Shown here in pieces: positions 1 to 64,000 of a stretch of 64,000 nt of DNA. The notes beneath the pieces were generated by a model that had not been told where the DNA came from, searched no databases, and worked only from the letters and a program-made list of their open reading frames with translations. Source of the DNA: an uncultured Syntrophomonadaceae bacterium (GTDB lineage: Bacteria > Bacillota > Dethiobacteria > DTU022). Numbering within the stretch: the stretch's first letter is position 1; each line of letters starts with the position of its first letter. The translations under genes and the position numbers were made by a program. Location of the stretch: positions 20,478 through 84,477 of the forward strand of contig CAYQQK010000003.1 of NCBI GenBank assembly GCA_964420065.1, given 5' to 3'.

Positions 1-105
1 GGGAAAAAGCACAGACTTTCTACAATTATCCAGCGCCAGGCTAGAAGTGTCGCCACCTTTGTGCGCGGCGAAGGGCAGTACAGGCCTTTCATAGGGGGAT
101 GGTAG
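1..105 (+). CDS. cas1: Cas1 integrase, C-terminal fragment (gene starts upstream of window)
   Basis: Frame 1 translates ...QARSVATFVRGEGQYRPFIGGW*, a typical Cas1 C-terminus (YRPF...W). The stop overlaps the cas2 ATG at 99. Confidence 0.6.
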   Translation, partial: GKKHRLSTIIQRQARSVATFVRGEGQYRPFIGGW

Positions 106-368
106 TGAAAACCCTGGTTATTTACGATATCCCGGACGATAAAACCAGAAACAAAATCGGCAACGCCTGTAAGGACTACGGTCTGGAACGCATCCAGTAC
201 AGCGCCTTCCTTGGGGAGATCAACCATAACCGCCGGGACGAACTTTTCCAGCGCTTGCGCCGCACACTCGGTCGCGAAGTGGGGAATATCCAGGTGTATC
301 CATTGTGCGATAAGGATATCAAACTTAAACGCGCGATCATTAATGCGGGCGGAGGTGGGCAAGAATGA
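99..368 (+). CDS. cas2: CRISPR-associated endoribonuclease Cas2
   Basis: 89 aa with a VIYDIPDD N-terminal beta-strand, matching Cas2 size and motif. Overlaps cas1 and cas4 (ATGA coupling). Confidence 0.85.
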   Translation: MVVKTLVIYDIPDDKTRNKIGNACKDYGLERIQYSAFLGEINHNRRDELFQRLRRTLGREVGNIQVYPLCDKDIKLKRAIINAGGGGQE

Positions 369-943
369 TGCCGTTGCGTGTTTCCGACGTCAAACAGTAC
401 GTTTATTGCCCGCGTATTATTTACTATTACTACGTCTTGCCTATACCGCGGCGGGTGACCAGAAAGATGGAATACGGTCACTTGGAACATCTAGAAATTT
501 CACAGCTTGAGAAGAGACGCAAGCTTAAGACCTACGGGTTGCTTGAAGGAAACCGTAATTTTCAGGTTTTTTTAAAATCAGACCGGTTCAATCTGCATGG
601 TTTGCTGGATATGATGATCTTGACCGCCAAGGGTGAAATCTACCCGGTTGAATTTAAACATAGTGTCAGTAAGTACGGGTTGCATCAAAAGTATCAGTTG
701 GCCGCCTATGCTATGTTGCTGGAAGAAGTCTATCGCAAGCCGGTGCGCTACGGTTTTCTCTACCCCGTTCCACTGAAAAAAGTAATTCCGGTCGAAATCA
801 CGGTAAGTATGCGGGAGCATGTTAAAAAGATATTATCCGCTGTGCGCAACATCATTGATAAAGAGAGGATGCCTGCCTATGTACGTTCTAGGGGCCGCTG
901 TACCGACTGTGAATTTAAAAATTACTGTGCCGACCTGGGGTGA
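365..943 (+). CDS. cas4: Cas4 RecB-like nuclease (DUF83) with Fe-S cysteine cluster
   Basis: N-terminal Cys (YVYCPR), D..EFK nuclease motif, QLAAY motif and C-terminal C-x2-C-x5-C (CTDCEFKNYC). Confidence 0.8.
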   Translation: MMPLRVSDVKQYVYCPRIIYYYYVLPIPRRVTRKMEYGHLEHLEISQLEKRRKLKTYGLLEGNRNFQVFLKSDRFNLHGLLDMMILTAKGEIYPVEFKHSVSKYGLHQKYQLAAYAMLLEEVYRKPVRYGFLYPVPLKKVIPVEITVSMREHVKKILSAVRNIIDKERMPAYVRSRGRCTDCEFKNYCADLG

Positions 944-949
944 AATAAG

Positions 950-1858
950 ATGTATTTTCTAACCGATGATGAACGGAAAAAACTTTTAAAGGGTTTTATC
1001 CCCAAATCAAGGGAGCAAGGAGTTGCCGACGAGTTGCGTGGCTGGAACTGGCATCAACCGCCTTTGGAACCGATCTACGACCTTCGTCTGCCCTTGTACC
1101 AGGTAGCCGGTAAATACTGTGCCAGCGGACGTGATGTCTATTTAAACCGGGTTGAACACAAAAAGGGCGAACCCAACAGTGCTATGAAGGGGGGATTATT
1201 TTTCCATGAACTGATTGTGACCATGTTGGTGCAGACGAAAAAACTAATTTATCAACACGGGGTGAATGTGGAACAGATCTTGTCAGGCTTGGATCCGTTT
1301 ATAGTTGACTTTACTGCACGCGCCAAGGAGTTGGCCACCAAAATACCGGAAATAGAAAACAAGACGGCGCAAATTTATAGTTATATCTACAGCATCATAA
1401 CCTATCGGCTACGGGATATCCTATCCAGGCAACCTTATATCGGTGAAGATTCCTTGGCTTCACAGGTAGTCCCCTTTGTTCTGGAACAAAAAATGGACGG
1501 GACCTTTCTTGGCCTTAGTCCCCATTTGAGTAGCGATGCCTTTGTCTTCTCCGAGCCGATGATTATGGATGTTAAATTCGGTCCCCGGGAACCCTTCCAT
1601 CGACTTACCACGACCGGGTATGCTCTTGTCATGGAGGCAATTTTTGAGTATCCTATCAATGTGGGCTGTATTGTTTACGGAGAATTTAAAAATAGCCGGC
1701 TCTATCTTGAAAAGGATTTCCATCTAATCAATGACGAGTTGCGCCAATGGTTCATTGAAGAACGGGACGAAAAAATGAGGATGGTGTATGATGAGCTTGA
1801 CCCCGGTAAAGCGGACCACTGTAGTGAAACCTGTCCATACTATGCTTACTGTGTCTGA
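950..1858 (+). CDS. Second Cas4-family protein, Csa1-like
   Basis: 302 aa with an N-terminal Cys, a DAFVFSEPMIMDVK nuclease-like motif and C-terminal C-x3-C-x5-C (CSETCPYYAYC). Lies between cas4 and the array leader. Confidence 0.5.
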   Translation: MYFLTDDERKKLLKGFIPKSREQGVADELRGWNWHQPPLEPIYDLRLPLYQVAGKYCASGRDVYLNRVEHKKGEPNSAMKGGLFFHELIVTMLVQTKKLIYQHGVNVEQILSGLDPFIVDFTARAKELATKIPEIENKTAQIYSYIYSIITYRLRDILSRQPYIGEDSLASQVVPFVLEQKMDGTFLGLSPHLSSDAFVFSEPMIMDVKFGPREPFHRLTTTGYALVMEAIFEYPINVGCIVYGEFKNSRLYLEKDFHLINDELRQWFIEERDEKMRMVYDELDPGKADHCSETCPYYAYCV

Positions 1859-1982
1859 TTTTCGCAAATACCCCCGTTTATTTTGCAGAAAATCGATCTT
1901 CGGTTATTTTAGACTTTTTATTGCCGCAGTATGGCCAATAGTTGTAATGTCTACCGGACATCCTTGCAGCGCTTTCTAGCCG
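1859..1982 (+). promoter_or_regulatory. CRISPR leader (AT-rich, cas-proximal)
   Basis: AT-rich 124 nt between csa1 and the first repeat. The degenerate repeat is at the opposite end, which places the leader here. Confidence 0.5.
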
Positions 1983-4900
1983 GTTTCACCAACTACCCCG
2001 ATCAATAGGGGACTGAAAGACGGCCCGGCGTGATCTTTCGCAGGTAGTCGATATGTGTTTCACCAACTACCCCGATCAATAGGGGACTGAAAGCCGGTCA
2101 TCGGATCCGGATAGGTAGCTTCGAAATAGTTTCACCAACTACCCCGATCAATAGGGGACTGAAAGCTTGTGGTTTTTAATTCAGTGTCAACGTCAATGGT
2201 TATGTTTCACCAACTACCCCGATCAATAGGGGACTGAAAGACCTTCGGATAAACAGGCGGACAAGGCACGAGACGAGTTTCACCAACTACCCCGATCAAT
2301 AGGGGACTGAAAGGGCAAAAAGATGGCCAAATAACAAAGGTTACATTGACGTTTCACCAACTACCCCGATCAATAGGGGACTGAAAGCCTGGTATTCACT
2401 GTGGGTCATTTTCATCTTCATCTGTTTCACCAACTACCCCGATCAATAGGGGACTGAAAGACTTCTCCGGCGGTCTGTCTGATGCGGCCCCCGATGAGTT
2501 TCACCAACTACCCCGATCAATAGGGGACTGAAAGTATACACCTACCTTCAGCGCCACATCGGCAAAGAAAGTTTCACCAACTACCCCGATCAATAGGGGA
2601 CTGAAAGTTACGCGCTTTCGAACATCCGGCAGTGGCTGAACAAGGTTTCACCAACTACCCCGATCAATAGGGGACTGAAAGTGAAGGACTGGTAATTGCC
2701 CAGGTTTTTAACATATCGTTTCACCAACTACCCCGATCAATAGGGGACTGAAAGAATGAATAAAAAAAGAGGCAGGATCTAATCGACCCTGCGTTTCACC
2801 AACTACCCCGATCAATAGGGGACTGAAAGTGTAACAGGATCAAAATAACCATGAACATATAAACTTGTTTCACCAACTACCCCGATCAATAGGGGACTGA
2901 AAGTATGCCCAGTAAAGCGGAGCAATGTCAATATATCTTTGTTTCACCAACTACCCCGATCAATAGGGGACTGAAAGTACCCCAGAAAGCTCCTCCCCTT
3001 GCAACATCGTGACGTTGTTTCACCAACTACCCCGATCAATAGGGGACTGAAAGACTCTTTGGCCATGCGCCGGGAGAACCGCACGCACTCGTTTCACCAA
3101 CTACCCCGATCAATAGGGGACTGAAAGGAACTGGAGGAGCCGGAAATAGGAATTGAGGAACGGCGTTTCACCAACTACCCCGATCAATAGGGGACTGAAA
3201 GCGTGGAGGGGGAGCAGGGGGTGGCTGCGTCTCCGGCTGTTTCACCAACTACCCCGATCAATAGGGGACTGAAAGAGGGGCTGCTTTGCTGCTGCTGGAC
3301 CGGCCATCAGGGGTTTCACCAACTACCCCGATCAATAGGGGACTGAAAGCAAAGTTTCACCCGGGCGTTCCCAGCGTCGATGCCTGTTTCACCAACTACC
3401 CCGATCAATAGGGGACTGAAAGGGGAAAGAAGGGCAAGACCTTTAACGCTTTCATCAACGTTTCACCAACTACCCCGATCAATAGGGGACTGAAAGGGAT
3501 TGACGGCTCCGGGGCAGGCCGTAAGACTAGAGTTTCACCAACTACCCCGATCAATAGGGGACTGAAAGATCAGCTCTACCTGATGGACTCCTCGTGCTCG
3601 GTGTTTCACCAACTACCCCGATCAATAGGGGACTGAAAGATAACCCCGGGAGTGGGGAGCAGGTAACCTTCTTTGTTTCACCAACTACCCCGATCAATAG
3701 GGGACTGAAAGGCTTGCGGTAGGCGGGATCTACGGAGTGCTCAAGCTGTTTCACCAACTACCCCGATCAATAGGGGACTGAAAGAGCATCGTCACGTTGG
3801 TGTTGGAACTGGATGCGGCGTTTCACCAACTACCCCGATCAATAGGGGACTGAAAGCTTCCGGCGGGGGCCTGGCCTTTGAGCTACCCGGCGTTTCACCA
3901 ACTACCCCGATCAATAGGGGACTGAAAGAATCATCGGCAAGATCGGTGTGGCAGCGAAAGGCATCGGTTTCACCAACTACCCCGATCAATAGGGGACTGA
4001 AAGCCCAACAGCGCCACCAGCCACCAATTGATCCGGTCCGTTTCACCAACTACCCCGATCAATAGGGGACTGAAAGCCAAAGAGTTACTCCTGGAACATA
4101 CATTTTTTCACTTGTTTCACCAACTACCCCGATCAATAGGGGACTGAAAGGTTCCTGATCCTGGTTGGCCTAACCGTTCCTGTAACCGTTTCACCAACTA
4201 CCCCGATCAATAGGGGACTGAAAGCCAGACAATGATCCACCACTTGCATTTACTCTTTGTGTTTCACCAACTACCCCGATCAATAGGGGACTGAAAGCTG
4301 GGACAATTTACCTTGGGATAATGGGAAAGAAATAGTTTCACCAACTACCCCGATCAATAGGGGACTGAAAGTGTTTGGGAAAAGCACCACGGCCGCGAGG
4401 TGCCGCGTTTCACCAACTACCCCGATCAATAGGGGACTGAAAGGGAACTTTCCGATAGCCGGCACGTTCTGGACACAGACAGTTTCACCAACTACCCCGA
4501 TCAATAGGGGACTGAAAGCAAAACCTACCACACAGCTTTGGCAGTTTGTGTGGTAACGTTTCACCAACTACCCCGATCAATAGGGGACTGAAAGTTTGGC
4601 GAGGCGAAGAAAAAACCACCAGCCTACCCGGTTTCACCAACTACCCCGATCAATAGGGGACTGAAAGCGCTGCATTTTCCACAGAATATCAGGCCCGATA
4701 AAAGGTGTTTCACCAACTACCCCGATCAATAGGGGACTGAAAGGATAAGGATACCTATATTCTCTTTTGGTTTTTACATGTTTCACCAACTACCCCGATC
4801 AATAGGGGACTGAAAGCGGGATAAATAACTCTCCCACTTTTTTAACATGCATTGTTTCACCAACTACCCCGATCAATAGGGGACTGAAAGACACATGTTG

Positions 4901-5265
4901 CGGCATACCTTTGCCACGGACCTGCTGCGTTTCACCAACTACCCCGATCAATAGGGGACTGAAAGCGTCATACAGGGCTGCCGCACTGGTGGGATAGTCT
5001 TTGTTTCACCAACTACCCCGATCAATAGGGGACTGAAAGTATACTTACAGCAAGGAGTGATCGTCGTGAAAAAGAAAAAAATAACCTTCTACATCCGGCA
5101 CGAGGTTGCAGAAGCCCTTCGCCTTTTTGCGTTTAAGCAACGCACTAGCCGAAGCGCCGTTGTCGAACTCGCCCTAGAAAAATGCATTCCCGAAAGCTAC
5201 TTTCGGGAGGTAAACCCTATCGAATAGCGTTTCACCAACTACCCCGATCAATAGGGGGCTGAAAG
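1983..5265 (+). CRISPR. CRISPR array: 42 identical 37-nt repeats (GTTTCACCAACTACCCCGATCAATAGGGGACTGAAAG), then a 189-nt atypical insert, then one degenerate terminal repeat (A>G)
   Basis: I counted repeat starts at 1983, 2057, 2129 ... 5003; spacers are 35-38 nt. The repeat has a 4-bp stem (CCCC/GGGG) followed by an 8-nt ACUGAAAG 3' handle, typical of Cas6-processed type I-A/I-B/III repeats. The terminal repeat at 5229-5265 reads GGGGGCTGAAAG. Confidence 0.97.
5066..5227 (+). CDS. Small ribbon-helix-helix (CopG/Arc-like) protein encoded inside the CRISPR array trailer (53 aa, below the ORF-track cutoff)
   Basis: GTG start 8 nt after an AAGGAGTGA RBS. Translation VKKKKITFYIRHEVAEALRLFAFKQRTSRSAVVELALEKCIPESYFREVNPIE has a beta-strand followed by two helices. 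It sits between the last perfect repeat (ends 5039) and the degenerate terminal repeat (5229). Confidence 0.45.
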   Translation: MKKKKITFYIRHEVAEALRLFAFKQRTSRSAVVELALEKCIPESYFREVNPIE

Positions 5266-5318
5266 AAAGGTAATGAAATTTATTGGTTTGAATTTACGTT
5301 GGTAATTGCGGTATTTTT

Positions 5319-5501
5319 ATGAGCATGGCATCGATGCAGCCCCTGTTCGGGTGGATACTTGATCGTTCCTGGCAGGGAGCGCTGATCGAGGGAGTGCGTT
5401 GTTACCCTCTTTCCGGCTATCGCGCCGCTTTTGGATTATGTCTTGCGGGGGTGTTGCTCTCCCTGGTCGCCGGTTTTTGTATCCGCGAAAAACACCGCTA
5501 G
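5319..5501 (+). pseudogene. Possible C-terminal remnant of an MFS-type transporter at the array trailer
   Basis: A 60-aa ORF with a hydrophobic C-terminal TM-like segment (GLCLAGVLLSLVAGF) and no plausible full-length gene upstream. Confidence 0.2.
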
Positions 5502-5597
5502 ATAATGCAGGCACGTATTTTATTTTTGGCAACGGCAGGAATTAGGGCTTACATGTCGAATAATTAAACAGTACTAAAATATTGAGGTAAGGGTTAA

Positions 5598-5702
5598 ACC
5601 CTGACCGACAAAGGCAAACCTGTCGAAAGACAGGGACGCAAAGCCATGGGTCTACAGCCCGCGCAGGCGGGCCATGATTGCCAAGCTGCCGAAACAGGGC
5701 TT
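5598..5702 (+). ncRNA. Cyclic-di-GMP-I (GEMM) riboswitch aptamer
   Basis: GGCAAACC-TGTC-GAAAG-ACAGGGACGCAAAGCC ... GCCAAGCTGCCGAAA matches the GEMM-I core (GNRA loop, GGGACGCAAAGCC, receptor hairpin). A downstream CCCTC...GGAGGG hairpin could sequester the SD of the following gene. Confidence 0.7.
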
Positions 5703-5748
5703 TTGTGTTTGGGCGTCGGTCCCTCTAGCTTACTGGAGGGCTCACGTC

Positions 5749-7155
5749 ATGCCGATTTACAGAGGCAAATCCACGGCAAGAATCATTCGTCTCCTGACCA
5801 TCATTATCATCTTCTTTTTGATTGCGGCGGCAGGGGCAAACTATGCCGCCGAAAGCGAGGGCTTTGACGGTCATGCAGTGCAAGGCAGCTTTCCGGGCGA
5901 TGGCGGGCAGCCGCTGGAAAGTTCACCAGCTCACGATCCGGTTAGTCTTGCAGACGTCCCGGCATCGCCGTTACCGGAAGACAAGCTTTTAGATTCCGCA
6001 CTCCCGGAGCCCAAGCCTGTTTCCGATTGTGGTTTAAATCCTGATTCCAATCATGGTGTTTCCTCGAATCTATCACCTTCAATGTCCGAACCGATCCCCC
6101 CGCCTTCATCCGAGCCGGCTCCAACGTCTTCCCCGGAGGAACCCGTAACACCGACGGCATCGCAGTCGGCCACCCGATCAGGTGCCGCCCCGGTTGTTCC
6201 GTTACCGGTCGAAAAACCGGTTGACGCCACCACCGGCCCGGCGGCGGATAAAGTTGTTCACGAGCCCGGTACTGCAATTTCCCCTATTACCCTTGGGCCC
6301 GGATGTAACCGCAATTTGCGTATGCGCATCAAGGTGACAAATTCCGGTGGTGACGAATCCCGTGAAATCAGGGTTGAAATACCCCTTTTGGGAACACTAA
6401 GTTCACCTTATCAGGTTGTGTTGCAGGAAACGTTCAGTCATACTCCTACCGCTGTCGACACCCTGGCCCAGGGTAGCCGGGTCGGCCATTTTTATATTGA
6501 TGCCCTGGCACCCGGCTCATCCATAACCCTTGTTATTGACTACTCCGTGCGGGTCCACCCCTTGATCGCCCATTTTGATGCTTACACCGGAGGGCCGCTT
6601 TCCATGTCACCCGGTTTTCTTCTTCCTTCGTCTCGAATCGAAAGCGATAACCCCAGGATTATAGCCCGGGCGGCGGATATTACTTCCGGTAAAATTAACG
6701 ATTTGGAAAAAGCCCGGGCGATCTACGGGTTTGTACAGCAGTATCTGCGGTATGATTTGAATTCGCCGCACCGCAATCAGGGGGCGCTGTCTGCCCTCGA
6801 AAATGCCACCGGGGTTTGTGAAGATTATGCCGCTCTCTTTGCCGCGCTCTGCCGGGCATCCGGTATACCGGCCCGCCAGGTCAACGGTTATACCGATCCC
6901 CGAGGAATAGGTGAAATATTTAACACTTCCCTCTCCCTGCACGGTTACCGGCATAGCTGGGCGGAATTTTACCTTGAGGGTATGGGTTGGCTGCCGGCGG
7001 ATCCGGCCATGGGCATCGGTTCTCCCTCGGTGTCATATTTTGGCTCTTTACCGGGGGCCGGCCACATCGCTCAAAATTACCAGGATCAGCCCATGCGGGT
7101 CAAATTTACGGGCGGCCAGTTGGCAGTGACCTGGGACGAGCTGTTATTTCAGTAA
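5749..7155 (+). CDS. Exported or membrane-anchored transglutaminase-like cysteine protease-fold protein with a Pro/Ser-rich linker
   Basis: N-terminal TM/signal (RIIRLLTIIIIFFLIAAAG) and a PS-rich low-complexity segment. Transglutaminase core motifs GVCEDYAALFAALCRASGIPAR ... HSWAEFY ... WLPADP. GGAGGG RBS before the ATG at 5749. The ORF-track start at 5674 lies inside the riboswitch. Confidence 0.7.
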   Translation: MPIYRGKSTARIIRLLTIIIIFFLIAAAGANYAAESEGFDGHAVQGSFPGDGGQPLESSPAHDPVSLADVPASPLPEDKLLDSALPEPKPVSDCGLNPDSNHGVSSNLSPSMSEPIPPPSSEPAPTSSPEEPVTPTASQSATRSGAAPVVPLPVEKPVDATTGPAADKVVHEPGTAISPITLGPGCNRNLRMRIKVTNSGGDESREIRVEIPLLGTLSSPYQVVLQETFSHTPTAVDTLAQGSRVGHFYIDALAPGSSITLVIDYSVRVHPLIAHFDAYTGGPLSMSPGFLLPSSRIESDNPRIIARAADITSGKINDLEKARAIYGFVQQYLRYDLNSPHRNQGALSALENATGVCEDYAALFAALCRASGIPARQVNGYTDPRGIGEIFNTSLSLHGYRHSWAEFYLEGMGWLPADPAMGIGSPSVSYFGSLPGAGHIAQNYQDQPMRVKFTGGQLAVTWDELLFQ

Positions 7156-7194
7156 TAAAACAAGATTAACTTTGCTGCCGGCATCCCCAATGTA

Positions 7195-7244
7195 GCCCGC
7201 CGGAGCCGGGGCGACCCGGTTCCGGCGGGCCCTGCTTGTTTTAC
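7195..7244 (+). terminator. Intrinsic terminator after the transglutaminase-like gene
   Basis: GCCCGCCGGA ... TCCGGCGGGC stem followed by cctgcTTGTTTT. Confidence 0.5.
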
Positions 7245-7380
7245 CTTTTAACGCGCTGCGTACTTTTTGTATGAATAAGCCGGCCAACAGCCTTTGGCGG
7301 ATCGGTTTTCGGAATAAAAAGGGGAAAGGCCTCTTTCTGTCGAAAAATGTACTGTTCATAATCAAACCGGCGAGGGACTC

Positions 7381-7743
7381 ATGCCAGTGAGTTTCAAGAA
7401 GCGCTGTTTTACAATTTTCGTTATCCCCCATAACGGGGAACAAGGGTTTAGTTTTAAACTACCCCTATTTGTGCTGCAAGCCTTGGCGGCTCTTTCCATA
7501 CTGGGCATTGTCAGTTTTCTGGTGCTGATCAACCGCTACCATGATATCATGGACCAGGCCGGGGAGGCGCGCCGCTTACGGGAATCAAACCGGATTCAGC
7601 AACAGATGATCGACCGGTTTGATACTGAAACGCAAAATTTGCTTGAACAGATGGATCCGGTTGAAGAGCTGGTTGAGTTACTTACGGAAAGGGCCAAAAC
7701 GCTGGGTTTACCGGTGGAGACGGAAAGGAATGAGGTGCCGTAG
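7381..7743 (+). CDS. Hypothetical single-TM protein (resembles the N-terminal leader region of M23-peptidase-like proteins)
   Basis: 120 aa with FTIFVIPHNGEQGFSFKLP followed by a TM helix and a coiled region. No catalytic domain. Confidence 0.35.
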   Translation: MPVSFKKRCFTIFVIPHNGEQGFSFKLPLFVLQALAALSILGIVSFLVLINRYHDIMDQAGEARRLRESNRIQQQMIDRFDTETQNLLEQMDPVEELVELLTERAKTLGLPVETERNEVP

Positions 7744-7779
7744 GAAAAGCAAAGGGAATAATACTTTACGGAATCCGCA

Positions 7780-8322
7780 CTAACCTCTGGGTTTGCAGAT
7801 AATTTCTTTGACCACGGTATCGAAAAAGTTGTTGCTGGATGCAGGAAGAATGATACAGGCCGTATCTGCGCCCCGCCCGGTTCCGGCTACCGCGACTATT
7901 TCTTCCCCGTACGGGATCAACCCTGCATCCAGGGCCATCACGCTGATTTCGACACATACCTTCAACCCTTCGCCAAACAAGCGTAAACTATGGGCGATGA
8001 TTTCAGCCGGGTAAATTCCTTGGAATTTAAAACGTAAAGCCCGATCAACTCCGGCCAGCAGGTGGGTGGTTGTAAGGATGACGGCTCCTTTTTCCTGCAA
8101 ATTTTGTCGCATTGCCGGATCCATCCTGATCTCACCGGGGCCGGTAAAACCGGCATGACTGGTTACACAAACAATTTGTAATCCCGCATCCAGTACTTTT
8201 TCTGTGGTAGTACCGGTAGAGGAAGCTATAACCAGGTGCTTCAGGTTTAATTCACGCCCTCTTTTTAGCGCCGCCGCGAGGGTGGCATCGGTATTTATTT
8301 TTCCTTTTTTATCCCAGTACAT
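7780..8322 (-). CDS. Pyruvate kinase alpha/beta (PK_C-like) domain protein
   Basis: MYWDKKGKINTDATLAAALKRGRELNLKHLVIASSTGTTTEKVL...VCVTSHAGF resembles the standalone PK_C family. Start chosen at the internal Met. Confidence 0.5.
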   Translation of the reverse strand: MYWDKKGKINTDATLAAALKRGRELNLKHLVIASSTGTTTEKVLDAGLQIVCVTSHAGFTGPGEIRMDPAMRQNLQEKGAVILTTTHLLAGVDRALRFKFQGIYPAEIIAHSLRLFGEGLKVCVEISVMALDAGLIPYGEEIVAVAGTGRGADTACIILPASSNNFFDTVVKEIICKPRG

Positions 8323-8387
8323 CGTATTGCCTCCTGTTTTATGTTGCAAAAATGGTTGGTGTCAACCGCTTTCAACAAAAGTTATTT

Positions 8388-9590
8388 TCAAGCCTGTCTG
8401 TGCACGGCCTTTTCGCTTATAATCGTAGTTTGCCCGGCTCTGATATCCGGCAAGGTAAAGGCAAAGATCAGCCCCAGGATCGGAAGAATGCTGATCACCT
8501 TCATCGCAAAAGGCAGGCCGGCATGGTCGGCAATCGCACCGAGCAAGGTTACCCCGACGGAACCCATGCCTACCCCGAAACCAAGCAATAGCCCCGAGGC
8601 AAGGCCAATGTTTTGCGGCAAGAGTCTCTGTCCGAAAACAACCGTGGTCGAAAAGGTTGAGATCAGTGCAGCCCCGGCAATAAAGGCAAAAACGGGGATA
8701 AAGGTACCGCTTAAATGCAAAAACGGGTAAATCGTGATCAAACAAATAGCCATGGAGAACAGCAAACCGTTGCGTCCACCGAAACGATCGGCGAAAGGGC
8801 CGCCCAGGACGGTACCGACCGCTCCGGCAATCAAAAATATGCTGACCAGGTATTCCGGCTTGGCAACACCTTCAAAACCATGGAAGTAAAAGGGGATAAA
8901 GTAAACCAACCCGGATTGGATCCAGGATCTAATCGTCACGTAGATGATCAGACGCACCAGCTCCGCCACCCTGCTCGGGTAGGTTTGAACGGGTTTTTTC
9001 ACCGCCTCTTTTTTCTGTACCGGCATTTTATCGGCCAGGATTGCTTTAAATTTAGGCAAAAAAAACATGAAAAGCAGGGCGGAAAGGATTCCCGGGACAG
9101 CTATCCAATGAACCGTATCTAACCCGGCAAAACTTAGGACAAAGACAGCCAAGATCGGACCCAAACCATAGCCAAGATTTCCGCCTACTGAAAAAATCGC
9201 CATCGATGCTCCGGCTCGTTCCTCTTTACTCACGTAATGAGCCAGTTTGGACCCCTCCGGGTGGTACCCGGCAATCCCGATCCCGCTTAAAAGCACGACA
9301 AATAACAGTAGGCCATAGGAATTAATTTTCCCGGTCAGGGATAAACCTAACCCGGAAAGAAAAAGCCCGAGCGGCATTAACCAGGGCATCCGGTAACGAT
9401 CGCTGAAAACGCCAAAAAACGGTTGAATAATGGCCGAACTAAAAGTGAAGGCTAGCACAATTACACCGACCTGGAAATAGCTCAGGTTCAAACTTTCGGC
9501 CATTAATGGGGTTAAAATGGGCAAAGCACCCTGGCTCAAGTCAACAATCAGGTGACCGATGCTCAAAATCCATAAGTAAGGGCTAAACAA
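8388..9590 (-). CDS. MFS transporter
   Basis: 400 aa with 12 predicted TM helices and the MFS loop motif GVFSDRYR. Confidence 0.7.
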   Translation of the reverse strand: MFSPYLWILSIGHLIVDLSQGALPILTPLMAESLNLSYFQVGVIVLAFTFSSAIIQPFFGVFSDRYRMPWLMPLGLFLSGLGLSLTGKINSYGLLLFVVLLSGIGIAGYHPEGSKLAHYVSKEERAGASMAIFSVGGNLGYGLGPILAVFVLSFAGLDTVHWIAVPGILSALLFMFFLPKFKAILADKMPVQKKEAVKKPVQTYPSRVAELVRLIIYVTIRSWIQSGLVYFIPFYFHGFEGVAKPEYLVSIFLIAGAVGTVLGGPFADRFGGRNGLLFSMAICLITIYPFLHLSGTFIPVFAFIAGAALISTFSTTVVFGQRLLPQNIGLASGLLLGFGVGMGSVGVTLLGAIADHAGLPFAMKVISILPILGLIFAFTLPDIRAGQTTIISEKAVHRQA

Positions 9591-9623
9591 ATAACCGCCT
9601 CATTTCGATCGTGGTTTAAACGC

Positions 9624-11255
9624 TTAACCGGCCATAAAATGCTTCAAATCCGCTTCAAGAGTGCCAATCCCGGTCAGGCCAAACTTTTCGGCCAGGACCC
9701 TGGTGACATTGGGGGAGAAGAATGCCGGCAGGGTTGGGCCAAGGTGAATATTTTTAATGCCCAGATAGAGCAGTGCCAGGAGCACGGTAACCGCTTTCTG
9801 TTCATACCAGGCGATATTGAAAGCAAGCGGCAACTGATTGATATCGTCAAGCCCAAAAGCCTCCTTGAGCTTGAGGGCTATCAGGGCCAGTGAGTAAGAA
9901 TCGTTGCATTGACCGGCGTCCAGTACCCGGGGAATGCCGTTTATATCGCCCAATTTCAGCTTGTTGTAGCGGTACTTGGCACAGCCGGCTGTTAGAATGA
10001 CGGTATTCTGCGGTAGCTTTTGGGCGAATTCCGTGTAATACCGTCTTGATTTCATCCGTCCGTCGCAACCGGCCATGACAAAGAATTTTTTAATCGCTCC
10101 GGATTTAACCGCTTCAATGATCTGATCGGCCAGAGCCATAACCTGATGATGGGCAAAGCCGCCGGTAATGCTCCCAGTTTCGATCTCAGCGGGTGGTGGG
10201 AGAGTCCCCGCAAGCGCGATGATTTCGGAAAAATCCTTTTTACCGTTTTCATCTTCTTCAATATGTCGGCAGCCGGGGCAACCGCTTGACCCGGTCGTAA
10301 AAATCCTGTTTCTAATCTCTTCGCTTCGGGGGGGGACAATACAGTTCGTTGTAAACAAGATTGGACCGTGAAAGGAGGCAAACTCATCGGACTGTTTCCA
10401 CCAGGCGTTACCGTAATTGCCGGCAAGGTGCTCGAATCGTTTGAATGCCGGGTAAGAATGAGCCGGTAGCATCTCACCGTGGGTGTAAACATCGATGCCG
10501 CTGCCCCAGGTTTGCTTCAACAGTTGGTCGAGATCGGTGAGGTCATGGCCGGAAATGAGAATGGCCGGGTTTTTTCGGACACCAATATTGACCGAGGTTA
10601 TTGCGGGATTGCCGAAACGTGAGGTGTGGGCCCTGTCCAGAAGGGCCATCACCTTGACGCAGTACTCCCCGGTTTTTAGCGTCAGTGCGACCAGATCGTT
10701 CACCGTGAGCGAATCGTCCAAAGTGGCGGCCAGCGTTTCATAGATAAAGGAATTGAGGTCAAGATCTTCTGTGCCGATATTTTTTGCATGCTCGGCATAA
10801 GCCGCCATACCCTTTAACCCGTAAGTGATCAACTCGCGCAAGGAGCGCACGTCTTGATCCACGGTTGCAAGGACGCCCACTGCGGCGGCTTTTTCCAGCA
10901 TCTCTTCCCGCGTACTGACCTTGAAGGTAGCCGCGTCGTGCAAGCTTTTCAGGGGTAAGGAATCCCCGAGTTCATCCCGGGTGGCGATCATCTTCAAGAT
11001 CTGTTTTTCAAACGAAGGCTCATCCCAGTTTGCGTTGGTAATGGTCATGAAAAGACTGTCCAATACGGCACAGTTCGCCGGGCCAAGTTTGTTTAGATCG
11101 AGTTTGCCTTTGACTACGATTTCCGCAACACCTTTTACTGTGTATATGAGTAAATCTTGCAGTTGAGCCAGTGTTTCGTTTTTTCCACAAACACCGCGAA
11201 CCGTGCAACCCTTGCCTTTGGCTGTCTCCTGACATTGATAACAAAACATTTTCAT
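9624..11255 (-). CDS. hcp: Hybrid-cluster protein / hydroxylamine reductase
   Basis: N-terminal [23 protein letters not shown] cysteine motif; 543 aa is typical for Hcp. Confidence 0.9.
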
Positions 11256-11320
11256 TTTCCGCCTCCCGTATTTTTACAAGACGTAGGGGAGGGCTCCCCC
11301 ATGTTGTCCCGATGTTATTT

Positions 11321-11635
11321 TCAACTACCCGGGGCCGGCGCCTTGATGACAATTAGCTCCAGCATTCCACTGTGTAGGTTCTTTACGTTCATTTTGGTTT
11401 GAAAAGGTATTGTGAGAAGAGTTCCCGCCCCGTACTCGTGAGTTTCCTGTTCATTCCGGCTGATGGAAAGCTTTCCATGGATTACGGTCATGTAAACGTT
11501 GGAGTTGGAAAGATGTTCCGGGAGCCCTTCATTTTTATTAAACAGCATATGAAGATAATGAATATTTTCGTCAAACACGATCTTTTCAACCTTTTTCCGG
11601 TTGCTTGAGGATAGCTTGAACACTTGTTCGATCAT
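11321..11635 (-). CDS. Cupin-domain protein, co-directional with and upstream of hcp
   Basis: 104 aa beta-barrel-like sequence (VYMTVIHGKLSI...HEYGAGTLLTIP). Confidence 0.5.
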   Translation of the reverse strand: MIEQVFKLSSSNRKKVEKIVFDENIHYLHMLFNKNEGLPEHLSNSNVYMTVIHGKLSISRNEQETHEYGAGTLLTIPFQTKMNVKNLHSGMLELIVIKAPAPGS

Positions 11636-11902
11636 GTCCCTTTACTCTCCTTTGTGCCATCCCGGATTTTTCTTCTCATTATTATATCATACGGCCTGAA
11701 CCTTGCGGATCGCCTGTCAGTTGGAGGATTTAAAGGATTCCGTTGAAGCTTGTTGTGACCCGCTGTAGTGAAAATTGCAAGGAGTTGGTTCCGCAGCAAA
11801 TGTTTGTTTTATATAACAGCCGGTTATTGTGAACCGGATCATTTGAAACTGGCAGGGCTGCTGCGGACGGTTGCTATCCCGGGCCTGCGTGATGCGGGCG
11901 GG

Positions 11903-13240
11903 TCAGGGGGACGGTGTCTCTCGATCATTGCCGCCGGGTAATTGATCCGGACGGCCGGTCCCCAAAAGATGTTCCATAATCAATACTGTTATAACGCCGA
12001 TCACAAGCCCGTTACCAAGGATTGGTCTCAAAACGACGGGGAAGGTACTGATGATATTTGAAGGAAGAAAAGAGATAACAATGCCCAACATCAATGGGAA
12101 CCCCATCACCAGACCGGTTTCAAAATTAAAACCATTTTTAGAATTGAAAGCCATGGTCAATCCGACTGCCAGTTGCGAACAGATGATAAACAAAAAAATG
12201 GACCCGATGACCACGGTGGGGATCGTACCCATAGCGGCTATTACCGGGGGCAGAAAGGAAATGATGATCAAAACTATCCCTGCCGGAATGAGAGCATTGC
12301 TGTAACTGCAACCGGTAGAAACAATTACTCCGGGGCTCAAGGAGTAATTGACAGGGCCAATCACACCGAAGAGCCCGGAGAAAAGGTTAAGCAAACCGGT
12401 GATCGACAGCCCACGGGAAACCCTTTTTGGCAAATGATCCGGTTTTACCAGGCTGCCAACGGAATAGAATGCACCCAAATCGTTGATGGACAAGGCGAGA
12501 AAACAGACCAAGAAAGAAAGAATTACCCCCGGATCGAAATCAAGCGAGAAAATTGTATTTTGGAAAAAAGCGGCGAAAATGACGCCGCCGGTTTCCTCCA
12601 TTGGTTGCAACCTTTGCGGAAAAAGTAACTTATGGGCAATCATGCCTGCTACCAAGGACCACATAATCAAGGATGATTTCCAGAAGCCAGTGGCATGTTT
12701 GTTTGCCACGAAGATACAGAACACAAAGGCTAGGGCGAAACAAAGGTTTGGCAAAGCCAGTTCCGGCTTGGCGGGGGCTATAATCAGGTCGCCGATCATC
12801 GGAATCAATGAAAACGCAACCAGGATGAGAACAGTCGCAACCACCGTGTCAGTAAAAAGCCTCTGGATATAGCTGAATAAACCGGTCACACCCGAAAGGA
12901 AAAGAAAAAATCCACCCACGGCAGCCGCCGTGTACACGGCGGCAGGGCTACTGGAGCGGCTGGCTATGACTCCGACCAGCAAAATGGAGGAAGGCCCGAT
13001 AATAAGCGGGAGCCGGTGTCCCCAAAACAATTGGACCAAAAAGGACACTCCAGAAATGAAAAAAATCTTTTGCAGGTAGTTGACCTGATCTAGTGGGCAA
13101 GCATAATGGATGGCTGCCGCTATATTTCCAGTAATAAGCACAAGGGGAACGGCGACCACAAACCATGTCAATCCGACAAACATCAGTTCAGCAAAAGGGG
13201 GCATTTCATTTAGTTTGTACTTCAATTTCACCTGGTCCAT
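11903..13240 (-). CDS. Polytopic permease, NCS2/SulP-like fold (putative nucleobase/anion transporter)
   Basis: About 445 aa and highly hydrophobic, with an architecture similar to UraA-type permeases. Start chosen at the internal Met (MDQVKLKYKL). Confidence 0.45.
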   Translation of the reverse strand: MDQVKLKYKLNEMPPFAELMFVGLTWFVVAVPLVLITGNIAAAIHYACPLDQVNYLQKIFFISGVSFLVQLFWGHRLPLIIGPSSILLVGVIASRSSSPAAVYTAAAVGGFFLFLSGVTGLFSYIQRLFTDTVVATVLILVAFSLIPMIGDLIIAPAKPELALPNLCFALAFVFCIFVANKHATGFWKSSLIMWSLVAGMIAHKLLFPQRLQPMEETGGVIFAAFFQNTIFSLDFDPGVILSFLVCFLALSINDLGAFYSVGSLVKPDHLPKRVSRGLSITGLLNLFSGLFGVIGPVNYSLSPGVIVSTGCSYSNALIPAGIVLIIISFLPPVIAAMGTIPTVVIGSIFLFIICSQLAVGLTMAFNSKNGFNFETGLVMGFPLMLGIVISFLPSNIISTFPVVLRPILGNGLVIGVITVLIMEHLLGTGRPDQLPGGNDRETPSP

Positions 13241-13472
13241 ATCCGTCTCCCTTGACCATTTCTTATACGAAATTTGCTGCAAATTATCATTCGGAACGCA
13301 ACTATTTTGGCGGTGATTACTCGTCGGTGAACCGCCTGACGAAAGCACCAGGGGGAAAAATATTGGCATCATGTAAGGCGGAAAAGTTCCTACCCTAACA
13401 CATCTTTGGACGTTTTTCGTATCGAATGATGAACGACAGGGGCTACCGGTTATTGCAAGCCTCCAAAGACTT

Positions 13473-13549
13473 GGCGCGCCTGGGAGGATTTGAACCCCCG
13501 ACCAACGGATTAGAAGTCCGCTGCTCTATCCCCTGAGCTACAGGCGCGC
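13473..13549 (-). tRNA. tRNA-Arg (anticodon TCT)
   Basis: Reverse complement GCGCGCCTGTAGCTCAGGGGATAGAGCAGCGGACTTCTAATCCGTTGGTCGGGGGTTCAAATCCTCCCAGGCGCGCCA folds as a cloverleaf with anticodon loop CU-UCU-AA. CCA is encoded. Confidence 0.85.
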
Positions 13550-13557
13550 TTGTATGT

Positions 13558-13586
13558 ATTCTACCCCGGCAACCGGTAAAAATCAA
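13558..13586 (-). promoter_or_regulatory. Sigma-A type promoter for tRNA-Arg (TTGATT-N17-TAGAAT)
   Basis: On the minus strand, TTGATTtttaccggttgccggggTAGAAT lies about 8 nt upstream of the tRNA 5' end. Confidence 0.4.
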
Positions 13587-13979
13587 CGGAAGCAACGCCT
13601 GTCACCCGGGAGGACGGGATTTAAAACGGCCATTTTTGAACGGCGTCCCAGTGCCGGCGGGGGGATGCGGGGTGGCGGGATGATGTGCTCTGGATCGTCT
13701 CCCGGAAGGAAGGGAAGTCCGCACCCGGTTAAGTGGCATTTTTATTCGGCCGGTTCAGCCGGAGCCGTGACGCCCATCGCTGCAAAAACGGTCAAAAGCG
13801 GGGGCGAAAATATTCAATCCGATCAAAATGAGAGGCCTCCTGCTGTGTCAGGACCGGGTTTGCGGGATCGTGGCGAACTGGGAGCTGGGAGCGTCTCAGA
13901 AATAGCGCGGCCCCGTATTGGTCCCCCGGTGATGCGGGCGCATGAAATAAATCTTAACAAGGTTCGGAAGGGGGGACGC

Positions 13980-16433
13980 CTAACGGTAAATGGACCGGTC
14001 GGAATATGGTGGAATAAAGGCTCCTTTTCTTTTGTGGGTTCCCGGAAGCGGCGGACCAACCGGCCGTTTGTTTCTTTTGTTTGTTTGTACTTGCATTTTT
14101 GCAACAGCCTTCCCATCCAGGTTGGAGTTGTGGAGATAAGGGCGGACCCGTAGTTCAAACCGGTACAGGGTTAGCAAGGCGATAAGAAAGGTAATGGTTG
14201 ATCCGGTCCCCCTGTTTTTACTGATATCGCTTTGGTTCAGGCCGTCGGCACAGGCGCCCGTATCCGCGGAATAAACCGGCTTCCCGAGGCGATTCCGTCC
14301 CAGGAACCATTGAAAAGCGGCATATCCCAACTCAAGGTGTTCTTCTTTGCCGTAAAGGGTATAGGCCAGCACATAAGTTTCCACCAGCGCGCCGGCAATC
14401 AGTGGCTGCCGCTCTAAAACAACCAATTCATTATCCGGTTGATGAGACCAGCTTTCACCGGCGGTAAAATCAAAAAACCCTTCACGGTAAAAAGTGGCCG
14501 TCAAAAAATCCAGGGCGGAAAGGGCCGTCTTCAGGTATGGCTTCTTCTGGAAATGGCGGTAGGCCAGCAACAGTGCTTGTGATAATCGGGCGTACTGATA
14601 GGCGGGGTACGGCCCGGGCTCGAAACACTGCCGGCCCAGTTGCAACAAACGGGTGGTAAGAGTGTCCAAACATGCGCTTACCTTTTCCACCTGTGGGTAT
14701 TTTTGCAAGTAGGACTCCAGGCCACAGATACTGTAGGCCATGGCCCCGGGTTCAGTCAGCTGTTCCAGCAGGGGCAGGCTTAGTTCAAAAAGTGTTTTGG
14801 CGGTTTCAATCTGGCCGTTGTCCCGGCAGAGCCGGCATACCGCACCCAGACCCCACAAGCAACGGCCAAAGGTATTTTTCTTTTTTTCCGGTTGATCAAA
14901 CTGGCGCCGGTAATTCATGTTCCGGGCAAACCAGCCGCTTTCCTGACGTGCATGTTTGATAAAGGAAAGATACCGATCAATCAAAGGTAGGGCTGTATCC
15001 GTATGGTAAAGGTTGTGGTATTCCGTGTAAACGACCAGGGCGCGGGCTACATCGTCGACCATGTAACCGCCGGCGCGTTCGGCGATGCCGTGATCGGTGC
15101 TGCAGATAATTCCCGTATCGTCGGAAAGCGACTGCAAAAACTCCAGGTTAATCGGGGGCAGGAAGGGGGTAAACGACAGTGCGGGTGAAAGGGAGGCCCG
15201 GGTTTCATTAACAACAGTTTCGAACAGGCCGGCATATTCGCGGGCCACTTTACTCCAGAACATGTCTTGCCCCAGGGTGAAGGCTTCCGCGGCCATGGAC
15301 AGTCTCTTTTCCTGACTCCCCAGCAGTTCCAACGCCGCTGTGGCAATGCCCTCGGGATCGTTAAAATTCACAAGTTTTCCCCGCCCCCCGTCAAGGACTT
15401 TTTGAGCATGATAATAGGGAGTGGAGATGACTGGTTTTCCCCTACCCAAAGCAATGCTGAGCACCCCGCTGGTGATCTGTTCTTTCGAAAGATATGGACA
15501 GACAACGATATCGGATGCCCCAACATATTCCCCCAGCGTTTTATCGTCCACAAATTCATCACAGAAAAGGACATGCTCTTGCAACTCCAGTTTCCGGACC
15601 AGGCCCTTGAGCATGTTACGGTAATCTTCCCCGTACTGCTTTTTGACCTCCGGGTGGGTGATCCCAAGGATGATATAAAGCGTGCGCGGATGGTTTTTGA
15701 CGATCGAGGGCAGAGCCTCGATCGTGTTTTCAATGCCCTTGTTCGGACTGAGAAAACCAAAAGTTAAAAGGATTTCCCGGTTAGCCAGGCCGAGCCGGTT
15801 TTTGTAATACAGGGGATCCACATAGAAGGCATCGGGGACCCCATGATAAATAAGTTTGATTTTATTGGCGGCGATATTGTAGGTGTCCTTTAACATGTCC
15901 AGAGCCAACTCGTTCATGACGATCATGGACTGGGAGAAAGCGGCGGCTTCAATGACCGCTTTGTATTGAGTGGCGGTCGGTTCAGCCAGGACGGTATGCA
16001 AGGTAACCACCGCCGGCTTTTGCAAGTGCCCCAAAAATTCTGTAATATAGCTGCCGTCGGTTCCCCCGAACAGCCCGAATTCATGTTGCAGGGAAACCAG
16101 ATCGATATCGGCGGCGTTGACATAAGCGGCAGCCCGCCGGTAATCCTCCGGATTGGCTTGCGCGATTTGGAAAACAACCTGCGGCGGGTAGGCGTGATTG
16201 TCTGTAGCATTATTCATGGCGATAAAAGTACAGGTATCATCTCCGAGGCACGCTTCAAGAGCCGTGCTTAAACTTGCTGTAAAAGTAGCTATACCACACC
16301 GGCGTGGAAGACAGCTGCCGACGAAAGCAACGCGCAGCCTTTTTTGGTCATGCTTGTTGCTGGAAATTCCGAACAAGAAAAACCCTCCCTTGAAAATAAT
16401 CAAATACATATCGATGCTTGTCCCCAAATGCAA
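13980..16433 (-). CDS. Large fusion protein: N-terminal GT1 (GT4-type) glycosyltransferase plus C-terminal six-hairpin glycosidase-like domain
   Basis: N-terminal half has GT4 features (RVAFVG..., E-x7-E-like C-terminal region of the GT domain). C-terminal ~400 aa resembles (alpha/alpha)6 glycoside-hydrolase/debranching-like proteins. The real start may be an internal TTG/ATG preceded by GGAGGG. Confidence 0.55.
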   Translation of the reverse strand: MHLGTSIDMYLIIFKGGFFLFGISSNKHDQKRLRVAFVGSCLPRRCGIATFTASLSTALEACLGDDTCTFIAMNNATDNHAYPPQVVFQIAQANPEDYRRAAAYVNAADIDLVSLQHEFGLFGGTDGSYITEFLGHLQKPAVVTLHTVLAEPTATQYKAVIEAAAFSQSMIVMNELALDMLKDTYNIAANKIKLIYHGVPDAFYVDPLYYKNRLGLANREILLTFGFLSPNKGIENTIEALPSIVKNHPRTLYIILGITHPEVKKQYGEDYRNMLKGLVRKLELQEHVLFCDEFVDDKTLGEYVGASDIVVCPYLSKEQITSGVLSIALGRGKPVISTPYYHAQKVLDGGRGKLVNFNDPEGIATAALELLGSQEKRLSMAAEAFTLGQDMFWSKVAREYAGLFETVVNETRASLSPALSFTPFLPPINLEFLQSLSDDTGIICSTDHGIAERAGGYMVDDVARALVVYTEYHNLYHTDTALPLIDRYLSFIKHARQESGWFARNMNYRRQFDQPEKKKNTFGRCLWGLGAVCRLCRDNGQIETAKTLFELSLPLLEQLTEPGAMAYSICGLESYLQKYPQVEKVSACLDTLTTRLLQLGRQCFEPGPYPAYQYARLSQALLLAYRHFQKKPYLKTALSALDFLTATFYREGFFDFTAGESWSHQPDNELVVLERQPLIAGALVETYVLAYTLYGKEEHLELGYAAFQWFLGRNRLGKPVYSADTGACADGLNQSDISKNRGTGSTITFLIALLTLYRFELRVRPYLHNSNLDGKAVAKMQVQTNKRNKRPVGPPLPGTHKRKGAFIPPYSDRSIYR

Positions 16434-17038
16434 CCAAAACAGGGTCTTTATCGCTGTTAAAATCTAAAATGCTTTGTCTCAAGACATGACTGACAGGTTT
16501 TGTCCGAAAAACAGGTCACCCGACTGGGGCCGGTAAAATAGTGTCACCTATTTATCCGGCTGTCTCCATCGCCGAAAACAGTATTTACCGATCTGTTCAC
16601 TGTGATTCAGTTTCAAGGTGCAGAACTTGAAAATGTGGCATCAGAAATTCGTCCCGGGGGCTTTCCCGCCATAGCGGCATCGTGCCCCGGGGGCAATCAA
16701 GTAAAATTATGGGCTCTTTGTTCCTGCGTATGTAGAACTTTACGAAAATAGCGCACCATAAGTAATGCACCATGGTGTTGCCACCGGTTGCACCTGTTGT
16801 CTGAAGAAAAATCCTTTATAACTCCAATTCCGGCAACTTCAGTTATTGTAACCTAAAAAGGCTAAAAAATCAATAATCAAAACGGGGGTGTGTTGCCGGT
16901 GAAGGAATCCTGTATCGATTGAAAGAACATGAAAGAACATGAAGGAACATGATTGTTGGCAATACACACTTCATAACAAACTTTCTCCACTAGACTGCTG
17001 AAGGGTGTAAACACAAACGAAAGGATAGGAGGCAGATC

Positions 17039-17719
17039 ATGGAGTCTACTGCTATTCCCTCTTGCGCCAAATGTGCGATCCCAAATGAAGATAGAGCGTG
17101 CCGCTTGCAAGGCGGCAGGGGTCCGTTATTTTGTCCAACGAAGCAGATGGAAACAGTTGTTGAAGAAGCCAGGAATAAATATCTTGAACCGGCTGTGCTT
17201 GAATTTGCACGGCAGGCTTCGTTGCAGGAAGCGGAATGTTACATCAATCGGGACGCGGATCCGCCGGTCCGCCACCCGATCAAGCCTCGTCTGCAGGAAA
17301 TATGCGAATTTGCCCACCGCATGCACTATCATCGGTTAGGCTTGGCGTTTTGCGGCGGCCTGAAAAAAGAGGCGTTCCTGTTGGATACCATTCTTGAAAA
17401 AAACGGATTTGAAATCGTTTCGGTTGTTTGCAAGGCCGGTTGCACGCCGAAAGAAATGCTCGGCATTACCGATTCGGAAAAAGTACGGATTGGCCGTTTT
17501 GAATCCATGTGCAATCCCATTGCCCAGGCTGAAATATTGAATGCATCCAGGACAGATTTCAACATTTTGCTGGGCTTATGCGTGGGGCATGATTCCCTGT
17601 TCTTTAAGTACGCTCATGCTCCAACTACGGTTTTTGCGGTCAAGGACCGGGTCCTGGGGCACAATCCCCTGGCCTTGATCTATACATCCGGTTCTTATTA
17701 CGAACGATTTTTGCGTTGA
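17039..17719 (+). CDS. DUF1847-like putative metal-binding protein
   Basis: Cys-rich N-terminus (CAKCAIPNEDRACRL...FCPT); 226 aa. The family assignment is from memory. Confidence 0.35.
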   Translation: MESTAIPSCAKCAIPNEDRACRLQGGRGPLFCPTKQMETVVEEARNKYLEPAVLEFARQASLQEAECYINRDADPPVRHPIKPRLQEICEFAHRMHYHRLGLAFCGGLKKEAFLLDTILEKNGFEIVSVVCKAGCTPKEMLGITDSEKVRIGRFESMCNPIAQAEILNASRTDFNILLGLCVGHDSLFFKYAHAPTTVFAVKDRVLGHNPLALIYTSGSYYERFLR

Positions 17720-18010
17720 CCGCAATCCCGGTATCATGATCGCGTCCCGGCAGTTTTCATGTGGAAAGGTTTGAACGGATGGAGCCGGCCGGTTGGGGGG
17801 CTGTCAGATTCGGTCCCTTTTTCCCATCTACGGGGGCAGACCCGTGCTTGCGGGCCTGTCCCCTTGCTTGTCAAGTGGTCTTTTTGCCTCAATCTGGGGC
17901 AAAAGGAGGGATTAAAGCAGTACCTATGGAATTTACCCATTGAATCGATAATACCCGGCAATTATCATTGTCTATGACTTTCGACAAAATATGACTGGAG
18001 GCGAGAATGA

Positions 18011-19417
18011 ATGAGGCTACGAGTCGAAAGAGATTATTTGGGTGAACTGAGTATTCCCGATAAGTCACTTTACGGGATTCAGACCTTCCGGGCGGTACAA
18101 AACTTTCCTGTTACCGGTCTGAAACTGGACCGGGATCTGATCATGGCTCTGGGAATTGTCAAAGGGGCAGCGGCACAGGCCAACTTAATACAGGGTAGCC
18201 TCGACCCAAAAATCGCCGAGGCGGTAATTGAGGCTGCGGCGGAAATAGCGGGCGGGAAGCTGCTGGAACATTTTCCGGTAGACCCGATCCAGGGCGGAGC
18301 GGGGACATCGATGAATATGAATATCAACGAAGTCATTGCCAACCGGGCCATCGAAATTCTAGGCGGGAAACGGGGTTATTATCACCTTGTATCTCCAAAC
18401 AGCCATGTCAATATGTCGCAATCAACCAATGACGTCATCCCCACCGCTGCCCGCATTGCCGCATTGAAAAAAACGGGGATGCTTCTGGAGACAGTTGATC
18501 ATACCATCGCCGTGCTGCAACAAAAAGAAAGGGAATTTGATGATTGTGTCAAAATTGGGCGAACCCACCTCCAGGACGCGGTCCCGATCCGGCTCGGGCA
18601 GGAGTTCGGTGCCTATGCCGCGGCTGTTACGAGAGCGCGGGAAAATATTGTTACGGCTTGTAGCGGTCTCGAAGAGATCAACATCGGTGCGACGGCTGTG
18701 GGAACCGGGTTGAACGCCGATCCGGGCTATGTCCGGACCACGGTGAGAATATTGCGCGAATTGTCCGGTTTAAACTTGAGGCTGGCCGGAAACCTGGTTG
18801 ATGCGACCCAGAACGAGGACACTTATGTTGTTGTGTCGGCCTCGTTAAAGCAACTGGCCGTGGTCTTGAGCAAGATGGCCAACGATCTCCGGCTCATGGC
18901 TTCAGGGCCACGCTGTGGTTTGCATGAAATTTATCTGCCCGAGGTCCAGCCCGGTTCATCGATCATGCCGGGCAAAGTCAACCCGGTTTTGCCGGAAACC
19001 GTGAACCAGGTTGCCTTCCAGGTTATCGGCAACGATGCTACGATCTGCATGGCCGCTGAAGCGGGACAATTCGAACTCAACGTCATGGTTCCGGTGATCT
19101 ATTTCAACCTGTTTCAGTCATACGAAATTATGACCAACGTTCTTCGTCCTTTCATCGATCACTGTCTGAACGGGATTAAGCCCAACCGGGAGCGTTGCCG
19201 GGATTATGCCGAAAAAAACGCCGGAGTGGCGACGGCACTGAACCCCTATATCGGGTATGAAAAAGCCTGCCGGGTTGCCCGTGAAGCGATGGAAACGGGC
19301 CGGACGGTGCGGGAGATAGCCATGGCTGACAATCTATTTCACCCCAAAAAATTGGACCAAATTTTAGATCCCGTGAAGATGACCATGCCCGGCATAGCCG
19401 GCAGGGAACCTCAATAA
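18011..19417 (+). CDS. aspA: Aspartate ammonia-lyase / class II fumarase family
   Basis: GSSIMPGKVNP signature, N-terminal ERDYLGE..YGIQTFRAVQNF, 468 aa. Confidence 0.75.
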   Translation: MRLRVERDYLGELSIPDKSLYGIQTFRAVQNFPVTGLKLDRDLIMALGIVKGAAAQANLIQGSLDPKIAEAVIEAAAEIAGGKLLEHFPVDPIQGGAGTSMNMNINEVIANRAIEILGGKRGYYHLVSPNSHVNMSQSTNDVIPTAARIAALKKTGMLLETVDHTIAVLQQKEREFDDCVKIGRTHLQDAVPIRLGQEFGAYAAAVTRARENIVTACSGLEEINIGATAVGTGLNADPGYVRTTVRILRELSGLNLRLAGNLVDATQNEDTYVVVSASLKQLAVVLSKMANDLRLMASGPRCGLHEIYLPEVQPGSSIMPGKVNPVLPETVNQVAFQVIGNDATICMAAEAGQFELNVMVPVIYFNLFQSYEIMTNVLRPFIDHCLNGIKPNRERCRDYAEKNAGVATALNPYIGYEKACRVAREAMETGRTVREIAMADNLFHPKKLDQILDPVKMTMPGIAGREPQ

Positions 19418-19509
19418 TGAAACGGTACTTAATAATGCTTGAATTTTGACGAAAGAAACCGTAGAGGAAGGGATGGCGCCTGTAACCGTGGCAATACGAG
19501 GTGACCTGA

Positions 19510-20718
19510 ATGCGAAAACTACCTTTATGGGCCTTGCGACCCGGCATGGAAGTAGCCCGGCGGGTCTACGACGGCAACGGTTTTTTGCTTTTGAACACCG
19601 GGGTTAAACTAAGACGGGCCTATATCGAGGGGCTGAAGGCTCACTGTATTCCCGCAATCTATATTGTTGATGATCTTATTCCAGACGTCCAAATTGTAGA
19701 CGTGATCCTTGATAAAACTCGACGGCGGGCCACCAGCCTGGTCCGCAAAATTATTTGTCAAGCACAACAATCGCCACAAAAAAACAAAAAGGAACAGGTA
19801 TTTCTTCCCCGGAGAGAATTGGAAACCGTTCTGGAGGAAATTATTTCCCAACTGCTCCACAACCGTCACCTGGCGATCAATATGACGGATATTCGCAGTG
19901 CGGATAGCTATACTTTTTCCCACTCGGTGAACGTAGCCGTCCTGGCAATAGTGACTGCAGCCGCCATGGGGTTGTCCCTTTCCGAGCTGCACCGGATCGG
20001 GCTGGGTGCGTTGCTGCACGATCTCGGGAAAACAAAAATTCCGCCTGCCATTCTGAACAAACGGACCCCGCTCCGGAGTGAAGAGATGGAACGGATTAAA
20101 CAACACCCGGCCGATGGTTACCGGATGTTGCAAACACAAAACTTTGGTTCCGCCGCCGCTTTGGTGGTTTATCAGCACCATGAACGCATTGATGGCAGCG
20201 GTTACCCCGACGGTATCACCGGAACAGAGATCGAACTTTTCTCCAAGATCGTCGCTGTAGTCGATGTTTATGACGCCCTGGTTTCCGATCGCCCGTATCG
20301 CCCGGCTTTTCCGCCACACCAGGCGATGGAGATTATCCAGGCCGGTAACGGCAGTTTTGATCGGGGTATTGTTGATAGGTTTCGCTATCATGTTCCGGCT
20401 TTCCCCGTGGGGACGATCGTGGCATTAAGTGACGGTTTTATCGGTGTGGTCGTTCAAAACACGGTTGGTTTTCCAACCAGTCCCCGGGTGCGAATCTTTT
20501 GCCGGCTTGAAACTTTTGAACCGGTAGTTCCTTTTGAAATAAATTTAGCCGACTCCCTTTCGGTGGTTGTAATCAAAGTCCTCGATGACCGGGAACTGCC
20601 TGATCCGTTGCCGATCCACGAATCCTGTCATGCAGCCAAACACAAGGGAAGTGCAAACATTCCGGCGCTGCACGGTGGAATCAGCAAGGCAAACCGTAGG
20701 GAAAAACCAACGGCCTAG
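19510..20718 (+). CDS. HD-GYP domain c-di-GMP phosphodiesterase
   Basis: HD motif (LLHDLGKTKIP) and HHERIDGSGYPDG (GYP) motif. Confidence 0.8.
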   Translation: MRKLPLWALRPGMEVARRVYDGNGFLLLNTGVKLRRAYIEGLKAHCIPAIYIVDDLIPDVQIVDVILDKTRRRATSLVRKIICQAQQSPQKNKKEQVFLPRRELETVLEEIISQLLHNRHLAINMTDIRSADSYTFSHSVNVAVLAIVTAAAMGLSLSELHRIGLGALLHDLGKTKIPPAILNKRTPLRSEEMERIKQHPADGYRMLQTQNFGSAAALVVYQHHERIDGSGYPDGITGTEIELFSKIVAVVDVYDALVSDRPYRPAFPPHQAMEIIQAGNGSFDRGIVDRFRYHVPAFPVGTIVALSDGFIGVVVQNTVGFPTSPRVRIFCRLETFEPVVPFEINLADSLSVVVIKVLDDRELPDPLPIHESCHAAKHKGSANIPALHGGISKANRREKPTA

Positions 20719-20729
20719 GGGGTAGCATC

Positions 20730-22529
20730 GTGAACCGGTCAGGGAACAATGGTCTGGATCAACCGGGTCAGGTTACGGTGATCAAGGGCGAGGCTAAAGT
20801 AATTGATCCTTGCGGGGCAGGCAGCACGGCCTGCATTTGCCCCGGTAAAGGGGTGTCCGTGCTCATTAACGGGGTCAAAATCTTCCGGCGTACACCCGTT
20901 TACTCCACCGATCGGATTCAAATTGAGACTGCGGGCAGCGTGGAACCGGCCAAGGTTTCCGTCCGAATTGCCCCCGACGGGATGTCAGCGGAGGCGGTGT
21001 TGTTCCCTCCGTTAACGGTTACCCATACACTGCCCGACTATCCGCCTTCGCCCGATCTCGAAATCGATGTTGTTGCCCGGGAAGAATACGGCGCCCTGTC
21101 ACTGGAGGAGGCTCTCGGCTTGCTGAGAGAACAGGGGGTTACCTTTGGGCTGGACGAAAAGGCGATTACAGAGCTGCTAAACAAACCCGGTGACTGGGGC
21201 GAGGTCGCCCGGGGTCGCCCGGTGGTGCCCGGCCGCGACGGTTGGGTCGAACCGCAGCATCAAGAATTGTTAAAAAAAGTTGTGTACGGTGAAAATGAAA
21301 ACCGGGTTGATTACCGGGAACGTTTTAAAATTTTACATGTGCAAACAGGCGACCTGCTGGCCCGCATTTGTCCCCCGGTTCCCGGGACGGTCGGGAAGCA
21401 GGTCACCGGTCGCGAAGTAGCAGCCCCACCGGTCTTCCCGGCGGAGGTCCAATGTGGAAAAGGGGCGACACTAAGTCCTGATGGGAGCCAAGTGTTCGCC
21501 AACCGGGTTGGAGCTCCGGTTTATCGGAAAGGCAAGATCCATCTCTTCCGGGTGGACAATCTTTATGTTCACCAGGGCAACATCGATATTCGCAGCGGCA
21601 ACACTGCTTTTCAGGGACATCTCAAGATTCAGGGTGATATCATGGAAGGCATGTCTGTTTCGGCCGAGGGCGAAATCGAGATTGCGGGCCATGCGACCGG
21701 GGCCAATATTTCGGCTGAGGGGCAGGTCATCATCAAAAATAATTGCATCAACTGCCATATTGAAGCCGGTCGAAAACAGATTGTCCGGAATGAATTTGGA
21801 GCTTACCTGAAGGAAACGATTGAGGTGATCGACAATGTTGGCGCCGCCTGCCGGAAGATTATCAGTACCCTGGAAAAACGCGGTCAAAAGGCCGGAGACC
21901 GCCTGCCCTTGATCATGCGCATGGTCGTGCAGAGCAAATTCCCAGCCGCGCCGCAACAGGTAATGGATAATATAGACAAAGCGGAGCGACTGAAACAGTT
22001 TTTGCCGGAAAAGGTTCTTGATTCCCTGCATTATTGCGCCGGTTTTTTTGGGGCATTACAGAATGGGGGCCGTCCGGTCGATTTTACAATGTTGAAGGAG
22101 ATACGGATCGGGCTGGCCCGGGCCGTCGCCTACCTCGATGAAGGCGAAATGGAAGGGATGGGCATCGTGGCCCATTACGTTCAAAACAGCACCCTGCTCT
22201 GCACCGGGGATATTACCATTTCCGGCCCGGGAGTCTACAATTCTACTTTAAAATGCAACGGTGCCGTCCGGGTGGAACGCATTTTTCGCGGTGGTAAAAT
22301 CGGCGCCGGCGGCGACGTCTGGATCGGTAAGGCAGGCACGGCCCGCCTTTCCGTCCAACAAGGGCTGATCCAGGTCCCCCCCGGGAACAAAATCCATCTC
22401 GGCCTGGCCTATGAAAACATGAAAGTGCAGATCGGACCCTCTTTTTATACCCTGAAACAGACCCTGACCGGGATCTGCCTTGCCCTCGATCCCGATAGTC
22501 TGCAGATCCGGATCCAACCCCGCTCTTAA
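20730..22529 (+). CDS. FapA-family (DUF342) flagellar assembly protein A-like, beta-helical
   Basis: 599 aa with C-terminal repetitive beta-helix-like segments (VSAEGEIEIAGHATGANISAEGQVII...). Located immediately upstream of flgM. Confidence 0.55.
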   Translation: MNRSGNNGLDQPGQVTVIKGEAKVIDPCGAGSTACICPGKGVSVLINGVKIFRRTPVYSTDRIQIETAGSVEPAKVSVRIAPDGMSAEAVLFPPLTVTHTLPDYPPSPDLEIDVVAREEYGALSLEEALGLLREQGVTFGLDEKAITELLNKPGDWGEVARGRPVVPGRDGWVEPQHQELLKKVVYGENENRVDYRERFKILHVQTGDLLARICPPVPGTVGKQVTGREVAAPPVFPAEVQCGKGATLSPDGSQVFANRVGAPVYRKGKIHLFRVDNLYVHQGNIDIRSGNTAFQGHLKIQGDIMEGMSVSAEGEIEIAGHATGANISAEGQVIIKNNCINCHIEAGRKQIVRNEFGAYLKETIEVIDNVGAACRKIISTLEKRGQKAGDRLPLIMRMVVQSKFPAAPQQVMDNIDKAERLKQFLPEKVLDSLHYCAGFFGALQNGGRPVDFTMLKEIRIGLARAVAYLDEGEMEGMGIVAHYVQNSTLLCTGDITISGPGVYNSTLKCNGAVRVERIFRGGKIGAGGDVWIGKAGTARLSVQQGLIQVPPGNKIHLGLAYENMKVQIGPSFYTLKQTLTGICLALDPDSLQIRIQPRS

Positions 22530-22575
22530 CTTTATTCTTTTTCTTGCCGATAGATGTGGTGAGGAGGGATTCCTG

Positions 22576-22863
22576 GTGAAAATAAAACCGGACCATGCCC
22601 TGCCGATCGGTCGACTCCCGGCTCGTGAAAACACGCGCGCCGGCCGGCCTTGCGGCGGCACCCCCCCGGGGGCGGGAATAGAACAGAAACAGATATCCGG
22701 CATGGCCGCCTTTTTAAAGGCTGAACTGGAAAAGGCAGAGCATGAAACCGACCCGTCCCGGGCTGCCCAGCTCCGAAATTTGCAAGACGCTATTGAACGC
22801 GGCGTCTACCGGACCGATCCGGCGCAGCTGGCCCGGGCCATGCTGACTCTGTTCAAACGCTAG
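22576..22863 (+). CDS. flgM: Anti-sigma-28 factor FlgM
   Basis: C-terminus LRNLQDAIERGVYRTDPAQLARAML matches the FlgM sigma-binding helix. GTG start after a GAGGAGGG RBS. The ORF-track start (22480) is too long for FlgM. Confidence 0.7.
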   Translation: MKIKPDHALPIGRLPARENTRAGRPCGGTPPGAGIEQKQISGMAAFLKAELEKAEHETDPSRAAQLRNLQDAIERGVYRTDPAQLARAMLTLFKR

Positions 22864-23043
22864 CGGGCCTCCCCGCCCACCCTGCGGGAGATCAGCTTAA
22901 GGGCAGCGCTGGGCCCCGAATCAAGGTTTTCGTTTTTTACGTACGCCCGGGACGGGATCCTCCGGCCGCTGCGCTCGTGACAGCAAGAGCACAGTGGGAA
23001 GGGCGGGGGCTCAACGATCCAAACGCCGGGAAAGGAGAGTTGG

Positions 23044-23550
23044 ATGGTGCACGATCCGATGACCCGTTCTGCTTCGGTTTCAGCCGAGCTCGAGGAGATC
23101 TTGCAGGAAGGGGTTGCCCTTCTGGCCGGGTTGCTTTGTTCCGAGGAGACGCTACAAAAACAGTTGATTCAAGGCGACTACCGCGCCATTTCCGCGACCG
23201 CCGGGGAACGGGACGAGCTGCAACGCCGCCTGGCGGCTTTCGAAACAAGAAGAGAGAAGTTTTTTCCACGGGGGACAAAAATCGGGGACGGCCTGGTCCA
23301 GACGGACACTGTACTGGCCCCGGGAGGGACGGGCGGTCGGGAACGGCTGCAGGCGCTGTTGGGGCAATTTCGCGAGGCGTTGCTGCAAGTTTACGCGCTG
23401 CAAGGAATAAACCGGGAACTGCTTCGGGAAAGGTTACGTTTTACCCGGGAGATGCAGGCCTTGCTTTCAGGCGACAAAGCCTACAACGACCGGGGTGAAC
23501 CGGCATCCGCCGTGCAGGAGGATGTGGCCCGGCTCGATCGCAACTGTTGA
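23044..23550 (+). CDS. FlgN-like flagellar export chaperone
   Basis: 168 aa helical protein at the flgM-flgN-flgK-flgL position, preceded by an AAAGGAG RBS. Confidence 0.45.
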   Translation: MVHDPMTRSASVSAELEEILQEGVALLAGLLCSEETLQKQLIQGDYRAISATAGERDELQRRLAAFETRREKFFPRGTKIGDGLVQTDTVLAPGGTGGRERLQALLGQFREALLQVYALQGINRELLRERLRFTREMQALLSGDKAYNDRGEPASAVQEDVARLDRNC

Positions 23551-23565
23551 GGAGGAAAGAACGGT

Positions 23566-24972
23566 ATGACTATATTTGGAAGTATGGAGATTGGACGGCG
23601 GTCTCTTCGCGCCCAGCTGAAGGGGATGGAAGTTAGCGGTCAAAACGTGGCTAATGCCAACACTCCAGGTTACAGCCGGCAGCGGGTCGACCTGCAGGCC
23701 ATTGCAATCCCCCTGGTGCCGGGAATACCGCTTTCTCCGGGCCGCGGCGTCAAAGTAGCGGCTGTGCAGCGCATCCAGAGCCAGTTTTACCGTTCACAAC
23801 TGAACCAGAACCATGGTCATCTCGGTTACTGGGAAACCTGCCAAGAAACCTTCCAGGGGGTTGAAGTGATTTTGATGGAGCCGGAGGAACACGGTTTAAA
23901 TCGGTTGCTGGGTGATTTTTTTGACCTCTGGCACGAGTTAAGCGCCTCCCCCGAAAGCATGGACGTGCGTACCAGCCTGCAAGCACAGGCGGTTACTTTC
24001 ACCCGAACGGTTCAGGAAGTTTATCTGCGCAGCAATGATCTGAGCTTGAGCCTGCAGGAAGAGATGACTCAGCGAGTCGAGGAAATCAATTTTTTAACCA
24101 AAGAAATTGCGGCCATAAATGAAAAGGTGACCCTGATGTACAACCTTGGGGACACCTCGAATGAACTGCTGGACCAGCTTGACCGGGCTGTGGAACAACT
24201 TTCCGCACTGATTGATGTGCAGACTCTCTACCGGTCCAACGGTGTCGTCCAGGTTTTTACTGGCGGACGGATGCTGGTGCAGGACAACCATAGCTACTCC
24301 CTGTCGATCGCCCGCAGCGACGCGGGCGCGATCGACATCCACAGTGATCGCGGTCAGCCTCTGACCCTGCATTCCGGGCGCCTGGCCGCACTGCAGCAAT
24401 CGGTCAACGCCATCATCCCCGATCTGCAGGGCAAGTTCGATCAAATGGTCTGCCGCCTGGTGGAAGAAGTAAACGCGCTGCATCGCGATGGTTACGGTCT
24501 GGACGGAACCGGGGAGCGCAACTTTTTTGAACCGATCGTTGCGGACAGTCTCATCCCCCCTTCTCTGCAGTTTAAACTCTCCGCCGATCTGTTTGGGGTA
24601 GCGGGTTGCGAGCCGGCCCGGGTTGCCGCTGCTTTCGAACCCGGGGAACCCGGCAACGGCGCGAACGCCCTTGAAGTGGCCCGGTTGCGTGAAGCGCTGA
24701 TCATGGAGGACGGCACCGCCTCGATCATCGAATACTACCGCAGCATTGTTGCTTCTCTGGGGGTGGAAGGCCAGGAATGCGAGCGCATGGTGGGGGCTTA
24801 CACCGCGGCGGAGGCGCAGCTTTTTGAGCGCAACCAGGCCATCGCCGGGGTTGACCTTGACGAAGAAATGTTGAACATGATCCAGTTCCAGCATGCCTGG
24901 CATGCCGCTTCGCTTTTTATCAAGAGCGTGGACGAAATGCTGTCCATTTTACTGTATGAACTGGGCCGGTAG
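23566..24972 (+). CDS. flgK: Flagellar hook-associated protein 1 FlgK
   Basis: N-terminal GQNVANANTPGYSRQ motif plus conserved C-terminal helix. Confidence 0.9.
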   Translation: MTIFGSMEIGRRSLRAQLKGMEVSGQNVANANTPGYSRQRVDLQAIAIPLVPGIPLSPGRGVKVAAVQRIQSQFYRSQLNQNHGHLGYWETCQETFQGVEVILMEPEEHGLNRLLGDFFDLWHELSASPESMDVRTSLQAQAVTFTRTVQEVYLRSNDLSLSLQEEMTQRVEEINFLTKEIAAINEKVTLMYNLGDTSNELLDQLDRAVEQLSALIDVQTLYRSNGVVQVFTGGRMLVQDNHSYSLSIARSDAGAIDIHSDRGQPLTLHSGRLAALQQSVNAIIPDLQGKFDQMVCRLVEEVNALHRDGYGLDGTGERNFFEPIVADSLIPPSLQFKLSADLFGVAGCEPARVAAAFEPGEPGNGANALEVARLREALIMEDGTASIIEYYRSIVASLGVEGQECERMVGAYTAAEAQLFERNQAIAGVDLDEEMLNMIQFQHAWHAASLFIKSVDEMLSILLYELGR

Positions 24973-25008
24973 CGGCCGTAAAACACCCGCGCAGAAGGAG
25001 TGACCGCA

Positions 25009-26634
25009 ATGCGTATCACCCACCGCATGATCGCCGGCGGGATCCAGCACCGGCTCGGGCAAAGTCTGAACCGGCTCGAGCGCTATTCCCAACAACTGGC
25101 CACAGGAAAAGTTTTTCAGCGCCCTTCCCAGAATCCGGTCGGCCTGGTCAAAGTGTTGCGTTACAGCACCTTGATCGAGCGCAATGAGCGGTACCGCCTG
25201 AACATGAATGAGGCTGCACGGTGGCTGGAAAGTACGGAAGACAGTCTTCGGGACGCGCTCGATTCAATCGAGCGGCTGCGTGAACTGTGTATCTACGGCG
25301 CCAACGAAGTTCTCACCGCTGCCGATCGCCATGCCCTGGCCCCGGAAACCCTCGAACTGAGCCGTTTTTTGTTCGACCTGGCCAATAAAGAATACAATGG
25401 CCTTTACCTTTTCGCCGGTCACAATACCCTGGAGACCCCCTTCGTGGAACGCAACCTCTACCGGATCGAGGCGGATGAGGATAGCGGCCTTGATCCGGCA
25501 TCGTTGCAGGCCGAAGGTCTTCAGAACGGTACCTACCGTCTCGCTTTGCGGACGATTGCCGGTGAAGCTCATCCGGCGGAGCTGGAAACGGTGCAGGCTT
25601 GTCTGGGCGACGCTGCCGCCGGTTCGATCTTTGGTGCGGCCGTTTCGACAGCGATCGATCCGGAGATCGATCAAAACGCTTCCATTCTGCTCGAGGTGCT
25701 TTCCGCCGACGGCGACACCGGGGAGGTGCGCTACCGCTTTACCGTGCACCGCTATGACCGGGACGGTGCCTATCACTGCGATCGGGGGGAAGCTTCCCTC
25801 GTTTTCGGCGGGCCAGCGGAGCAGTCCCTTGACCTGGGGGGGGGGATCGTGATCGCGGTCGGCGGGTTGGAGACGGCCAGCCCGGCGCAGGCCGGCCTGC
25901 TTGGTGCCTGCGACCGGGCTGTTTTGAACCTGCTTCCGGAGCGCCTGGCCGCTCAGGAATACCAGGAGGTGCGGCTATCCGGTGAGCACTGTGGGGGTGA
26001 GGCCTCATTCCGGCTCGTCTTCGATGCGGGGACGCTGCAGGAAGGAAGCAACCTGGCCCTGCATTACTTTACCATGAATACCTTCCCCCGTTCTCCTTTC
26101 CTCGGGGAGGCCCACCATGGTTCGGTTTCCCTGGGCTTCGGCGGTTCCTTCGTTGCAAGCGACGCGGCCGCTGTTTTTCATTACGACCGCGAAGGTTTCC
26201 CGGTGTACCGGGGTGATGACGGGCGGCGGGAACTGGATATCAGTCCCCACCAGGTCCTGGCGCTCAACCTGACCGGGCAACAGGCTTTCGGGAAGGAACA
26301 GGAGATTTTCCAGGCGGCCCGCGCCGTTTACCACGCTTTGATCGAAAACGATCGAACTCGTCTCGGCGGGGCGATCCTGGACGATCTGGATCACGCCGTC
26401 GATCTGATTTTACAGCGTTTATCCGAGGTAGGGGCGCGCCAGAAAAGGGTCGAGACGATGCAGGAAACCTTGTTTTGCGAAAGCATGCATCTGCGCGAAA
26501 TGCGTTCCCAGGTCGAGGATATCGATCTTGCCCTGACCATTGCCGAGTTTACGATGCAGGAAAACGCCTACCAGGCCGCCCTTGCCACCGCGGCGCGGAT
26601 CATGCCTCTGAGTTTGGTGGACTATTTGCGCTGA
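25009..26634 (+). CDS. flgL: Flagellar hook-associated protein 3 FlgL
   Basis: MRITHRM...LATGKVFQRPSQNPVG N-terminus. The AAGGAG RBS favours the ATG at 25009. Confidence 0.85.
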   Translation: MRITHRMIAGGIQHRLGQSLNRLERYSQQLATGKVFQRPSQNPVGLVKVLRYSTLIERNERYRLNMNEAARWLESTEDSLRDALDSIERLRELCIYGANEVLTAADRHALAPETLELSRFLFDLANKEYNGLYLFAGHNTLETPFVERNLYRIEADEDSGLDPASLQAEGLQNGTYRLALRTIAGEAHPAELETVQACLGDAAAGSIFGAAVSTAIDPEIDQNASILLEVLSADGDTGEVRYRFTVHRYDRDGAYHCDRGEASLVFGGPAEQSLDLGGGIVIAVGGLETASPAQAGLLGACDRAVLNLLPERLAAQEYQEVRLSGEHCGGEASFRLVFDAGTLQEGSNLALHYFTMNTFPRSPFLGEAHHGSVSLGFGGSFVASDAAAVFHYDREGFPVYRGDDGRRELDISPHQVLALNLTGQQAFGKEQEIFQAARAVYHALIENDRTRLGGAILDDLDHAVDLILQRLSEVGARQKRVETMQETLFCESMHLREMRSQVEDIDLALTIAEFTMQENAYQAALATAARIMPLSLVDYLR

Positions 26635-26666
26635 TTCCGAACCTGCACAAAAGGAGGAATAAGGTT

Positions 26667-27104
26667 ATGTCTGCCCAGTCAGACAATGGGCCGGTCGGCC
26701 CGCAAACACCGCCACAATTTCACTTTCCCCGTGGTTTGCCCGGTCTGGACGGGTTTCACCGGTTCCTGGTGAATCCGGTTCCCGGCAACCGTCTTTTCGC
26801 CATGCTCGTTGCCGCCGGCGATCCGGCGGTGGGGCTGATCCTGGTCGATCCCCTGCCCTTCTTTCCGGGCTACCGGGTCGATCTTTTCCCGGTCGACCGG
26901 CGGGACCTGCTGCTGAAGGAGGAGCGGGACCTGGTTATATTTACCACCGTAGCCGTGGACGATCAGGAACTATATACCAACCTCGGCGCCCCGATTCTGA
27001 TCAACGTGATCAGCAAGCGCGGCAAGCAGATCATCCTTCCCGATCGGACGAACCAGTTGCGCGTCCCGCTCGACCCCGGGCCCGAACATTGCGCCGTCTC
27101 TTGA
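26667..27104 (+). CDS. fliW: Flagellar assembly factor FliW (CsrA antagonist)
   Basis: FHFPRGLPGLDGFHRF...TNLGAPILINVISKRG matches FliW. GGAGGAATAAGG RBS. The ORF-track start at 26475 overlaps flgL. Confidence 0.85.
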   Translation: MSAQSDNGPVGPQTPPQFHFPRGLPGLDGFHRFLVNPVPGNRLFAMLVAAGDPAVGLILVDPLPFFPGYRVDLFPVDRRDLLLKEERDLVIFTTVAVDDQELYTNLGAPILINVISKRGKQIILPDRTNQLRVPLDPGPEHCAVS

Positions 27105-27382
27105 AGAGGATTCGCCGCCGGCTTTATTGGGGGGGAAGATCAACGCTTGCCGCATGAATAATGGGAGCAACCCATCGGTGGAGGACAAGGGAACGGACCT
27201 CAAGGGATGGCCCGTTTTTTTGTTTCTGCGAACTTTCTCCTCCGAAAGAGGCAGTTGCCGTTTCGAAAAGCTTGGGGCATCGGGAGAGGGAAAACAGATT
27301 TCGGGGAGGTTTAATGCGGGGGAATAGCGAAATTTGTTCCGGGGGTGAGGTATTGCCTTTCCCGGAAAGGGGTGAGCTGCGA

Positions 27383-27628
27383 ATGCTGGTGCTGACCCGC
27401 AAGAGCGGTGAAAAGATCATGATCGGTGAAGAAATCGAGATCACGGTGGTCGCAGTTGACGGGGAGGCGGTACGCTTGGGGGTTAATGCTCCTCGGGATG
27501 TGCCGGTCTTCCGCAGTGAGGTCTTCGAAGAGATCCGCCTTGAAAACCTGCGTGCGCTCAAGTCTGCGGCGTGCCTGCAAGCGAAACTGGGACGGGGAAG
27601 CGAGGGGGTGGAAAAACCGGAACTTTAA
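27383..27628 (+). CDS. csrA: Carbon storage regulator CsrA
   Basis: MLVLTRKSGEKIMIGEEIEITVVAVDGEAVRLGVNAPRDVPVFRSEV is a canonical CsrA. Positioned fliW-csrA-hag as in Bacillus. Confidence 0.9.
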   Translation: MLVLTRKSGEKIMIGEEIEITVVAVDGEAVRLGVNAPRDVPVFRSEVFEEIRLENLRALKSAACLQAKLGRGSEGVEKPEL

Positions 27629-27685
27629 AACCACCGGTCCGAAACATGGATTATTATTTCAGCCGGCCTGGCCATCAGTGAAAAA

Positions 27686-29665
27686 ATGCGCGGCCAGATC
27701 CGGGGTCTGAACCAGGCCACGCGCAACGCCCAGGACGGCATTTCGCTGATCCAGACCGCGGAAGGGGCCTTGAACGAGACCCACTCGATCCTGCAGCGCA
27801 TGCGGGAACTGGCCGTGCAGGCGGCCAACGACACCCTCACCGCCTCGGATCGGCTCGAGATCCAGAAAGAGATCGACCAGCTCACCGGCGAAATAAACCG
27901 CATCGGCACCACCACCGAATTCAATACGAAGAAACTGCTCGACGGCACCACGGCGGCGCTGACCAGCACCAGTGACCTCAAGACCAAGGTCTACATGCGC
28001 GACGGCCTGCGCGTCATCGACCAGTTCGGCCAGAAAGCGGTCGGCGGGGGCAACTACAAGCTGGAGATCGAAGCCGACCCCGGAATCGGCCAGGTTCAGA
28101 AGACCGATATCATGAAGATCAAGCACGAGCATACGATCAAGGGACCGAATTGGGTCAACGTCGTGCACGTGGGAGAAGAAGGAGAAGAATTTAAAGGACT
28201 GCAAGGACTTTTTTTTGAGAACGAGTACGTTGAGCGAGCGATAATCGGATTCAACTGTTTAGATCCTGATAACTTCCAAGAAGAAGGTGCCTTCGAGGTA
28301 AGGGCTGAATACAGTGAATACTCACCTATCGATGGCAGCCCTGGTAGAACGCTGTCGGTCATTATTATTTTGGATGAGGACGAAAGTACCGAAGCGAATA
28401 TCGCAGAGATAATAGAGCAGATTTTTGATGATGCAATCGAGATTAAAGAGATGCCTGAAGGAACCAGCTTTACGATTAGCGATATTCTCGACGTGCGAGA
28501 GATCGGGCTCGGTGGGAAAATCAAACCGGCCCATATCAAGTTCGGAAATGAAGTCATTGCTGCCGTCCTGGACGAGCCTTTCACCGATACAGCCGCCACC
28601 GCCAACATTGGCGATGTCGCCGATCTGCAAACCCAGCTTTACGACATCGATCGTTTCTGGGATGCCAACGGCAATTTCCTGGTTGAAGATCCGCAGACGG
28701 TTACCCTGGTCCAGGGGGACGGCAACAAGACCTCTTTCACTATCTTCGGTTCCGACACCATCGGTGATGTGGTGAATAAGCTCAATGATGCGATCCATCA
28801 CGGGCTCGGACAGAACGCGATCAACGACAATGCCGGCGCGTATGTCAACTATGTCCCCGCCGAAGGTGAAGCCGCCAAAGGGTTTTTCTCCGTGGCGGGC
28901 ACCATGGTGATCCAGTCGGCCATAACCGGCAAGGACGGCGAGATCGCCTTTATCGGTGATGAGGGTGTGATCAATGCGCTCAGCCTGACCACCATCCAGA
29001 ATGCAAAAAATAATAATTTTACCGCAAATGTCCTTAATGCTCATAACACCGCTGAGGTTGTGGCCAAAGATGTAAACATTACCGGCAGCTTCCTTGTCGG
29101 CGTGGTCCATCCCAACGTGGACGTGAAATTCGACCCGATGACCGGTGTGAAAGTCAGTTTGGTTGAGGAAGGAAGCGATAACGCGGGCGCCTTTGCTTGG
29201 GCCCAGCAAACAACGGTTGAAAACGGAGAGATGTTTCCGTTGGTGGAAAATGTATACATCCACCTATCCGACAATACGATGGTCTTCCAGATCGGGGCCA
29301 ACCCGCTTCAAGACGTGGCTGCCTCCATCGGCGACATGCGCGCCGAGGCCCTGGGAGTGGATAATATTCTTGTCACGAACCGGGGGGTGGCCAACCGGGC
29401 CATCACCCAGGTGGACGGGGCCATCGGCCGGGTTTCCTCGGAGCGGGCCAAGCTGGGGGCGTTGCAGAACCGCCTTGAACATACCATCGCCAACCTGGGC
29501 GTGGCCGCGGAGAACCTGACCGCCGCCGAATCCCGCGTGCGGGACCTTGACTTTGCTTTGGAGATGGTCGAGTTTACCCGGAACCAGATCTTGATGCAGG
29601 CCGGGACCGCCATGCTGGCTCAGGCCAACCTGAAGCCGCAGTCCGTACTGATGCTGCTCGGATAG
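27686..29665 (+). CDS. Flagellin paralog lacking the conserved N-terminal ~46 residues (possible 5'-truncated pseudogene)
   Basis: Nearly identical to the downstream flagellin from codon ~47 ([18 protein letters not shown]...), divergent in the central domain, and nearly identical again in the C-terminal ~350 aa. Homology to the intact copy begins at ~27663. There is no promoter or UTR, and the frame runs on from the csrA stop codon. Confidence 0.6.
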
Positions 29666-29739
29666 TCAGATCGGGTTAACCGGGCCGGGGATGTAAAGGG
29701 ATGGGAAAAGTGGAAACTAGAAACCGGCTCGAAAGAGGG

Positions 29740-29766
29740 TTAACATTTTGGGCGGGTTGACGATAA
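29740..29766 (+). promoter_or_regulatory. Candidate sigma-28 (FliA) promoter of the intact flagellin (TTAA-N15-GACGATAA)
   Basis: Resembles TAAA-N15-GCCGATAA with 2 mismatches, about 130 nt upstream of the ATG. Confidence 0.3.
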
Positions 29767-29858
29767 AAAAGTTAGAGCATCCGTTTCCTACCGAAACGGC
29801 CGTGGAAAGGAGGCCGGGATGACCGGACGGTGCGGCAAGAGACGGGGTTCAAAAAACG

Positions 29859-29892
29859 GCACGGAAGCCGGAATAATCAATCACGGAGGATT
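29859..29892 (+). promoter_or_regulatory. Two candidate CsrA-binding GGA sites in the flagellin 5' UTR, the second overlapping the SD
   Basis: cACGGAAGc and tcACGGAGGAtt are spaced about 20 nt apart. The second covers the GGAGGA SD of the ATG at 29898, analogous to hag BS1/BS2 in Bacillus subtilis. Confidence 0.35.
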
Positions 29893-29897
29893 GAACC

Positions 29898-31952
29898 ATG
29901 AGAATCAATACCAACCTGGCGGCGTTAAACGCCTACCGCAACTTGGTCAACACCGACAACCGTTTGAACAAGTCCCTTGAACGTCTCTCTTCGGGTCTGC
30001 GTATCAACCGCGCTGCGGACGATGCCGCCGGCCTGGCCATCAGCGAGAAGATGCGTGGCCAGATTCGGGGCCTGAACCAGGCCACGCGCAACGCCCAGGA
30101 CGGCATTTCGCTGATCCAGACCGCGGAAGGGGCCTTGAACGAGACCCACTCGATCCTGCAGCGCATGCGGGAACTGGCCGTGCAGGCGGCCAACGACACC
30201 CTCACCGCCTCGGATCGGCTCGAGATCCAGAAAGAGATCGACCAGCTCACCGGCGAAATAAACCGCATCGGCACCACCACCGAATTCAATACGAAGAAAC
30301 TGCTCGACGGCACTACTGCGGCCCTGACCAGCACCAGTGACCTCAAGACCAAGGTCTACATGCGCGACGGCCTGCGTGTCATCGACCAGTTCGGCCAAAA
30401 AGCGGTCGGCGGGGGCAACTACAAGCTGGAGATCCTGGCCGACCCGGGAATAGGCCAGGTCCAGAAGACCGATATCATGAAGGTCAAGCACGCCCATGAT
30501 GTCTGGACCTCGGAGTGGACCGGTGTCATCACCGGAGAAGAAGAATCTTTCCTGCAGGGGATTCTTTTGGAGAACGAGTACGGGATCGAAAATATCGCGA
30601 TCGAATTCGAAGCCGCGTCTGGTGAAAACCAAGAGACAGCAGCAGCAGCCGCGTACGATGATGAAAGTAAAACGGTCACGATCACAGTTACCTTGGGGAC
30701 GGACGGTGATGAGGCAACCTCCGCTACAGTTGCAGAGGTTTATGAGGCGATCACTGGCGTTACAGCTATTGATGATGCCGATTTTGGTATCAATGACATC
30801 CTTGGGCTAGAAGTAAACGAAGCACAAAGTACCGAGGTTTTAACCGCAGCACCCGATGATGTCACCCTGGAGGGCGGTTACCGGCATGTCGGCATCGGCG
30901 ATGTGGCCCACCTCGAAACCAAGCTCAACGATATCGATCGTTTCTGGGATGCCAACGGCAATTTCCTGGTTGAAGATCCGCAGACGATTACCCTGGTGCA
31001 AGGCGACGGTAGTAAGACCTCCTTTACTATCTTTGGTTCCGACACCATCGGTGATGTGGTGAATAAGCTCAATGATGCCATCCATCACGGGCTCGGACAG
31101 AACGCGATCAACGACAATGCCGGCGCGTATGTCAACTATGTCCCCGCCGAAAGTGAAACCACCAAAGGGTTTTTCTCCGTGGCGGGCACCATGGTGATCC
31201 AATCGGCCGTAACCGGCAAGGACGGAGAGATCGCCTTTATCGGCGATGAAGGGGTGATCAACGCGCTCAGCCTGACCACCATCCAATATGCGAAGGATAA
31301 CAACTTTACTGTTAAGGTAAGCAACGCTCACAACATCGAAGAGGTTGTGGCTGAAAATGTAAACATCACCGGCAGCTTCCTTGTCGGCGTGGTCCATCCC
31401 AATGTGGACGTGAAATTTGACCCGATGACCGGTGTGAAAGTCAGTTTGGTTGAGGAAGGAAGCGATAATGCGGGCGCCTTTGCTTGGGCCCAGCAAACAA
31501 CGGTTGAAAACGGAGAGACGCTTCCGTTGGTGGAAAATGTATACATCCACCTATCCGACAATACGATGGTCTTCCAGATCGGGGCCAACCCGTTGCAGGA
31601 TGTGGGCGCCTCCATCGGCGACATGCGCGCCGAGGCCCTCGGGGTGGATAACATCCTCGTTACCAATCGGGGGCTGGCCAACCGGGCCATCACCCAGGTG
31701 GACGGCGCCATCGGCCGGGTTTCCTCGGAGCGGGCCAAGCTGGGGGCGCTGCAGAACCGACTCGAGCATACCATCGCCAACCTGGGCGTGGCCGCGGAGA
31801 ACCTGACCGCTGCCGAATCCCGCGTGCGCGATCTCGACTTTGCTTTGGAGATGGTCGAGTTTACCCGGAACCAGATCTTGATGCAGGCCGGGACCGCCAT
31901 GCTGGCCCAGGCCAACCTCAAGCCGCAGGCCGTATTGATGCTGCTCGGGTAA
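29898..31952 (+). CDS. fliC: Flagellin (large, 684 aa, with hypervariable central domain)
   Basis: [16 protein letters not shown]...[17 protein letters not shown]-terminus and conserved C-terminal [16 protein letters not shown]. Confidence 0.95.
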
Positions 31953-31963
31953 ACGGGCCAGGT

Positions 31964-31995
31964 GAAACGGGGCCGGCCGGGACCGGCCCCGTTTC
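31964..31995 (+). terminator. Stem-loop terminator after the flagellin
   Basis: GAAACGGGGCCGG-ccggga-CCGGCCCCGTTTC forms a perfect 13-bp stem. The U-tract is weak. Confidence 0.45.
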
Positions 31996-32028
31996 CGGTC
32001 TAGGAAAACATCCCGGTAAAGCTCTATT

Positions 32029-32433
32029 TTGGACCGGAGGAAGGTGGAGGGTGTGAAGATCAACGAGATCGACCTGCTGGCGGCGGATCAGCTCCGGGAA
32101 AAAACTTCGCGCCGCGCGGTCAAACCGGCCGAGGGGGCTCAGTTTGATCAAAAGGTAAAGGAGAAGGAACAATCTGCAGCAAAAGTGCCTCCTGCCGACG
32201 GTAGTAAAAAGGCCGAAAGCCTGGACCGGGCCCTGCAGAAGCTGAACGATACCGCCCGGGCCTTTCAACTGCGCCTGCAATTTCAGAAACACCAGGCTTC
32301 GAATCGTTGGATGGTGCGGGTGGTCGACCCGCTCAGCGATCGGGTTCTGCGCGAGATCCCCCCGGAGCAAGTCCTGAACATTGTCGCCCAGATTCAGGAC
32401 CTGATCGGGATTCTCCTGGATGAAAAGTGCTGA
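32029..32433 (+). CDS. flaG: Flagellar protein FlaG
   Basis: C-terminal NRWMVRVVDPLSDRVLREIPPEQVLNIVAQIQDLIGILLDEK matches the FlaG family. The true start may be the GTG at ~32056, after a GGAGGAAGG RBS. Confidence 0.7.
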   Translation: MDRRKVEGVKINEIDLLAADQLREKTSRRAVKPAEGAQFDQKVKEKEQSAAKVPPADGSKKAESLDRALQKLNDTARAFQLRLQFQKHQASNRWMVRVVDPLSDRVLREIPPEQVLNIVAQIQDLIGILLDEKC

Positions 32434-32477
32434 AACGCTTCCCCGCAAGTAGCGGGGGTGGAAGGAGGAATTGAGGG

Positions 32478-34352
32478 ATGAGCCCCAGTGTCAGAGGGCT
32501 GGCTTCGGGTGTGGATATCAACAAGATTCTTGACGAGCTGATGGCGATTGAACGAAGGCCGATCGCCCGCAATGAAGCCCAGATCTCCCGGGCCGAGACC
32601 ATCGCCGGATTGTGGCGCGATCTGACCGTGCGCTTCGACGCCCTGCAGCGCAGCCTTCAGCCTCTGTTGAATCAGGCTACCTTTACCACTGCGGTTGCTT
32701 CCAGTTCGGACCCGGAACGGGTGCGGGTGGCCGTGACCGGACCGGCCGCTACCGGCAGCTACCGTTTGGAGATAGAGCGGCTTGCGACACGCCACGGCGT
32801 CGTTTCGGGCCCGGCGGAAGGGGGGGTGGGGTTGATCGACGATCCCGCTGCAGCCCTGGGCCTGCACGGCACCTTCACTCTGGCCCTGAGCCGTCCGCCC
32901 GAAGCGGTCGGGGAACTGTTTGTAGCGGGCGGGTGGCTGCAGGGCAGCCTTGCGACCGGGTACACCGCGGTGCTGGATGGTAACGCCGCCAGCGTGTATG
33001 CCCCGGCGATCGCGTCGCTGCAATTCGCCGAGGGATTTGAGGCCGGCCGGGAGATCCGGCTCTACCTGGAGGGGTTTACCGGAAGCGACGGTAAAGAGGC
33101 CTGGCAAGAACTGGCCGATTTTTACGGGACGGCAGGACTTCCGGATCCGGGCAATCCCCATGCGGTTATTGGTTGGGATGAGACAACGGCTACCTGGCAG
33201 CTCCTGGACCGGGAGGGTGCCCCTTTTTCCATAACGGGCGATCATCCCCGGGGAAACCTGGCCTTGCGGGCCGAGGTTGTCGGTGAAGGTGGCAACATTC
33301 TTGCCAGCCATCATTTTTCTTTCAAAATTGCCCAATCCTTTACCGCGGCCGGATGGATCACGGTCAAGGCCGAGGATAGCCTGCACCAGATCGCCGGTCG
33401 CATCAACGCCGTCGCCGACCTGACCGGGGTTACCGCCGGCGTGATCAAGCGGGTTGAAGGGGACTGGCGCTTGGTGCTGGAAAGCCGGATCGAGGGCGCG
33501 GCGGGGCAGATCCAGGGGCAACATCTTCTTCCCGCGGGGACGGGGATGGAAACGTATGGTGCGGATGCTATCCTTGAATGCCTCGGCCTGACCGTGCCGG
33601 GGGCGGTGGGCACATTTGTCCAGACTTTCCGGGAAGCCGCCGATGCCTGTTTCACCTTGAACGGGCTTCCGCTGGAACGCGCTTCCAACAGTGTGGCCGA
33701 CCTGATCGCGGGCCTGACTCTGACCCTGTGCGGCACCGGGGAGGTGCGACTGGAGGTGCAGCCTGACCGGGCCGTTCCGCGGGAAGCGATCGAACGCTTT
33801 GTCAATACCTACAACGAAGCCAATTCTCTGGTGCGGGCCATGCTCGAGGAGAAAACCGGGCCGTTGCAGGGGGATCCGACCCTGCTTCGTTTGGAAAGAC
33901 GCCTGCGCTCATTGGTCCACGGGCCGGTGACCACCGGCGGCGACATGCTTTTCCGCAGCCTGGCTGCACTGGGGATCACCTCCGAAAAGGAGAATACCGA
34001 AGGGTATCTTTATCTTGATGCGGCCCGGCTGGAGCGGGCCCTGGAGGAAAGTCCGGAGGCGGTGTTCAGCTTTTTTGCTTCTCCGGCCGGAACCGGCGGT
34101 CTGGCGCGGCAACTGGATCTGTTCACCACCCTGGTTACCGGGCGGGACGGGGTCATCCCCGGGCGGAGGGCTTATCTGGACCGTCAAATTGATCGTATGC
34201 GCAAGCAGATTGAAGCCTGGGAGGAACGGCTGGTCCGACGAGAAGCGAACCTGGTGCGTCGTTTCACCTTCATGGAACAGTACATCTCCCGGGTTCAGGA
34301 ACAGACCGGACTGCTGGCCACATTTGAAATGCAATGGCAAAAAGATCAGTAA
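32478..34352 (+). CDS. fliD: Flagellar filament cap protein FliD
   Basis: GLASGVDINKILDELMAIERRPI N-terminus; 624 aa. Confidence 0.9.
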   Translation: MSPSVRGLASGVDINKILDELMAIERRPIARNEAQISRAETIAGLWRDLTVRFDALQRSLQPLLNQATFTTAVASSSDPERVRVAVTGPAATGSYRLEIERLATRHGVVSGPAEGGVGLIDDPAAALGLHGTFTLALSRPPEAVGELFVAGGWLQGSLATGYTAVLDGNAASVYAPAIASLQFAEGFEAGREIRLYLEGFTGSDGKEAWQELADFYGTAGLPDPGNPHAVIGWDETTATWQLLDREGAPFSITGDHPRGNLALRAEVVGEGGNILASHHFSFKIAQSFTAAGWITVKAEDSLHQIAGRINAVADLTGVTAGVIKRVEGDWRLVLESRIEGAAGQIQGQHLLPAGTGMETYGADAILECLGLTVPGAVGTFVQTFREAADACFTLNGLPLERASNSVADLIAGLTLTLCGTGEVRLEVQPDRAVPREAIERFVNTYNEANSLVRAMLEEKTGPLQGDPTLLRLERRLRSLVHGPVTTGGDMLFRSLAALGITSEKENTEGYLYLDAARLERALEESPEAVFSFFASPAGTGGLARQLDLFTTLVTGRDGVIPGRRAYLDRQIDRMRKQIEAWEERLVRREANLVRRFTFMEQYISRVQEQTGLLATFEMQWQKDQ

Positions 34353-34386
34353 GCTCTTTTTTGTCTTCAAAAAGGTGGTTTTGAAG

Positions 34387-34782
34387 ATGGGCCTCTCGAA
34401 CAACCCGTACTTGAACTATCGCCGGAACCAGGTTGAAACGGCCGCCCCGGAAGAGCTGCTGTTGATGCTCTACCGTGGCGCGTTCTCCTTTATCCACCGT
34501 GCCCGGGAGGCGCTGGCCGCAGGGAACCTGCAGGAAACGAACCGCTTTCTCGGCCGGGCCCAGGATATACTGTGCGAACTGCTCGGTTCCCTGAACCCGG
34601 ATCTGCCGGAACTTTCCGGGAACCTGTTCCGCCTCTACGAGTACATCCATTATCTTCTCGTGCAGGCCAATCTATCCAAGGAAGCTGGTCCGTTGGATGA
34701 GGCCGAAAAACTGCTGGGGGTGCTGCAGGAAGCCTGGCAGGATGCCCTGGCCGCACCGTTGGCCGGAAATGGGCATCGTTAA
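34387..34782 (+). CDS. fliS: Flagellin-specific chaperone FliS
   Basis: MGLSNNPYLNYRRNQVETAAPEELLLMLYRGA... matches the FliS family. The ORF-track start at 34015 overlaps fliD. Confidence 0.85.
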   Translation: MGLSNNPYLNYRRNQVETAAPEELLLMLYRGAFSFIHRAREALAAGNLQETNRFLGRAQDILCELLGSLNPDLPELSGNLFRLYEYIHYLLVQANLSKEAGPLDEAEKLLGVLQEAWQDALAAPLAGNGHR

Positions 34783-35152
34783 GCGTTCCGGGCCGCGGCC
34801 GGAAGAAACCCTTTCGGCCGGGCGGACCCTGAAGGCACTGCACGAAGCGCTCCTGGCGGAGGAGACGGCGATCCGGGCCCGGGACCTGAACCGCCTCGCC
34901 CGGATCGGTGCCGATCTGCAGCGGCTTTTTATTCAGCTCCAGCAGGCCCGCCCGGAGCCGGCAGAAGCCGTCGCCCTGGCCGTCTTTTTGCAAGAAACAA
35001 CCCGCCTGCGTTCAAAAAACTTGCATTTACTCCGTTTGCTTCACGCCGAGGAAGCCGGAAAACGGCGTCTCCTGGAACGGGAAAAACTGTTTCTGCAAGT
35101 CTACCGGCCGGAAAAAGATGACAGCGCGACCCGCCTCTACAAGAAATGCTAG
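34769..35152 (+). CDS. Hypothetical helical protein at the FliT position
   Basis: 127 aa helical protein overlapping the fliS stop (ATG at 34769). Assigned by position after fliS, as in Bacillus. Confidence 0.3.
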   Translation: MGIVKRSGPRPEETLSAGRTLKALHEALLAEETAIRARDLNRLARIGADLQRLFIQLQQARPEPAEAVALAVFLQETTRLRSKNLHLLRLLHAEEAGKRRLLEREKLFLQVYRPEKDDSATRLYKKC

Positions 35153-35247
35153 GTATTCCCGAAAAAGACGAACAATGTCGAAACATTCACCCGTTGAGCA
35201 ACAGGTTTAAATTTTCTTACTTTACCGAAGAAATTTCAATTTTCCCC

Positions 35248-35276
35248 TTGCATTGTTTGGATTTCTATGTTATTAT
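35248..35276 (+). promoter_or_regulatory. Sigma-A type promoter (TTGCAT-N17-TATTAT) for the flgB operon
   Basis: Consensus-like -35/-10 elements lie just upstream of the riboswitch. Confidence 0.45.
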
Positions 35277-35295
35277 ATGTTGAAAATTGGTTTAA

Positions 35296-35376
35296 AGACC
35301 GAAAAGAGGGCAAACCCGTCGCAAGGCGGGGACGCAAAGCCACGGATCCGTTTCGGATTGCCAGGCTGCCGGTCGG
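35296..35376 (+). ncRNA. Cyclic-di-GMP-I (GEMM) riboswitch aptamer in the flgB leader
   Basis: P1 GACCG/CGGTC encloses AGGGCAAACC-CGTC-GCAA-GGCGGGGACGCAAAGCC ... GATTGCCAGGCTGCCGG, which matches the GEMM-I core. Confidence 0.75.
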
Positions 35377-35416
35377 AGAGAGGGGCCCCGGATCAAGGGC
35401 TCTTAAGACTTTCGAA

Positions 35417-35441
35417 AGGCAGCGCAAGCTGCCTTTTTTTT
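35417..35441 (+). terminator. Intrinsic terminator of the riboswitch expression platform
   Basis: GGCAGC-GCAA-GCTGCC followed by T8. Confidence 0.65.
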
Positions 35442-35478
35442 GTCTCCAGGAATGACGAAGAAAGGGGGGAAAAAAGTG

Positions 35479-35880
35479 ATGCTTTCCCGGAATAACAGGG
35501 TCATGGAGTGCTTGAACCGGAGTCTCGATGCGGCGGTGTTGCGCCAGCAGGTCACCGCTCATAACCTGGCCAACTTGAATACGCCGCGTTTCAAACGTTC
35601 CACCGTTATTTTTGAAAAATCCCTGCGGCAGGCTCTTGCGCAAACAAAAACCGGGCCGGTGACGACCCATCCGCTGCACCGGCCCGCCGGGAATGCTCTC
35701 CCTGAACCCCGGGTGCAAGTGGAACAACAGACGGCAGTACGGGTCGATGGGAACAATGTTGATCTGGAACGGGAAATGCTGGATCTGGTGATGAACCAGT
35801 TGCGTTATCAGGCCCTGGTCCGGCAGATCAACGGCCGTTGTGATGACTGGCGCTACGTCATTGCCGAGGGGAGGCGCTAA
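35479..35880 (+). CDS. flgB: Flagellar basal-body rod protein FlgB
   Basis: HNLANLNTPRFKR motif. The start lies after the terminator (RBS AAAGGGGGG); the ORF-track start at 35440 lies inside the terminator. Confidence 0.85.
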   Translation: MLSRNNRVMECLNRSLDAAVLRQQVTAHNLANLNTPRFKRSTVIFEKSLRQALAQTKTGPVTTHPLHRPAGNALPEPRVQVEQQTAVRVDGNNVDLEREMLDLVMNQLRYQALVRQINGRCDDWRYVIAEGRR

Positions 35881-35881
35881 A

Positions 35882-36337
35882 ATGGCCTTGTTTGAACTGT
35901 TTCATATCTCCGGTTCCGCACTCACGGCTGAAAAGCTGCGTCTGGAGGTTGTTTCCGGCAACCTGGCCAATATGACCACGACCCGTACCGCCGCAGGCGG
36001 TCCCTACCGGCGGCGTACAGTCGTTTTTGCCGAAAACCTGGCCACCTCAAGAAACGGTCCCGCCGTCTCCGCGCCGGTAAGCGGGACGACAGCCGGTCCC
36101 TTGGCCGGCCGGGGGGTTCGGGTCCAGGCTATCCTGGCGGATCACCGCTCTCCCCGGCTGGTCTACGATCCGGACCATCCTGATGCCGGGGAGGACGGTT
36201 ACGTGCCCTATCCGAACATAGACCTGGCCAAAGAAATTACCGATATGATGACCGCTTTGCGGTCCTACGAAGTCAGCTCTACCGCTATCGAAGCCGCCAA
36301 AACCATCTATCTTAAAACACTTGAAATCGGTCGCTAG
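35882..36337 (+). CDS. flgC: Flagellar basal-body rod protein FlgC
   Basis: MALFELFHISGSALTAEKLRLEVVSGNLANMTTT... matches FlgC. Confidence 0.9.
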   Translation: MALFELFHISGSALTAEKLRLEVVSGNLANMTTTRTAAGGPYRRRTVVFAENLATSRNGPAVSAPVSGTTAGPLAGRGVRVQAILADHRSPRLVYDPDHPDAGEDGYVPYPNIDLAKEITDMMTALRSYEVSSTAIEAAKTIYLKTLEIGR

Positions 36338-36357
36338 GGACGAAGGAGGGAACGGTT

Positions 36358-36663
36358 ATGCTCGGGACTGTTACGAATTGTCTCCCTGCTGTACAACCGG
36401 GAAGCGCGGTTGCGGGTGAAAAATCCAAAACGGCTGCAAACCCGACCTTTGCGGCCCGTTTGCAAGAGGCGTTGCAGGAGGTAAACCGGTTGCAGGTCGA
36501 GGCGGACAGGGCATCTCTTGGCCTGGCAACTGGTGACGGGCTTGAAGACCTGCATCACCTCATGATTGCCACCACCAGGGCGCAGTTGTCTTTGCAGCTC
36601 ACGGTTCAGGTCGTGAATAAAGTGCTCCAGGCATACCAGGAAATTTCACGGATGCAGGTTTAA
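36358..36663 (+). CDS. fliE: Flagellar hook-basal body protein FliE
   Basis: C-terminus LHHLMIATTRAQLSLQLTVQVVNKVLQAYQEISRMQV matches FliE. Confidence 0.8.
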   Translation: MLGTVTNCLPAVQPGSAVAGEKSKTAANPTFAARLQEALQEVNRLQVEADRASLGLATGDGLEDLHHLMIATTRAQLSLQLTVQVVNKVLQAYQEISRMQV

Positions 36664-36696
36664 GCGCATCAAATAACCAGGGGAACGGGTGAAAGC

Positions 36697-38232
36697 ATGT
36701 CGGAAGGCAGCAATGCAACCCCGGTAACGGAAAAAAAACAAAGTCCTGCCGGACAATTCTGGAGTGGCTTGAGCCGGCCTACCCGTCTGATCATGGGTGC
36801 GGCGGCGTTCGTGATTGTTTGTGCTTTGTTCTTTTTTATCTTTGGTCAGAAGAAAACCCCGCTGGAGGTGCTGTTCAGCGGGTTGGAACCGGGCCAGGCG
36901 GAGGAGGTGCTGGCGGTCCTGGAAGAACAGCGGATCCCTTTTGATACCGCCGACGAAGGTGCCACGATCCTGGTCCCACGGGAACAGCGGGACCGGTTGC
37001 GGATCAAACTTTCCCCCGACCTTTATGCCCAGGGCAAGGGGTTTGCTCTTTTTGAAGCCGGCGGTCTGATCGCAAGCGACTTTGAACGGCGGGTACAGTG
37101 GCAGATCGCCCTGGAGGAGGAACTGCGTCGGACCATTACCAGTCTCGATTCGATCAAGCAGGCCCGGGTGCACCTGGTCATTCCCGAGGACGGGGTGTTT
37201 ATGCGCGACAGGGGGGTGCCGACCGCCGCCATTTTCGTGCGATTGGAACCGTTGGCTTCATTGACCGACCAGCAAGTGCGCGGCATCCTGACCATGGTTG
37301 CCGGGAGCGTGGAGGGGCTGTTGCCGGAAAACGTGACGATCATCGATGCCCGGGGCAACGTCCTTTTTGATGCCTTCCAGCTAGGGGAAAAAAATTCGCC
37401 CCAGCATGCTTCCAGCCAGATCGAGCTGCAGCGCGGTTTTGAACGGGAACTGGAATATCGTTTGCGAACCCTGCTCGAGCGGATCTACGGTCCAGGTAAA
37501 GCCGTGGCCATGGTCAGCGCCGAACTCGATTTTGAAACCCGTGAACGGACTACCGTTACTTACAGCGATCCGGTTAATCGTTCCGAACAGCACCTTGAAG
37601 AATGGTACGAAGGGACGGCCGGGCTGCCGCTGGAGGTGGGCGAACCGAACATTCCAGGCTATGCCGCCGAAACCGGCGCCGGCGATTACGAGTACGAACG
37701 GATTGAAGACATTATCAACTACGAAGTTGGGGAAACCCGGGAATATATCGCCTCGGCTCCCGGGCAAGTAAAACGCCTTTCGGCGGCAGTCATTCTTGAC
37801 CGGCCCGCTTCAGAAGAAACGGCCGAACGAATCGCCGCCCTGGTTGCCTCGGCCATTGGCCTGGATGATATTCGAGGTGATATCGTTTCGGTCCAGTGCC
37901 TGCCGTTTGATACCTCGTGGCAGGAGGGGTGGGAAGAAGAACCGGCCGTACCTGCTCCGGCGGGACGTTTCACCTTGCGCCCCCTGCATCTTGTTGCCGC
38001 CGCCGTTGCCCTGGGATTGTTACTGTTCCTGGGAGTGGTTCTGGTTCGGCGCAGCCGGGCCGCCCACCTGCAGGATATGGAGCTTTTCCGGGAAGGCATG
38101 ATTGAAGAAGCGGCGGCGGAAGAAAAGCCGGCGCCTCCCGAACAGAAAAAGCATGAACAGGTCCGGCAGATGGCTGAAGATGAACCGGAAGACATGGCCC
38201 AGGTGTTACGAACCTGGTTGGCTCAAGAGTAA
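36697..38232 (+). CDS. fliF: Flagellar MS-ring protein FliF
   Basis: 511 aa with an N-terminal TM, a LEPGQAEEVLAVLEEQRIPF domain and a C-terminal TM. Confidence 0.9.
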   Translation: MSEGSNATPVTEKKQSPAGQFWSGLSRPTRLIMGAAAFVIVCALFFFIFGQKKTPLEVLFSGLEPGQAEEVLAVLEEQRIPFDTADEGATILVPREQRDRLRIKLSPDLYAQGKGFALFEAGGLIASDFERRVQWQIALEEELRRTITSLDSIKQARVHLVIPEDGVFMRDRGVPTAAIFVRLEPLASLTDQQVRGILTMVAGSVEGLLPENVTIIDARGNVLFDAFQLGEKNSPQHASSQIELQRGFERELEYRLRTLLERIYGPGKAVAMVSAELDFETRERTTVTYSDPVNRSEQHLEEWYEGTAGLPLEVGEPNIPGYAAETGAGDYEYERIEDIINYEVGETREYIASAPGQVKRLSAAVILDRPASEETAERIAALVASAIGLDDIRGDIVSVQCLPFDTSWQEGWEEEPAVPAPAGRFTLRPLHLVAAAVALGLLLFLGVVLVRRSRAAHLQDMELFREGMIEEAAAEEKPAPPEQKKHEQVRQMAEDEPEDMAQVLRTWLAQE

Positions 38233-38244
38233 GGGGGAGCAAGA

Positions 38245-39255
38245 TTGCAGAAGGGAAAACCGCTGACCGGTGAAAAAAAAATTGCCATTCTCTGCATGGC
38301 CATCGGTCCCGCCCTTGCTGCGAAGATCCTCAAATATTTTAACGAGGCCGAGATCGAGCGCATCACCGCCGAAATTGCCAATACCACCCGGGTGCGGCGG
38401 GAAATCATGGAAAAGGTGCTGGACGAGTTTATTCTCCTGCACGAAGCGCGGCAATATATCCTCAACGGGGGCATGGATTACGCGCGCCAGCTTCTGGAAC
38501 GGACTGTCGGTACGCAAAAGGCAACGGAAATTATGCGGCGCTTGAAGGAAACGAGCCAGGTCAAGCCGTTTACTTTTGTTCGCAATGCAGACATCAGACA
38601 GCTGGTGAGCCTGATCAGCCAGGAGCACCCCCAGACAATTGCCTTTATCCTGTCCTATCTCGATGCAGATCAAGCCGCACTGATCGTGGCGGAACTGCCC
38701 CAGGAGATCCAGAGCGATATTGCCCGCCGGATTGCGACCATGGAACGCACCTCGCCCCAGGTATTGCAAGGGGTGGAAAGCGTAATGCGAGAACGGCTGT
38801 CGGCTATGTTCCAGCAGGACTTCACCGCAGTCGGGGGGCTCCAGTCGATCGTTGATATTTTGAACAATGTCGACCGGGGCACGGAAAAGCTAATTCTGGA
38901 AAGACTGGATAAGGAAGACGAGGAGCTGGCCGAAAAGATCAGGCAGCGTATGTTCATTTTCGAAGATATCGTTACCCTGGACGATATTTCTATCCAGCGG
39001 ATCATGCGCGAGCTTGACAGCAACGATGTTGCCCTGGCTCTGAAAGGAGCCAGTGATGATGTTAAAAACAGAATTGTCAAGAATATTTCCCGGCGGGCTG
39101 CGGAAATCCTGGTTGAAAATATCGAATATCTGGGTCCGGTCCGGCTTCGGGATGTCGAGGAAGCGCAACAAAAGATCGTCGAAGTGATTCGGCGTCTTGA
39201 TGAAGGCGGCGAAATCATTCTAGCACGGGGTGGGGAAGATGCCATCATCATCTAA
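38245..39255 (+). CDS. fliG: Flagellar motor switch protein FliG
   Basis: Conserved C-terminal torque helix region (MFIFEDIVTLDD...ALKGASDDVK...) and middle domain. Confidence 0.9.
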   Translation: MQKGKPLTGEKKIAILCMAIGPALAAKILKYFNEAEIERITAEIANTTRVRREIMEKVLDEFILLHEARQYILNGGMDYARQLLERTVGTQKATEIMRRLKETSQVKPFTFVRNADIRQLVSLISQEHPQTIAFILSYLDADQAALIVAELPQEIQSDIARRIATMERTSPQVLQGVESVMRERLSAMFQQDFTAVGGLQSIVDILNNVDRGTEKLILERLDKEDEELAEKIRQRMFIFEDIVTLDDISIQRIMRELDSNDVALALKGASDDVKNRIVKNISRRAAEILVENIEYLGPVRLRDVEEAQQKIVEVIRRLDEGGEIILARGGEDAIII

Positions 39256-40030
39256 AATTTTTAAAAACGTGATCGTGGCGGGATTTTCGCTCTACCGCCG
39301 GATTGAAGAAGCGGAAGCGGGACCGGCCGCCGGGAACGGATCCACGGGGATGCCGGCTGTGGACAGGGAGCCGAGTGCGGCTGTCACGGAAGATGCTGGC
39401 GGGCTCGCAAAGGTTGCCGTGCTCGAAAAGGGCGCTGTACCGCCGCCGGAAACCCGGCCGGACCGGAAAGAGATCGAAGAAAAATGGGCCGCCGCCGGGT
39501 ATGCCCGGGGAAAGGCCAAAGCGGAGGCGGAATGCAGGCTTCTTCGGGAGGAGGCCTCCCAAATCATGCAGGAAGCGGGGCAGAACCTGGAAGAGGCCCG
39601 CCGTCGTTCCCGCGAGATTGTAGCCGCTTCGGAAAAAACAATTGTACGCATGGCCGTGGCCGCCGCTGAAAACCTGTTGCATTGCCAGCTGGACCTGTCT
39701 CCTGAAAAGATCATGCACGTAGTGCGCAAAACGATGCAAGAATTGCCGGAAGGTGAAGCGGTTACCCTTTATATCAACCCGGCCGATCTTCAGTCCTGCC
39801 GGCAGGCTGTAGAAAACTTGCGCCGGGAACGATCCGGTTTGCCCTTACCGGAGCTGCTGCCCGATGAGACTCTTCCCCGGGGCAGTTGTCGTGGCGAAAC
39901 GGATAGCGCTATTGCCGAGTATTCCCGTGAAGAAGAACAGGCGCAGATTGAGGAGAAATTGATGGCGGTCGCCCGGGCGAAGGAACAACAGTTACTTGAG
40001 GAGGAAGACGGTGAATATGGACGGCACTGA
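39230..40030 (+). CDS. fliH: Flagellar assembly protein FliH
   Basis: Glu/Ala-rich coiled N-terminus plus FliH-like C-domain, placed between fliG and fliI. Confidence 0.6.
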   Translation: MGKMPSSSKIFKNVIVAGFSLYRRIEEAEAGPAAGNGSTGMPAVDREPSAAVTEDAGGLAKVAVLEKGAVPPPETRPDRKEIEEKWAAAGYARGKAKAEAECRLLREEASQIMQEAGQNLEEARRRSREIVAASEKTIVRMAVAAAENLLHCQLDLSPEKIMHVVRKTMQELPEGEAVTLYINPADLQSCRQAVENLRRERSGLPLPELLPDETLPRGSCRGETDSAIAEYSREEEQAQIEEKLMAVARAKEQQLLEEEDGEYGRH

Positions 40031-41366
40031 GGGACTCGTCAGCAGCGCCAGGTACATTTCCACACTCGAACCTCCAGGCGGAGTGCGCCTTTCGGGCCGC
40101 GTGCGCCAGGTGATCGGGCTGGCTCTGGAAGCGAGCGGAATCCAGCCTTTCATCGGAGAGCTGTGCCGGGTCAAAACCGCGGCCGGCTTGATAGTCGAGG
40201 CCGAAGTGGTCGGTTTTCGGGAAAAAACTGCCCTGTTGATGCCTTTGGGCGAGTTGCGGGGCATTGCCCCCGGTTGTCCGATCCAGCCGACCGGGGCCGG
40301 TTTTACCGTTCCCGTCAGCGAAAAACTTCTCGGTCGCGTTTTGGACGGTCTCGGCCGGCCTCTCGACGGAAAGGAACTGTCTTCTTCCGCTGAAGCCAAA
40401 GAGCGCCCCGTGGATAACAGCCCGCCCAACCCGATGCAGCGCCGCCCGATCACAGCGGTCCTGCCGACCGGGATCAAGGCGCTGGACGGCCTGCTGACCT
40501 GCGGCCAGGGCCAGCGCATCGGTATATTTTCCGGGAGCGGGGTCGGAAAGAGCACTTTACTTGGCATGATCGCTCGCCACAGTACCGCCGACGTCAACGT
40601 GATTGCCCTGATCGGGGAGCGGGGTCGCGAGGTTGGTGATTTTATTACCCGCGGTGTTGGCCCCGCCGGGCTGCATCGTTCAGTCATTGTCGTTTCGACT
40701 TCAGACCGGCCCGCCCTGGAACGGGTCACGGGAGCCAAGGTGGCGATCACCATCGCCGAATACTTTCGCGATCGGGGCCAGAATGTGATCTTTATGATGG
40801 ACTCGGTGACCCGTTTTTGCATGGCCCAACGGGAAGTCGGCCTGGCCGTGGGTGAGCCTCCTTCCACCAGGGGCTACACCCCTTCCGTTTTCGCCTTGCT
40901 GGCGCGATTCCTGGAACGTTCCGGTTGTTCCAGCGATGGCAGTATCACCGGCTTTTACACCGTCCTGGTGGACGGGGATGATTTCACCGAGCCGATCACC
41001 GATGCGGTGCGCAGTATTCTGGACGGGCATGTCATTTTAACCCGAAAACTGGCTGCTCAAAACCACTTCCCGGCCCTTGATATTTTGCACAGCAACAGCC
41101 GCCTGATGCCTTATCTGATCGATCCGGAACATGCCGGGGCGGCGGCGGAAATACGCAAGCTGCTGGCGGTCTATAGTGAAGCGGAAGATCTGATCAGTAT
41201 CGGGGCCTATCAGCGGGGTTCCCAGGAAACGGTGGACCGGGCCATCGCCAGGCGTAAGGACATTTTAAGTTTTCTGCGCCAGAACCCGGACGAATGTTTT
41301 GATTGGGACGACACCCTGGCCCGTTTGAAAGAGACCGCCGGGGTGACAACCGGTGCGCCGGCCTGA
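40017..41366 (+). CDS. fliI: Flagellum-specific ATPase FliI
   Basis: Walker A GSGVGKST and a T3SS ATPase fold. Confidence 0.9.
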   Translation: MDGTEGLVSSARYISTLEPPGGVRLSGRVRQVIGLALEASGIQPFIGELCRVKTAAGLIVEAEVVGFREKTALLMPLGELRGIAPGCPIQPTGAGFTVPVSEKLLGRVLDGLGRPLDGKELSSSAEAKERPVDNSPPNPMQRRPITAVLPTGIKALDGLLTCGQGQRIGIFSGSGVGKSTLLGMIARHSTADVNVIALIGERGREVGDFITRGVGPAGLHRSVIVVSTSDRPALERVTGAKVAITIAEYFRDRGQNVIFMMDSVTRFCMAQREVGLAVGEPPSTRGYTPSVFALLARFLERSGCSSDGSITGFYTVLVDGDDFTEPITDAVRSILDGHVILTRKLAAQNHFPALDILHSNSRLMPYLIDPEHAGAAAEIRKLLAVYSEAEDLISIGAYQRGSQETVDRAIARRKDILSFLRQNPDECFDWDDTLARLKETAGVTTGAPA

Positions 41367-41407
41367 ACGGGGGCGCAGCCCGGAAAACGTGTGAAGGAGG
41401 AGCTGTC

Positions 41408-41848
41408 GTGACTTTTCGTTTTCCACTACAACGGGTTTTACACTACCGGCTCTCCCGGGAAAATCAAAGCAAGCAGCAACTGGACTTCTGCCGGCGATCC
41501 CTTGAAGAAACGGAGCAGGGTTTGCAGGTGTTGCATCATACCCGGGATGGTACCGCAGAGATCTTGAGACAGCAATATGTGACTGAAACGGATTTCCTCC
41601 TGGTGCAGAGCGCCTACCGGCATCTGCATCTGACGGATCAGCAGTTGAAAAAGCAGGAAAAATTGCGCTTCCGGGCACTTCAGACCGTGCAAAAGCAGCA
41701 AAAAGAGTTGCAACAGCGCTGGCAACAGAGGCGGATCCTGGAAATCCTGCAGGATCATGCCTGCGCCTCCTACCGGCGGGAAGAGACGCGGCAGGAACAA
41801 AAAACCTGTGACGAGCTGGCCCTGTACGCGTACAAGCCCAAAATTTGA
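41408..41848 (+). CDS. fliJ: Flagellar export protein FliJ
   Basis: VTFRFPLQRVLHYRL... coiled-coil, 146 aa. GTG start after a GGAGGAG RBS. Confidence 0.65.
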   Translation: MTFRFPLQRVLHYRLSRENQSKQQLDFCRRSLEETEQGLQVLHHTRDGTAEILRQQYVTETDFLLVQSAYRHLHLTDQQLKKQEKLRFRALQTVQKQQKELQQRWQQRRILEILQDHACASYRREETRQEQKTCDELALYAYKPKI

Positions 41849-41909
41849 CCGATCAATCCGGCTGTGCCGGATCAAACCGGTCGGAATGAAGATGAAAGGA
41901 GGTGAATCC

Positions 41910-43277
41910 ATGTCTCAAATAGTGGTTGTATTGCCACACGGCGGGGTTGAAGAGACAACATCCAATATCCACGTCAGGGGAAACGGTGCTGGCGACACGC
42001 TTTTTGCCGGCTTGCTGGAGCAGGTCCTCTTTCCAGACCGGGCCGTTTCCGGCTCCATGAAAATGACGTTGCCTTCGGAAACGGCCGTCTCGGCTCCGGG
42101 GGAGAAAGAATGTGGAGAGCGGGGAAAAAGCATCACTTTTCCCGGAAATGCCGTACCCGGGAACGGATCCGAAGAGCGGGAAAGGGATCAGGTCGCAACC
42201 GCCGCCGGCCGCGCCGGTTGCACTCCTGCGGCAGGGCTGTTCTCCTTGCCGGTTTATTCCGGCACTACTCCGGCTGCTCTGGAAACGGGCTTTGCGGCAA
42301 AAACGGGATCTGGAGCACTGCCCTTGCTGCTGGAAATGGCCCGCAATGACCCGGTTAGGGCCGTAACGGACGTCATTTCCAAGGCGCCGCTGCGGTTGGA
42401 TGCCTGTTTTGATCTTCCGCCGCAAATCGTGGAACCGGAGGACGGTGGATACTTGGCCGTCCCGGAGCGGCAGGATCCGGCGGATCGGTTCCTTTCCCAA
42501 ACCGGGGTTCGTTCAAACGGGCTGCAAGAAAAAGTGTTTCCCCTTGCGGCAGGAAGCACGGCTCCGGAATGCCCGAAACCGGAGCCGGTGCGGCCTGAAA
42601 GAGCGGCAACGCCCGGGGAATCTGCAGTATTTTTCCGAGAAAACCGGACGGGGAACCCGGGAGCAAGGCCCCGTGGCGCCAAGGAACCCTTTTTGGAAAC
42701 GCCGCTTTTCAAAAACGAATCCGGCCCCGTTGCGGCGGAGCCGCACCGGGGCGTTTCGGCGGCCGGAAGCGGGCCGGTAGAACCCTTTTCTTTGACCCGT
42801 TCCGGTCAAGCGGGAAGAACGGCCGGGTCAGCCCGCGAGGATCTATTGGCGCAGTTGGGGGCGCGTATTACTTACCTGCGGGAACGCGGCAATCTGCCGG
42901 CGGAAATGAGGTTGCAGCTAAAGCCGCCGGATCTGGGGGAGATTGCGATCCGGGTCTCTCGCCAGGACGGCCGCCTGTCCGTCCGGTTTGCGGCGGAAGT
43001 TTCGGCACAGGAACTGCTCCGGGCCTGTCTCGGTGAGTTGCAACAGCGGTTGCCGCAGGCGGATTTCTCTCTGACACGCTCCGATCTCGGTGCTGCCGGT
43101 CCGGGTGCCTCTTTTTCCTCCTGGACGGGAGACGGGGATCGGGGTCAAAATCGCTTTATTCCGGACCAGTCCGGCGGGGGAGCCGAGGTGGAGCGGCCCG
43201 CGGTTGCTCCGGATACGGCTTCTTTCCCCGATCTGCAGGCCGGTTCTTTTCACCAGGGGATCAACTACTGGGCTTGA
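41910..43277 (+). CDS. fliK: Flagellar hook-length control protein FliK
   Basis: Pro-rich central region and a C-terminal Flg_hook domain (LKPPDLGEIAIRVSRQDGRLSVRFAAEVSAQELL). RBS AAAGGAGGTGA. Confidence 0.6.
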   Translation: MSQIVVVLPHGGVEETTSNIHVRGNGAGDTLFAGLLEQVLFPDRAVSGSMKMTLPSETAVSAPGEKECGERGKSITFPGNAVPGNGSEERERDQVATAAGRAGCTPAAGLFSLPVYSGTTPAALETGFAAKTGSGALPLLLEMARNDPVRAVTDVISKAPLRLDACFDLPPQIVEPEDGGYLAVPERQDPADRFLSQTGVRSNGLQEKVFPLAAGSTAPECPKPEPVRPERAATPGESAVFFRENRTGNPGARPRGAKEPFLETPLFKNESGPVAAEPHRGVSAAGSGPVEPFSLTRSGQAGRTAGSAREDLLAQLGARITYLRERGNLPAEMRLQLKPPDLGEIAIRVSRQDGRLSVRFAAEVSAQELLRACLGELQQRLPQADFSLTRSDLGAAGPGASFSSWTGDGDRGQNRFIPDQSGGGAEVERPAVAPDTASFPDLQAGSFHQGINYWA

Positions 43278-43297
43278 GCGAAGGGAGGTCAACAAAG

Positions 43298-43729
43298 ATG
43301 ATCAATGCAACGACCGCAGCCGCAGCTACGACGACGGCTTCAGCTTCCAGCGGGAACGTGGGCAAGCAAGAGATGGGGGTGGATCTGTTTTTACAGCTTC
43401 TGGTGACCCAGATGCGTTACCAGGACCCCCTTTCGGGATCGCAGGATACGGGTGAACTGATGACCCAGCTTACCCTTTTTACGATGCTCGAGCAAGTGGT
43501 TCAGCTTCAGCAGGCGGTAAACCGGCAGGCTATCGCCCAGGATCAAAGCCGTACGCTTGACTTGCTTAACCGGACCGTTGAGGTGAGGGATTCCGGTGGA
43601 AACGTGCGGCAGGGCGAGGTGACCGCGGTCATCTTCGAAGCGGAACGGACCCTGGTTGCCGTTGGCGGGATCGAGTATCCTGACAGCGCCGTGATCCGGG
43701 TCGTGGGAGGGGCTGTCCATGATCTCTAG
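43298..43729 (+). CDS. flgD: Flagellar hook capping/scaffold protein FlgD
   Basis: MGVDLFLQLLVTQMRYQDPLSGSQDTGELMTQLTLFTMLEQ matches the FlgD N-domain. Confidence 0.75.
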   Translation: MINATTAAAATTTASASSGNVGKQEMGVDLFLQLLVTQMRYQDPLSGSQDTGELMTQLTLFTMLEQVVQLQQAVNRQAIAQDQSRTLDLLNRTVEVRDSGGNVRQGEVTAVIFEAERTLVAVGGIEYPDSAVIRVVGGAVHDL

Positions 43730-44117
43730 AACCGGGCCCCTGAATCCGGCCGCACCCGGGCGGAGCCCTGTTCCGGTCCGACGCCCTGAACGAAGGCCGG
43801 CGCCGGAGCACCGGGGTTTTTCCTTTCAGGACCTTCTGGAAAAAACACAAGTCCGGGAAGAAGGCCTGGTTTTTTCCGCCCATGCCCGCGAACGCCTTGA
43901 AAGCCGTCGCATCCGACTGCAGGAAGGCGATCTGGATAAACTGTCCCGGGCGATGGAGAAAGCCGGGCAAAAAGGAGCCCGCTCGGCGTTGTTGCTTTAC
44001 GGCACTCTGGCCATGATCACCAGCGTGCCCAATCGCACCATCATTACCGCCGTGGATACGGCCGGGGCGGGCGCACAGGTTTTTACCAATATCGACAGTG
44101 CGGTCATCGTTGAATAA
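43719..44117 (+). CDS. Flagellar operon protein (TIGR02530-like), between flgD and flgE
   Basis: FSFQDLLEKTQ...FSAHARERLESRRIRL...LAMITSVPNRTIITAV. Family recalled from memory. Confidence 0.45.
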   Translation: MISRTGPLNPAAPGRSPVPVRRPERRPAPEHRGFSFQDLLEKTQVREEGLVFSAHARERLESRRIRLQEGDLDKLSRAMEKAGQKGARSALLLYGTLAMITSVPNRTIITAVDTAGAGAQVFTNIDSAVIVE

Positions 44118-44208
44118 GGCCGGACCTCCGGCGGGGGAGCCTTGTCCCGTGGAAAGAGCGAAGCGGGACGGCCGCACCGGTTTTAATATGCCAGAAGGAG
44201 GTAGTTTC

Positions 44209-45711
44209 ATGATTCGTTCATTGAGTACCGCCGTTTCCGGTTTACGGGGCTACCAGATCAAACTTGATGTGATCGGCAACAATATTGCCAATGTGAATAC
44301 GGTTGCTTTCAAAAAGTCCCAGGCCCGTTTCGAGGACCTGCTCAGCGAGACCATCCAGAGCGCGACCGCACCCCTGGTTCGAGGCGGGATCAACCCGTCA
44401 CAGGTGGGGACCGGGATCCAGGTCTCCTCGATCATGGATCATCACGACCAGGGGGCCATGCAGACGACCGACCGGGACACCGACCTGGCGATCGAGGGGG
44501 CCGGCTTTTTTGTTGTCTTTGACGGGCAGCAGCTCTACTTTACCCGGGATGGTTCTTTTGGGCGTGACGCCAACGGAGAGCTGGTCAACGTCAATGGCCT
44601 CAAGTTGATGGGTTATATCGGCCGCGATACCGATGCGACCGGTGAACTGAGTTCGCTGCACATCCCCCTGGGCGAGCAGATGGTGGCCCGTGCCTCGGAA
44701 AACCTTTACTTTTCAGGAAACCTGGACGCAGGCGCCCGTGAAATGATGCCCGAGATTCAGGTACTATATCTGGGCAATGCTACCGGCGGCAGCTTTACTT
44801 TGAGCAACGGAACGTTCAACGAGACATTGAACTTTGATGCTGATATTGACGCGATCACCGACGCCCTGGAAGACTTTTACGGAAGTGGGATGGTTACTGT
44901 AACGGACGACGGCGCGGGCGGTTTCGAGATCGCTTTCGATCCGGTCGTTGGCAAGTCGGGGCTTATATTTGACGGTAGCGATTTGGATGATGCGACCGAA
45001 GAACCGGGTCTGGATGAAAAGCAGTCGTTCAAGGTGGCGGACTGCCGCCATTACGAGTACGACGTCTTCGATTCCCTTGGGCGGCGCTACCTGGTCGAGT
45101 TTGTCTTTACCCCGGCGGGGGGTAATACGTGGGCCTACGAGGCCACCCTGGAGGGGGGGGCGATCTCTATCGGTGGCGGGATACTGGCTTTTGACACAAA
45201 GGGTTATATCGACCAGAGCGCCTCCAACATCGGCCCCCTGAGCTACACCCCGCCCGGCGCCGATACACTCAATGTGATGCTTGATTTCTCGAAAGCAACC
45301 CAGCTGGCCGGATCGAGCAACCTCCTCGTGCGGGAGCAGGACGGGTTTACCGCCGGTGAGCTGGTCGCGTTTTCGATCGGTCGGACCGGGGTCATTACCG
45401 GCACTTACAGCAACGGGATGGTAGAACAGTTGGGGCAGCTGGCGTTGGCTTACTTTGCCAACCCGGAAGGTTTGTTGAAAGAGGGCGGAAACCTGTACCA
45501 GATCACGGCCAACTCCGGCGAGGCCCGGATCGGCGCGGCGGGGGTTGACGGCCGGGGCATGGTCCAGTCCTACTCCCTGGAGATGTCGAACGCCGACCTC
45601 TCTTTCGAATTTACCGAGTTGATCACGACCAGCCGGGCTTTCCAGGCCAACACCCGGGTCATCACTACTTCCGACGAAGTATTGCAGGAAGTGATCAATA
45701 TGAAGCGGTAA
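44209..45711 (+). CDS. flgE: Flagellar hook protein FlgE
   Basis: MIRSLSTAVSGLRGYQIKLDVIGNNIANVNTVAFKKSQ with a GAAGGAGG RBS. The ORF-track start at 44098 is upstream of the RBS. Confidence 0.9.
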   Translation: MIRSLSTAVSGLRGYQIKLDVIGNNIANVNTVAFKKSQARFEDLLSETIQSATAPLVRGGINPSQVGTGIQVSSIMDHHDQGAMQTTDRDTDLAIEGAGFFVVFDGQQLYFTRDGSFGRDANGELVNVNGLKLMGYIGRDTDATGELSSLHIPLGEQMVARASENLYFSGNLDAGAREMMPEIQVLYLGNATGGSFTLSNGTFNETLNFDADIDAITDALEDFYGSGMVTVTDDGAGGFEIAFDPVVGKSGLIFDGSDLDDATEEPGLDEKQSFKVADCRHYEYDVFDSLGRRYLVEFVFTPAGGNTWAYEATLEGGAISIGGGILAFDTKGYIDQSASNIGPLSYTPPGADTLNVMLDFSKATQLAGSSNLLVREQDGFTAGELVAFSIGRTGVITGTYSNGMVEQLGQLALAYFANPEGLLKEGGNLYQITANSGEARIGAAGVDGRGMVQSYSLEMSNADLSFEFTELITTSRAFQANTRVITTSDEVLQEVINMKR

Positions 45712-45717
45712 CGCTCT

Positions 45718-45770
45718 CCCACTTCTCCCTCCTTGCGGGGGGGAGGGAGAAGTGGGGTCTTTTTCTCTCC
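45718..45770 (+). terminator. Hairpin terminator after flgE
   Basis: CCCACTTCTCCCTCC-ttgcgggg-GGGAGGGAGAAGTGGG followed by a tcTTTTTCTCTCC T-rich tail. Confidence 0.5.
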
Positions 45771-45868
45771 CTGCCTGCGGGGGATGAGGAAAAAAAGCGG
45801 GCAGCCGGAAGGAATTGCGGCACCAACGGGATCACCTCTCCCAATTACAATAACGGAGAGAGCTAGAG

Positions 45869-46684
45869 ATGAAACGCTTTGACGCCATGACGTTGTTGGG
45901 CATGATCACCGGCCTCAGCTTGGTCCTCTTCGGGATCAGTAACGAAGGAGGAGACCTGGGGGGGTTCTGGAACTTTTCCGGTATTCTGATTACCGTCGGC
46001 GGTTCTTTTGGCGCGCTGATGGTTAATTACAGGGCGGATGAGATCAAGGCTGTTTTACAGGTGACCAAGCAGGCCTTCATCAGGAGGGATGAAAGTATTG
46101 TTGAACTAAGCCGTCATTTCACCGACATGGCAACCAAAGCCCGCCGCGAGGGGCTGCTGGGTTTGGAGGACGAACTGGAGGAAATCACCGACTCTTTTTT
46201 GCACAATGGGCTGCAAATGGTGATCGACGGTTTTGAACCGGATACGATCCGCCATATTTTGAATGCCGAAATAGACGCCCTGGAGGGACGGCATGAACTG
46301 GGTCAGAATCTTTTCCGGACCTGGGGTGCGCTTGCCCCTGCTTTCGGCATGATTGGGACCCTGATCGGCCTGGTGATGATGTTGACCCGGCTCGATGATC
46401 CCAATGCGATCGGGCCCGGCATGGCGGTGGCGCTTTTGACCACCTTTTATGGCGCCATCTTGGCCAACCTGGTCTTTATTCCGCTGGCCGGCAAGCTGGC
46501 TATTTACAGCGAAAACGAGGTTCGCCGGAAAGAGATCATGATCGAGGCCCTGCTGGCCTTGCAAAGCGGGATCAACCCGCGCCTGCTCCAGGAACAATTA
46601 AAAGCCTACTACACACCCCAGGAAAAAAGGCTTCTTGAAACACCGGAACGGGAAGAAGAGGGGAAGGCGATCAGCAATGCCTAG
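45869..46684 (+). CDS. motA: Flagellar stator protein MotA
   Basis: 4-TM MotA/TolQ/ExbB family with C-terminal FGMIGTLIGLVMM...AVALLTTFYGAILANL. Confidence 0.9.
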   Translation: MKRFDAMTLLGMITGLSLVLFGISNEGGDLGGFWNFSGILITVGGSFGALMVNYRADEIKAVLQVTKQAFIRRDESIVELSRHFTDMATKARREGLLGLEDELEEITDSFLHNGLQMVIDGFEPDTIRHILNAEIDALEGRHELGQNLFRTWGALAPAFGMIGTLIGLVMMLTRLDDPNAIGPGMAVALLTTFYGAILANLVFIPLAGKLAIYSENEVRRKEIMIEALLALQSGINPRLLQEQLKAYYTPQEKRLLETPEREEEGKAISNA

Positions 46685-47423
46685 CCGGCGTTCTCAGCGG
46701 CCTTCTAAAAAAAACGAGGTCGATACTTCTTCCTGGATGGTTACCTATACCGATATGACCACCCTGCTCCTGGCCTTCTTCATTCTGATCTTCTCGTTTT
46801 CGATCATTGATGTGGAGCGCTTTGAACGTATTTTGGCTTCGATCCAGCTTTCCTTCCTGGGGCATACCGGTATTCTGGACAGCCCCCCGGAAATCGACCG
46901 GCCGATCTTCGAGGAGATCCCCGTTGGCGGCGGCCTGTTCGAACAGGATGAAGTGGCTTTACTGGAACGGATGCAAGAAATAGAAAAAGTGAAGCAACAG
47001 GTCGAGGAGTTTCTGGAAAGCATGGGTTTAACGGGTGTGGTGGAGGTAAGGGTGGAACATCGCGGCGTGGTCATGAATCTGCCCGATTATATCTTTTTCG
47101 AGCGATCCAGCGCTGATTTGCGCCCGGAGGCATGCGTGATTCTGGACAAATTAGCCAAGATTTTCCGGCAAGTACAACACCGGATCATCGTTGAAGGACA
47201 TACCTGCAATCTGCCGATCAACCTGCCTCTGTTCCCCAGCAACTGGGAACTGTCGGTGATCCGTTCGGTGCGGGTGACACGCTACCTGGTCGAAAAACAG
47301 AAACTGGAACCAAACCGGCTTATCGCTACCGGTTACGGCGAGTACCAGCCGCTGCAATCAAACGAGACAGCCGAAGGACGCGCGGCGAACCGCCGGGTTA
47401 CATTTGTGATCGAAATCGAATAA
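46677..47423 (+). CDS. motB: Flagellar stator protein MotB (OmpA-like peptidoglycan-binding)
   Basis: N-terminal WMVTYTDMTTLLLAFFI plug/TM and a C-terminal OmpA domain (GHTCN...NRRV). Confidence 0.85.
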   Translation: MPSRRSQRPSKKNEVDTSSWMVTYTDMTTLLLAFFILIFSFSIIDVERFERILASIQLSFLGHTGILDSPPEIDRPIFEEIPVGGGLFEQDEVALLERMQEIEKVKQQVEEFLESMGLTGVVEVRVEHRGVVMNLPDYIFFERSSADLRPEACVILDKLAKIFRQVQHRIIVEGHTCNLPINLPLFPSNWELSVIRSVRVTRYLVEKQKLEPNRLIATGYGEYQPLQSNETAEGRAANRRVTFVIEIE

Positions 47424-47459
47424 AACACCGGCACTGGACCGGTTCAAGGGGGTGGCATC

Positions 47460-47981
47460 TTGCAGGCAGGGGTGAAACGGAGAAGCCTGGAGGAATTCCC
47501 GGCCCGGGAAGCGCCAAAAAGTGCCGCACCGCAGGGTGGTAAGGAAAAAACATTGTTCCTTTTATTAATCACCGTGCTGGTATTGTTCTTTATTACCACC
47601 GCTTTTTTACTGTTTGGAAAGGACTTGATCGCCCGGCTTCCCACTTTCGCGGCCGGAGATAAAACAGTGGAGGCCGGACCGCAATACCAGACCGGTCTGA
47701 AAGAATTTCAGGTCAACCTGGCCGATAACGGCGCCAGGCGCTACCTGCGAGTAAAGCTTGTGCTCGGGTATGACGCCAGGTCGCTTCAGAAAGAGATCGA
47801 GCGGCGGGAAAACGAAATGCGCTCCGCCATCATCACCCTCCTCCGTGGCAAGACCGTAGCCGATCTGGACGAGCCCGGAGGTGCAGTAAAACTACAGGCC
47901 GATTTAATGGCGGAAGTGAACCGGTTTTTAGCAACCGGTGAAATCGAGGCGATTTACTTCGATGAATTGATTATCCAGTAG
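47460..47981 (+). CDS. fliL: Flagellar basal body-associated protein FliL
   Basis: Single TM; C-terminus RYLRVKLVLGYD...IYFDELIIQ matches FliL. Confidence 0.7.
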   Translation: MQAGVKRRSLEEFPAREAPKSAAPQGGKEKTLFLLLITVLVLFFITTAFLLFGKDLIARLPTFAAGDKTVEAGPQYQTGLKEFQVNLADNGARRYLRVKLVLGYDARSLQKEIERRENEMRSAIITLLRGKTVADLDEPGGAVKLQADLMAEVNRFLATGEIEAIYFDELIIQ

Positions 47982-47984
47982 GGA

Positions 47985-48359
47985 GTGACCGGCATGGCTG
48001 AACACGGCTTCAATGCATTCGATTCCAGGGCTACCCCTTCCGTGAAAGAAAACGGTGTTCCGGTGGTGAACAGGGTTACTTTTCCTTCCTTGCCGGACGC
48101 ACCTGCCGGCCCGTCACAGCATGGGATACCTGCCGTATTTCATGCTGTGGCGCTGGCCCTGCAAGCAGAGCTTGGCAAAACCATGCTCAAGGTCCGGGAT
48201 TTGATCAATCTTGAACAGGGCTCGCTTCTCAAGCTGGACCGGCTTGCCGATGAGAGTATCGCTGTTCTGGTTAACGAGGTTCCGTTCGCACAGGGCGAAG
48301 TGGTTGTGATCAACGACCGTTTTGCTGTTCGGATCACCGCTTTCGACGGAGAAGCTTGA
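47985..48359 (+). CDS. FliN-family (SpoA domain) switch/export gate protein
   Basis: C-terminus LEQGSLLKLDRLADESIAVLVNEVPFAQGEVVVINDRFAVRITAF matches the SpoA/FliN domain. Confidence 0.6.
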   Translation: MTGMAEHGFNAFDSRATPSVKENGVPVVNRVTFPSLPDAPAGPSQHGIPAVFHAVALALQAELGKTMLKVRDLINLEQGSLLKLDRLADESIAVLVNEVPFAQGEVVVINDRFAVRITAFDGEA

Positions 48360-48390
48360 TCGGGTTAAAACGTTAAAAGAAGGAATAAAC

Positions 48391-48777
48391 ATGGAAGAAT
48401 ATGCTTTTCTGGCCAGAGTTATCCCGACCTTGCTGCTGGTGCCGGTCCTGGCCTATCTGGCCCTGCGTTATGGCTTGAAAGCCATTTACCCCGGTCTGGG
48501 ACGGAGCCGCCTGCGGGTACTGGAAAAGATACCTCTCGATGCAAAATCGGGCAGTGCACTGCTGCTGGTGCAGGCCGGTGACGAACTGCTCCTTTTGGGG
48601 CTGGCCCGGGGCGGTGTTTCACTGATCAAGGAACTGGAACCGGAGTTGCTGACGGACAAGGAAGGCCAGCCGGCAGGCGATACTCCGGCCGTTCCGGACG
48701 GCTTCGCCGGTTTTCTGAAACAGGCCGGTCGGAGCCTGCTCAAACCGCTGCAGCAGGAATGGCGGCGGGCACGATGA
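48391..48777 (+). CDS. fliO: Flagellar biosynthesis protein FliO/FliZ
   Basis: Single-TM protein (LLLVPVLAYLALRYGL) followed by LLLVQAGDELLLLG, immediately upstream of fliP. Confidence 0.6.
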   Translation: MEEYAFLARVIPTLLLVPVLAYLALRYGLKAIYPGLGRSRLRVLEKIPLDAKSGSALLLVQAGDELLLLGLARGGVSLIKELEPELLTDKEGQPAGDTPAVPDGFAGFLKQAGRSLLKPLQQEWRRAR

Positions 48778-49538
48778 AGACAAACCGGCTCAAAACTGTT
48801 CTGAGCATTCTGCTCGTTCTGGCCCTGGTGCTGTGGTATGGGACCGGGCGGGCGGGAGCACAAACACCTTCTTTGGAACTGCATCTGGGCGGAGGCGGTG
48901 AAGAACCGGCGGCCCTGGTTGGCACCTTGCAGCTTCTACTGGTGCTGGCCTTGCTTAGCCTGGCGCCGGCCATGATCATGCTCATGACTTCCTTTACCAG
49001 GATTGTCGTGGTCCTGGCTTTTGTTCGCAATGCGCTGGCCACGCCGCAGATCCCGCCGAACCAGGTTCTGATCGGCCTGGCCATTTTCCTTACTTTTTTT
49101 GTGATGAGCCCCACCCTGAACAGAATTAATGAAGAGGCTTTGCAGCCCTATCTGGCCGGTGAGATCGAACAGGAGGAAGCGATTGCGGCGGGTTCCGGGA
49201 CCATACGCGAGTTCATGTTGCCCCATACCCGGGAGAAGGACTTGCAATTGTTCATGGGCTTGGCCGGGTTGGAGGTATCACCACCGGCGGAGGGAATTCC
49301 CTTGTATGCGTTGATCCCTTCTTTTGTCATCAGTGAGCTCAAAACCGCTTTTCAAATGGGTTTCGTGGTTTTTATCCCTTTCCTGATTATCGACATGGTT
49401 GTGGCCAGCACGCTTATGTCCATGGGTATGTTCATGCTTCCCCCCGTGATCGTGTCCTTGCCGTTCAAGTTGATGCTGTTTGTTCTCGTCGACGGGTGGT
49501 ATCTGGTGATCAAATCTTTAATGGAAAGTTTATTTTGA
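48774..49538 (+). CDS. fliP: Flagellar export apparatus protein FliP
   Basis: Signal peptide plus conserved FliP core (FTRIVVVLAFVRNALATPQIPPNQVL). Confidence 0.9.
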   Translation: MKTNRLKTVLSILLVLALVLWYGTGRAGAQTPSLELHLGGGGEEPAALVGTLQLLLVLALLSLAPAMIMLMTSFTRIVVVLAFVRNALATPQIPPNQVLIGLAIFLTFFVMSPTLNRINEEALQPYLAGEIEQEEAIAAGSGTIREFMLPHTREKDLQLFMGLAGLEVSPPAEGIPLYALIPSFVISELKTAFQMGFVVFIPFLIIDMVVASTLMSMGMFMLPPVIVSLPFKLMLFVLVDGWYLVIKSLMESLF

Positions 49539-49550
49539 GGAGTGCGAAGG

Positions 49551-49817
49551 ATGACGGCAGATCAGGTTCTGGGAGTAGTGCGGGAGGCGATTGTGCTTAT
49601 CTTGTTAATGGTGGCTCCGTTACTGGGTACGGGGTTATTGGTTGGCCTGACGGTGAGTGTTTTCCAGGCTACCACCCAGATCCAGGAACCGACGCTGGCC
49701 TTTGTCCCCAAAATCGTTGCCGTTCTGGGGGCGCTTTTTTTATTTGGCGGCTGCATTTTGCGCCTGATCGTTCAATTCACCCTGCAGTTGTGGGAAGCAG
49801 GATTCACCTTGATGTAA
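49551..49817 (+). CDS. fliQ: Flagellar export apparatus protein FliQ
   Basis: 89 aa, 2 TM; matches FliQ. Confidence 0.85.
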   Translation: MTADQVLGVVREAIVLILLMVAPLLGTGLLVGLTVSVFQATTQIQEPTLAFVPKIVAVLGALFLFGGCILRLIVQFTLQLWEAGFTLM

Positions 49818-49974
49818 ATAGTTGGTTTTTCCTCCCCTTCCCTCCTTGTAAAGGTGGAACGGAGCAGGGGTTACGGTAACCGTTGATATTGGCGGCGGCA
49901 AGCAGGCAATTTCTCATCCCTCTTGAGGGGGAAAAGGTGTGGCCGGAGGGGATGGGTCAGGGGGGAGTGATAAG

Positions 49975-50751
49975 GTGATCGAAGAAATTTTTAACCAGGA
50001 TTGGTGGTTTCCCTATCTGCTCATTACCGCGCGGGTGACCGGGGTGATTTTTCTGTTCCCCTTTTTCGGTTGGCGCGGTGCCCCGGCGGCGATCAGGCTC
50101 TGGCTGTCCATGTTCATCGGGCTGGCCATTTTCTTCTCCTTGCGGGGAGAAATATTTCCTGTTTCCCGGGGCGGGGTGGAAACGGTGTTGTTCATGGCCA
50201 AGGAAGTTCTGACAGGGTTGGCACTCGGTTACCTGAACCTGTTATTTTTAACGGTGTTCCTCAACACCGGCCAGTTCATCGACATCAAAGCCGGTTTGAT
50301 GCTTTCCGGAGTGTTCGAACCGCAATTCGGCAACCAGGTTACTTTTGTAGGGCAGCTCTATTATCTGACGGCGATGGCTTTTTACCTGGCCATCAACGCG
50401 CATCATTATTTTTTGCAGGCGTTGGCAGAAAGTTTTGCTTTGATTCCTTTGGGGGCCGGACTTTTCGGTCGGTCAATCGCAGGCGGGCTGGCCCGGATCC
50501 TGGCCGATTCGATTCGCCTTGCTTTTCAACTGGCTGCGCCGATCATTGTTACCCTGCTTCTAGTTGACCTGGCCCTGGGTCTTGTTGCCCGGACGGTGCC
50601 CCAGATCCATGTTTTCATCGAAGGACTACCCTTGAAGATCGCCCTTTCCCTTTTACTGGTTGCAGTATTGCTGCCTTTGACGGGAATAGCTATGGAAAAT
50701 TTCCTTAACCGGTTTTTACGGCAGTATCTTCAATTCATGCAGGGGTGGTGA
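49975..50751 (+). CDS. fliR: Flagellar export apparatus protein FliR
   Basis: Polytopic, about 260 aa, located after fliQ. The start is uncertain; a GTG at ~49975 was chosen. Confidence 0.8.
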   Translation: MIEEIFNQDWWFPYLLITARVTGVIFLFPFFGWRGAPAAIRLWLSMFIGLAIFFSLRGEIFPVSRGGVETVLFMAKEVLTGLALGYLNLLFLTVFLNTGQFIDIKAGLMLSGVFEPQFGNQVTFVGQLYYLTAMAFYLAINAHHYFLQALAESFALIPLGAGLFGRSIAGGLARILADSIRLAFQLAAPIIVTLLLVDLALGLVARTVPQIHVFIEGLPLKIALSLLLVAVLLPLTGIAMENFLNRFLRQYLQFMQGW

Positions 50752-50755
50752 AACC

Positions 50756-51841
50756 GTGTTATTTCTCGCCGCAGAGGGAGGAGACAAAACTGAACAACCA
50801 ACCCCGCACCGCCTTCGGGAAGCGCGGCGCAAGGGGCAGGTTTTCAAAAGCACAGAACTGAATGCGGCGATCAACATTCTTGGGGTGATGCTGGTACTGC
50901 TCCTTCTGGGGCGAATGGCCGGCGTTGCTTTCCTGGGGATGTTCAGGCATTATTTCGATCAGATCGGGGAACGTGCCGTTGACATGGGCAACATCAAAGC
51001 TGTCGGTGCAGAAGCAGGGTATTTTTATTTTAATCTGGTTGCCCCGATCTTTTTAACCGCCTTGCTTCTCGGGGTAGCATCCAACCTGGCCCAGGTCGGC
51101 TTCCTGATTACGCCCTCACAATTGACACCGCAACCCGGCCGGCTCAATCCCATGGAGGGGTTGAAAAGAATCGTTTCAGGCCGGGCCCTGTTTGAACTGT
51201 TGAAATCGCTCCTCAAAATTGTAATCGTGGGTCTAGTTGCGTACACGTATGTTCGCGGCCGGCTTGACCGGACCCTGATGCTGCTCGATCGCAGCCCGGT
51301 TGTGTGCATGGAATTTTTTTGGCAGACCATGGTCGAGCTGGGATTGCGGGTCGGGTTTGTTTACGCGGCACTGGCGGTGCTGGACTACCTTTTTCAGCGC
51401 TGGGAATACATGAAAAGCATGCGCATGAGCCGGATGGAGGTTAAAGACGAGTTGAAACACCTGGAAGGGGATCCACTGATCCGTTCCCGGATCCGGGAAA
51501 AACAACGGCATCTGGCCCGCCAGCGTATGCTGCATGACGTGCCCGAAGCGGACGTTGTGGTCACCAACCCGACGGAAATAGCAGTAGCCTTGCGCTATCG
51601 CGCTGACCGGGACAGCGCGCCGCGCGTTGTGGCCAAGGGAATGGCTCGCATTGCTGCACAGATCAAAAAAATCGCCCGGGAAAACGAGGTGCCGGTGGTG
51701 GAAAATCCCGGCGTAGCGCGCTTGCTCTGGAAACAGGCTGAACCGGGTGAGGAAATACCGGTTGATCTTTACCAGGCGGTGGCCGAGATCCTGGCCCTGG
51801 TCTACCGGCTTAAGGGAAAACAGGTTCCCGAGTCGGTATAA
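50756..51841 (+). CDS. flhB: Flagellar export apparatus protein FlhB
   Basis: GDKTEQPTPHRLREARRKGQVFKS N-terminus; the autocleavage NPTH-like region is present (NPTE). Confidence 0.9.
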   Translation: MLFLAAEGGDKTEQPTPHRLREARRKGQVFKSTELNAAINILGVMLVLLLLGRMAGVAFLGMFRHYFDQIGERAVDMGNIKAVGAEAGYFYFNLVAPIFLTALLLGVASNLAQVGFLITPSQLTPQPGRLNPMEGLKRIVSGRALFELLKSLLKIVIVGLVAYTYVRGRLDRTLMLLDRSPVVCMEFFWQTMVELGLRVGFVYAALAVLDYLFQRWEYMKSMRMSRMEVKDELKHLEGDPLIRSRIREKQRHLARQRMLHDVPEADVVVTNPTEIAVALRYRADRDSAPRVVAKGMARIAAQIKKIARENEVPVVENPGVARLLWKQAEPGEEIPVDLYQAVAEILALVYRLKGKQVPESV

Positions 51842-52004
51842 AGGACTTCCCTTTTCCCCTTTGCGGGGGGAGAAGGAGGGGCAAAGATTGAACTAACGAC
51901 GTCTCTATTGTTCAATAATCTTCTTCTCTCTCACCCCCTGTTTCCCCCAGGGTGAGGAGAAAAGAAGCCGGGGAAGAAGCAGTTTGTACGGGAGGTAGAA
52001 CAAC

Positions 52005-54089
52005 ATGACCTCTAGATCGGGAGCGGGCCGTAAAATACCATGGATAGCCTATATCCGGGGCAACCTGGATATTGTAGGAATGATCGCCTTTGTCTTTGTG
52101 GTCGCTATTATTATCATCCCAATCCCGACTGGTTTGCTGGATCTGCTCCTGACCTTCAATATCACTATCGGCCTGGTCATTTTACTGAACATTCTTTTCA
52201 CCAGGGAAACCCGGCAACTACACATCTTCCCTTCCGCATTGCTGGCCACGACCCTCTTCCGCCTGGCGCTGAACATCTCATCGACCCGCCTTATTTTGTC
52301 CCAGGCCGATGCCGGAAGAGTAATTCAGGCCTTCGGCCAATTTGTGGTCGGGGGCAACATGGTCGTCGGAATGGTCATCTTTTTGATCATCACCGTTGTC
52401 CAGTTCGTGGTTATAACCAACGGGGCGGGGAGGATTGCCGAGGTGGCGGCCCGGTTCACTCTTGATGCTCTGCCCGGCAAGCAAATGAGTATCGATGCCG
52501 ATTTCAATGCCGGTTTGATCGATGAGAAGGAGGCCCGTTACCGGAGAAAGGAGCTGCAACAGGAAGCCGACTTTTACGGGGCGATGGACGGCGCCAGCAA
52601 ATTTGTGCGGGGTGATGCCATTGCCGGGATCGTGATCGTGTTGATCAATATTATCGGGGGGCTGTCGATCGGGGTGCTGCAACGGGGAATGGAGGTGGCC
52701 GAAGCAGCCCGGGTCTATACCGTACTGACGGTGGGGGACGGATTGGTGGCCCAGGTGCCGGCTTTGCTCATATCCACTGCCGCCGGCATGCTGGTGACCC
52801 GCTCAACCGCGGAAGCTTCCTTTGGCGAAGAGATCACCGGGCAGTTTTTCAGTTATCCCAAGGTGATCATGCTCGCCGCGGTGCTTCTCTTTTTTCTTGG
52901 CCTTGTTCCGGGGTTGCCCGAAATACCTTTTTTCATGCTGGCCGGTGCATTCGGGATGGTTGCTTTTACCCTGACGCGCGAACAGAAACGGGCGGCAGCG
53001 GAACCGGAAGAAGATAAAAGACCGGCGGCGAAAGAGCCGGAGGACTTTCGGCAGATCCTGAAAGTTGAATTGCTGGAAATAGAAATTGGCTATAATCTGG
53101 TTCCGTTGACTGATGAAACTGCAGGAGGAAACCTTCTTGAACGTATCACCGCGGCCCGACACCGGGCGATCAAGGAGCTGGGCATGATCATCCAGCCGAT
53201 CCGGGTTCGCGACAATTTGCACCTGGCGCCGAACGAGTACCTGTTCAGGTTAAAGGGTAACGAAATCGTTCGCAACGAGGTCCGTCCCGGAATGTTCCTG
53301 GCTTTGAACCCGGAGGGTGAGCTGCCGGATACGCTCGAGGGCCTGCCTACCCGTGAGCCTACTTTCGACTTACCGGCCCAGTGGATCGGTGCGGATCAAA
53401 AAAACCATGCCGAGATGCTGGGGCTGACCGTGGTTGACGCGGCCACGGTTCTGGTGACCCACCTCCTGGAAACGATCCGGAACAACGCGCACGAGCTTCT
53501 GGGCCGGCAAACAGTCCAGGAAATGTTGCAAATCGTGAAAGAGAACCAACCGGCGGTGGTCGAAGAGCTGCTGCCCGAGATCATGACCCTGGGTGCAATC
53601 CAGAAAGTTTTGCAAAACCTGTTGCGCGAGAGGGTGCCCCTGCACGATCTGGTTACGATTTTGGAAGAACTGACCGACCAGGCGCGAACGATAAAGGAGA
53701 TCGATTTTCTGACAGAATCGGTCCGTCAGACTCTCTGTCGCACCATCACCGGCCTTTATGCTGACTCCGGCGGTCGCCTCAAGGTAATCACCCTTGATCC
53801 CGCACTGGAACAAAAGCTGGCCGAATCGCTGCAAACCACCCGGCAAGGCCTGTTTCCCATTTTGGAACCGCAAGCGGCACGGAACCTGCTCACCGGTCTG
53901 GGGAGGATGGTTGAAAAGGTGACCGGAAAGGGGATCACGCCCATCGTGATGACCGCACCCGGTATTCGCCTGCCCTTCCGGCGCATGATTGAACGCTCTT
54001 TTCCACAGGTGGCGGTTTTATCCGTGCATGAAATTTTACCCGAAACAGCAGTGGAAGCAGTGGGGGTGATCCGGGAAGATGAAAATTAG
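52005..54089 (+). CDS. flhA: Flagellar export apparatus protein FlhA
   Basis: 694 aa with an N-terminal 8-TM domain and a cytoplasmic domain. RBS GGGAGG. Confidence 0.95.
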   Translation: MTSRSGAGRKIPWIAYIRGNLDIVGMIAFVFVVAIIIIPIPTGLLDLLLTFNITIGLVILLNILFTRETRQLHIFPSALLATTLFRLALNISSTRLILSQADAGRVIQAFGQFVVGGNMVVGMVIFLIITVVQFVVITNGAGRIAEVAARFTLDALPGKQMSIDADFNAGLIDEKEARYRRKELQQEADFYGAMDGASKFVRGDAIAGIVIVLINIIGGLSIGVLQRGMEVAEAARVYTVLTVGDGLVAQVPALLISTAAGMLVTRSTAEASFGEEITGQFFSYPKVIMLAAVLLFFLGLVPGLPEIPFFMLAGAFGMVAFTLTREQKRAAAEPEEDKRPAAKEPEDFRQILKVELLEIEIGYNLVPLTDETAGGNLLERITAARHRAIKELGMIIQPIRVRDNLHLAPNEYLFRLKGNEIVRNEVRPGMFLALNPEGELPDTLEGLPTREPTFDLPAQWIGADQKNHAEMLGLTVVDAATVLVTHLLETIRNNAHELLGRQTVQEMLQIVKENQPAVVEELLPEIMTLGAIQKVLQNLLRERVPLHDLVTILEELTDQARTIKEIDFLTESVRQTLCRTITGLYADSGGRLKVITLDPALEQKLAESLQTTRQGLFPILEPQAARNLLTGLGRMVEKVTGKGITPIVMTAPGIRLPFRRMIERSFPQVAVLSVHEILPETAVEAVGVIREDEN

Positions 54090-55224
54090 AAAATTCTTCT
54101 GCAATGGCGTCCACGAAGGGTTGCAAAGGGTTAAGCGGGAACTCGGACCCGATGCGATGATTTTGCAGTGTCGCAAAGCCCGACGCCGGGGATTCGCCGG
54201 GTTGTTTGCCCCTCCGGGGGTGGAGATAATTGCAGTGCTGGACTGTTCCCCCGGACCGGCAGTTTTTGAAGACAGGGTGCGGGAAACAAAAACAGGCCGG
54301 GAATGGGTCCGGCCCGAAACGGTGCACGCGGGGCAACGAGAGTTAAGAAGTTTGATCCGGGAGGCCAAACCGGAGGGGAAAGTCGCTCTCCCCCCTGTTT
54401 CCCGTAACCGGTTTCACCTCTGGCAGGCGTTGCTCGAACGCCATGATCTTGATCCGGCCTTGCGCGAGGCTATTTTGGGCGAACTGGAACACAGTATAAC
54501 AGGTTCAACCGTTCCGGTTCCGGAAACAACGGCCTTGGCGCTGGTAAAAGAGACGATCCGTCGTATTCCCCGGTGTCATGAAAAAACAAACCGGGTCAAA
54601 ATACTGGTCGGTCCGACCGGGGTGGGGAAAACCACTACCCTGGCCAAACTGGCGGCGCGGTATTCCCTTTTTCACCGGGAGAAGGTGGGCCTGATCACGG
54701 TCGATCATTATCGGATCGGGGCGGTGGAACAGCTTGGCACCTACGCCGATATTATCGGGTTGCCGATGGAAACGGTACTGGCCCCCGACGAACTACCGGC
54801 AGCCCTGGCCTGTCTCGAGGGCTGTCGGCATATCCTGGTAGATACTGCGGGAAAACCGACGGGGAACCCGGATGAAATTGAAGATCTGTCCGCCTATATC
54901 AAACAGCTGTTGCCGGCCGAGGTGTTTTTGGTTGTCAGCGCCACAACCCGCCGGCAGGACCTGCAGCTCATTGCCGACAGTTTTGCCGCGCTGCACTATA
55001 ACCGGCTCATCATCACCAAAATGGATGAGACCGCTTCCTTCGGCGCCCTGCTCAACGCACCGCATTATACGGGCTGTTCACTGGCCTACCTGACCGATGG
55101 GCAAAGCGTACCTGAAGATTTGCAACTGGCCCGGGAAGTGAACCTGGAGACCCTACTCTTTCCCGGGGGAGGTGAAACCGGTTGGCCGATCAGGCAGAAA
55201 AGTTGCGGGAGTATGCTGTCGTAA
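54079..55224 (+). CDS. flhF: Flagellar SRP-like GTPase FlhF
   Basis: GPTGVGKTTTLAKLA G1 motif and DTAGK G3 motif. Confidence 0.85.
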   Translation: MKIRKFFCNGVHEGLQRVKRELGPDAMILQCRKARRRGFAGLFAPPGVEIIAVLDCSPGPAVFEDRVRETKTGREWVRPETVHAGQRELRSLIREAKPEGKVALPPVSRNRFHLWQALLERHDLDPALREAILGELEHSITGSTVPVPETTALALVKETIRRIPRCHEKTNRVKILVGPTGVGKTTTLAKLAARYSLFHREKVGLITVDHYRIGAVEQLGTYADIIGLPMETVLAPDELPAALACLEGCRHILVDTAGKPTGNPDEIEDLSAYIKQLLPAEVFLVVSATTRRQDLQLIADSFAALHYNRLIITKMDETASFGALLNAPHYTGCSLAYLTDGQSVPEDLQLAREVNLETLLFPGGGETGWPIRQKSCGSMLS

Positions 55225-56114
55225 CAGGACACGAGGCCACGACCGGAAGAGCAGGGACATGCCGGGTTGTAACTGTCACCAGCGGTAAAGGGGGTGTCGG
55301 CAAGAGCAGCCTGGCGCTGAATATGTCCCTGGCTCTGGCCCGTGCGGGAAGCCGGGTAGCCGTTGCCGATCTGGATCTCGGCCTGGCCAATCTCGATGTT
55401 TTACTGAATATGCTGCCGCGTTATACCATGAACGACCTGCTTGACGGGACAAAAGGTTTGGCGGAGGTGGTGCTGACCGGGCCCTATGGGTTGCGACTGG
55501 TGCCGGGTTGCACGGGTACTTTTGATATGGCCAACCTCGACCCGGTTCGAACGGGCCGTCTCATCGAAAAATTGCGGTTGCTGGAACAAGAATGTGATCT
55601 CCTCTTTTTAGATACCGGAGCCGGGCTTTCCCGTCCCATCCTTGATTTTGTCCGGGCGGCCGATGAGTTTATTGTCGTCACCACACCCGACCCGACCGCC
55701 CTGACCGATGCTTACGGCATCCTGAAAGCCATCTTCCAGCGCGGCGATGCCGGAAAAGGTTACATTGTCATCAATTTTGTTCGTTGTACCAGGCAGGGGG
55801 AAGAGGTTTTTGAAAAATTACGGCAGGTTGTTCAACGCTACCTGCCCGGAATGGATATTCAGTACCTGGGCGGGATCAGCTACGACCCGGCCGTAGCTGA
55901 AGCTGTTCGGAACTTCACCCCTTTTATACTCAGTCACCCCGGATCTGTTGCGGCAGATGCCGTGAATCGGATCGCCCGGCGGCATTATCTTAGTGCCAAT
56001 AGATCCGAGAACCGTCCGGCGGGGCTGATCTCTTTTTTGAACCGGCTCAAAAATTTCGATTCGGGCCGGATCCGGCCCGAATCGGGGCCGGCCGGCAGTG
56101 CACCGGCCCGGTAG
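55182..56114 (+). CDS. flhG: MinD-like ATPase FlhG (YlxH/FleN)
   Basis: Deviant Walker A (SGKGGVGKSS), MinD/ParA family, positioned after flhF. Confidence 0.8.
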   Translation: MADQAEKLREYAVVTGHEATTGRAGTCRVVTVTSGKGGVGKSSLALNMSLALARAGSRVAVADLDLGLANLDVLLNMLPRYTMNDLLDGTKGLAEVVLTGPYGLRLVPGCTGTFDMANLDPVRTGRLIEKLRLLEQECDLLFLDTGAGLSRPILDFVRAADEFIVVTTPDPTALTDAYGILKAIFQRGDAGKGYIVINFVRCTRQGEEVFEKLRQVVQRYLPGMDIQYLGGISYDPAVAEAVRNFTPFILSHPGSVAADAVNRIARRHYLSANRSENRPAGLISFLNRLKNFDSGRIRPESGPAGSAPAR

Positions 56115-56156
56115 AGGCCGGGTGCAAATAAACGACAACAAAAGGCGGGACATGTT

Positions 56157-56888
56157 TTGGAGCGCAAAACGAGGAGCGGGTCGGGCATGGCAGGCCGTGA
56201 TCCATTCCAAAGCGGAACCAGGATCCAGGTATTCCATAAAACGGAGTGGCTTTCCTGTACCGCACTGATCGGTGAAACCGGAAAGGATTTTTTTACGATC
56301 ACTTTCTCCCCGGCGGGGAGAAGAAAACCGGAAATGCCGCCGGGCAGCACATGGATGTTTTGCCTGCTCCGGGAAGAAGGTCTTTATCGTTTCAGCGCTC
56401 CGGTGATGGAATGTATCACCAGGCCCGGGGCGCTTCCGGTCTACCGCGTTGCCCGGCCCTCCCTGATGCAGCGGCAACAGCGGCGGCGGTTTGTCCGCCT
56501 TTCTTGCAACCTTAGTGCGCTCTATTGGAGGTTGGAACGGAAGTTTCCTCACCCGACGGGGAAAAGGTGCGCCGCAGGTCTGCTTTCATCCATGGTGGAA
56601 CAACAGCCGGGCACCGAGGCGCGGGTTTTGAACATTTCCGGGGGCGGCCTGAAACTGCTTGCCCCGGAGCACCTGCCTCTGGGGACGCGGCTACTGTTGC
56701 AATTACAACTTGATGCCCCGGAGGCCAGGATGCTTGTGGCGGAGGGTATTATCGAGCGGGTGCAGCCGGTAGATCCAAAATACCGGAACCGGTTTCAAAT
56801 CGGGGTTTCTTTCAGTGCCATTCACCGGGGTGCGCGTGAACGGATCATTCGCTACATTTTCCGCCGTCTGCGCTGCCGTTTTCGGTAA
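56157..56888 (+). CDS. PilZ-domain c-di-GMP receptor, YcgR/MotI-like flagellar brake
   Basis: RRRFVR (RxxxR) and NISGGG (D/NxSxGG) PilZ motifs, with a YcgR-like N-domain. Confidence 0.65.
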   Translation: MERKTRSGSGMAGRDPFQSGTRIQVFHKTEWLSCTALIGETGKDFFTITFSPAGRRKPEMPPGSTWMFCLLREEGLYRFSAPVMECITRPGALPVYRVARPSLMQRQQRRRFVRLSCNLSALYWRLERKFPHPTGKRCAAGLLSSMVEQQPGTEARVLNISGGGLKLLAPEHLPLGTRLLLQLQLDAPEARMLVAEGIIERVQPVDPKYRNRFQIGVSFSAIHRGARERIIRYIFRRLRCRFR

Positions 56889-56937
56889 AATCCCGGTCGG
56901 AAGCGGAATCATGATCTGTGGAAGGAGGTTGCCGGTA

Positions 56938-57702
56938 ATGGAACATGCGATCAGCACGAGTTTGGAGGAACAGGAGTCCGCCCAAAAGGAGGCCATTGTT
57001 CTATCCTTTCTGCCCCTGATCAAAAAGCTCTCCGGTAAACTGAGCCTGGCCCTGCCCCCTTCTTTGGATGAGGGAGACTTGATCAACAGTGGCATCATCG
57101 GCTTGTTGGAAGCTTTGGGACGCTATGATCCCACGCGCAAGGTCAAATTCAGTGCTTTTGCCATGAGCCGGATCCGGGGAGCAATGATCGATGAACTGCG
57201 CAAGGTTAGCCTGGCACCGCGTTCCTTTTTTCCTCGCCTGCGCCTGGTCCAGGAAGCTGAAGCCCGGCTTCGTCAGAAGCTGCAACGGGAACCTTCTTCG
57301 GCCGAGACGGCCCGTTTTTTGGGCTGGACCGAATCTGCCCTGAATCAGGTTTGGGCCGGCTTCAACCTGCTGGCGGTGCTTTCCCTTGAGAAATTACTTT
57401 TTGAATCGATCCGGGGAGATGCCTTGAAATTGGAGGAAACACTTTCCGCGGATTGGGGTGATCCGGAAGAAGCCATGCTGGGGGATGAAAAAATGTCCAT
57501 CCTTTCCGCGGCCCTGGACCGGCTACCGCCCCGGGAGAAACTGCTTCTATCACTTTACTACTATGAAGACCTGACGCAAAAAGAGATTGCCACCATGATG
57601 AACATATCCACGGTTCGGGTTTCGCAGCTGCATGCCCGGGCACTCCGGCGTCTGCGCGAAATCCTGGTGCCCGGGGCTGAGGGTGAAACGGGGGCGTTTT
57701 GA
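56938..57702 (+). CDS. fliA: Flagellar sigma factor FliA/SigD (sigma-28)
   Basis: Sigma-70 regions 2-4; region 4 LTQKEIATMMNISTVRVSQLHARALRRLR. RBS GGAAGGAGG before the ATG at 56938. Confidence 0.8.
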   Translation: MEHAISTSLEEQESAQKEAIVLSFLPLIKKLSGKLSLALPPSLDEGDLINSGIIGLLEALGRYDPTRKVKFSAFAMSRIRGAMIDELRKVSLAPRSFFPRLRLVQEAEARLRQKLQREPSSAETARFLGWTESALNQVWAGFNLLAVLSLEKLLFESIRGDALKLEETLSADWGDPEEAMLGDEKMSILSAALDRLPPREKLLLSLYYYEDLTQKEIATMMNISTVRVSQLHARALRRLREILVPGAEGETGAF

Positions 57703-57723
57703 TGGACAGGAGGCGAGCATGCA

Positions 57724-58128
57724 ATGGGATTGTTTGTTCTTGGCTTTTTTGGAGGTAGCCTGGCCGTTCTGGCCTGGGGACATCTCAAAAAGAAGAGCGA
57801 GACCTTCGATCATTTTCTGCACCGGGAGCTGGCTGTTCCGGTACAGTCGGGGCGGCTTCCGGAAAGTAAACATGTGTTGTTGGGCGGGGAAAATGTGGTT
57901 GTTTCTCCGCCGGCCCGCCGCCGTTTTTTTTCAGAAAACGACGGGGGCGGTCGGATGCGGAATCACGGGTTAACGTCCGGATACCGACAGGCGCCATCCG
58001 TGAAGAAGGAACAGGTCCTGGAGCTGCACGAGCAAGGATACCCTGAAGAACAAATTCTGCGCGAAACATGCTTGGGCAAGGGAGCGGTGGATCTGATCCT
58101 GACCATGCAAAAAAAAGGGATGTTCTAA
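57724..58128 (+). CDS. Hypothetical small membrane protein downstream of fliA (positional analog of SwrB)
   Basis: N-terminal TM (LFVLGFFGGSLAVLAW) with a cytoplasmic tail. The analogy is by position only. Confidence 0.3.
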   Translation: MGLFVLGFFGGSLAVLAWGHLKKKSETFDHFLHRELAVPVQSGRLPESKHVLLGGENVVVSPPARRRFFSENDGGGRMRNHGLTSGYRQAPSVKKEQVLELHEQGYPEEQILRETCLGKGAVDLILTMQKKGMF

Positions 58129-58197
58129 CCGACGGTGCCGGTCTGGCGGTCGGAAGGATGCAGGCGGCATCGGCAGTACAAACGGAGGTGAGATCGA

Positions 58198-58974
58198 TTG
58201 CGCGGGCTTTATATCGCCGAAACAGCCTTGCTGGTACAGGAAGCCCGGTTGGAGGCAACGAGCAACAATCTGGCCAATCTGCGTAGCAGCGGTTTCAAAA
58301 AGGACCGGGCCGTGGCAACCAGTTTTGCCGAATGGCTCATTTCCCGCCGGGAAAGCCATGATCAGACCGCTTCACCGGTAGTAACCGGGTCGCCAACCGG
58401 GAGAATACCGCACGGTGCGGCCGTATCGGAAGTGCACACTGATTTTTCAAGCGGGCACCTGGATGCGACGGGAAGACCCCTTGATCTGGCCCTGATCGGA
58501 GATGGTTATTTTCAGGTAGAAACACCGGATGGATTTCGCTACACACGGAACGGACACTTCATGGTTGATGCGGAAGGCCTTCTGGTGACCGCTGCCGGGC
58601 TGCGGGTGTGGGGCCTGGACGGTCCGATCAGCATTGACGGTGGTGAGGGGGAAATTACCATTTCATCACAAGGGTTGATTACCGTTGGCGGGACCCAGGC
58701 CGGACAGATCCTTATTGCGGTTTTCCCGGCGGACAGTTTACTCATCAAGGCCGGGCACAGCCTGTTTGAGGCCACGGTACCCCCCCTGGTCGAAGGCGAT
58801 GATGAGGGCGGAGGAGAGATCTGGTCCGGTTATCTTGAAGGTTCGAACGTGGATCTGGGCCGGGAAATGGTTGCTCTGATCGAAATCCAGCGCTCCTATG
58901 AAGCGGTGCAACGATCTTATGCTACCTGTGATGCCATCTTGAAAAAAGCGGCCAATGATCTCGGCAGCCTTTAA
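58198..58974 (+). CDS. flgF: Flagellar basal-body rod protein FlgF/FlgG family (first copy)
   Basis: SNNLANLRSSGFKKDR near the N-terminus and LEGSNVDLGREMVALIEIQRSYEA at the C-terminus. Confidence 0.75.
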   Translation: MRGLYIAETALLVQEARLEATSNNLANLRSSGFKKDRAVATSFAEWLISRRESHDQTASPVVTGSPTGRIPHGAAVSEVHTDFSSGHLDATGRPLDLALIGDGYFQVETPDGFRYTRNGHFMVDAEGLLVTAAGLRVWGLDGPISIDGGEGEITISSQGLITVGGTQAGQILIAVFPADSLLIKAGHSLFEATVPPLVEGDDEGGGEIWSGYLEGSNVDLGREMVALIEIQRSYEAVQRSYATCDAILKKAANDLGSL

Positions 58975-59018
58975 AATATGGCCATAGAGCCGAATGAATC
59001 AAGAAATGGGGTGTCAAA

Positions 59019-59807
59019 ATGATCAGCTCCATCAACAACAGCGTTTCGGGCCTGATCGCTTACCAGCGAGCGCTGGACCAGGTTGCTCATAATCTGGCCA
59101 ACGTGAACACTACCGCATACAAGCAATCCGAAACTATTTTCGGCGATCTCCTTTACCAGCGATTGCAGGATAAAAGGACGGCCGAGGCCCGGCCGGAAGG
59201 CTTCCCGGAAGCCAGGACCGGCCAGGGTGCCCGGGTAATCGCGGTAACCCCGGCCTGGTGGGAACAGGGACCACTGGCGCAAACGGAACGTCCATTTGAC
59301 CTGGCCATTGACGGGAAAGGCTTTTTCCAGATCGAATTGGCGGAAGGTGAAACGGCGTATACCCGGGCCGGCAGTTTCTGCCTGGACGCCGGCGGTCGCC
59401 TTGTAACCGCGGCGGGGGGCTATCTTGATGTTCCTTTTACCCTGGAAGGGGTTCGCCCCGAGACCATGACCGTCACACCCGAGGGGCTGGTATCGGCCCT
59501 GGACGAAGACGGGGCCCGTGTGGAACTGGGCGCACTGAGGCTGTACCATTTTATAAACCCGGAAGGTCTGTTTCAAACCCAGGGCCGGCTGTTCCTGGAA
59601 ACTGAAGCTTCGGGGCCGCCCGTGGAAGGTGCTCCCGGCGAAAATGGCCTGGGCCGGATCCGGCAGTTCTGCCTCGAGCAATCAACCGTCTCCCTGGCTC
59701 GGGAAATGACGCTTATGTTGATCCAGCACCGTTCGATCCAGGCGTCGGCACGCAGCCTGGTTACGGCCTCCGAAATGCAACGCCTGACATTACAGATAAA
59801 CCCATAA
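59019..59807 (+). CDS. flgG: Flagellar distal rod protein FlgG
   Basis: AHNLANVNTTAYKQSE near the N-terminus and LEQSTVSLAREMTLMLIQHRSIQASAR at the C-terminus. Confidence 0.85.
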   Translation: MISSINNSVSGLIAYQRALDQVAHNLANVNTTAYKQSETIFGDLLYQRLQDKRTAEARPEGFPEARTGQGARVIAVTPAWWEQGPLAQTERPFDLAIDGKGFFQIELAEGETAYTRAGSFCLDAGGRLVTAAGGYLDVPFTLEGVRPETMTVTPEGLVSALDEDGARVELGALRLYHFINPEGLFQTQGRLFLETEASGPPVEGAPGENGLGRIRQFCLEQSTVSLAREMTLMLIQHRSIQASARSLVTASEMQRLTLQINP

Positions 59808-59840
59808 TCAAGATGTCAACCGGAAGGGGGTGCTGTAACG

Positions 59841-60830
59841 ATGGCACGGGATATCCTGAGCCAGTCGGAAATCGATTCCCTCATCTCGGCCATTAGCTCC
59901 GGAACCCTGAAAGAAAAAACGGAAGTGGCCGCGATTGAAGGGGCGGCTTATGATTTCCGGCGTCCGACCAAGTTTTCCAAGGAACAGCTCAAAACGTTGC
60001 AGGTCATTCACGACTACTATGCTCGAACCATGGGCAATTTTTTGGCTGCATTCCTTCGCACACCGGTCAAATGCGAAGTTGTTTCCGTCGGCCAGGTCAC
60101 TTTTGAGGAATTCATCTGCTCCCTGCCGGTACCGACGCTGATGACCGTTTTTAACCTTTCAGCCGAACTGGGGGTAGGAATTCTTGAAATCAGTCCATCC
60201 CTCACCTTTACCCTGGTCGATCTTCTTTTTGGAGGCGAAGGGAAGGTGCCGTCACGGTTCAGGGAGCTGACCGAAATCGAAATTACCGTGCTGCGACAGA
60301 TCATCGAACGGTTCCTGGACAATTTAAGCTACGCCTGGAAGGGTATCGCCCAGCTTTCACCTCAAATTGAGAGTATGGAAACCAACCCCCAATTCAGTCA
60401 GGTTGTCGCTTCGGGCGAAACGGTAGTTCTGATCACCGTAACAGCGCAGATTAACAGTATTCAGGGTTTTGTCAATCTCTGCTTTCCGTATGCCGCCCTG
60501 GATCAAGTTTTGCCCAGCCTCACCGCCCAGCAGTGGTTCAACCAGTATCCCCGGCTTCAGGGTCGGGATCATACCGCTGCGATCAGCCGGGCGATCGGTA
60601 ATACAGAAGTTGAGATACAGGTCGTTCTAGGGACAGCCCAGATTACTTTGGAGGATTTCCTGCAGATCCGGGAAGGGGATGTTATAACCCTGCACCGCCG
60701 CCTCGGGGAACCGTTGGAAGCGACCGTGGAAGGGTACCCGGTTTTGACCGTTCATCCGGGGCTGAATGGCGGGCGCCTGGGGATATGGATCGACGGCTGG
60801 CTGGAAGGAGAACAAAGCATTGAACGATGA
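59841..60830 (+). CDS. fliM: Flagellar motor switch protein FliM
   Basis: ILSQSEIDSLISA...YDFRRPTKFSKEQLKTLQVIH N-terminus. Confidence 0.9.
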   Translation: MARDILSQSEIDSLISAISSGTLKEKTEVAAIEGAAYDFRRPTKFSKEQLKTLQVIHDYYARTMGNFLAAFLRTPVKCEVVSVGQVTFEEFICSLPVPTLMTVFNLSAELGVGILEISPSLTFTLVDLLFGGEGKVPSRFRELTEIEITVLRQIIERFLDNLSYAWKGIAQLSPQIESMETNPQFSQVVASGETVVLITVTAQINSIQGFVNLCFPYAALDQVLPSLTAQQWFNQYPRLQGRDHTAAISRAIGNTEVEIQVVLGTAQITLEDFLQIREGDVITLHRRLGEPLEATVEGYPVLTVHPGLNGGRLGIWIDGWLEGEQSIER

Positions 60831-61176
60831 TTGTAAATTGACTCCGGAAGAATTGAATGCACTGTTGCAAGAATACCCCGAACCCGGGGCGGAATCGATG
60901 CAGGATCTCAAACTCAGGCTGGCCCTGGATTTCCCGCTTGAAGTCTCGATCCGGCTTGGCGAAGCGAAAAAAAATATCGGTGAATTGCTGCAGCTTGCGT
61001 CGGGCACGGTCATCGAACTGGATCGGGAAATAACAGAGCCGGTTGACCTGGTGGTTAACGGCCGGACTATTGCTCGGGGTGAGGTTATTACCGTCGGGGA
61101 ATACTTTGCCGTGCGTATTGTCTCCATCATCAAGCCCGAGGAAAGAATAGAAAATCTGGGCGCTCCGGGGCGGTGA
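60820..61176 (+). CDS. fliN: Flagellar motor switch protein FliN
   Basis: SpoA domain (LEVSIRLGEAKKNIGELLQLASGTVIELDREITEPVDLVVNGRTIARGEVITVGEYFAVRI). The TTG start is uncertain. Confidence 0.8.
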   Translation: MNDDCKLTPEELNALLQEYPEPGAESMQDLKLRLALDFPLEVSIRLGEAKKNIGELLQLASGTVIELDREITEPVDLVVNGRTIARGEVITVGEYFAVRIVSIIKPEERIENLGAPGR

Positions 61177-61183
61177 GCGGCCG

Positions 61184-62215
61184 TTGAGGAGGGTAAAATT
61201 GGATCTTCTTACACCGGAGGAGCAGGAAACCATGACCGTGGTCGGCAATGCGTTCCGCGAGGCTACGGTGACGATGCTTTCTACCTTTCTTGACCGGAAG
61301 GTCCACCTTTCTTCACCCCGGATCGAAGTACTTCCGGTCAGCCGGATCCGTGCGGCCTGCCCGCAGTCCTGCCTGGTTGTTCCGTTGCATTACCGCGCCC
61401 GATTGCAGGGGCAAAGTTTCTTTTTATTGAGCGAGGAAGCTGCCCGCGCCATTGCCGTCATGCTCACCGGTGTTCCGGTTGAAAGGCTGATCGAAAGCCC
61501 GGAGGATCTGGCATGGAGTGCTCTCCAGGAAACTTTTAATCAGATCGCGGGTTGTATGGCCACGGCCATGTCGGATTTATTTGGGGGTGCAATCGAAATT
61601 TCTCCTCCGGAATTAAACCTGCAAGATCTGACTGCCGGAGAAATCTCCCTTTTCCCTCTGGACGAGAAGGATGCGGTTGTCCGGGTTTCCTTTACCCTGC
61701 GGGCGGAAACGATGCCGGATAGTACCTTGCTCCAGATTGTTCCACCGTCCCTTCTTTGCACCATGGCCCGGTTAAGGCGGGGCAAACCGGATCCTTCGGT
61801 TGAGGAAATCGCGAAAGAAATGGAAGCGGAAACAAGCATCAGTTTCAAGGGAGGCAACATCCCTGGAAGTGGGCTTGATCCTGCTGCACCGCAGCATGAC
61901 ATCATTATGGGTTTCGGTCCGACCGGACCCGAACCGGATTTGGAGAAACTGTCGCTTTTAAAAGACATTCCAGTCAAAGTAACGGTAATCCTTGGCAATA
62001 CCAAGGTTCCGCTTGGCAAACTGTTTACACTTGGCCGAGGCGGTGTCATCGATTTGAATTGTATGGACGGCGAACCGGTCAAAATTTTGATCAATAATAA
62101 GCTGGTAGCCTGGGGAGAAGTCGTGGCGGTCAATGAAGAGCTGGCCGTCCGGATCACCAGTCTCCAGCCTGAGCTGGCTGAAAGCAAAAACGAAACTCTG
62201 ACCGGGAAACCTTAG
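61184..62215 (+). CDS. fliY: FliY: CheC-like phosphatase domain fused to FliN/SpoA domain
   Basis: CheC-like N-domain with E..N motifs and a C-terminal SpoA domain (VKVTVILGNTKVPLGKLFTLGRGGVIDL...). Confidence 0.75.
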   Translation: MRRVKLDLLTPEEQETMTVVGNAFREATVTMLSTFLDRKVHLSSPRIEVLPVSRIRAACPQSCLVVPLHYRARLQGQSFFLLSEEAARAIAVMLTGVPVERLIESPEDLAWSALQETFNQIAGCMATAMSDLFGGAIEISPPELNLQDLTAGEISLFPLDEKDAVVRVSFTLRAETMPDSTLLQIVPPSLLCTMARLRRGKPDPSVEEIAKEMEAETSISFKGGNIPGSGLDPAAPQHDIIMGFGPTGPEPDLEKLSLLKDIPVKVTVILGNTKVPLGKLFTLGRGGVIDLNCMDGEPVKILINNKLVAWGEVVAVNEELAVRITSLQPELAESKNETLTGKP

Positions 62216-62243
62216 GAAGGCACCCTCGAAGGAGCGGACATCC

Positions 62244-63062
62244 ATGTTCAGAAAAACACTTTACCTTTTGATGTTGTGTCCGGTTCTACTCTTCCTTTAT
62301 AATGGTTTTTTCGGGATTGCAAAGCAACTTTCTCCTTCACCGGCCGCTAATATCCCTGCAGGCGGCTTTATTGTAGAAATGGAATCTGGAGCGAAACGTA
62401 CCGAGCGGCGCATACTGGCCGGGACCCCTCAGGAAACGACCCTCTACATCAACCAATCGTCCCGGGAAGGACCGATAGTAATGGTGATCGGTGGAGTGCA
62501 CGGGAATGAGCCGGCCGGATTCTTGGCTGCGGATAACATTTCCGGCTGGTTGGTAGATCGGGGCACGTTGCTGGTTCTACCACGAGCCAATGTTCCAGCC
62601 ATTGCTGCCAAAATGCGGAGTGCCCCCGGTGACGCCGACCTGAATCGCGTTTTTCCCGGCAGTCCAAAAAACAGCGGGACCCGAAGACTGGCTGCCGAGA
62701 TCAAAATGATCATGGATGAATTCCAGCCGGCATGGGTGCTTGACCTGCACGAGGCCGTAGGGTTGGAAAGACAGCAGCCCGGTGCTCTTGGGCAAACGAT
62801 CATCTATCCCCGCCAGGGGGCTTCGCTGGACCTTGCCGGGCAGGTTTTGGAAACGGTCAATTGTTCTTGCAGTTCTCCCCTCGAAAAATTTATTTTACGT
62901 CGCGGGGCGGTGCACGGCAGTTTGGTTGAAACCGCAGTGTTCCTTGGTTGTGAGGCCCTTTTGATCGAAAGTTATCAGGGATTCCCGCTGGAGGATCGAA
63001 TTGAACACCATCGTCGAGTCGTCTATGCTCTTCTTTACCAGTTGGACATGCATGCCGGGTAA
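62244..63062 (+). CDS. Secreted succinylglutamate desuccinylase/aspartoacylase (M14-like) family protein
   Basis: Signal peptide plus GGVHGNEPAG and DLHE zinc-ligand motifs. Confidence 0.55.
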   Translation: MFRKTLYLLMLCPVLLFLYNGFFGIAKQLSPSPAANIPAGGFIVEMESGAKRTERRILAGTPQETTLYINQSSREGPIVMVIGGVHGNEPAGFLAADNISGWLVDRGTLLVLPRANVPAIAAKMRSAPGDADLNRVFPGSPKNSGTRRLAAEIKMIMDEFQPAWVLDLHEAVGLERQQPGALGQTIIYPRQGASLDLAGQVLETVNCSCSSPLEKFILRRGAVHGSLVETAVFLGCEALLIESYQGFPLEDRIEHHRRVVYALLYQLDMHAG

Positions 63063-63166
63063 ACCACTTCCGCCGCCGTCTGTACCCGTTACCCCTTAAT
63101 TTTTGCTTCTGAATACCGATTGTAAAATACGAGACGAAAAACATCGATGTTGCCAAGGAGGATGAC

Positions 63167-63547
63167 ATGTCTACCGGCAAGCCGGGAATCGCTGCAAGTA
63201 TGGCCGAAAAAACGGGATCCACCCACAAGCTCGCGCTCGAGATGGTAAATGCTTTTATCGAATCCATTGCAGAAAAACTGGTGGAGGGTGACACGGTCAA
63301 ACTGTTTGGGTTTGGTACATTTACAGTTCGGAAAAGAAAAAGTCGGGAGGGAAGAAACCCCGCAACGGGAGAAATTTTGTTTATCCGTTCCCGGAAAGTG
63401 CCCACATTCAGGGCCAGTCCGAAGTTGAAACAGCGGCTCAATTCCATTTTTATAGCGATGGAGGAAAAAGAGAATTCGGCTGGCCAACAAAAGGAACAAC
63501 CGGTTGTCCCCGGTGTGTTTTGTTCCCCCCTGCCCCCGCCAAGGTGA
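63167..63547 (+). CDS. hup: HU-family DNA-binding protein with a C-terminal extension
   Basis: LFGFGTFTVRKRKSREGRNPATGEILFIRSRKVPTFRASPKLK matches the HU arm. RBS AAGGAGG. A ~35-aa tail beyond the usual HU end runs into a C-rich tract. Confidence 0.7.
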   Translation: MSTGKPGIAASMAEKTGSTHKLALEMVNAFIESIAEKLVEGDTVKLFGFGTFTVRKRKSREGRNPATGEILFIRSRKVPTFRASPKLKQRLNSIFIAMEEKENSAGQQKEQPVVPGVFCSPLPPPR

Positions 63548-63690
63548 ACTTGTCCCCTCTCCCCCCGTCATGGGGGGGGAGAGGGGGGGAGAGAGCGTTC
63601 CCCCCCACCCCACCCCTCCCCCGCCAGGGGGGAGGGGGAGGAGAGCCTCCACCCCGTCCCTCCCCCGCCTCATCCCAATCCCACCAACCG
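63530..63690. repeat. C/G-homopolymer-rich palindromic low-complexity region between convergent genes
   Basis: CCCCTCTCCCCCC-gtcat-GGGGGGGGAGAGGGG hairpin, G8, G7 and C6-C7 runs, and a GGGGGGAGGGGGAGGAGAG motif. Confidence 0.4.
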
Positions 63691-64000
63691 TGCTCCCTGG
63701 GCTACCGCCAGGCAAACTACGATTCCGGTTACGGTGGGGATCGCAAACGCCGCCGCCGTCCATTTCCAGCTCCCGGTTTCCCGGTAGATCGTAAGCAGGG
63801 TCGTGCCGCAGGGGAAATGATTTAAAGAAAAGAGCATCGTGCACAGCGCAGTCATCCCGGTCCAGCCCTGGGCCATCAGAAGCTGTTGCAGGTCATCCAG
63901 TGTTTCCAGTTCGAGCATCGATCCTGTAGCCAGATAACTCATGATCATGATCGGGATGACAATTTCGTTGGCCGGCAGGCCGAGGATGAAAGCGATCAAA
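63670..64000 (-). CDS. C-terminal part of a polytopic membrane protein (gene continues beyond window end)
   Basis: Hydrophobic 109-aa open frame running off the window; no family assigned. Confidence 0.3.
   Translation of the reverse strand, partial: LIAFILGLPANEIVIPIMIMSYLATGSMLELETLDDLQQLLMAQGWTGMTALCTMLFSLNHFPCGTTLLTIYRETGSWKWTAAAFAIPTVTGIVVCLAVAQGARLVGLG

Follow-up and report, generated by a model that had tools for sequence, protein, structure and literature searches.

A ribbon-helix-helix gene of mobile-element type fills the last spacer slot of a type I CRISPR array

The usual assumption about CRISPR arrays is that they store short, noncoding memories only, and open reading frames (ORFs) predicted within them are as a rule dismissed as artefacts. 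Does the array in the 64,000-nucleotide stretch of DNA analyzed here (the window) carry a real gene in one of its spacer slots and, if so, what kind of gene is it, how did it get there, and could it work from that position? An initial annotation, made from the sequence alone, had pointed to a small gene for a CopG/Arc-like ribbon-helix-helix (RHH) protein, preceded by the last perfect repeat and followed by a degenerate terminal one. This description proved right in every detail that could be checked.

The array belongs to a type I CRISPR-Cas locus with a cas1-cas2-cas4-csa1 adaptation module. On the plus strand, the window encodes cas2 (99..368; NCBIfam TIGR01573, E = 5e-16), cas4 (365..943; NCBIfam TIGR00372, E = 1e-33), and csa1 (950..1858; NCBIfam TIGR01896, E = 1.5e-62), a Cas4-like gene of the type I-A-style module. 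Upstream of csa1 in the same genome lie cas1 and HepT (locus L082), and cas3, cas7/Csa2, and further genes are present in a related locus (L005). Neither the window nor 10 kb of sequence upstream of a related locus revealed Cas6 or an equivalent processing endonuclease. The CRISPR leader (1859..1982, plus strand) was recognized as a block that adjoins csa1 in five related loci (TTTCGCA.ATACCC...GCAGAAAA..ATCTTCGG). Counts of repeats and spacer lengths define the array that follows it (1983..5265, plus strand): 43 copies of a 37-nt repeat (GTTTCACCAACTACCCCGATCAATAGGGGACTGAAAG), where zero are expected in shuffled sequence, alternate with 42 intervening units. The 3' end of the repeat is the usual ...ACTGAAAG handle, and every copy is perfect except the terminal one, which has one mismatch (42/43). 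Units are 34 to 39 nt long in 41 cases and 189 nt in the last. Related arrays carry degenerate repeats at the csa1-distal end. The long unit is csa1-distal and therefore the oldest of the array. The other spacers gave no significant matches to the contig of the closest homologue described below (L001), to the other loci, or to the window.

The 189-nt unit (5040..5228, plus strand) is framed by two array repeats, as a canonical spacer would be, and lies far outside the narrow length range of the other 41 spacers; the earlier view that it is not spacer-like stands. On its left is the last perfect repeat (5003..5039, plus strand, 0 mismatches). On its right, the terminal repeat (5229..5265, plus strand) differs by the single A>G change that had been noted, at 5258. 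This is repeat position 30, the first base of the 8-nt handle, and the change gives GGGGGCTGAAAG; all related repeat consensi have A at this position. With 36 of 37 positions identical, the terminal repeat cannot be dismissed as an accidental repeat-like 37-mer, a possibility that the initial annotation had itself raised. Plain flanking DNA was rejected as well, the segment being homologous to a mobile-element gene and not to host flank. Beyond the array lies a short trailer (5266..5318), followed by a 60-aa ORF (5319..5501, plus strand) that resembles the C terminus of an MFS transporter (tblastn, 39% identity over 51 aa, E = 3e-4) and is probably a gene remnant flanking the CRISPR-Cas region.

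The RHH gene itself (5066..5227, plus strand) consists of a GTG start, 53 codons in all, and a stop (VKKKKITFYIRHEVAEALRLFAFKQRTSRSAVVELALEKCIPESYFREVNPIE), and is supported by its homologue, its family profile, and its fold. A Shine-Dalgarno sequence, AAGGAG (5052..5057, plus strand), lies 8 nt 5' of the GTG, and a single base separates the stop codon (5225-5227) from the terminal repeat. The 53-aa product is also annotated by NCBI (P0001). No second ORF stands beside the gene within the unit, whose GC content is 47% versus 55% for the window. The gene runs in the orientation of the crRNAs, as had been proposed; this is supported by the leader, conserved in five loci, and by the distal decay of repeats in related arrays.

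The RHH fold is confirmed by profile comparison and by structure prediction. A profile of the protein family matched solved RHH proteins in the PDB, namely, 9kkd (1.3e-7), VapB26 (9e-5), ORF56 (1e-4), and CopG (0.015), as well as CdbA, E73, and SvtR. In the AlphaFold2 model (pLDDT, 88.9), helices span residues 12-25 and 29-40, and the model superimposes on CopG with an rmsd of 0.9 Å over 37 residues. Nearly all of the top 50 Foldseek matches were RHH proteins. The N-terminal beta-strand, the two helices, and the profile similarity place the protein in the ribbon-helix-helix (MetJ/Arc/CopG) superfamily. Its PHROGs match is "Arc-like repressor" (E = 2e-4), and Pfam gathering thresholds were not reached for RHH_1 (PF01402; 12.7 bits versus 20.5 required) or DUF6364 (PF19891; 19.8 versus 27.3). 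RHH_1 was matched by 10 of 29 family members at E <= 0.1, the best at 2.5e-6.

The closest homologue, encoded on the mobile-element contig L001, is also 53 aa long and is 73% identical. A full HMMER scan returned 46 hits, about 40 of which are small proteins (50 to 57 aa) that share the pattern ALR..A....S..VVE.AL.K.IP..YF, with its conserved C-terminal IPxxYF motif. Against the HMM of this family the window protein scores 87.7 bits, compared with 69 to 94 bits for free-standing members. Between the RHH gene and its L001 homologue, pN was 0.20 and pS 0.76 (saturated). These values point to purifying selection acting on the family; as a comparison of two family members, they do not demonstrate selection since capture. 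A few members join two RHH units in tandem on one chain, in keeping with a DNA binder that works as a dimer.

The habitat of this family is plasmid-like or mobile elements. The L001 contig also encodes Prim-Pol/DUF927, N6_N4 methylase, and ResIII. Long-form relatives (94 to 96 aa) sit immediately 3' of ParA, in one locus (L097) together with TrbL and TraG; short forms are solitary. In another locus (L088), the order is HTH_17, ParA, a 161-aa gene, the RHH gene, and then the NgoFVII restriction enzyme gene. None of the relatives examined was flanked by CRISPR repeats. Because the relatives reside on mobile elements, "inserted regulator," one of the readings in the initial annotation, is a fair description of the gene. 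A conserved CRISPR-associated RHH gene was rejected, as the family HMM found no member in 80 related csa1-linked CRISPR loci. The only weak HMM hit (L019, 7746-8015) is an unrelated 83-aa RHH protein beside an isochorismatase-like gene.

Homology to L001 spans the entire unit, from a remnant of a -10 box (TATACT, 5040..5045, plus strand, opposite TATAAT, the -10 box in the homologue's promoter) to one base past the stop. This leaves no room for merged spacers with decayed repeats, a candidate suggested by length (189 nt is close to three spacers plus two repeats) and rejected because gene homology fills the unit. Both flanking repeats are whole, and the unit shows neither leftover spacer sequence nor inverted ends nor a duplicated target. 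Two related arrays served as positive controls for insertion of an insertion sequence (IS), MITE, or transposon: in the L019 array a repeat is split, 6 bp are duplicated, and the ends are inverted, and the L016 array has a transposon within a spacer. Unlike these, the 189-nt unit bears none of the hallmarks, and transposon or MITE insertion was rejected. The over-long spacers that derive from insertion sequences and transposons (PMC4524480; L016, L019) are likewise far above spacer length, but they carry transposases or inverted ends, duplicate their target, and leave split repeats or spacer remnants, whereas the present unit is free of scars and holds one small non-transposon gene. From the L001 gene table, we estimate that 37 of 10,456 possible 189-nt fragments of that contig (0.35%) would include a complete gene and its ribosome-binding site, so an exact fit of this kind is unlikely to arise by chance.

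These observations mean that the RHH ORF is not one to discard: free-standing homologues exist, its fold is confident, and it fits a spacer slot perfectly. The anatomy of this gene-bearing slot is real and unusual, and it is a single case. Protein and DNA searches did not find the unit in IMG/VR, phage, or plasmid collections. Two metagenome scans, with the variant terminal repeat and with the 3' half of the repeat, returned nothing or one unrelated array only, and they yielded no closely related strain for a presence/absence comparison. A possible second example at locus L050, where a regular repeat and a variant one enclose a 126-aa ORF, was rejected because an ORF with no homologue but itself cannot be called a gene. 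The literature searched for genes or RHH proteins within arrays yielded nothing relevant apart from long spacers of the transposon type.

Could the unit have been threaded into the array by the assembly, as a repeat-flanked fragment of another replicon in the metagenome? The genome apparently comes from biogas-plant metagenomes, and arrays are hard to assemble. Logan contigs 100% identical to the window end at 2012-2019 and resume at 5615; in three Logan assemblies of this organism, contigs are interrupted at the array and the unit is not covered, and the RHH product itself is not on record. We nevertheless regard such an artefact as very unlikely. The unit joins a perfect repeat and a unique spacer on its left and, on its right, the unique A>G repeat that runs into unique chromosomal trailer. 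A misjoin would also require a second replicon in which this repeat flanks the gene on either side, and that would be the same oddity over again.

The best explanation is that the oldest unit of this type I array is one complete gene of a plasmid-like element in place of a 34- to 39-nt spacer, encoding a stand-alone CopG/Arc/ParG-like RHH protein with predicted DNA-binding activity. A fuller version of this account, in which a captured mobile-element repressor gene is cotranscribed with the pre-crRNA and is probably functional, is our tentative preference; we put it slightly short of an even chance. The gene piece would have come into the spacer slot by way of the repeats themselves, early in the history of the array, either through the Cas1-Cas2-Cas4-Csa1 integrase acting on an aberrantly long prespacer or through repeat-repeat recombination. 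Several points count against this preferred reading, among them that a 189-bp prespacer is far beyond the normal size for Cas1-Cas2 integration, that expression would depend on read-through of the array, that no processing endonuclease was seen in the sequence examined, and that there is one instance only, with none in the 80 related loci.

The same rarity speaks for a plainer account, in which the unit is an inert passenger: a freak acquisition from a plasmid, or a recombination product, with an ORF still intact because the event was recent or by luck and a protein that has no role. At most, its first 35 to 40 nt would act as a guide against elements that carry the gene. Sporadic spacers of at least 100 nt do occur in arrays (PMC4524480), and neither a promoter of its own nor a target or operator was found for the window gene. 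Against it, the insert comprises precisely one complete gene together with its ribosome-binding site, expected by our estimate of about 0.35% of random fragments; it lies in the sense orientation in the oldest position, to which 41 spacers were added later; measured against the family profile, it has not decayed; and the long spacers of the literature are mostly transposon derived (PMC4524480), which this one is not. We consider an inert passenger rather unlikely, though the likeliest of the rivals. Even an inert unit would be an integration product of 189 bp, scar-free and bounded by intact repeats, which present models of spacer acquisition do not foresee.

Whether the gene could be expressed depends on the array. 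No sigma-70-like promoter was found at the 189-nt unit; the -35 position of the gene falls inside the CRISPR repeat and is not promoter-like, and expression would therefore need read-through of the 3-kb array. A perfect 9-bp hairpin (TCCCGAAAG-CTA-CTTTCGGGA, 5188..5208) within the conserved IPESYF codons is terminator-like on the minus strand only. By eye, the same codons in L001 pair over only about 4 bp. In the capture model, with its own -35 element lost, the gene would be transcribed along with the pre-crRNA, of which it forms the final unit. A repeat-cleaving endonuclease might then free a discrete RNA made up of the 8-nt ACUGAAAG handle, a 26-nt 5' untranslated region with the Shine-Dalgarno sequence, and the ORF. 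Translation of this RNA would give an RHH dimer acting as a sequence-specific repressor, whose likeliest targets would be operators of the source element family, for a repressor- or incompatibility-type effect in trans; the CRISPR locus itself is a less likely target. Under this scheme, the gene would have stayed intact through selection and not by chance. The CACAGCC.TCGTTA direct repeats of the L001 promoter, a candidate operator, are absent from the window.

The less likely target corresponds to a distinct idea, that of a CRISPR-Cas self-regulator: the RHH protein would bind within the array, at its leader or repeats, or at a cas promoter. Since it would be produced from the far end of the pre-crRNA, its level would report transcription or processing of the array and feed back on it. 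The repeat-binding protein Cbp1 of Sulfolobus and Cas-sensing circuits would be functional analogues. A gene inside the array, in the sense orientation and without its own -35 element, suits this idea, as does the array as a regular set of identical sites, given that RHH proteins typically bind iterated sites; long-form relatives, moreover, occupy the position of a ParG-type centromere binder directly after ParA. Yet no related CRISPR locus examined encodes a protein of this family, which thus does not belong to the conserved make-up of the system; the relatives live on mobile elements with no link to CRISPR; and the repeats in the homologue's promoter share no motif with the window. We think self-regulation improbable.

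The captured-repressor reading can be carried one step further. The array would then double as an operon, and its last unit, excised by the repeat endonuclease, would be the mRNA of a captured plasmid repressor, making it a natural protein-coding CRISPR unit. The host would hold a protein-level memory of a mobile element beside its RNA-level ones, and the repressor or centromere binder could silence or destabilize incoming elements of the source family in trans, or feed back on array transcription via the repeats or leader. This extension is speculative and, in our judgment, has only a small chance of being correct. Engineered gene cassettes flanked by Cas6/Csy4 sites, which are man-made, are used in synthetic biology to insulate mRNAs. 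Both they and the 189-nt unit frame a ribosome-binding site and coding sequence with CRISPR repeats, and an endonuclease would excise a defined mRNA, as is predicted for the unit. We know of no natural repeat-framed gene cassette, and the literature searched described none. If expressed, the RHH gene would be the first natural gene whose mRNA is bounded by CRISPR repeats, and the adaptation or recombination machinery would be shown to be able to install whole genes in an array. A survey of array units of at least 150 nt whose ORFs have homologues outside arrays is suggested.

The initial annotation had also offered an antitoxin. The gene might encode an antitoxin without its partner, or be what is left of a toxin-antitoxin module, brought for instance by an element inserted in the array; or it might make the end of the array addictive. 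Many RHH proteins are antitoxins, and the family gives weak profile matches to VapB26 and to Pfam Antitox_RHH; MntA-HepT lies inside the cas operon of this CRISPR family, and an element carrying Phd/RelE is inserted in the L019 array. Against the proposal, there is no toxin ORF inside or beside the unit, no conserved downstream toxin in the loci of any of the nine relatives examined, and no insertion scar. The protein has just 53 aa, with 13 residues past the RHH core that bear the family-specific IPxxYF motif. We regard an antitoxin as most improbable.

Nor do the results favor the Cre-like module that had been suggested, in which the unit would guide Cascade to a partly matching promoter in the manner of CreA/CreR and the ORF would be incidental. 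Like the CreTA/CreR mini-arrays, the unit is a noncanonical stretch that repeats enclose in a type I locus, and its variant terminal repeat recalls the degenerate repeats found in crRNA-like RNAs. CreTA/CreR units are spacer-sized, noncoding guides with partial, PAM-flanked matches to a toxin or cas promoter, usually within the cas operon, whereas this one is coding and under amino-acid constraint, about five times spacer length (189 versus about 35 nt), and distally placed in an array of 42 units. No toxin accompanies it, and its longest matches in the available cas1-csa1 region and the rest of the window are 10 to 11 nt, which is chance level. We find this reading extremely unlikely.

The window protein shares fold and size with stand-alone RHH repressors from plasmids and phages (CopG of pMV158, Arc/Mnt of P22, ORF56 of pRN1, and SvtR of SIRV1) and with ParG, and CopG is its best structural match. 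It differs from both groups in belonging to a separate sequence family with its own C-terminal IPxxYF motif and in that the window copy lies inside a CRISPR array without its own promoter or operator and without a ParA partner. Its long-form relatives resemble ParG-type centromere binders in following ParA directly, in having a flexible N-terminal tail before the RHH, and in their mobile-element habitat; the window protein, at 53 aa, has neither the tail nor a ParA neighbor. The suggestion of an anti-CRISPR-associated (Aca) regulator was not upheld: there is no acr-like neighbor, and Aca14, the only described RHH-type Aca (bioRxiv 10.64898/2026.07.27.740549), shares the generic fold alone, with no BLASTP alignment and an hhalign probability of 21%. 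Aca14 is a small RHH repressor of mobile elements, as the window protein is predicted to be. It has also been found with restriction-modification genes (bioRxiv 10.64898/2026.07.27.740549), an association paralleled in our family by the one relative, at L088, that precedes a restriction enzyme gene.

The window opens on the end of a CRISPR adaptation module, identified with NCBIfam models as cas2 (99-368), cas4 (365-943), and csa1 (950-1858). Three Logan assemblies identical to the window show what lies just before its start: cas1 and a gene for a HepT toxin. A 124-nt leader follows csa1 and precedes an array in which the 37-nt repeat GTTTCACCAACTACCCCGATCAATAGGGGACTGAAAG occurs 43 times within 1983-5265, always on the + strand, where chance predicts none. 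Forty-two copies are perfect, and the terminal copy (5229-5265) carries a single change, A>G at position 5258. The intervening units number 41 of 34 to 39 nt and a final one of 189 nt (5040-5228). The orientation of the array is secure on three grounds: its repeat closes with the familiar ...ACTGAAAG handle, a block in the leader beside csa1 is kept in five related loci, and related arrays have decayed repeats at the csa1-distal end. The 189-nt unit is therefore the oldest slot, with its gene in the crRNA sense.

Within this unit, the Shine-Dalgarno sequence AAGGAG (5052-5057, + strand) precedes a ribbon-helix-helix (RHH) gene of 53 codons on the same strand, which begins with GTG at 5066 and whose stop (5225-5227) falls one base short of the terminal repeat. 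Every detail of the initial annotation was thus present: the repeats, the 189-nt unit, the ribosome-binding site (RBS), the GTG start, the 53 codons, and the variant terminal repeat. The NCBI annotation of the source genome contains the identical product (P0001). A word-indexed search of 5.8 billion proteins returned only P0001 itself and P0002, a 53-aa protein with 73% identity. A full HMMER search with the profile of these two sequences, against 1.84 billion representatives, produced 46 matches. About 40 of these are small proteins of 47 to 60 aa sharing the pattern K..tYl..e...ALR.fA......S..VVE.AL.K.IP..YF. A few members (85 to 98 aa) have an N-terminal extension, and four (P0014, P0017, P0019, and P0023) are single chains of 96 to 121 aa with two tandem RHH units, i.e., natural covalently linked dimers. 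The window protein scored 87.7 bits against the family HMM, compared with 69 to 94 bits for free-standing members. Between the window and P0002 genes, pS was 0.76 (synonymous sites saturated) and pN was 0.20; these values point to amino-acid constraint in the family and to an ancient split between the two copies. The window ORF is a genuine gene encoding an RHH protein. A perfect 9-bp hairpin, TCCCGAAAG-CTA-CTTTCGGGA (5188-5208), lies within the conserved IPESYF codons and arises from four synonymous codon choices unlike those of the homologue on contig L001, which encodes P0002. Read on the - strand, the hairpin leads into a T-run and looks like a terminator, one that would stop antisense transcription entering the array.

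The RHH fold claimed from the sequence alone was borne out by profile and structure comparisons. The single sequence gave only subthreshold Pfam and NCBIfam matches (DUF6364, E = 1e-3; RHH_1, 0.13; aCcr1, 2e-3). A 29-member family profile matched the solved RHH proteins 9kkd "CopG family" (1.3e-7), VapB26 (9e-5), pRN1 ORF56 (1e-4), and CopG (0.015), as well as CdbA, E73, and SvtR, and a PHROGs search returned an Arc-like repressor (E = 2e-4). AlphaFold2, run on the 29-member alignment, produced a model (pLDDT 88.9) with an extended N-terminal segment and helices at residues 12-25 and 29-40. Almost all of the top 50 Foldseek matches in the PDB were RHH proteins, led by CopG (rmsd 0.9 Å over 37 residues, 35% identity). 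The window protein would thus act like CopG/Arc-type repressors but belongs to a separate small sequence family that falls under Pfam thresholds.

Judged by their gene neighborhoods, relatives of this protein live on mobile elements and never in arrays. The L001 contig also encodes Prim-Pol/DUF927, N6_N4 methylase, and ResIII helicase proteins; by our reading of its sequence, the P0002 gene is served by a promoter of its own (TTGCTA, 17 nt, TATAAT), and its surroundings contain no CRISPR repeat. The P0008 gene comes after HTH_17, ParA, and a 161-aa gene, with an NgoFVII-type restriction enzyme next in line. For the long forms P0062 and P0022, the gene stands directly after ParA; the P0022 contig also carries a replication-type HTH_36 protein, TrbL, and TraG, so that by gene order it occupies the place that a ParG-type centromere binder has on conjugative plasmids. 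A ParG identity for the window protein was rejected, as the N-terminal tail and ParA partner are absent. The remaining short forms examined stand alone, with apparent regulatory sequences of their own upstream. No direct repeats frame the relatives examined, and phage, plasmid, and IMG/VR collections yielded no close relatives.

Aligned to L001, the unit is similar from its first base through the RBS and ORF to A-TAG-C at the stop. Its TATACT sits opposite the TATAAT -10 box of L001; the -35 position is CRISPR repeat sequence (CCCGAT), and no sigma-70-like site was detected at the unit. What fills the slot is thus a single gene that lacks its -35 element and abuts an intact repeat on either side. 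Its GC content (47%) resembles that of the cas genes (46%) and not the window mean (55%). About 50 nt past the terminal repeat begins a 60-aa ORF (5319-5501) resembling an MFS transporter C terminus; its match is a plasmid gene annotated as MFS (39% identity, E = 3e-4). Probably a truncated gene, this ORF would mark the border of the CRISPR-Cas region, with the unit at or near that border. The window also has an intact MFS gene on the - strand (8388-9590).

For comparison, we examined 80 loci encoding Csa1 relatives (36 to 78% identity), mainly from Bacillota MAGs and Bathyarchaeia. In the bacterial loci the array directly follows csa1 and has the same repeat family (...CCCG......AGGGGACTGAAAG). 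One locus, L005, has the order cas3, a large unassigned gene, cas7/Csa2, another unassigned gene, MntA-HepT, cas1, cas2, cas4, csa1, and array, and the system is therefore type I. The MntA-HepT toxin-antitoxin pair lies between effector and adaptation genes both there and in the window's own genome. Upstream of cas3, L005 encodes a DUF5615 protein; the same slot in the related locus L019 holds an unrelated 83-aa RHH gene and an isochorismatase-like gene. The features of L082 and L005 fall at L082 127-558 and at L005 7076-8103 and 641-1039. The family HMM found no member in any of the 80 loci, and we have no evidence that the RHH gene is part of the CRISPR system's design.

The gene-bearing unit is a single instance. 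Abnormal units in the related arrays comprised N-runs (L017, L040, and L077), a decayed repeat (L042), a 78-nt spacer in which the 20-mer TTGCATATGTACATAATGCC occurs three times in tandem (L024, 12566-12643), and structures in L016, L019, and L050. In L016 (Phosphitispora sp. TUW77), a 3.4-kb transposon (15336-18769) with an rve-type transposase in two ORFs, an AAA ATPase, and a Cys-rich 208-aa protein lies inside a spacer between two perfect repeats. In L019, a 1.45-kb element (about 18757-20247) splits a repeat near the distal end; it has imperfect inverted ends of about 16 nt (TGTTA..CGGCAAATT), a 6-bp duplication (CCGCTG), and a Phd/YefM-RelE/ParE pair. The L050 array (Caldisericota MAG; 11048-12633 and 20630-20893) is broken twice by one unit consisting of a repeat with an altered 3' end (…GGGGACTCCAAC), ~123 nt of hairpin/T-run sequence, and a variant repeat. 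Beyond its last regular repeat, an RBS-preceded 126-aa ORF, with no homologue besides itself, stops within one more variant repeat. Farther on come a type III-A module (Cas10, Csm subunits, and Csm6) and a second array. The transposons in L016 and L019, which serve as controls, are recognizable by split repeats, remnants of spacers, and inverted ends. None of these marks is present in the window unit, and transposon insertion was rejected as its origin. It is an unusual case: a CRISPR unit the size of a gene, free of scars and derived from a mobile element.

Entry would have been via the repeats and early in the array's life: Cas1-Cas2-Cas4-Csa1 may have integrated an overlong prespacer, or an element bearing the repeat may have recombined with the array, repeat to repeat. 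Long spacers are known and are mostly transposon-derived (PMC4524480), and an inert over-long spacer is an explanation to which we give a minor share of belief. By our arithmetic, only 37 of 10,456 possible 189-nt fragments of L001 (0.35%) would contain a complete gene with its RBS, and half that share would do so in sense orientation. Such a fit points to one of two things: selection acting on the product, or a mechanism by which gene-sized cassettes are moved. Our leading reading, held at a little under even confidence, is that the gene was captured, is expressed, and is functional. No account of a bona fide gene in a spacer slot came up in full-text literature searches. The closest functional parallel comes from synthetic biology, in its engineered Cas6/Csy4-flanked cassettes.

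If the captured gene is functional, its expression would depend on leader read-through, since it has no -35 element of its own. Cutting 8 nt from each repeat's 3' end would free ACUGAAAG, a 26-nt 5' UTR, the ORF, and 29 to 30 nt of repeat. The A>G change at 5258 affects the first handle base, beside the expected cleavage site; all related repeat consensi have A there, and the change might impair 3' cleavage. The product would be an RHH dimer binding specific DNA sequences, most economically the operators of the source element family, with repressor- or incompatibility-type interference in trans as the effect. Action on the leader of the CRISPR array or on its repeats is less likely.

Although the initial annotation's observation and RHH call stand, its functional proposals were mostly unsupported. 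An antitoxin is not supported, as no toxin accompanies the gene. Nor is an anti-CRISPR-associated protein: no acr gene lies next to it, and it is unrelated to Aca14, an RHH-type protein described recently. A CreA-/CreR-like RNA is a poor match to the unit's size and coding constraint, and as a guide RNA the unit had no target match beyond 10-11 nt in the available cas region or the rest of the window. CRISPR-regulator, orphan-antitoxin, Cre-like, and artefact readings jointly share the probability left by functional capture and an inert spacer.

The three independent Logan assemblies of this organism derive from full-scale biogas plants (PMC7842101). Their contigs (SRR8925751-53) stop at the first repeat and resume exactly at 5615, being otherwise identical to the window, and so neither support nor contradict the unit. 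Position 5615, where L085-L087 start, falls inside a riboswitch and not at the array's terminal repeat. The window has no repeat that would account for this start; possible causes are variation between strains and a repeat in another part of the genome. The riboswitch, a GGC-variant c-di-GMP-I-class aptamer (5604-5694; RF03167, 74 bits), lies just upstream of a gene for a 468-aa transglutaminase-core protein (5749-7155), and a second c-di-GMP-I-class aptamer occurs at 35299-35373 (RF01051, 61 bits).

What the first reader, a model, noticed from the sequence alone, without database searches (positions are those of the whole stretch)
5598..7155. c-di-GMP riboswitch controlling a transglutaminase-like surface protein, with an SD-sequestering hairpin
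A GEMM-I aptamer lies in the leader of an exported transglutaminase-fold protein with a Pro/Ser-rich stalk, as in known c-di-GMP-controlled adhesin or surface-protein genes of Clostridia. Between the aptamer and the ATG, CCCTC (about 5721-5725) can pair with the GGAGGG SD (about 5737-5742). This suggests translational gating rather than termination alone. The ORF-track start (5674) lies inside the aptamer, so the true start is the ATG at 5749.
Basis: partly seen in the sequence, partly recalled or inferred. Interest (0 to 1): 0.6.

Follow-up and report, generated by a model that had tools for sequence, protein, structure and literature searches.

The report
c-di-GMP riboswitch upstream of transglutaminase-like gene
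A standard c-di-GMP-sensing RNA switch sits in front of a gene for an exported transglutaminase-like protein, together with a conserved hairpin that hides the ribosome-binding site; it is a well-supported but ordinary new example of a known regulator, most likely switching the gene off when c-di-GMP is high.

Summary
Rfam finds a GEMM-I aptamer at 5604-5694 (+), 74.1 bits, E 1e-15. The top model is the 'GGC' variant RF03167, but the diagnostic base is the canonical A (A5640), so this is an ordinary c-di-GMP-I aptamer. A second model of the same clan also passes its threshold there. This pairing is the core of a 15-bp hairpin (5712-5748, -21.6 kcal/mol) that ends one base before ATG 5749. The ORF (468 aa) has an N-terminal membrane/signal segment, a Pro/Ser-rich linker and a Transglut_core domain.

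The aptamer lies upstream of homologous genes in 43 of 79 genome loci. Main-clade leaders share three features: a covarying P1 extension, usually abutting a U-run (28/31); a strand (GUCGGUC) complementary to the aptamer's 5' strand (7-12 bp, 35/35, three kinds of compensatory change); and the SD hairpin.

Best model: an OFF switch. Bound ligand locks P1, which frees that strand to complete the SD hairpin and may also terminate transcription. Direction and mechanism are inferred; equilibrium folding does not by itself show SD opening.

New member of a known kind; the gene association is already published.

The parts
5584..5587 (+). Upstream GAGG; tentative partner for CCUC (5722-5725) when the ribosome-binding site is open
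   Evidence: It pairs with 5722-5725 in the RBS-open, ligand-free minimum-energy structure. A GAGG-hairpin-CCUG arrangement recurs in about 14 homologous leaders. It is not known whether it lies inside the transcript, because no convincing promoter was found.
5586..5606 (+). Predicted 5' hairpin (P0) whose 3' strand contains the 5' strand of the P1 extension, so it competes with P1 closure
   Evidence: Present in the minimum-energy fold. The equivalent hairpins in homologs differ in sequence: AGGGU/ACCCU, AGGAG/UUCCU, AGGUA/UACCU, AGGAU/AUCCU. It is not universal.
5599..5603 (+). P1 extension, 5' strand (CCCUG)
   Evidence: Pairs with 5695-5699. A helix of 4-7 bp was found at this place in 31 of 31 leaders, with compensatory variants such as AUCUG/CAGAU, UCCUAC/GUAGGA, CUCC/GGAG and AUUUCCU/GGGAAAU. 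Two pairs show changes on both sides in alignment A2.
5604..5694 (+). c-di-GMP-I (GEMM-I) aptamer. P1 is C5606-G5691 and G5607-C5690. P1a is 5614-5639 with a GAAA loop at 5625-5628. P1b is 5642-5687. Ligand-contact positions are G5613 (G20), A5640 (A47) and C5689 (C92).
   Evidence: cmscan 74.1 bits, E 1.1e-15. A second model of the same clan also passes its threshold. In alignment A2, 93.8% of pair cells form standard pairs and 7 pairs change on both sides. One window-specific mismatch, C5645.A5684, is also present in the independent contig L080.
5695..5699 (+). P1 extension, 3' strand (CAGGG)
5700..5710 (+). U-rich tract (CUUUUGUGUUU) immediately after the P1 extension; candidate termination site when P1 is closed
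   Evidence: At least 5 U in the 8 nt after the P1 extension in 28 of 31 leaders. The three exceptions have a separate canonical terminator hairpin further downstream.
5715..5721 (+). Switching strand GUCGGUC. It is complementary to the aptamer 5' strand GACCGAC (5603-5609) and also forms the base of the SD hairpin.
   Evidence: A contiguous complementary run of 7-12 bp in 35 of 35 main-clade leaders. 100% of cells paired in A2, with one covarying pair. Compensatory changes: CCGAU with AUCGG, AAG with CUU, AGCGAC with GUCGC.
5712..5748 (+). SD-sequestering hairpin. Anti-SD CCCUC is at 5721-5725 and SD GGAGGG at 5735-5740.
   Evidence: -21.6 kcal/mol, z -3.06. A hairpin of -8.8 to -16.8 kcal/mol is present in all 25 main-clade leaders tested. 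Two pairs change on both sides.
5749..7155 (+). CDS of 468 aa: N-terminal signal/anchor segment, Pro/Ser-rich linker, transglutaminase-like core
   Evidence: PDB relatives by sequence are 6g49 and 3isr.
7195..7230 (+). Terminator-like hairpin after the gene (16 pairs, followed by a T-rich tail); the gene appears to be monocistronic

Best explanation
The element is a canonical c-di-GMP-I (GEMM-I) riboswitch in the 5' leader of a monocistronic gene for a cell-surface transglutaminase-like protein, a putative Cys-His-Asp enzyme. It most likely acts as an OFF switch.

Without ligand, the aptamer's 5' strand GACCGAC (5603-5609) pairs with the downstream strand GUCGGUC (5715-5721). The upstream GAGG may also pair with CCUC. 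This pairing occupies the base of the anti-SD strand before the SD is transcribed, so the hairpin over the SD is shortened or delayed and ribosomes can load.

With c-di-GMP bound, P1 and its 5-bp extension (5599-5603 with 5695-5699) lock the 5' strand. GUCGGUCCCUC is then free to form the full 15-bp hairpin over GGAGGG, and translation is blocked. Because the closed P1 extension directly abuts a U-run (5700-5710), ligand binding may also cause premature termination.

What is shown: the aptamer, its canonical binding-site nucleotides, the conserved helices and their compensatory changes, and the gene association. What is inferred: the ligand, the direction (OFF), the translational gating and the termination arm.
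For: Aptamer and ligand signature:
- 74.1 bits, E 1e-15, and a second model of the same clan passes its threshold.
- G5613, A5640 and C5689 are canonical. All 59 aptamers inspected in related loci and the window (41, 18) have A at position 47.

Gene association:
- The aptamer is 5' of homologs in 43 of 79 genome loci and in L081-L083.

Conserved platform:
- P1 extension in 31 of 31 leaders, followed by a U-run in 28 of 31.
- Aptamer-5'-strand to switching-strand helix of 7-12 bp in 35 of 35, with three kinds of compensatory change.
- SD hairpin in all main-clade leaders, with compensatory changes.

Direction (OFF):
- The modelled cost of opening the RBS is higher with the aptamer closed in 28 of 31 leaders and never the reverse. 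The means are 15.7 and 9.9 kcal/mol; for the window 20.5 and 15.6.
- In homologs that carry an extra terminator, its 5' strand pairs with the P1-extension 3' strand in nascent transcripts in at least 11 of 16. That is the classical design of an OFF switch.
- In L029 the SD abuts and overlaps the P1 3' strand.
- All C. difficile class I c-di-GMP switches are OFF, including those for flgB and the protease PPEP-1 (PMC11477304).

c-di-GMP signalling in this genome:
- The window also holds a second aptamer before flgB and an HD-GYP-type protein.
Against: - Equilibrium ensembles keep the SD paired in both states in most leaders, including the window, where P(unpaired) is about 0.
- The window's hairpin is the strongest of the set and its helix with the aptamer 5' strand is the shortest (7 bp). 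Opening therefore costs 15.6 kcal/mol even without ligand.
- The open-cost difference is not specific. Comparison leaders without an SD hairpin gave -1.4 to +5.7 kcal/mol, which overlaps the window's 5.0.
- Six of the seven pairs of the switching helix never vary in the close group, so formal covariation there is thin.
- A 5-bp stem closing a 91-nt aptamer is an unusual terminator, and the window's U-run is interrupted (CUUUUGUGUUU).
- The transcription start is unknown.
- The aptamer has a C.A mismatch in P1b.
- No binding or expression data exist.
Confidence: 0.6

Rival explanations
1. A purely transcriptional OFF switch. c-di-GMP stabilises P1 and its extension, and RNA polymerase terminates at the adjoining U-run. 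The SD hairpin is a constitutive feature that damps translation or stabilises the mRNA and is not controlled by the ligand.
For: The SD is predicted to be paired in both states. The U-run follows the P1 extension in 28 of 31 leaders. Firmicute riboswitches, and C. difficile class I c-di-GMP switches in particular, are mainly transcriptional (PMC11477304). Sister aptamers in the same genomes use the P1 extension, U-run and terminator without any SD hairpin.
Against: It does not explain why the strand forming the base of the SD hairpin is complementary to the aptamer 5' strand over 7-12 bp in 35 of 35 leaders, with compensatory changes in three lineages. The window has no canonical terminator hairpin, and its U-run is weak.
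Confidence: 0.22
2. An ON switch. Ligand-driven closure of the P1 extension unfolds the 5' hairpin P0. This releases the purine-rich strand GAGGUAAGGG (5584-5594), which pairs with the anti-SD and frees the SD, as would be expected for a c-di-GMP-induced surface or adhesion protein.
For: P0 and the P1 extension share the strand 5599-5603. In the closed-aptamer, RBS-open structure, the upstream purine-rich strand does pair with the anti-SD region. Surface proteins in Clostridia are often induced by c-di-GMP.
Against: Opening the RBS costs more, not less, when the aptamer is closed in 28 of 31 leaders. The GAGG/P0 element is missing from many leaders. Homologs with a separate terminator have OFF wiring. 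This model leaves the helix between the aptamer 5' strand and the switching strand without a role.
Confidence: 0.08
3. A variant-specificity aptamer, as the Rfam label 'c-di-GMP-I-GGC' suggests, that senses a different signalling molecule rather than c-di-GMP.
For: The best-scoring Rfam model is RF03167.
Against: The only core position at which the RF03167 consensus differs from RF01051 (GACGC-G-AA against GACGC-A-AA) is A in the window, and the match line is blank at that column. It is also A in every related aptamer, including all those labelled RF03167. G20 and C92 are canonical, and there is no A20 of the cGAMP type. The label most likely reflects clan competition, because the RF03167 model tolerates the long distal P1b and scores the P1 pairs.
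Confidence: 0.05

Closest known systems
C. difficile class I c-di-GMP riboswitches upstream of flgB (Cd1) and of the secreted protease PPEP-1/ZmpI
   Same: Same aptamer class in a Firmicute 5' leader. The predicted logic is also OFF. The target is a secreted or surface hydrolase-type protein, as with PPEP-1. The window also carries a second aptamer in front of flgB-flgC-fliE-fliF, as in C. difficile.
   Different: The C. difficile switches are described as transcriptional, with separate terminators (PMC11477304). This leader has no separate terminator hairpin and adds a conserved SD-sequestering hairpin linked to the aptamer 5' strand. The controlled protein has a transglutaminase-like Cys fold and is not a metalloprotease.
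[quoted passage not shown]
   Same: The same gene-family association in the same phylum. Tandem and triple aptamers occur before homologs of this gene in L016, L029, L051, L055 and L065.
   Different: The window has a single aptamer. In the passage I read, that survey reports an enrichment statistic; I did not check whether it also analyses expression platforms or regulatory direction.
Vibrio cholerae Vc2 aptamer, the structural reference for GEMM-I
   Same: Three-helix junction, GAAA tetraloop on P1a, and ligand-contact nucleotides G20/A47/C92 (numbering from my own knowledge of the Vc2 crystal structures).
   Different: Different lineage and gene. Here the distal P1b is longer, P1 is only 2 bp followed by a 2x3 internal loop and a 5-bp extension, and there is one C.A mismatch in P1b.
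c-di-GMP-I-GGC variant class (Rfam RF03167)
   Same: Highest covariance-model score (74.1 bits; gathering score 59).
   Different: The defining G at position 47 is absent; the window has A5640. It should not be filed as this variant.
LapD/LapG system of Pseudomonas fluorescens (PMC3032545)
   Same: An extracytoplasmic transglutaminase-like Cys-His-Asp enzyme whose activity would be confined to low c-di-GMP. This is an analogy of logic only.
   Different: LapG is controlled post-translationally, by sequestration on LapD. It belongs to a different family (DUF920/BTLCP) that did not match here. No substrate is known for the window protein.

Membership tests
c-di-GMP-I riboswitch (GEMM-I, Rfam RF01051 / clan CL00126) | Covariance-model score at or above the gathering score | tested here: met
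   RF03167 scores 74.1 bits (gathering score 59) at 5604-5694. One more model of the same clan reaches its own gathering score on the same stretch. The RF01051 score itself is hidden by clan competition.
c-di-GMP-I riboswitch (GEMM-I, Rfam RF01051 / clan CL00126) | Ligand-contacting nucleotides G20, A47 and C92 (Vc2 numbering, from my own knowledge) | tested here: met
   G5613, A5640 and C5689, read from the cmscan alignment and the sequence.
c-di-GMP-I riboswitch (GEMM-I, Rfam RF01051 / clan CL00126) | Helices P1, P1a and P1b supported by covariation; GNRA loop on P1a | tested here: met
   93.8% of pair cells form standard pairs, 7 pairs change on both sides, and 0 of 500 shuffles reach the observed values. 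The GAAA loop is at 5625-5628. The tetraloop-receptor region reads CUAC...AUGA against consensus CUAA...AUGA and was not assessed rigorously.
c-di-GMP-I riboswitch (GEMM-I, Rfam RF01051 / clan CL00126) | Location in a 5' leader, on the same strand as the downstream gene, conserved across species | tested here: met
   The aptamer ends 54 nt before ATG 5749. The same arrangement is found in 43 of 79 homolog loci.
c-di-GMP-I riboswitch (GEMM-I, Rfam RF01051 / clan CL00126) | Selective binding of c-di-GMP and ligand-dependent gene control | not testable with these tools
   Requires in-line probing or ITC, and reporter assays.
c-di-GMP-I-GGC variant (Rfam RF03167) | Covariance-model score at or above the gathering score of 59 | tested here: met
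   74.1 bits.
c-di-GMP-I-GGC variant (Rfam RF03167) | G instead of A at the intercalating position 47 (consensus GACGC-G-AA) | tested here: not met
   The window reads GACGC-A-AA (A5640), and the match line is blank at that column. All 22 related aptamers labelled RF03167, and the five further ones, also have A.
Transglutaminase-like superfamily (Pfam PF01841 Transglut_core) | HMM score above the curated cutoff | tested here: met
   96.6 bits against a cutoff of 23, E 1.3e-27, residues 307-419.
Transglutaminase-like superfamily (Pfam PF01841 Transglut_core) | Cys-His-Asp catalytic triad | tested here: inconclusive
   C357 and H402 are invariant in 41 homologs. D418 is present in the window but is not among the columns that are at least 90% conserved in that alignment.
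LapG-type BTLCP proteases (DUF920) | Match to the family profile | tested here: not met
   PF01841 was the only Pfam hit at E <= 0.01.

The most novel reading that the evidence does not exclude
Across Syntrophomonadaceae, Dethiobacteria and related Clostridia, a surface transglutaminase-like Cys enzyme would be made only at low c-di-GMP. Control would come from a compact two-tier OFF platform. In tier one, the aptamer's own P1 extension serves as the terminator stem, with no separate terminator hairpin. In tier two, one switching strand toggles between the aptamer 5' strand and the base of the SD hairpin. This would be an RNA-level, Gram-positive counterpart of the LapG or PPEP-1 'release from the surface when c-di-GMP falls' circuit.
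Probability: 0.25. Interest if true: 0.5.

Novelty: new member of a known kind. Interest (0 to 1): 0.3.

Why it matters
The finding adds a well-supported c-di-GMP regulon member in poorly studied anaerobic Bacillota known mainly from metagenome-assembled genomes. The member is an exported transglutaminase-like enzyme.

It gives a testable wiring diagram: P1 extension plus U-run, a switching strand, and an SD hairpin. The diagram predicts repression by c-di-GMP at two levels.

It also gives a practical warning. In these lineages Rfam's clan competition labels many canonical A47 aptamers as the 'GGC' variant. Counts of that orphan variant class taken from automatic annotation may therefore be inflated.

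None of this changes what is known about riboswitch classes.

Tried and rejected
- **Source paper for the GGC variant.** Weinberg et al. 2017 (PMC5358364) is not held. The meaning of 'GGC' therefore rests on my own knowledge and on comparing the two Rfam consensus lines.
- **Equilibrium SD accessibility.** Comparing free and aptamer-closed ensembles gave essentially no difference, so it cannot demonstrate gating.
- **RBS-opening cost.** It pointed to OFF in 28 of 31 leaders. Comparison leaders without an SD hairpin gave up to +5.7 kcal/mol, so I treat it as weak support only.
- **A second anti-aptamer helix, GCCGAA with UUCGGC.** It is present in only part of the family (76% of cells paired) and has a G.G mismatch in the window. 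I did not rely on it.
- **The minimum-energy pairing of the U-run with GACGCAAAGCC**. I did not test it for conservation and did not pursue it.
- **Promoter scan.** It found nothing usable upstream of the aptamer, so the 5' end, and whether GAGG 5584-5587 is transcribed, remain open.
- **Source organism.** The exact-protein lookup gave no name, and the window's genome is not among the GTDB representative genomes; the best locus is 56% identical.
- **ON-switch reading and variant-ligand reading.** Both were considered and given low weight (see rival explanations).
Full report
**1. What is in the sequence**

The intergenic stretch 5502-5748 precedes a 468-aa ORF. A full Rfam scan of the window finds a complete GEMM-I aptamer at 5604-5694 on the + strand. 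It scores 74.1 bits, E 1.1e-15. When only 5540-5780 is scanned, the tool reports one further model of the same clan that reaches its own gathering score on the same stretch and is hidden by clan competition. The hidden model is most plausibly RF01051, whose gathering score is 35.

- CCCUC is at 5721-5725.
- ATG is at 5749, 8 nt after the SD.

The predicted helix is much longer than five pairs. It has 15 pairs spanning 5712-5748, with core CCCUCUAG/CUGGAGGG and loop CUUA, and it ends one base before the AUG. Its energy is -21.6 kcal/mol, z = -3.06, and 2 of 200 dinucleotide shuffles fold as well.

The ORF-track start at 5674 lies inside aptamer helix P1b. The product from 5749 is identical to a database protein. 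The gene is called from the same codon on an independent metagenome contig.

The protein has these features:
- Transglut_core (PF01841), E 1.3e-27, residues 307-419.
- A hydrophobic segment at about residues 12-31, preceded by Arg/Lys.
- A linker (residues 46-200) with 18.7% Pro and 14.2% Ser.
- Candidate triad C357/H402/D418. C357 and H402 are invariant in 41 homologs.
- More distant homologs carry S-layer-homology (SLH) domains in place of the N-terminal anchor, which supports a cell-surface location.
- A strong terminator-like hairpin follows the gene at 7195-7230.

**2. Which aptamer class**

The best Rfam model is RF03167, the 'c-di-GMP-I-GGC' variant. The consensus lines printed differ from RF01051 in the conserved core at one column only: GACGC-G-AA in the variant against GACGC-A-AA in the parent. 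The window has A there (A5640), and the match line is blank at that column.

By my own knowledge of the Vc2 structures, this is A47, the base that intercalates between the two guanines of c-di-GMP. G5613 corresponds to G20 and C5689 to C92, and both are canonical. Every related aptamer I collected has A at this position, including all those that Rfam labelled RF03167.

I therefore file the element as an ordinary c-di-GMP-I aptamer. I read the RF03167 label as a by-product of clan competition, because that model treats the long distal part of P1b as a loop and scores the P1 pairs. The paper that defined the variant could not be retrieved.

**3. Conservation of the gene association**

The protein has 171 relatives at E <= 1e-3. 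An alignment of 41 of them retrieved 79 loci from representative genomes. Nearly all are metagenome-assembled genomes of Syntrophomonadaceae, Dethiobacteria and other Bacillota.

Rfam scans of all 79 loci found a GEMM-I aptamer on the same strand directly upstream of the homolog in 43. Many of the remaining loci are truncated at their 5' end or encode distant relatives, either SLH-type or from outside the Bacillota. The three closest relatives fetched from metagenome assemblies (70%, 56% and 52% identity) also carry the aptamer. Tandem or triple aptamers occur in L016, L029, L051, L055 and L065.

The association is already in the literature. [quoted passage not shown]

**4. Leader anatomy shared by the family**

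Lining up the leaders shows a common order of elements:

5' ...CCUG | ACCGACAAAGGC - aptamer - GCYGCCGAAG | (a)CAGG(G) | U-run | [in some groups a separate canonical terminator hairpin] | (UUCGGC)UGUCGGUCCCUC - loop - GGAGGGAY.. - start codon.

Four features stand out.

(a) *A P1 extension.* A 4-7-bp helix joins the bases flanking the aptamer in 31 of 31 leaders, with many compensatory variants. Two pairs change on both sides in the 13-sequence alignment A2. In the window it is CCCUG 5599-5603 with CAGGG 5695-5699.

(b) *A U-run after the extension.* The extension is followed at once by a U-rich tract in 28 of 31 leaders. The three exceptions have a separate terminator downstream.

(c) *A switching strand.* The strand just 5' of the anti-SD is complementary to the aptamer's 5' strand.
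- In the window the pairing is GUCGGUC 5715-5721 with GACCGAC 5603-5609.
- The run is contiguous for 7-12 bp in 35 of 35 main-clade leaders.
- Compensatory changes occur in separate lineages: CCGAU with AUCGG in L004 and L006; AAG with CUU in L059, L060 and L063, and with a shifted register in L034 and L035; AGCGAC with GUCGC in L069 and L070.
- On A2 all seven pairs are 100% paired. Six never vary, so formal covariation in the close group is thin.
- This helix uses C5606 and G5607, the two bases that form P1, so it cannot coexist with the ligand-binding fold.

(d) *The SD hairpin.* It is present in all 25 main-clade leaders tested, at -8.8 to -16.8 kcal/mol. Compensatory changes include L004 (CCCCU/AGGGG), L081 (CCG/CGG where the window has UAG/CUG) and L069/L070 (a different SD with a matching anti-SD).

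The last three or four bases of the switching strand (GGUC) are also the base of the SD hairpin.

**5. How it most likely works**

These relations define a three-element switch.

With c-di-GMP bound, P1 and its extension hold the aptamer's 5' strand. The switching strand is then free, and the whole anti-SD strand closes over GGAGGG, so translation is off. The closed extension also sits directly against the U-run. It could therefore act as the base of an intrinsic terminator, so that transcription would also be shut off.

Without ligand, the 5' strand pairs with the switching strand as soon as that strand is made, and before the SD emerges. In the window and about 14 other leaders, an upstream GAGG can also pair with CCUC across a small hairpin. 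The anti-SD is then occupied or shortened, and translation is on.

Evidence on direction:
- The modelled free-energy cost of opening the SD-to-start region is higher with the aptamer closed in 28 of 31 leaders and never the reverse. The means are 15.7 and 9.9 kcal/mol; for the window they are 20.5 and 15.6.
- In homologs that have a separate terminator, its 5' strand pairs with the 3' strand of the P1 extension in nascent transcripts in at least 11 of 16. This is the classical antiterminator of an OFF switch.
- In L029 the SD overlaps the P1 3' strand of the last aptamer.
- All class I c-di-GMP riboswitches of C. difficile are OFF switches (PMC11477304).

Caveats:
- Equilibrium ensembles keep the SD paired in both states.
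- The window has the strongest hairpin and the shortest switching helix of the set, so any opening there would have to be kinetic.
- The opening-cost difference also appears in comparison leaders that lack the hairpin, at up to +5.7 kcal/mol.
- The termination arm rests only on the conserved position of the U-run.
- The transcription start is unknown.
- The aptamer has one window-specific mismatch, C5645.A5684, which is also present in the independent contig L080.

I put the composite OFF-with-SD-gating model at about 0.6. The rivals are a purely transcriptional OFF switch with a constitutive hairpin at about 0.2, an ON switch at under 0.1, and a different ligand at about 0.05.

**6. Comparison with known systems**

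The closest known cases are the C. difficile class I switches before flgB and before the secreted protease PPEP-1. They share the aptamer class and the phylum, the predicted direction is the same, and the target is again a secreted enzyme.

The window itself carries a second c-di-GMP-I aptamer at 35299-35373 in front of flgB-flgC-fliE-fliF. It also encodes an HD-GYP-type (HD_5) protein at 19510-20718, so c-di-GMP signalling is evidently used by this organism.

The differences here are the absence of a separate terminator hairpin and the presence of the conserved SD hairpin coupled to the aptamer.

The parallel with LapG is one of logic only. LapG is a transglutaminase-like Cys protease that is active at low c-di-GMP (PMC3032545), but its family did not match this protein.

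**7. Verdict**

This is a new member of a known riboswitch class with a gene association that is already published. The conserved platform and the possible use of P1 itself as the terminator stem are of moderate interest to specialists.

Noticed in passing
window 35299-35373 (+), with ORFs at 35479-38232: A second c-di-GMP-I aptamer (RF01051, 61.2 bits). It is followed by a terminator-like hairpin with a U8 run (about 35415-35445) and then flgB, flgC, fliE and fliF. This is the same arrangement as the Cd1/flgB OFF switch of C. difficile.
   Followed up: partly
window 1983-5043: A CRISPR-like array with a 37-nt repeat, GTTTCACCAACTACCCCGATCAATAGGGGACTGAAAG, and a period of about 72-74 nt. It explains the repetitive 'FSPLLIGVVGET' pseudo-ORFs on the - strand just upstream of the finding.
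   Followed up: partly
window 19510-20718 (+): A 402-aa protein with an HD_5 (HD-GYP-type) domain, E 1e-34. It is a likely c-di-GMP phosphodiesterase encoded in the same window.
   Followed up: partly
L001-L070: all hits labelled RF03167: Every aptamer that Rfam labels 'c-di-GMP-I-GGC' in these loci has the canonical A at position 47. Automatic annotation seems to over-call this orphan variant class in Syntrophomonadaceae and Dethiobacteria.
   Followed up: yes
L005 5258-5363, L010 5362-5474, L014 5245-5347, L027 2035-2138, L031 1881-1971, L032 1829-1941: Another GEMM-I aptamer lies 1.4-2.3 kb downstream of the transglutaminase-like gene, in front of a conserved ORF that starts MF(S/P)KQ. It has the same P1 extension and U-run plus a strong terminator hairpin, but no SD hairpin. 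The function of that ORF was not examined.
   Followed up: no
L029 2523-2900; also L016, L051, L055, L065: Triple (L029) or double tandem aptamers sit before homologs of the gene. In L029 the SD directly abuts the last aptamer's P1 3' strand.
   Followed up: partly
L081 6007-6774, L082 289-912, L083 2767-3987: Sortase genes lie next to the two closest homologs. An EAL-HDOD gene, a c-di-GMP phosphodiesterase type, lies immediately downstream of a third.
   Followed up: no
window 5645 and 5684: A C.A mismatch in aptamer helix P1b where homologs have C-G or U-A. The same bases occur in an independent metagenome contig (L080), so it is not a sequencing error. Its effect on ligand affinity is unknown.
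   Followed up: partly
window 5319-5501 (+): A short ORF (60 aa) that, from reading its sequence only, looks like the C-terminal end of a membrane transporter. It is stranded between the CRISPR array and the riboswitch and is possibly a gene remnant.
   Followed up: no
window 13475-13547 (-): A tRNA gene (70.1 bits).
   Followed up: no

Follow-up and report, generated by a model that had tools for sequence, protein, structure and literature searches.

Motility is known to be controlled by c-di-GMP, and the flagellar gene cluster described here, from an uncultured Bacillota bacterium, raises the question of how much of such a control system is encoded alongside the genes it would regulate. The window (the whole 64-kb stretch of DNA that was analysed) had been proposed in the original prediction to carry a complete c-di-GMP circuit within one regulon, made up of an HD-GYP phosphodiesterase, two riboswitches and a PilZ protein. 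All four parts are present and belong to the families named, according to Rfam and Pfam matches. However, the circuit cannot be called complete, since no diguanylate cyclase is encoded in the 64 kb, as the prediction itself had stated: GGDEF and EAL domains were found neither by a six-frame motif scan of the window nor by Pfam scans of essentially every ORF in it. The cyclase or cyclases making the signal would be encoded outside the window. The reading that we consider likely is that of a flagellar cluster holding three c-di-GMP parts of known kinds (an OFF riboswitch, a MotI-type brake and an HD-GYP enzyme), with a fourth part lying outside the cluster. The arrangement of the three is common to relatives, and is largely ordinary. 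The sequence analysis establishes the families, the motifs, the folds, the synteny and the terminator and antiterminator anatomy, whereas ligand binding, the enzyme substrate, MotA as target and the extent of the operons are inferred, ligands and targets being assigned by homology.

A riboswitch in the flgB leader

The early basal-body and hook genes are preceded by a leader with the following organisation:

35248-35276, plus strand: sigma-A-type promoter of the flgB leader, TTGCAT-N17-TATTAT (read directly; the consensus scanner listed none here)
35299-35373, plus strand: rs2, a c-di-GMP-I aptamer in the flgB 5' leader (RF01051, 61.2 bits against a gathering score of 35, E about 2e-9)
35414-35445, plus strand: intrinsic terminator of the rs2 expression platform (10-bp stem, GCAA loop, T8)
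35479-45711, plus strand: flgB-flgC-fliE-fliF-fliG-fliH-fliI-fliJ-fliK-flgD-(Flagellar_put)-flgE, directly 3' of rs2
45717-45757, plus strand: perfect hairpin of 18 bp between flgE and motA, with TCTTTTTCTC after it
45869-47423, plus strand: stator genes motA (45869-46684) and motB (46635-47423); the stator is the presumed PilZ target

The terminator follows the aptamer at a spacing of 40 nt, and its 5' arm GGCAGC (35418-35423) can pair with the 3' segment GCUGCC of the aptamer (35365-35370) to form an antiterminator. This pairing appears in the transcription-intermediate fold of the leader, and little energy separates the antiterminator fold (-64.1 kcal/mol) from the terminator fold (-65.6 kcal/mol). 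Orthologous aptamers precede flgB in two relatives (L035 and L036) with proteins about 50% identical, and both keep the aptamer-terminator-flgB layout and the GG(C/U)UGCC : GGCAGC(C) pairing. In the absence of ligand, GCUGCC would pair with the terminator arm, allowing flgB to flgE, and possibly more, to be transcribed; with c-di-GMP bound, the same segment would be locked in the aptamer and the terminator would form, stopping transcription in the manner of the C. difficile OFF switch Cd1. The anatomy (promoter, aptamer, terminator and a conserved antiterminator pairing) thus fits the transcriptional OFF switch that had been predicted.

It is highly improbable that the riboswitch is instead an ON switch, or that it acts on translation rather than termination. 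The minimum-free-energy fold of the full-length leader (ViennaRNA) combines the aptamer helices with the terminator, which alone gives no direction, and that of the L036 leader is the antiterminator. However, in all three leaders (the window, L035 and L036) the competitor for the terminator 5' arm is the aptamer's own 3' strand, so ligand binding should free the terminator. flgB has its ribosome-binding site at 35461-35469, past the T-run and free of sequestration, and Cd1 provides a precedent for OFF control.

How far transcriptional control by the flgB riboswitch would extend depends on the hairpin between flgE and motA, which is possibly an internal terminator or attenuator limiting its reach. 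Control over motA, the PilZ gene and fliA is uncertain, as the hairpin may uncouple them.

A second riboswitch outside the cluster

The other aptamer lies far upstream, before a gene of a different kind:

5604-5694, plus strand: rs1, an aptamer of the c-di-GMP-I clan (Rfam RF03167, 74.1 bits against a gathering score of 59, E=1e-15)
5749-7155, plus strand: transglutaminase-like protein with a hydrophobic N-terminus (PF01841, E=1e-27)

The best-scoring model for rs1 is the 'GGC' variant, although its core, GGCAAACC...GGGACGCAAAGCC, shows no difference from the RF01051 consensus and is canonical c-di-GMP-I at the sole core position that separates the two consensus sequences (ACGC-G/A-AA). No intrinsic terminator was found after rs1, and the GGAGGG ribosome-binding site (5735-5740) preceding the start ATG at 5749 lies within a hairpin. 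The transglutaminase-like product is a membrane or secreted/envelope protein and its gene a predicted target of rs1, which would act probably at translation and provide a separate c-di-GMP output. About 12 kb separate rs1 from the HD-GYP gene; this stretch contains five unrelated genes on the minus strand, a tRNA and, on the plus strand, two genes of metabolism (DUF1847 and fumarase). These intervening genes place rs1 outside the motility regulon, and the proposal of a single regulon does not hold. The riboswitch at about 5.6 kb is therefore real, but lies outside both the interval to which it had been assigned (19510-57702) and the flagellar cluster.

An HD-GYP protein linked to flagellar genes

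Upstream of the flgB leader, the second of the three cluster parts is found in the following neighbourhood:

19510-20718, plus strand: HD-GYP phosphodiesterase (PF13487, E=1e-34)
20730-22529, plus strand: FapA (DUF342), flagellar assembly protein A homologue (PF20250, E=4e-33; PF03961, E=2.5e-24)
22527-22553, plus strand: sigma-28-type promoter TAAC-N15-GCCGATAG, upstream of flgM
22576-22863: flgM (PF04316)

From its N-terminus on, the protein is built of a DUF3391-like domain, the HD-GYP core and a small beta domain, and it ends in a disordered tail; no sensor domain is recognisable, and the fold matches every solved HD-GYP structure. The HD residues (H170, D171) and HHERIDGSGYP are present, as are the GYP motif and the equivalents of D183, H189, H221, D222, K225, H250, H276, H277 and D305 of PmGH. 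Of the eight metal ligands of PmGH, seven are conserved; the eighth is missing, with Tyr at the E185 position (Y/F subfamily). By its residues the enzyme is catalytically intact, in agreement with the degradative role given in the original prediction, and the Tyr substitution predicts a binuclear enzyme, possibly slower or pGpG-preferring.

The fapA gene starts 11 nt past the HD-GYP gene, and the two are probably co-transcribed. The order HD-GYP-(ComFB)-FapA-flgM is kept in all six loci with an orthologue at least 48% identical (including L035, L036, L039, L040 and L041). In three of these (L035, L036 and L041) fapA is separated from the HD-GYP gene by a ComFB gene lying upstream of flgM, and in one relative HD-GYP and ComFB are fused. 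No ComFB was found in the window by tblastn; it has been lost from this locus. The strict sigma-28-type pattern occurs only three times in the window, counting both strands. The HD-GYP gene is a putative member of the FliA regulon: the closest relative carries a canonical promoter of this type at the aligned position upstream of the gene, which speaks for membership, whereas the window copy is degenerate (ACGAAAG versus ACGATAA), which speaks against it.

Placed near fapA and flgM-flgN-flgK-flgL-fliW-csrA, this Bd1817-like enzyme would hydrolyse c-di-GMP, favouring motility. It is unlikely, although conceivable, that it is not a c-di-GMP sink and instead hydrolyses 3'3'-cGAMP or mainly pGpG, or acts chiefly via protein-protein contacts, in which case its position beside flagellar genes closes no c-di-GMP loop. 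Such a role would fit its best sequence match in the PDB, the cGAMP-specific phosphodiesterase V-cGAP3, its place in the Y/F subfamily without the eighth metal ligand, and the location of distant orthologues (at most 45% identity), which are not beside flagellar genes. However, both rs1 and rs2 match the c-di-GMP-I consensus core, indicating that c-di-GMP is the nucleotide sensed locally. Moreover, c-di-GMP is a substrate of two DUF3391-HD-GYP enzymes, PA4108 and VC2497 (10.1101/2021.11.05.467447), and the partner that the gene adjoins or is fused to in relatives, ComFB, belongs to a family of c-di-GMP/c-di-AMP receptors (PMC12448109). Hydrolysis of c-di-GMP is hence the preferred assignment.

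A MotI-like PilZ protein

The third part lies at the far end of the cluster:

54079-56114, plus strand: flhF (54079-55224) and flhG (55182-56114)
56187-56888, plus strand: predicted MotI-like PilZNR-PilZ c-di-GMP receptor of 233 aa (PF07238, E=3e-9, above the gathering score)
56938-57702, plus strand: fliA, sigma-28 (TIGR02479, 207.5 bits against a cut-off of 189.6)

The ORF of the PilZ protein spans 56157-56888, with a likely start at ATG 56187 preceded by an AGGAG ribosome-binding site, between flhG and fliA. Both PilZ motifs, as defined in bioRxiv 10.1101/814665, are found: RxxxR as R100-R104 in QRRRFVR, and [D/N]hSxxG as NISGGG. They are invariant across 57 homologues. Homologues carry PF12945 and PF07238, and NCBI and JGI give them the name 'flagellar brake protein'; taken by itself, the window protein scores 14.1 bits against Pfam PilZNR, short of the threshold of 23. 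An insertion of about 25 aa between the motifs includes a predicted helix at 129-139. The AF2 model shows two beta-barrel domains (pLDDT 89.6), for which the top Foldseek match is MotI (5vx6, E=1e-11), and the family profile matches MotI over residues 10-225, its full length (E=2e-20). The 'YcgR/MotI-like' label given to the protein is borne out on the MotI side, MotI being the closest solved relative by profile and by fold, whereas the YcgR-type PilZN domain (PF07317) has no match in it.

By homology, the protein would bind c-di-GMP between its two domains, at the RxxxR / NISGGG site, and, in the bound state, would most likely inhibit assembled motors via the MotA stator. This brake on MotA is proposed by analogy with MotI, and it is somewhat doubtful that the receptor has a different target: the FliG/FliM rotor (a proposed target of YcgR), the placement and number system formed by FlhF and FlhG, or the stator in a stabilising role (as in the PilZ-family FlgX of Campylobacter). 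A link to FlhG would also fit the position of the gene, which directly follows flhF-flhG in 30 of 33 Bacillota loci (GTDB genomes). The target of YcgR is itself debated between MotA and FliG (PMC10140304), FlgX is required for motility (PMC11725899), and identity to MotI is just about 16% in structural alignment. However, MotI is the best match among all solved structures, the protein follows the canonical two-domain architecture, unlike FlgX with its tetrameric PilZ form, and it differs from YcgR in its N-terminal domain; MotA is therefore retained as the presumed target.

Circuit or co-location

It may also be that the parts do not depend on one another and that each came down with the usual order of flagellar genes in Bacillota, such that their embedding carries no added regulatory meaning. 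Both arrangements, flhG-PilZ and riboswitch-flgB, are found widely, and either can exist without the other (C. difficile has Cd1), rs1 is clearly unrelated to motility, and the signal is not made from within the window. Mere co-location is nonetheless very unlikely: all three parts share contigs in at least two relatives (PilZ proteins P0038 and P0027 with HD-GYP orthologues P0165 and P0174), and the riboswitch, PilZ and HD-GYP parts are predicted to have a single ligand in common, as signal or as substrate, which is a known controller of motility.

Comparison with known systems

The window protein shares with Bacillus subtilis MotI (DgrA/YpfA) the PilZNR-PilZ two-domain form, with both motifs at the domain junction, but differs in its low identity, in the insertion and in the position of its gene inside the flagellar cluster after flhG. 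B. subtilis ypfA, in contrast, lies presumably outside the fla/che operon. E. coli YcgR, Vibrio PlzD (VCA0042) and Pseudomonas PP4397, c-di-GMP-binding xPilZ-PilZ proteins that slow flagellar rotation, are further structural matches (Foldseek E 1e-7 to 1e-9), although the N-domain is PilZN in YcgR and PilZNR in the window protein, MotI and PlzD. MotI is reported to act as a clutch on MotA (Subramanian et al. 2017).

The HD-GYP protein resembles the Bd1817 family (DUF3391-HD-GYP; PA4108, VC2497 and Borrelia PdeB), from which it differs in giving no Pfam DUF3391 score, in its additional C-terminal beta domain (residues ~300-357) and disordered tail, and in the Tyr at the E185 position. Linkage of such an enzyme to comFB-fapA-flgM was not mentioned in the literature searched. 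ComFB c-di-NMP receptors adjoin flagellar genes in B. subtilis, where comFB is upstream of flgM, and in T. denticola; the ComFB gene upstream of flgM in the relatives resembles the B. subtilis neighbourhood (PMC12448109), whereas the window itself is without it.

The closest parallel to the flgB leader is Cd1 (Cdi-1-3) of Clostridioides difficile, an OFF switch by termination upstream of flgB that was shown experimentally (PMC6366702). The window differs in belonging to another organism with a high-GC genome, in the strong hairpin after flgE that may split the block, in showing no sign of the invertible 'flagellar switch' of C. difficile, and in that function is predicted here. Both share a class I aptamer in the flgB 5' leader, a housekeeping-type promoter before it, an intrinsic terminator after it, and sigD/fliA further downstream in one gene block (PMC6366702).

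Composition of the region

The observation that an HD-GYP enzyme, c-di-GMP-I riboswitches and a PilZ protein lie in or near one motility cluster is confirmed. Its original interpretation is partly supported: an OFF riboswitch at flgB and a MotI-like brake are borne out, whereas a complete circuit and a single regulon that includes both riboswitches are not. For the gene map nearly all sizeable ORFs of the window were scanned with Pfam and NCBIfam, and RNA elements were called by Rfam at gathering thresholds. The three Rfam matches in the window are two riboswitches (rs1 and rs2) and a tRNA-Arg.

Features of the window (strand given where it was recorded)
99-1858: cas2 (99-368), cas4 (365-943) and csa1 (950-1858), by Pfam/NCBIfam
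1983 to about 5043: CRISPR array
5604-5694, plus strand: riboswitch rs1 (RF03167, 74.1 bits against a gathering score of 59, E=1e-15)
5749-7155: transglutaminase-like gene
7780-16433: five unrelated minus-strand genes (PK_C-like, MFS transporter, hybrid-cluster protein, permease, glycosyltransferase) and a tRNA
17039-19417, plus strand: two metabolic genes, for a DUF1847 protein and fumarase
19510-34782: late flagellar block with HD-GYP (19510-20718), fapA (20730-22529), flgM, flgN, flgK, flgL, fliW, csrA, two flagellin genes, fliD and fliS
34697-35152: unknown ORF
35248-35445: promoter, riboswitch rs2 and terminator
35299-35373, plus strand: rs2 aptamer (RF01051, 61.2 bits against a gathering score of 35, E=1.6e-9)
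35479-45711: flgB, flgC, fliE, fliF, fliG, fliH, fliI, fliJ, fliK, flgD, a small gene and flgE
45869-62215: motA, motB, fliL, a fliN-like gene, fliO, fliP, fliQ, fliR, flhB, flhA, flhF, flhG, the PilZ gene, fliA, a 134-aa ORF, two flgG-like genes, fliM, fliN and fliY

The interval first assigned to the circuit, 19510-57702, has as its exact limits the first base of the HD-GYP gene and the last base of fliA, which starts at 56938. A six-frame scan of the window returned a single HD-GYP and a single pair of PilZ motifs. No GG[DE]EF or EAL-type motif occurs in six-frame ORFs of at least 100 aa across the 64 kb, and the Pfam scans of the window ORFs gave no GGDEF (PF00990) or EAL domain. The original prediction was therefore right that the window holds no diguanylate cyclase, and the same absence contradicts its description of the circuit as complete.

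Several further features of the map are recorded here in their own right. The ORF-poor stretch just upstream of rs1 is accounted for by the CRISPR-Cas locus (99-5043), in which at least 41 repeats of GTTTCACCAACTACCCCGATCAATAGGGGACTGAAAG (37 nt) alternate with spacers of about 36 nt. The two flagellin genes (27629-29665 and 29898-31952) are 79% identical, with nearly identical conserved N- and C-terminal blocks and a divergent middle (about aa 170-360). The first copy lacks the first 42 codons, which encode the N-terminus used in export and polymerisation, and abuts the csrA stop codon with no promoter seen for it; this copy is possibly a pseudogene, or else a silent cassette from which recombination could vary the flagellin. 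The C-ring set is expanded: besides FliM there are three FliN-domain genes (47985-48359, 60766-61176 and 61184-62215), of which two encode small FliN-like proteins and one a FliY with a CheC domain. The 134-aa ORF directly 3' of fliA (57724-58128) has only weak DUF6115 and helix-turn-helix-like matches, and its position is kept in the Dethiobacter-like loci L002-L008.

The predicted HD-GYP phosphodiesterase

The HD-GYP protein matches PF13487 with 119.9 bits against a cut-off of 27.2, carries the motifs LLHDLGK and HHERIDGSGYP, and aligns to the structurally solved enzymes PmGH (4mcw) and V-cGAP3 (5z7c) with E=1e-26 to 1e-27. Metal ligands and catalytic residues of PmGH were taken from Bellini et al. 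(PMC4159591), namely H189, H221, D222, H250, H276, H277 and D305 together with D183 and K225. In the alignment to PmGH the seven ligands common to all HD-GYPs have equivalents in H138, H170, D171, H199, H223, H224 and D252, and the catalytic pair in D132 and K174; all nine positions are invariant in 63 orthologues. The catalytic residues, whose loss would have spoken against a degradative enzyme, are thus kept. The eighth ligand of PmGH, E185 of the E/D-T-G signature that marks the trinuclear subgroup, is absent, its place being taken by Tyr134 in a Y-T-F context. By this signature the protein is still an HD-GYP and belongs to the Y/F subgroup, which is predicted to be binuclear (PMC4159591). 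No REC, GAF or PAS domain was found in the protein, and its C-terminal part, made up of a small beta domain (residues ~300-357) and, at 378-402, a disordered tail, has no informative match.

A MotI-like PilZ protein between flhG and fliA

The best start of the PilZ gene is the ATG at 56187, which is preceded by an AGGAG ribosome-binding site and gives a product of 233 aa. PF07238 matches with 37.5 bits against a gathering score of 22.5, and both c-di-GMP-binding motifs as defined by Galperin and Chou (10.1101/814665), RxxxR and [D/N]hSxxG, are present as R100-R104 (RRFVR, within QRRRFVR) and N149-I-S151-G-G-G154. Neither motif varies when 6 or 57 homologues are aligned, and in the larger alignment Q98, R100, R104, S151 and G152-154 are invariant. 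The PilZ assignment made at the outset accordingly stands. The domain contains an insertion of about 25 residues (~113-140, with a predicted helix at 129-139) between RxxxR and NISGGG, which is common to a subgroup of homologues of about 244 aa; MotI and the 219-aa proteins of the Dethiobacter type lack it.

An AF2 model of the protein (pLDDT 89.6) has two beta-barrel domains, with strands of the PilZ domain at 105-210 and a helix at 214-232. This domain matches the PilZ domains of YcgR, Alg44 and BcsA in Foldseek, where the best match is B. subtilis MotI (5vx6, E=1e-11, over the full length), followed by MrkH, PlzD, PP4397 and YcgR; the family profile likewise matches MotI over both domains (E=2e-20). 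On the window protein alone the Pfam PilZNR model (PF12945) stays below its cut-off (E=0.053, 14.1 bits against 23), with profile positions 3-83 of 85 covered. Its homologues carry PF12945 with PF07238 and are labelled 'flagellar brake protein' by annotation pipelines. Taken together, the homologues, the family profile and Foldseek make the N-terminal domain very probably PilZNR. The YcgR-type PilZN domain (PF07317) gave no match even at E up to 10. Of the proposed 'YcgR/MotI-like' identity, the MotI half is therefore borne out by profile and fold and the YcgR half is not, and the protein is better named MotI/PlzD-like. We infer MotA to be its target.

Probable riboswitch control of the flagellar block

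The ligand-contacting nucleotides of the c-di-GMP-I core lie in the blocks GGCAAAC...GACGCAAAGCC...GCUGCC, and in the Rfam alignments neither rs1 nor rs2 deviates from the RF01051 consensus within them. The rs2 aptamer lies in the flgB leader. Upstream of it the sequence reads TTGCAT-N17-TATTAT (35248-35276), and 40 nt after it stands a terminator, a GC-rich hairpin of 10 bp that ends in T8 (35414-35445). The ribosome-binding site of flgB and its start codon (35479) lie 3' of this terminator. When the transcript is folded up to the terminator loop, GCUGCC in the 3' segment of the aptamer (35365-35370) pairs with GGCAGC in the 5' arm of the terminator (35418-35423), a pairing extended by a second helix. 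In folds of the full leader the antiterminator and terminator forms are nearly iso-energetic (-64.1 against -65.6 kcal/mol). As GCUGCC belongs to the aptamer's own P2/P1 3' strand in the Rfam alignment, ligand binding should free the arm of the terminator and so turn transcription OFF.

The same site upstream of flgB carries a c-di-GMP-I aptamer in the related loci L035 and L036, where the terminator 5' arm GGCAGCC pairs with the aptamer segment GGUUGCC in the intermediate fold, so that an expression platform of terminator and competing antiterminator is conserved in three leaders. Cd1, the riboswitch upstream of flgB in C. difficile, has the same anatomy and its OFF behaviour has been shown experimentally (PMC6366702). 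The leader anatomy, its conservation and the Cd1 precedent agree with the OFF control originally proposed, and rs2 is most likely a transcriptional OFF switch.

Control by rs2 may or may not extend past flgE to motA, the PilZ gene and fliA. Inside an otherwise tightly packed block, between flgE and motA, lies a perfect, GC-rich hairpin of 18 bp, followed by the U-rich tail TCTTTTTCTC (45717-45757), and no convincing promoter was seen after it. As an internal terminator, an attenuator or a stabiliser of the mRNA, the hairpin might set the ratio of hook to stator expression.

The second riboswitch, rs1, had been placed in the same regulon as rs2, a claim which does not hold. It lies 5' of a gene whose product combines a hydrophobic N-terminus with a transglutaminase core, and this gene is separated from the flagellar block by five minus-strand genes, a tRNA and two plus-strand metabolic genes. 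From its position rs1 is best described as a putative second c-di-GMP output, outside the motility regulon. No terminator was found 3' of rs1; folding of the leader shows a hairpin that contains the ribosome-binding site and gave no decision between ON and OFF. The best model for rs1 is the 'GGC' variant RF03167, which raises the possibility of a different ligand, and a literature search found no publication defining the ligand of this variant. Such a reading is unsupported: at the position in ACGC-A-AA that distinguishes the two Rfam consensus sequences, rs1 carries the canonical A and not the G of the RF03167 consensus. Moreover, the choice between RF03167 and RF01051 does not discriminate, because the orthologous flgB aptamers of the relatives also score best on RF03167.

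Sigma-28 promoters and possible feedback

Sigma-28-type promoters lie upstream of flgM (TAAC-N15-GCCGATAG, 22527-22553) and of the second, intact flagellin gene (TAAC-N15-ACGATAAA, 29741-29768); the two share the form TAAC-N15-(G/A)C(C/G)GATA(A/G). A strict sigma-28-type pattern has only three occurrences on both strands of the whole window, and a strict search for TAAA-N14-17-CCGATA gave nothing relevant there. The relaxed pattern TAA[ACT]-N14-16-[GAC]CGATA recovered the flgM and flagellin promoters, and upstream of HD-GYP, where a TAAA-N15-GCCGATAA-like form was looked for, only a degenerate site, TAAT-N15-ACGAAAG (19430-19456), which has two mismatches in the -10 element. In L040, the closest relative of the window, the aligned site is a canonical TAAC-N15-ACGATAA and lies 80 nt 5' of the HD-GYP gene; L036 carries TAAG-N15-GCCGATAA, and no match was found upstream of HD-GYP in L035, L039 or L041. 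These sites are suggestive, not decisive, for membership of HD-GYP-fapA in the FliA regulon.

If HD-GYP depends on FliA and fliA depends on the riboswitch, positive feedback follows, an outcome that we consider conceivable but unlikely. With the sigma-28 gene downstream of a c-di-GMP OFF riboswitch, high c-di-GMP would shut off its own phosphodiesterase and low c-di-GMP would reinforce itself, giving a built-in positive feedback.

Conservation in related loci

A PilZ-family scan of GTDB species representatives gave 33 Bacillota loci (Clostridia, Lachnospiraceae, Dethiobacter, Acetivibrio and others), in 30 of which the PilZ gene lies directly 3' of flhF-flhG; it is followed by fliA, as in the window, or by cheB-cheA...fliA. 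A literature search gave nothing specific on the flhG-PilZ-fliA arrangement in Clostridia/Firmicutes.

Full-length HD-GYP orthologues of about 373 aa number in the hundreds. In all six examined loci with an HD-GYP of at least 48% identity (the window, L040, L039, L035, L036 and L041) the gene is immediately upstream of fapA-flgM-flgN-flgK; this adjacency is absent in all four loci examined with identity of 45% or less. A ComFB gene stands between HD-GYP and fapA in L035 (11147-11407), L036 (11123-11422) and L041 (10579-10887), and L039 encodes an HD-GYP::ComFB fusion (604-2046). Members of the ComFB family have recently been established as c-di-GMP/c-di-AMP receptors, and in B. subtilis ComFB is encoded near flgM and inhibits motility (PMC12448109; PMC12265714). 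ComFB is absent from the window and from L040: tblastn of the window with the ComFB sequences of three relatives gave no match below E=0.2. Both have lost it. In the window (20620-20730) the last 35 aa or so of the HD-GYP form a disordered tail; a few of its residues align with the fused ComFB of L039, and this tail may be a ComFB remnant.

The L035 and L036 contigs, identified by their matching lengths, also carry PilZ homologues, and the three-part layout of riboswitch, PilZ protein and HD-GYP is therefore a property of the clade. A literature search found no mention of the HD-GYP-ComFB-FapA-flgM block. It is doubtful, though conceivable, that HD-GYP-(ComFB)-FapA forms a conserved, flagellum-dedicated c-di-GMP sink and receptor module, whose transcription together with the late (sigma-28) flagellar genes would create a bistable motile/sessile toggle, simplified in the window lineage by the loss of ComFB.

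Relation to known systems

The cluster, from an uncultured Bacillota lineage, is a compact natural case of two-level action of c-di-GMP on flagella: a riboswitch acts on their synthesis and a PilZ brake on their rotation, and a dedicated phosphodiesterase is encoded alongside. Its small additions are the flhG-PilZ linkage across the sampled Bacillota and the clade-specific HD-GYP-ComFB-FapA-flgM block. This conserved block, which ties a phosphodiesterase and a c-di-NMP receptor family to late flagellar genes, and the feedback loop that it suggests appear to be the mildly new element. The value of the cluster lies mainly in annotation and comparison, since the mechanisms are established in C. 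difficile Cd1, B. subtilis MotI and the HD-GYP enzymes; the parts all come from well-described families, and there is experimental precedent for the main arrangement.

Follow-up and report, generated by a model that had tools for sequence, protein, structure and literature searches.

The locus analyzed here raises the question of what a flagellin gene without its 5' end represents when it stands directly after csrA, with a second, full-length flagellin gene further on: an artefact of assembly, an expressed regulatory protein, a store of sequence for recombination, or a remnant. The window, i.e., the whole stretch of 64,000 nucleotides that was analyzed, contains a canonical Firmicute late-flagellar cluster with the gene order flgM-flgN-flgK-flgL-fliW-csrA-flagellin-flaG-fliD-fliS. 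Here, flgN (23044-23550), flgK (23566-24972), and flgL (25000-26634) are followed, on the + strand, by fliW (26667-27104; Pfam PF02623 FliW, E 4.7e-24; the same gene call at 11659-12096 of an identical Logan contig, L007); csrA (27383-27628, 81 aa; Pfam PF02599 CsrA at residues 1-52, E 7.9e-25), with a strong Shine-Dalgarno match; a spacer of 33 nt (27629-27661), seen also in the Logan contig; and the two flagellin copies, the 5'-truncated copy 1 (27662-29665, stop TAG) and copy 2 (29898-31952, 684 aa), separated by 232 nt of intergenic DNA (29666-29897). Downstream, on the same strand, lie flaG (32029-32433; Pfam PF03646, E 2.8e-22), the filament cap gene fliD (32478-34352; Pfam FliD_N and FliD_C), and the flagellin chaperone gene fliS (about 34414-34782, the start being approximate; Pfam PF02561, E 2.2e-32, at residues 134-244 of the open reading frame 34015-34782).

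BLASTN comparison of the two copies shows that homology begins at 27662, equivalent to 30027 in copy 2, i.e., at codon 44 (A44-G45-L46). The original prediction had placed this start at about 27663, in agreement with our result; it had also matched the 659-aa open reading frame to the downstream flagellin, which is confirmed, but from residue ~47, which is corrected to residue 44. Copy 1 thus corresponds to residues 44-684 of copy 2 (BLASTN, tblastn, and Pfam), and codons 1-43 are absent from it in the protein alignment. Its first ATG is at 27686, and the frame from there is open to the stop at 29665. An N-terminal block of 466 nt (27662-28127 vs. 30027-30492) is 96.1% identical and a C-terminal block of 1056 nt (28606-29661 vs. 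30893-31948) is 91.7% identical between the copies, both without gaps (BLASTN). The central segments have diverged: the hypervariable surface-domain segment of copy 1 (28128-28605, +), which has a lower G+C content, gives no BLASTN match to copy 2 and is seen to be homologous to 30493-30892 by protein alignment. In the alignable parts, the copies differ at 106 positions. The homology stops exactly at the stop codon, the 3' flanks being unrelated, hence, the pair is not a simple fresh tandem duplication. No other flagellin fragments were found in the 64-kb window by tblastn or BLASTN.

In terms of domains, the Flagellin_N profile of 139 positions is covered by copy 2 from 1 to 137 and by copy 1 from 42 to 137 only, whereas Flagellin_C is complete in both (copy 1 covering positions 2-86 of 86, E 1.7e-27). 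Measured against a functional flagellin (Pfam PF00669 and PF00700), copy 1 therefore has a complete C-terminal helical region (D1-C/D0-C), but lacks a complete N-terminal helical region including D0-N, as well as a promoter and a ribosome-binding site of its own; the absence of the N-terminal D0 segment had been correctly recognized before. The csrA frame runs on past the TAA stop (27626-27628) into copy 1 with no further stop, and this earlier observation was reproduced. The shared frame is a 1-in-3 coincidence, and 11 non-homologous stop-free codons are expected by chance with a frequency of about 59%. A CsrA-flagellin read-through fusion was considered and rejected, given the intervening TAA, the coincidental frame, and the lack of support for it.

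The original prediction had listed an assembly collapse across the repeat among its options. The exact proteins encoded by the two copies, P0001 and P0002, are known from a single metagenome-derived NCBI contig of 148,563 nt; exact sequence look-ups returned no record for either copy or for the 544-aa FlgL open reading frame, and an exact metagenome scan with the 3' tail of csrA gave no match. The Logan contig SRR8925753_158526, which is on record for two samples, was found via an identical 541-aa FlgL call (P0121); it comes from an independent k=31 assembly by a different assembler and is 100% identical to positions 15009-27736 of the window. It extends across csrA and the spacer of 33 nt to 75 nt into copy 1, and it ends where 31-mers become common to copy 2, the last discriminating base being 27706. 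The junction of csrA, the 33 nt, and codon 44 joins non-homologous sequence, so that no shared k-mer could have created it; with this independent junction and the 106 differences between the copies, we reject assembly collapse for the csrA-flagellin junction. The second junction (29666-29739), which connects the stop of copy 1 with the promoter of copy 2, and the pairing across a tract of 242 nt identical in both copies come from the original assembly. It might still be supposed that the genome in reality contains a first copy of full length, or a single flagellin gene, and that strain variants were joined or the repeat was mis-resolved. This would fit the single metagenome-derived contig as the source of the locus, the derivation of the second junction from the original assembly, and the length of the exact repeats common to both copies, which, at up to 242 nt, exceed typical k-mers. 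Such an artefact is nevertheless very unlikely, as the csrA-flagellin junction recurs at 100% identity from a different assembler in two samples, the copies are distinct at 106 alignable positions, and the assembled path is the sole one that uses all unique segments.

The expression signals of the two copies are different. The distance of 33 nt from the csrA stop to the start of homology leaves no room for a promoter or leader before copy 1, and such signals are found before copy 2 only, in line with the earlier claim that copy 1 has no promoter or 5' untranslated region of its own. In the spacer, neither a promoter, nor a terminator, nor homology to the DNA upstream of copy 2 was detected, and its fold is no better than that of shuffled sequence (z -0.35); the spacer and the 3' flank of copy 1 also show no homology to intergenic DNA of copy 2 or of the relative L009. 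Shine-Dalgarno pairing at ATG 27686 amounts to -3.9 kcal/mol, compared to -10 to -17 kcal/mol for flgK, flgL, csrA, copy 2, and fliD. No terminator was found between csrA and copy 1, which makes passive co-transcription of copy 1 likely.

Copy 2 is preceded by a sigma-D (sigma-28)-like promoter, TTAAC-N16-CGATAA (29740-29766, +), which is the sole match of the motif scan in the 64-kb window, a single match having no statistical weight alone. In the predicted fold of its 5' leader (29772-29897, +), GGA is exposed in the loops of three hairpins, and the third and last hairpin includes the GGAGG ribosome-binding site; such GGA hairpins are typical of CsrA-type sites, and we regard them as putative binding sites. 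The promoter-like site and the leader blocks CGGCACGGA.GCCGGA and TCAATCACGGAGGATTGAA are conserved before the intact flagellin of L009, and a G+C-rich hairpin follows the copy 2 stop. Generally, fliW and csrA adjoining a flagellin with leader GGA sites over the Shine-Dalgarno sequence characterize the Hag-FliW-CsrA module; this arrangement is true for copy 2 and kept in L009, while copy 1, having no leader, falls outside it. Copy 2 is presumably the expressed filament gene. An invertible or site-specific flagellar phase switch was rejected, as no inverted repeats of the hin-like or C. difficile flagellar type flank the promoter segment, the repeats in 26600-32600 being imperfect and at most 25 nt long.

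To place the truncation among relatives, orthologous loci were compared. FlgL homologues assign the lineage to Syntrophomonadaceae/Dethiobacteria-type MAGs. A search of genome contigs with FlgL alone yielded no relatives, and a profile scan of genome contigs yielded only relatives at most 50% identical, in most of which neither csrA nor flagellin comes after fliW. The nearest relatives by FlgL (79% and 70% identical) are on contigs that end before the flagellin genes. In L009 (FlgL 60% identical), flgK-flgL-fliW-csrA precedes 380 nt containing promoter and leader, after which an intact flagellin begins with MRINTN; in L023 (Dethiobacteria), fliW-csrA is followed by a full flagellin. The comparison suggested earlier as a check for an intact first copy thus finds one in both loci. 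In more distant soda-lake MAGs, flagellins are located elsewhere and, where there are two copies, both are full length. Judged from these sequences, the ancestral gene was intact and had a promoter and leader of its own.

The survey comprised 107 loci, 80 of which came from metagenomes searched with copy 2 as the query, and 104 flagellin N-terminal matches. Only copy 1, with its Logan duplicate, starts after residue 8 among these 104 matches, hence, the truncation is a one-off in the available data, and the truncated locus is carried by one genome (n = 1). Six C-terminal matches have no N-terminus, all at contig ends. Among the closest 120 proteins listed, P0001 is the only one truly truncated; P0041 and P0116 were rejected as further truncated flagellins, being start-codon miscalls with full N-termini upstream.

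Copy 1 shows no decay so far. By the Nei-Gojobori method, comparison of the two copies yields a dN/dS ratio of 0.057 for the N-terminal block, where dS is 0.15, and of 0.11 for the C-terminal block, where dS is 0.30; among 211 columns conserved at 90% or more in an alignment with 118 homologues, one deviates in copy 1 and one in copy 2; and copy 1 has as yet no frameshifts, stops, or loss of conserved residues. With at most one change at about 480 nonsynonymous sites, neutral divergence since the loss of constraint is at most about 1%, far below the divergence between the copies. The absence of visible decay means either that the truncation is recent or that the sequence is maintained, and sequence alone does not separate the two. 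An intact frame of 659 codons with strong signatures of purifying selection is also expected of a maintained cassette and, to this extent, counts against a remnant.

The N-terminal blocks differ at 18 positions, and between these lies a run of 242 identical nucleotides (27707-27948, + strand, equal to 30072-30313 in copy 2), for which random placement of the differences gives p ~1e-5. This candidate tract suggests recent gene conversion between the copies, in either direction, although merging of bubbles by the assembler could also yield it. If genuine, the tract shows that the copies interact, which likewise does not favor a mere remnant.

Two functional readings of copy 1 have to be weighed against loss of function. 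The original prediction had proposed that a 5'-truncated copy might sequester FliW and FliS. Copy 1 would then be an expressed cytoplasmic decoy, co-transcribed with fliW-csrA and translated from ATG 27686, whose product, neither exportable nor polymerizing, titrates FliS and/or FliW and shifts the Hag-FliW-CsrA partner switch toward repression of copy 2. Read-through transcription is plausible, as no terminator separates csrA from copy 1; an 11-codon upstream frame (27646-27681) ends 4 nt before the ATG, so that some reinitiation may occur; D0-C, the FliS-binding region, and D1-C are intact; and Flagellin-FliW-CsrA can also act in regulation beyond motility (PMC11898703). The FliW surface, however, is only partly there. 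In B. subtilis, three flagellin segments are protected by FliW (residues 11-34, 50-72, and 240-260), and the first 72 residues are enough for it to bind (PMC6070490), so the earlier assignment of FliW binding to the C-terminal region only does not hold. Copy 1 keeps the equivalents of 50-72 and 240-260, but by alignment has none of residues 1-43, so that the truncated product would be without part of the FliW site, including the whole of the protected segment 11-34. Moreover, the system runs near 1:1:1 stoichiometry (PMC6529632), and a binder made constitutively and never exported would keep flagellin synthesis shut off; the Shine-Dalgarno match is far weaker than those of the neighboring genes, copy 1 has no promoter of its own, and the arrangement is absent in all relatives surveyed. 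No positive evidence for sequestration was obtained, and we regard it as extremely improbable.

A role as a donor of sequence, also raised originally, is better founded, and yet we consider it unlikely. Copy 1 would here be a maintained, pilS-like silent cassette in an environmental anaerobic Firmicute, comparable to Neisseria pilS/pilE, kept promoterless and 5'-truncated and never expressed; gene conversion through the conserved D1/D0 coding ends would move its hypervariable domain into copy 2 and so vary the filament against flagellotropic phages, grazers, or predators. As in pilS, copy 1 is a partial donor without promoter and 5' coding sequence, flanked by blocks matching the expression locus (466 nt at 96% and 1056 nt at 92%); donors of this kind, silent and partial, define the known systems (PMC3899283). 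The differences between the copies cluster in the surface-domain segment, the frame is intact with conserved positions undegenerated, and the 242-nt tract suggests that exchange has taken place. For Campylobacter flaA/flaB, intragenomic recombination of flagellin genes has been suggested (PMC5126078), and in Proteus mirabilis hybrid FlaAB flagella are known (PMC10290045, citing Manos et al. 2004). Against this, pilS-like systems have multiple cassettes or conservation among relatives, whereas the 64 kb hold one copy and no further fragments, the first copy of L009 is intact, no other truncated flagellin is seen among the 104 N-terminal matches, and no relative has the same arrangement. Neither a hybrid nor a second carrier of the copy 1 domain appears among the best 120 matches listed from a database of 5.8 billion proteins; the identical tract may be a bubble-merging artefact; and, with the direct repeats ordered as they are, a reciprocal exchange between them would cost copy 2 its promoter and 5' end and abolish motility.

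Copy 1 is most likely a truncated silent paralogue and, more specifically, it is probably what a recent deletion left behind, a silent and non-functional remnant, a reading to which we give reasonable though by no means full confidence. The decaying duplicate of the original prediction is thereby the best-supported of its options, with the reservation that no decay is visible yet in dN/dS or in the conserved columns. The locus would formerly have held two complete flagellin paralogues, and a single deletion, from just after csrA to codon 44 of the csrA-proximal one, would have removed the sigma-D promoter, the CsrA-regulated leader with its ribosome-binding site, and the N-terminal D0 segment, i.e., the export signal, the polymerization helix, and part of the FliW site. 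The product of copy 1 would be unable to form a filament subunit; transcription probably includes the copy only as the 3' end of the fliW-csrA message, and its translation is probably poor or absent. Motility would be carried by copy 2, which retains the promoter, the leader with putative CsrA sites, and the full coding sequence. A recent date of the event would explain why the remnant still resembles a healthy gene. Our inferences here are the mechanism (a deletion), the absence of expression, and the recent date. Since the conserved ends are 92-96% identical, copy 1 can still recombine with copy 2, as a by-product.

Known systems offer partial parallels. The gene order fliW-csrA-flagellin is that of the Bacillus subtilis/Firmicute fliW-csrA-hag module, and copy 2 resembles the flagellin of that module in its sigma-D-type promoter and GGA-hairpin leader, with one hairpin over the Shine-Dalgarno sequence (PMC6529632). 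The locus differs from the module in that the flagellin right after csrA is a promoterless, leaderless stump from codon 44, the regulated paralogue being 2.3 kb further on. In Proteus mirabilis, the silent flaB is complete and lies downstream, and a deletion fusing 5' flaA to 3' flaB gives an expressed hybrid. Here, in contrast, it is the upstream copy that is silent, and it has lost its 5' end, so that a functional hybrid could arise only by non-reciprocal conversion; no hybrids were observed. Common to both loci are tandem paralogues, one expressed and one silent, whose conserved ends permit the formation of hybrid genes (PMC10290045, citing Manos et al. 2004). Our locus, with one copy in one genome and no evidence of directed transfer, also differs from Neisseria pilS. 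There, the cassettes are many, conserved across strains, and served by a dedicated initiation mechanism. The likeness lies in partial copies that have no promoter and 5' coding region and share sequence with the expression locus (PMC3899283). An ordinary deletion pseudogene is resembled in that a single event would have taken both the promoter and the 5' end and that no relative has the same truncation, the difference being that copy 1 has so far no frameshifts, stops, or loss of conserved residues. No direct precedent was found in the literature on truncated or silent flagellin pseudogenes.

If copy 1 were maintained as a donor cassette, silent-cassette variation of the pilin type would have a flagellar parallel outside pathogens, a rare case bearing on phage-host and surface-variation biology. 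If, as we consider probable, it is only the remnant of a recent deletion, its significance lies mostly in annotation: gene-calling programs list a 659-aa flagellin here (P0001), although the product would be neither exportable nor polymerizable, and it would be wrong to credit the locus with two functional flagellins. The remnant would then offer a clean snapshot of a flagellin paralogue just after its inactivation.

The DNA between fliW (26667–27104) and csrA (27383–27628) spans 278 nt in the window (27105–27382), versus approximately 50 nt in L009 (3656–3704), a locus whose FlgL is 60% identical, and approximately 40 nt in the Dethiobacteria locus L023. L008 is the closest relative, with 79% identity in FlgL; past its fliW, a stretch of over 300 nt (3098–3400) contains no csrA and shows no homology to the fliW–csrA spacer of the window. 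The region directly 3′ of fliW seems to be rearrangement-prone in this lineage.

Downstream of csrA, an 11-codon ORF, ATGGATTATTATTTCAGCCGGCCTGGCCATCAGTGA, is found on the forward strand (27646–27681); it starts 17 nt past the csrA stop codon, ends 4 nt before the ATG at 27686 of the 5′-truncated flagellin (copy 1), and has no Shine–Dalgarno sequence of its own. Weak reinitiation at the copy 1 ATG via this ORF could in principle occur.

Copy 1 and the full-length paralogue (copy 2) share a conserved extra domain of approximately 230 aa (28606–29300 and 30893–31590, respectively), which defines a flagellin subfamily of 660–1100 aa present among the closest matches, the carriers including soda-lake Syntrophomonadaceae MAGs. 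The hypervariable segment of copy 1 contains a cysteine (GFNCLD), probably an unusual residue for flagellins. At 541 aa, FlgL (25000–26634) is unusually long and carries a large insert in its central part; homologues of the same architecture reach 884 aa, and the named matches come from Syntrophomonadaceae MAGs in nearly all cases, plus one Dethiobacteria MAG.

Two database flagellins, P0116 and P0041, begin at an internal Met (MERLSSG...; loci L027, 2391–2469, and L026, 25–103, respectively) and were considered as further truncated flagellins. Both were rejected, as their late starts result solely from the gene caller missing the true start, ATG at L027:2391 and TTG at L026:25; hence, a late start annotated for a flagellin in a protein database cannot be relied on as evidence of truncation. 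A metagenome contig (L078, Ga0116190_1002234; 2727–8794) carries five tandem flagellin genes of 275–487 aa, all with complete N-termini.

Two c-di-GMP riboswitches are seen in the window, both on the forward strand. One, of the GGC variant (RF03167, 74 bits; 5604–5694), lies directly 5′ of the ORF at 5674–7155, overlapping its start; the product is a transglutaminase-like protein (Pfam PF01841). The other, a c-di-GMP-I aptamer (RF01051, 61 bits versus a gathering score of 35; 35299–35373), sits 5′ of the flagellar basal-body operon, which includes a rod protein gene (35840–36337), fliF (36697–38232), fliG and fliI. Control of early flagellar genes by c-di-GMP is known in Clostridioides difficile; the position of the aptamer upstream of the basal-body operon suggests that early flagellar genes are under c-di-GMP control here as well.
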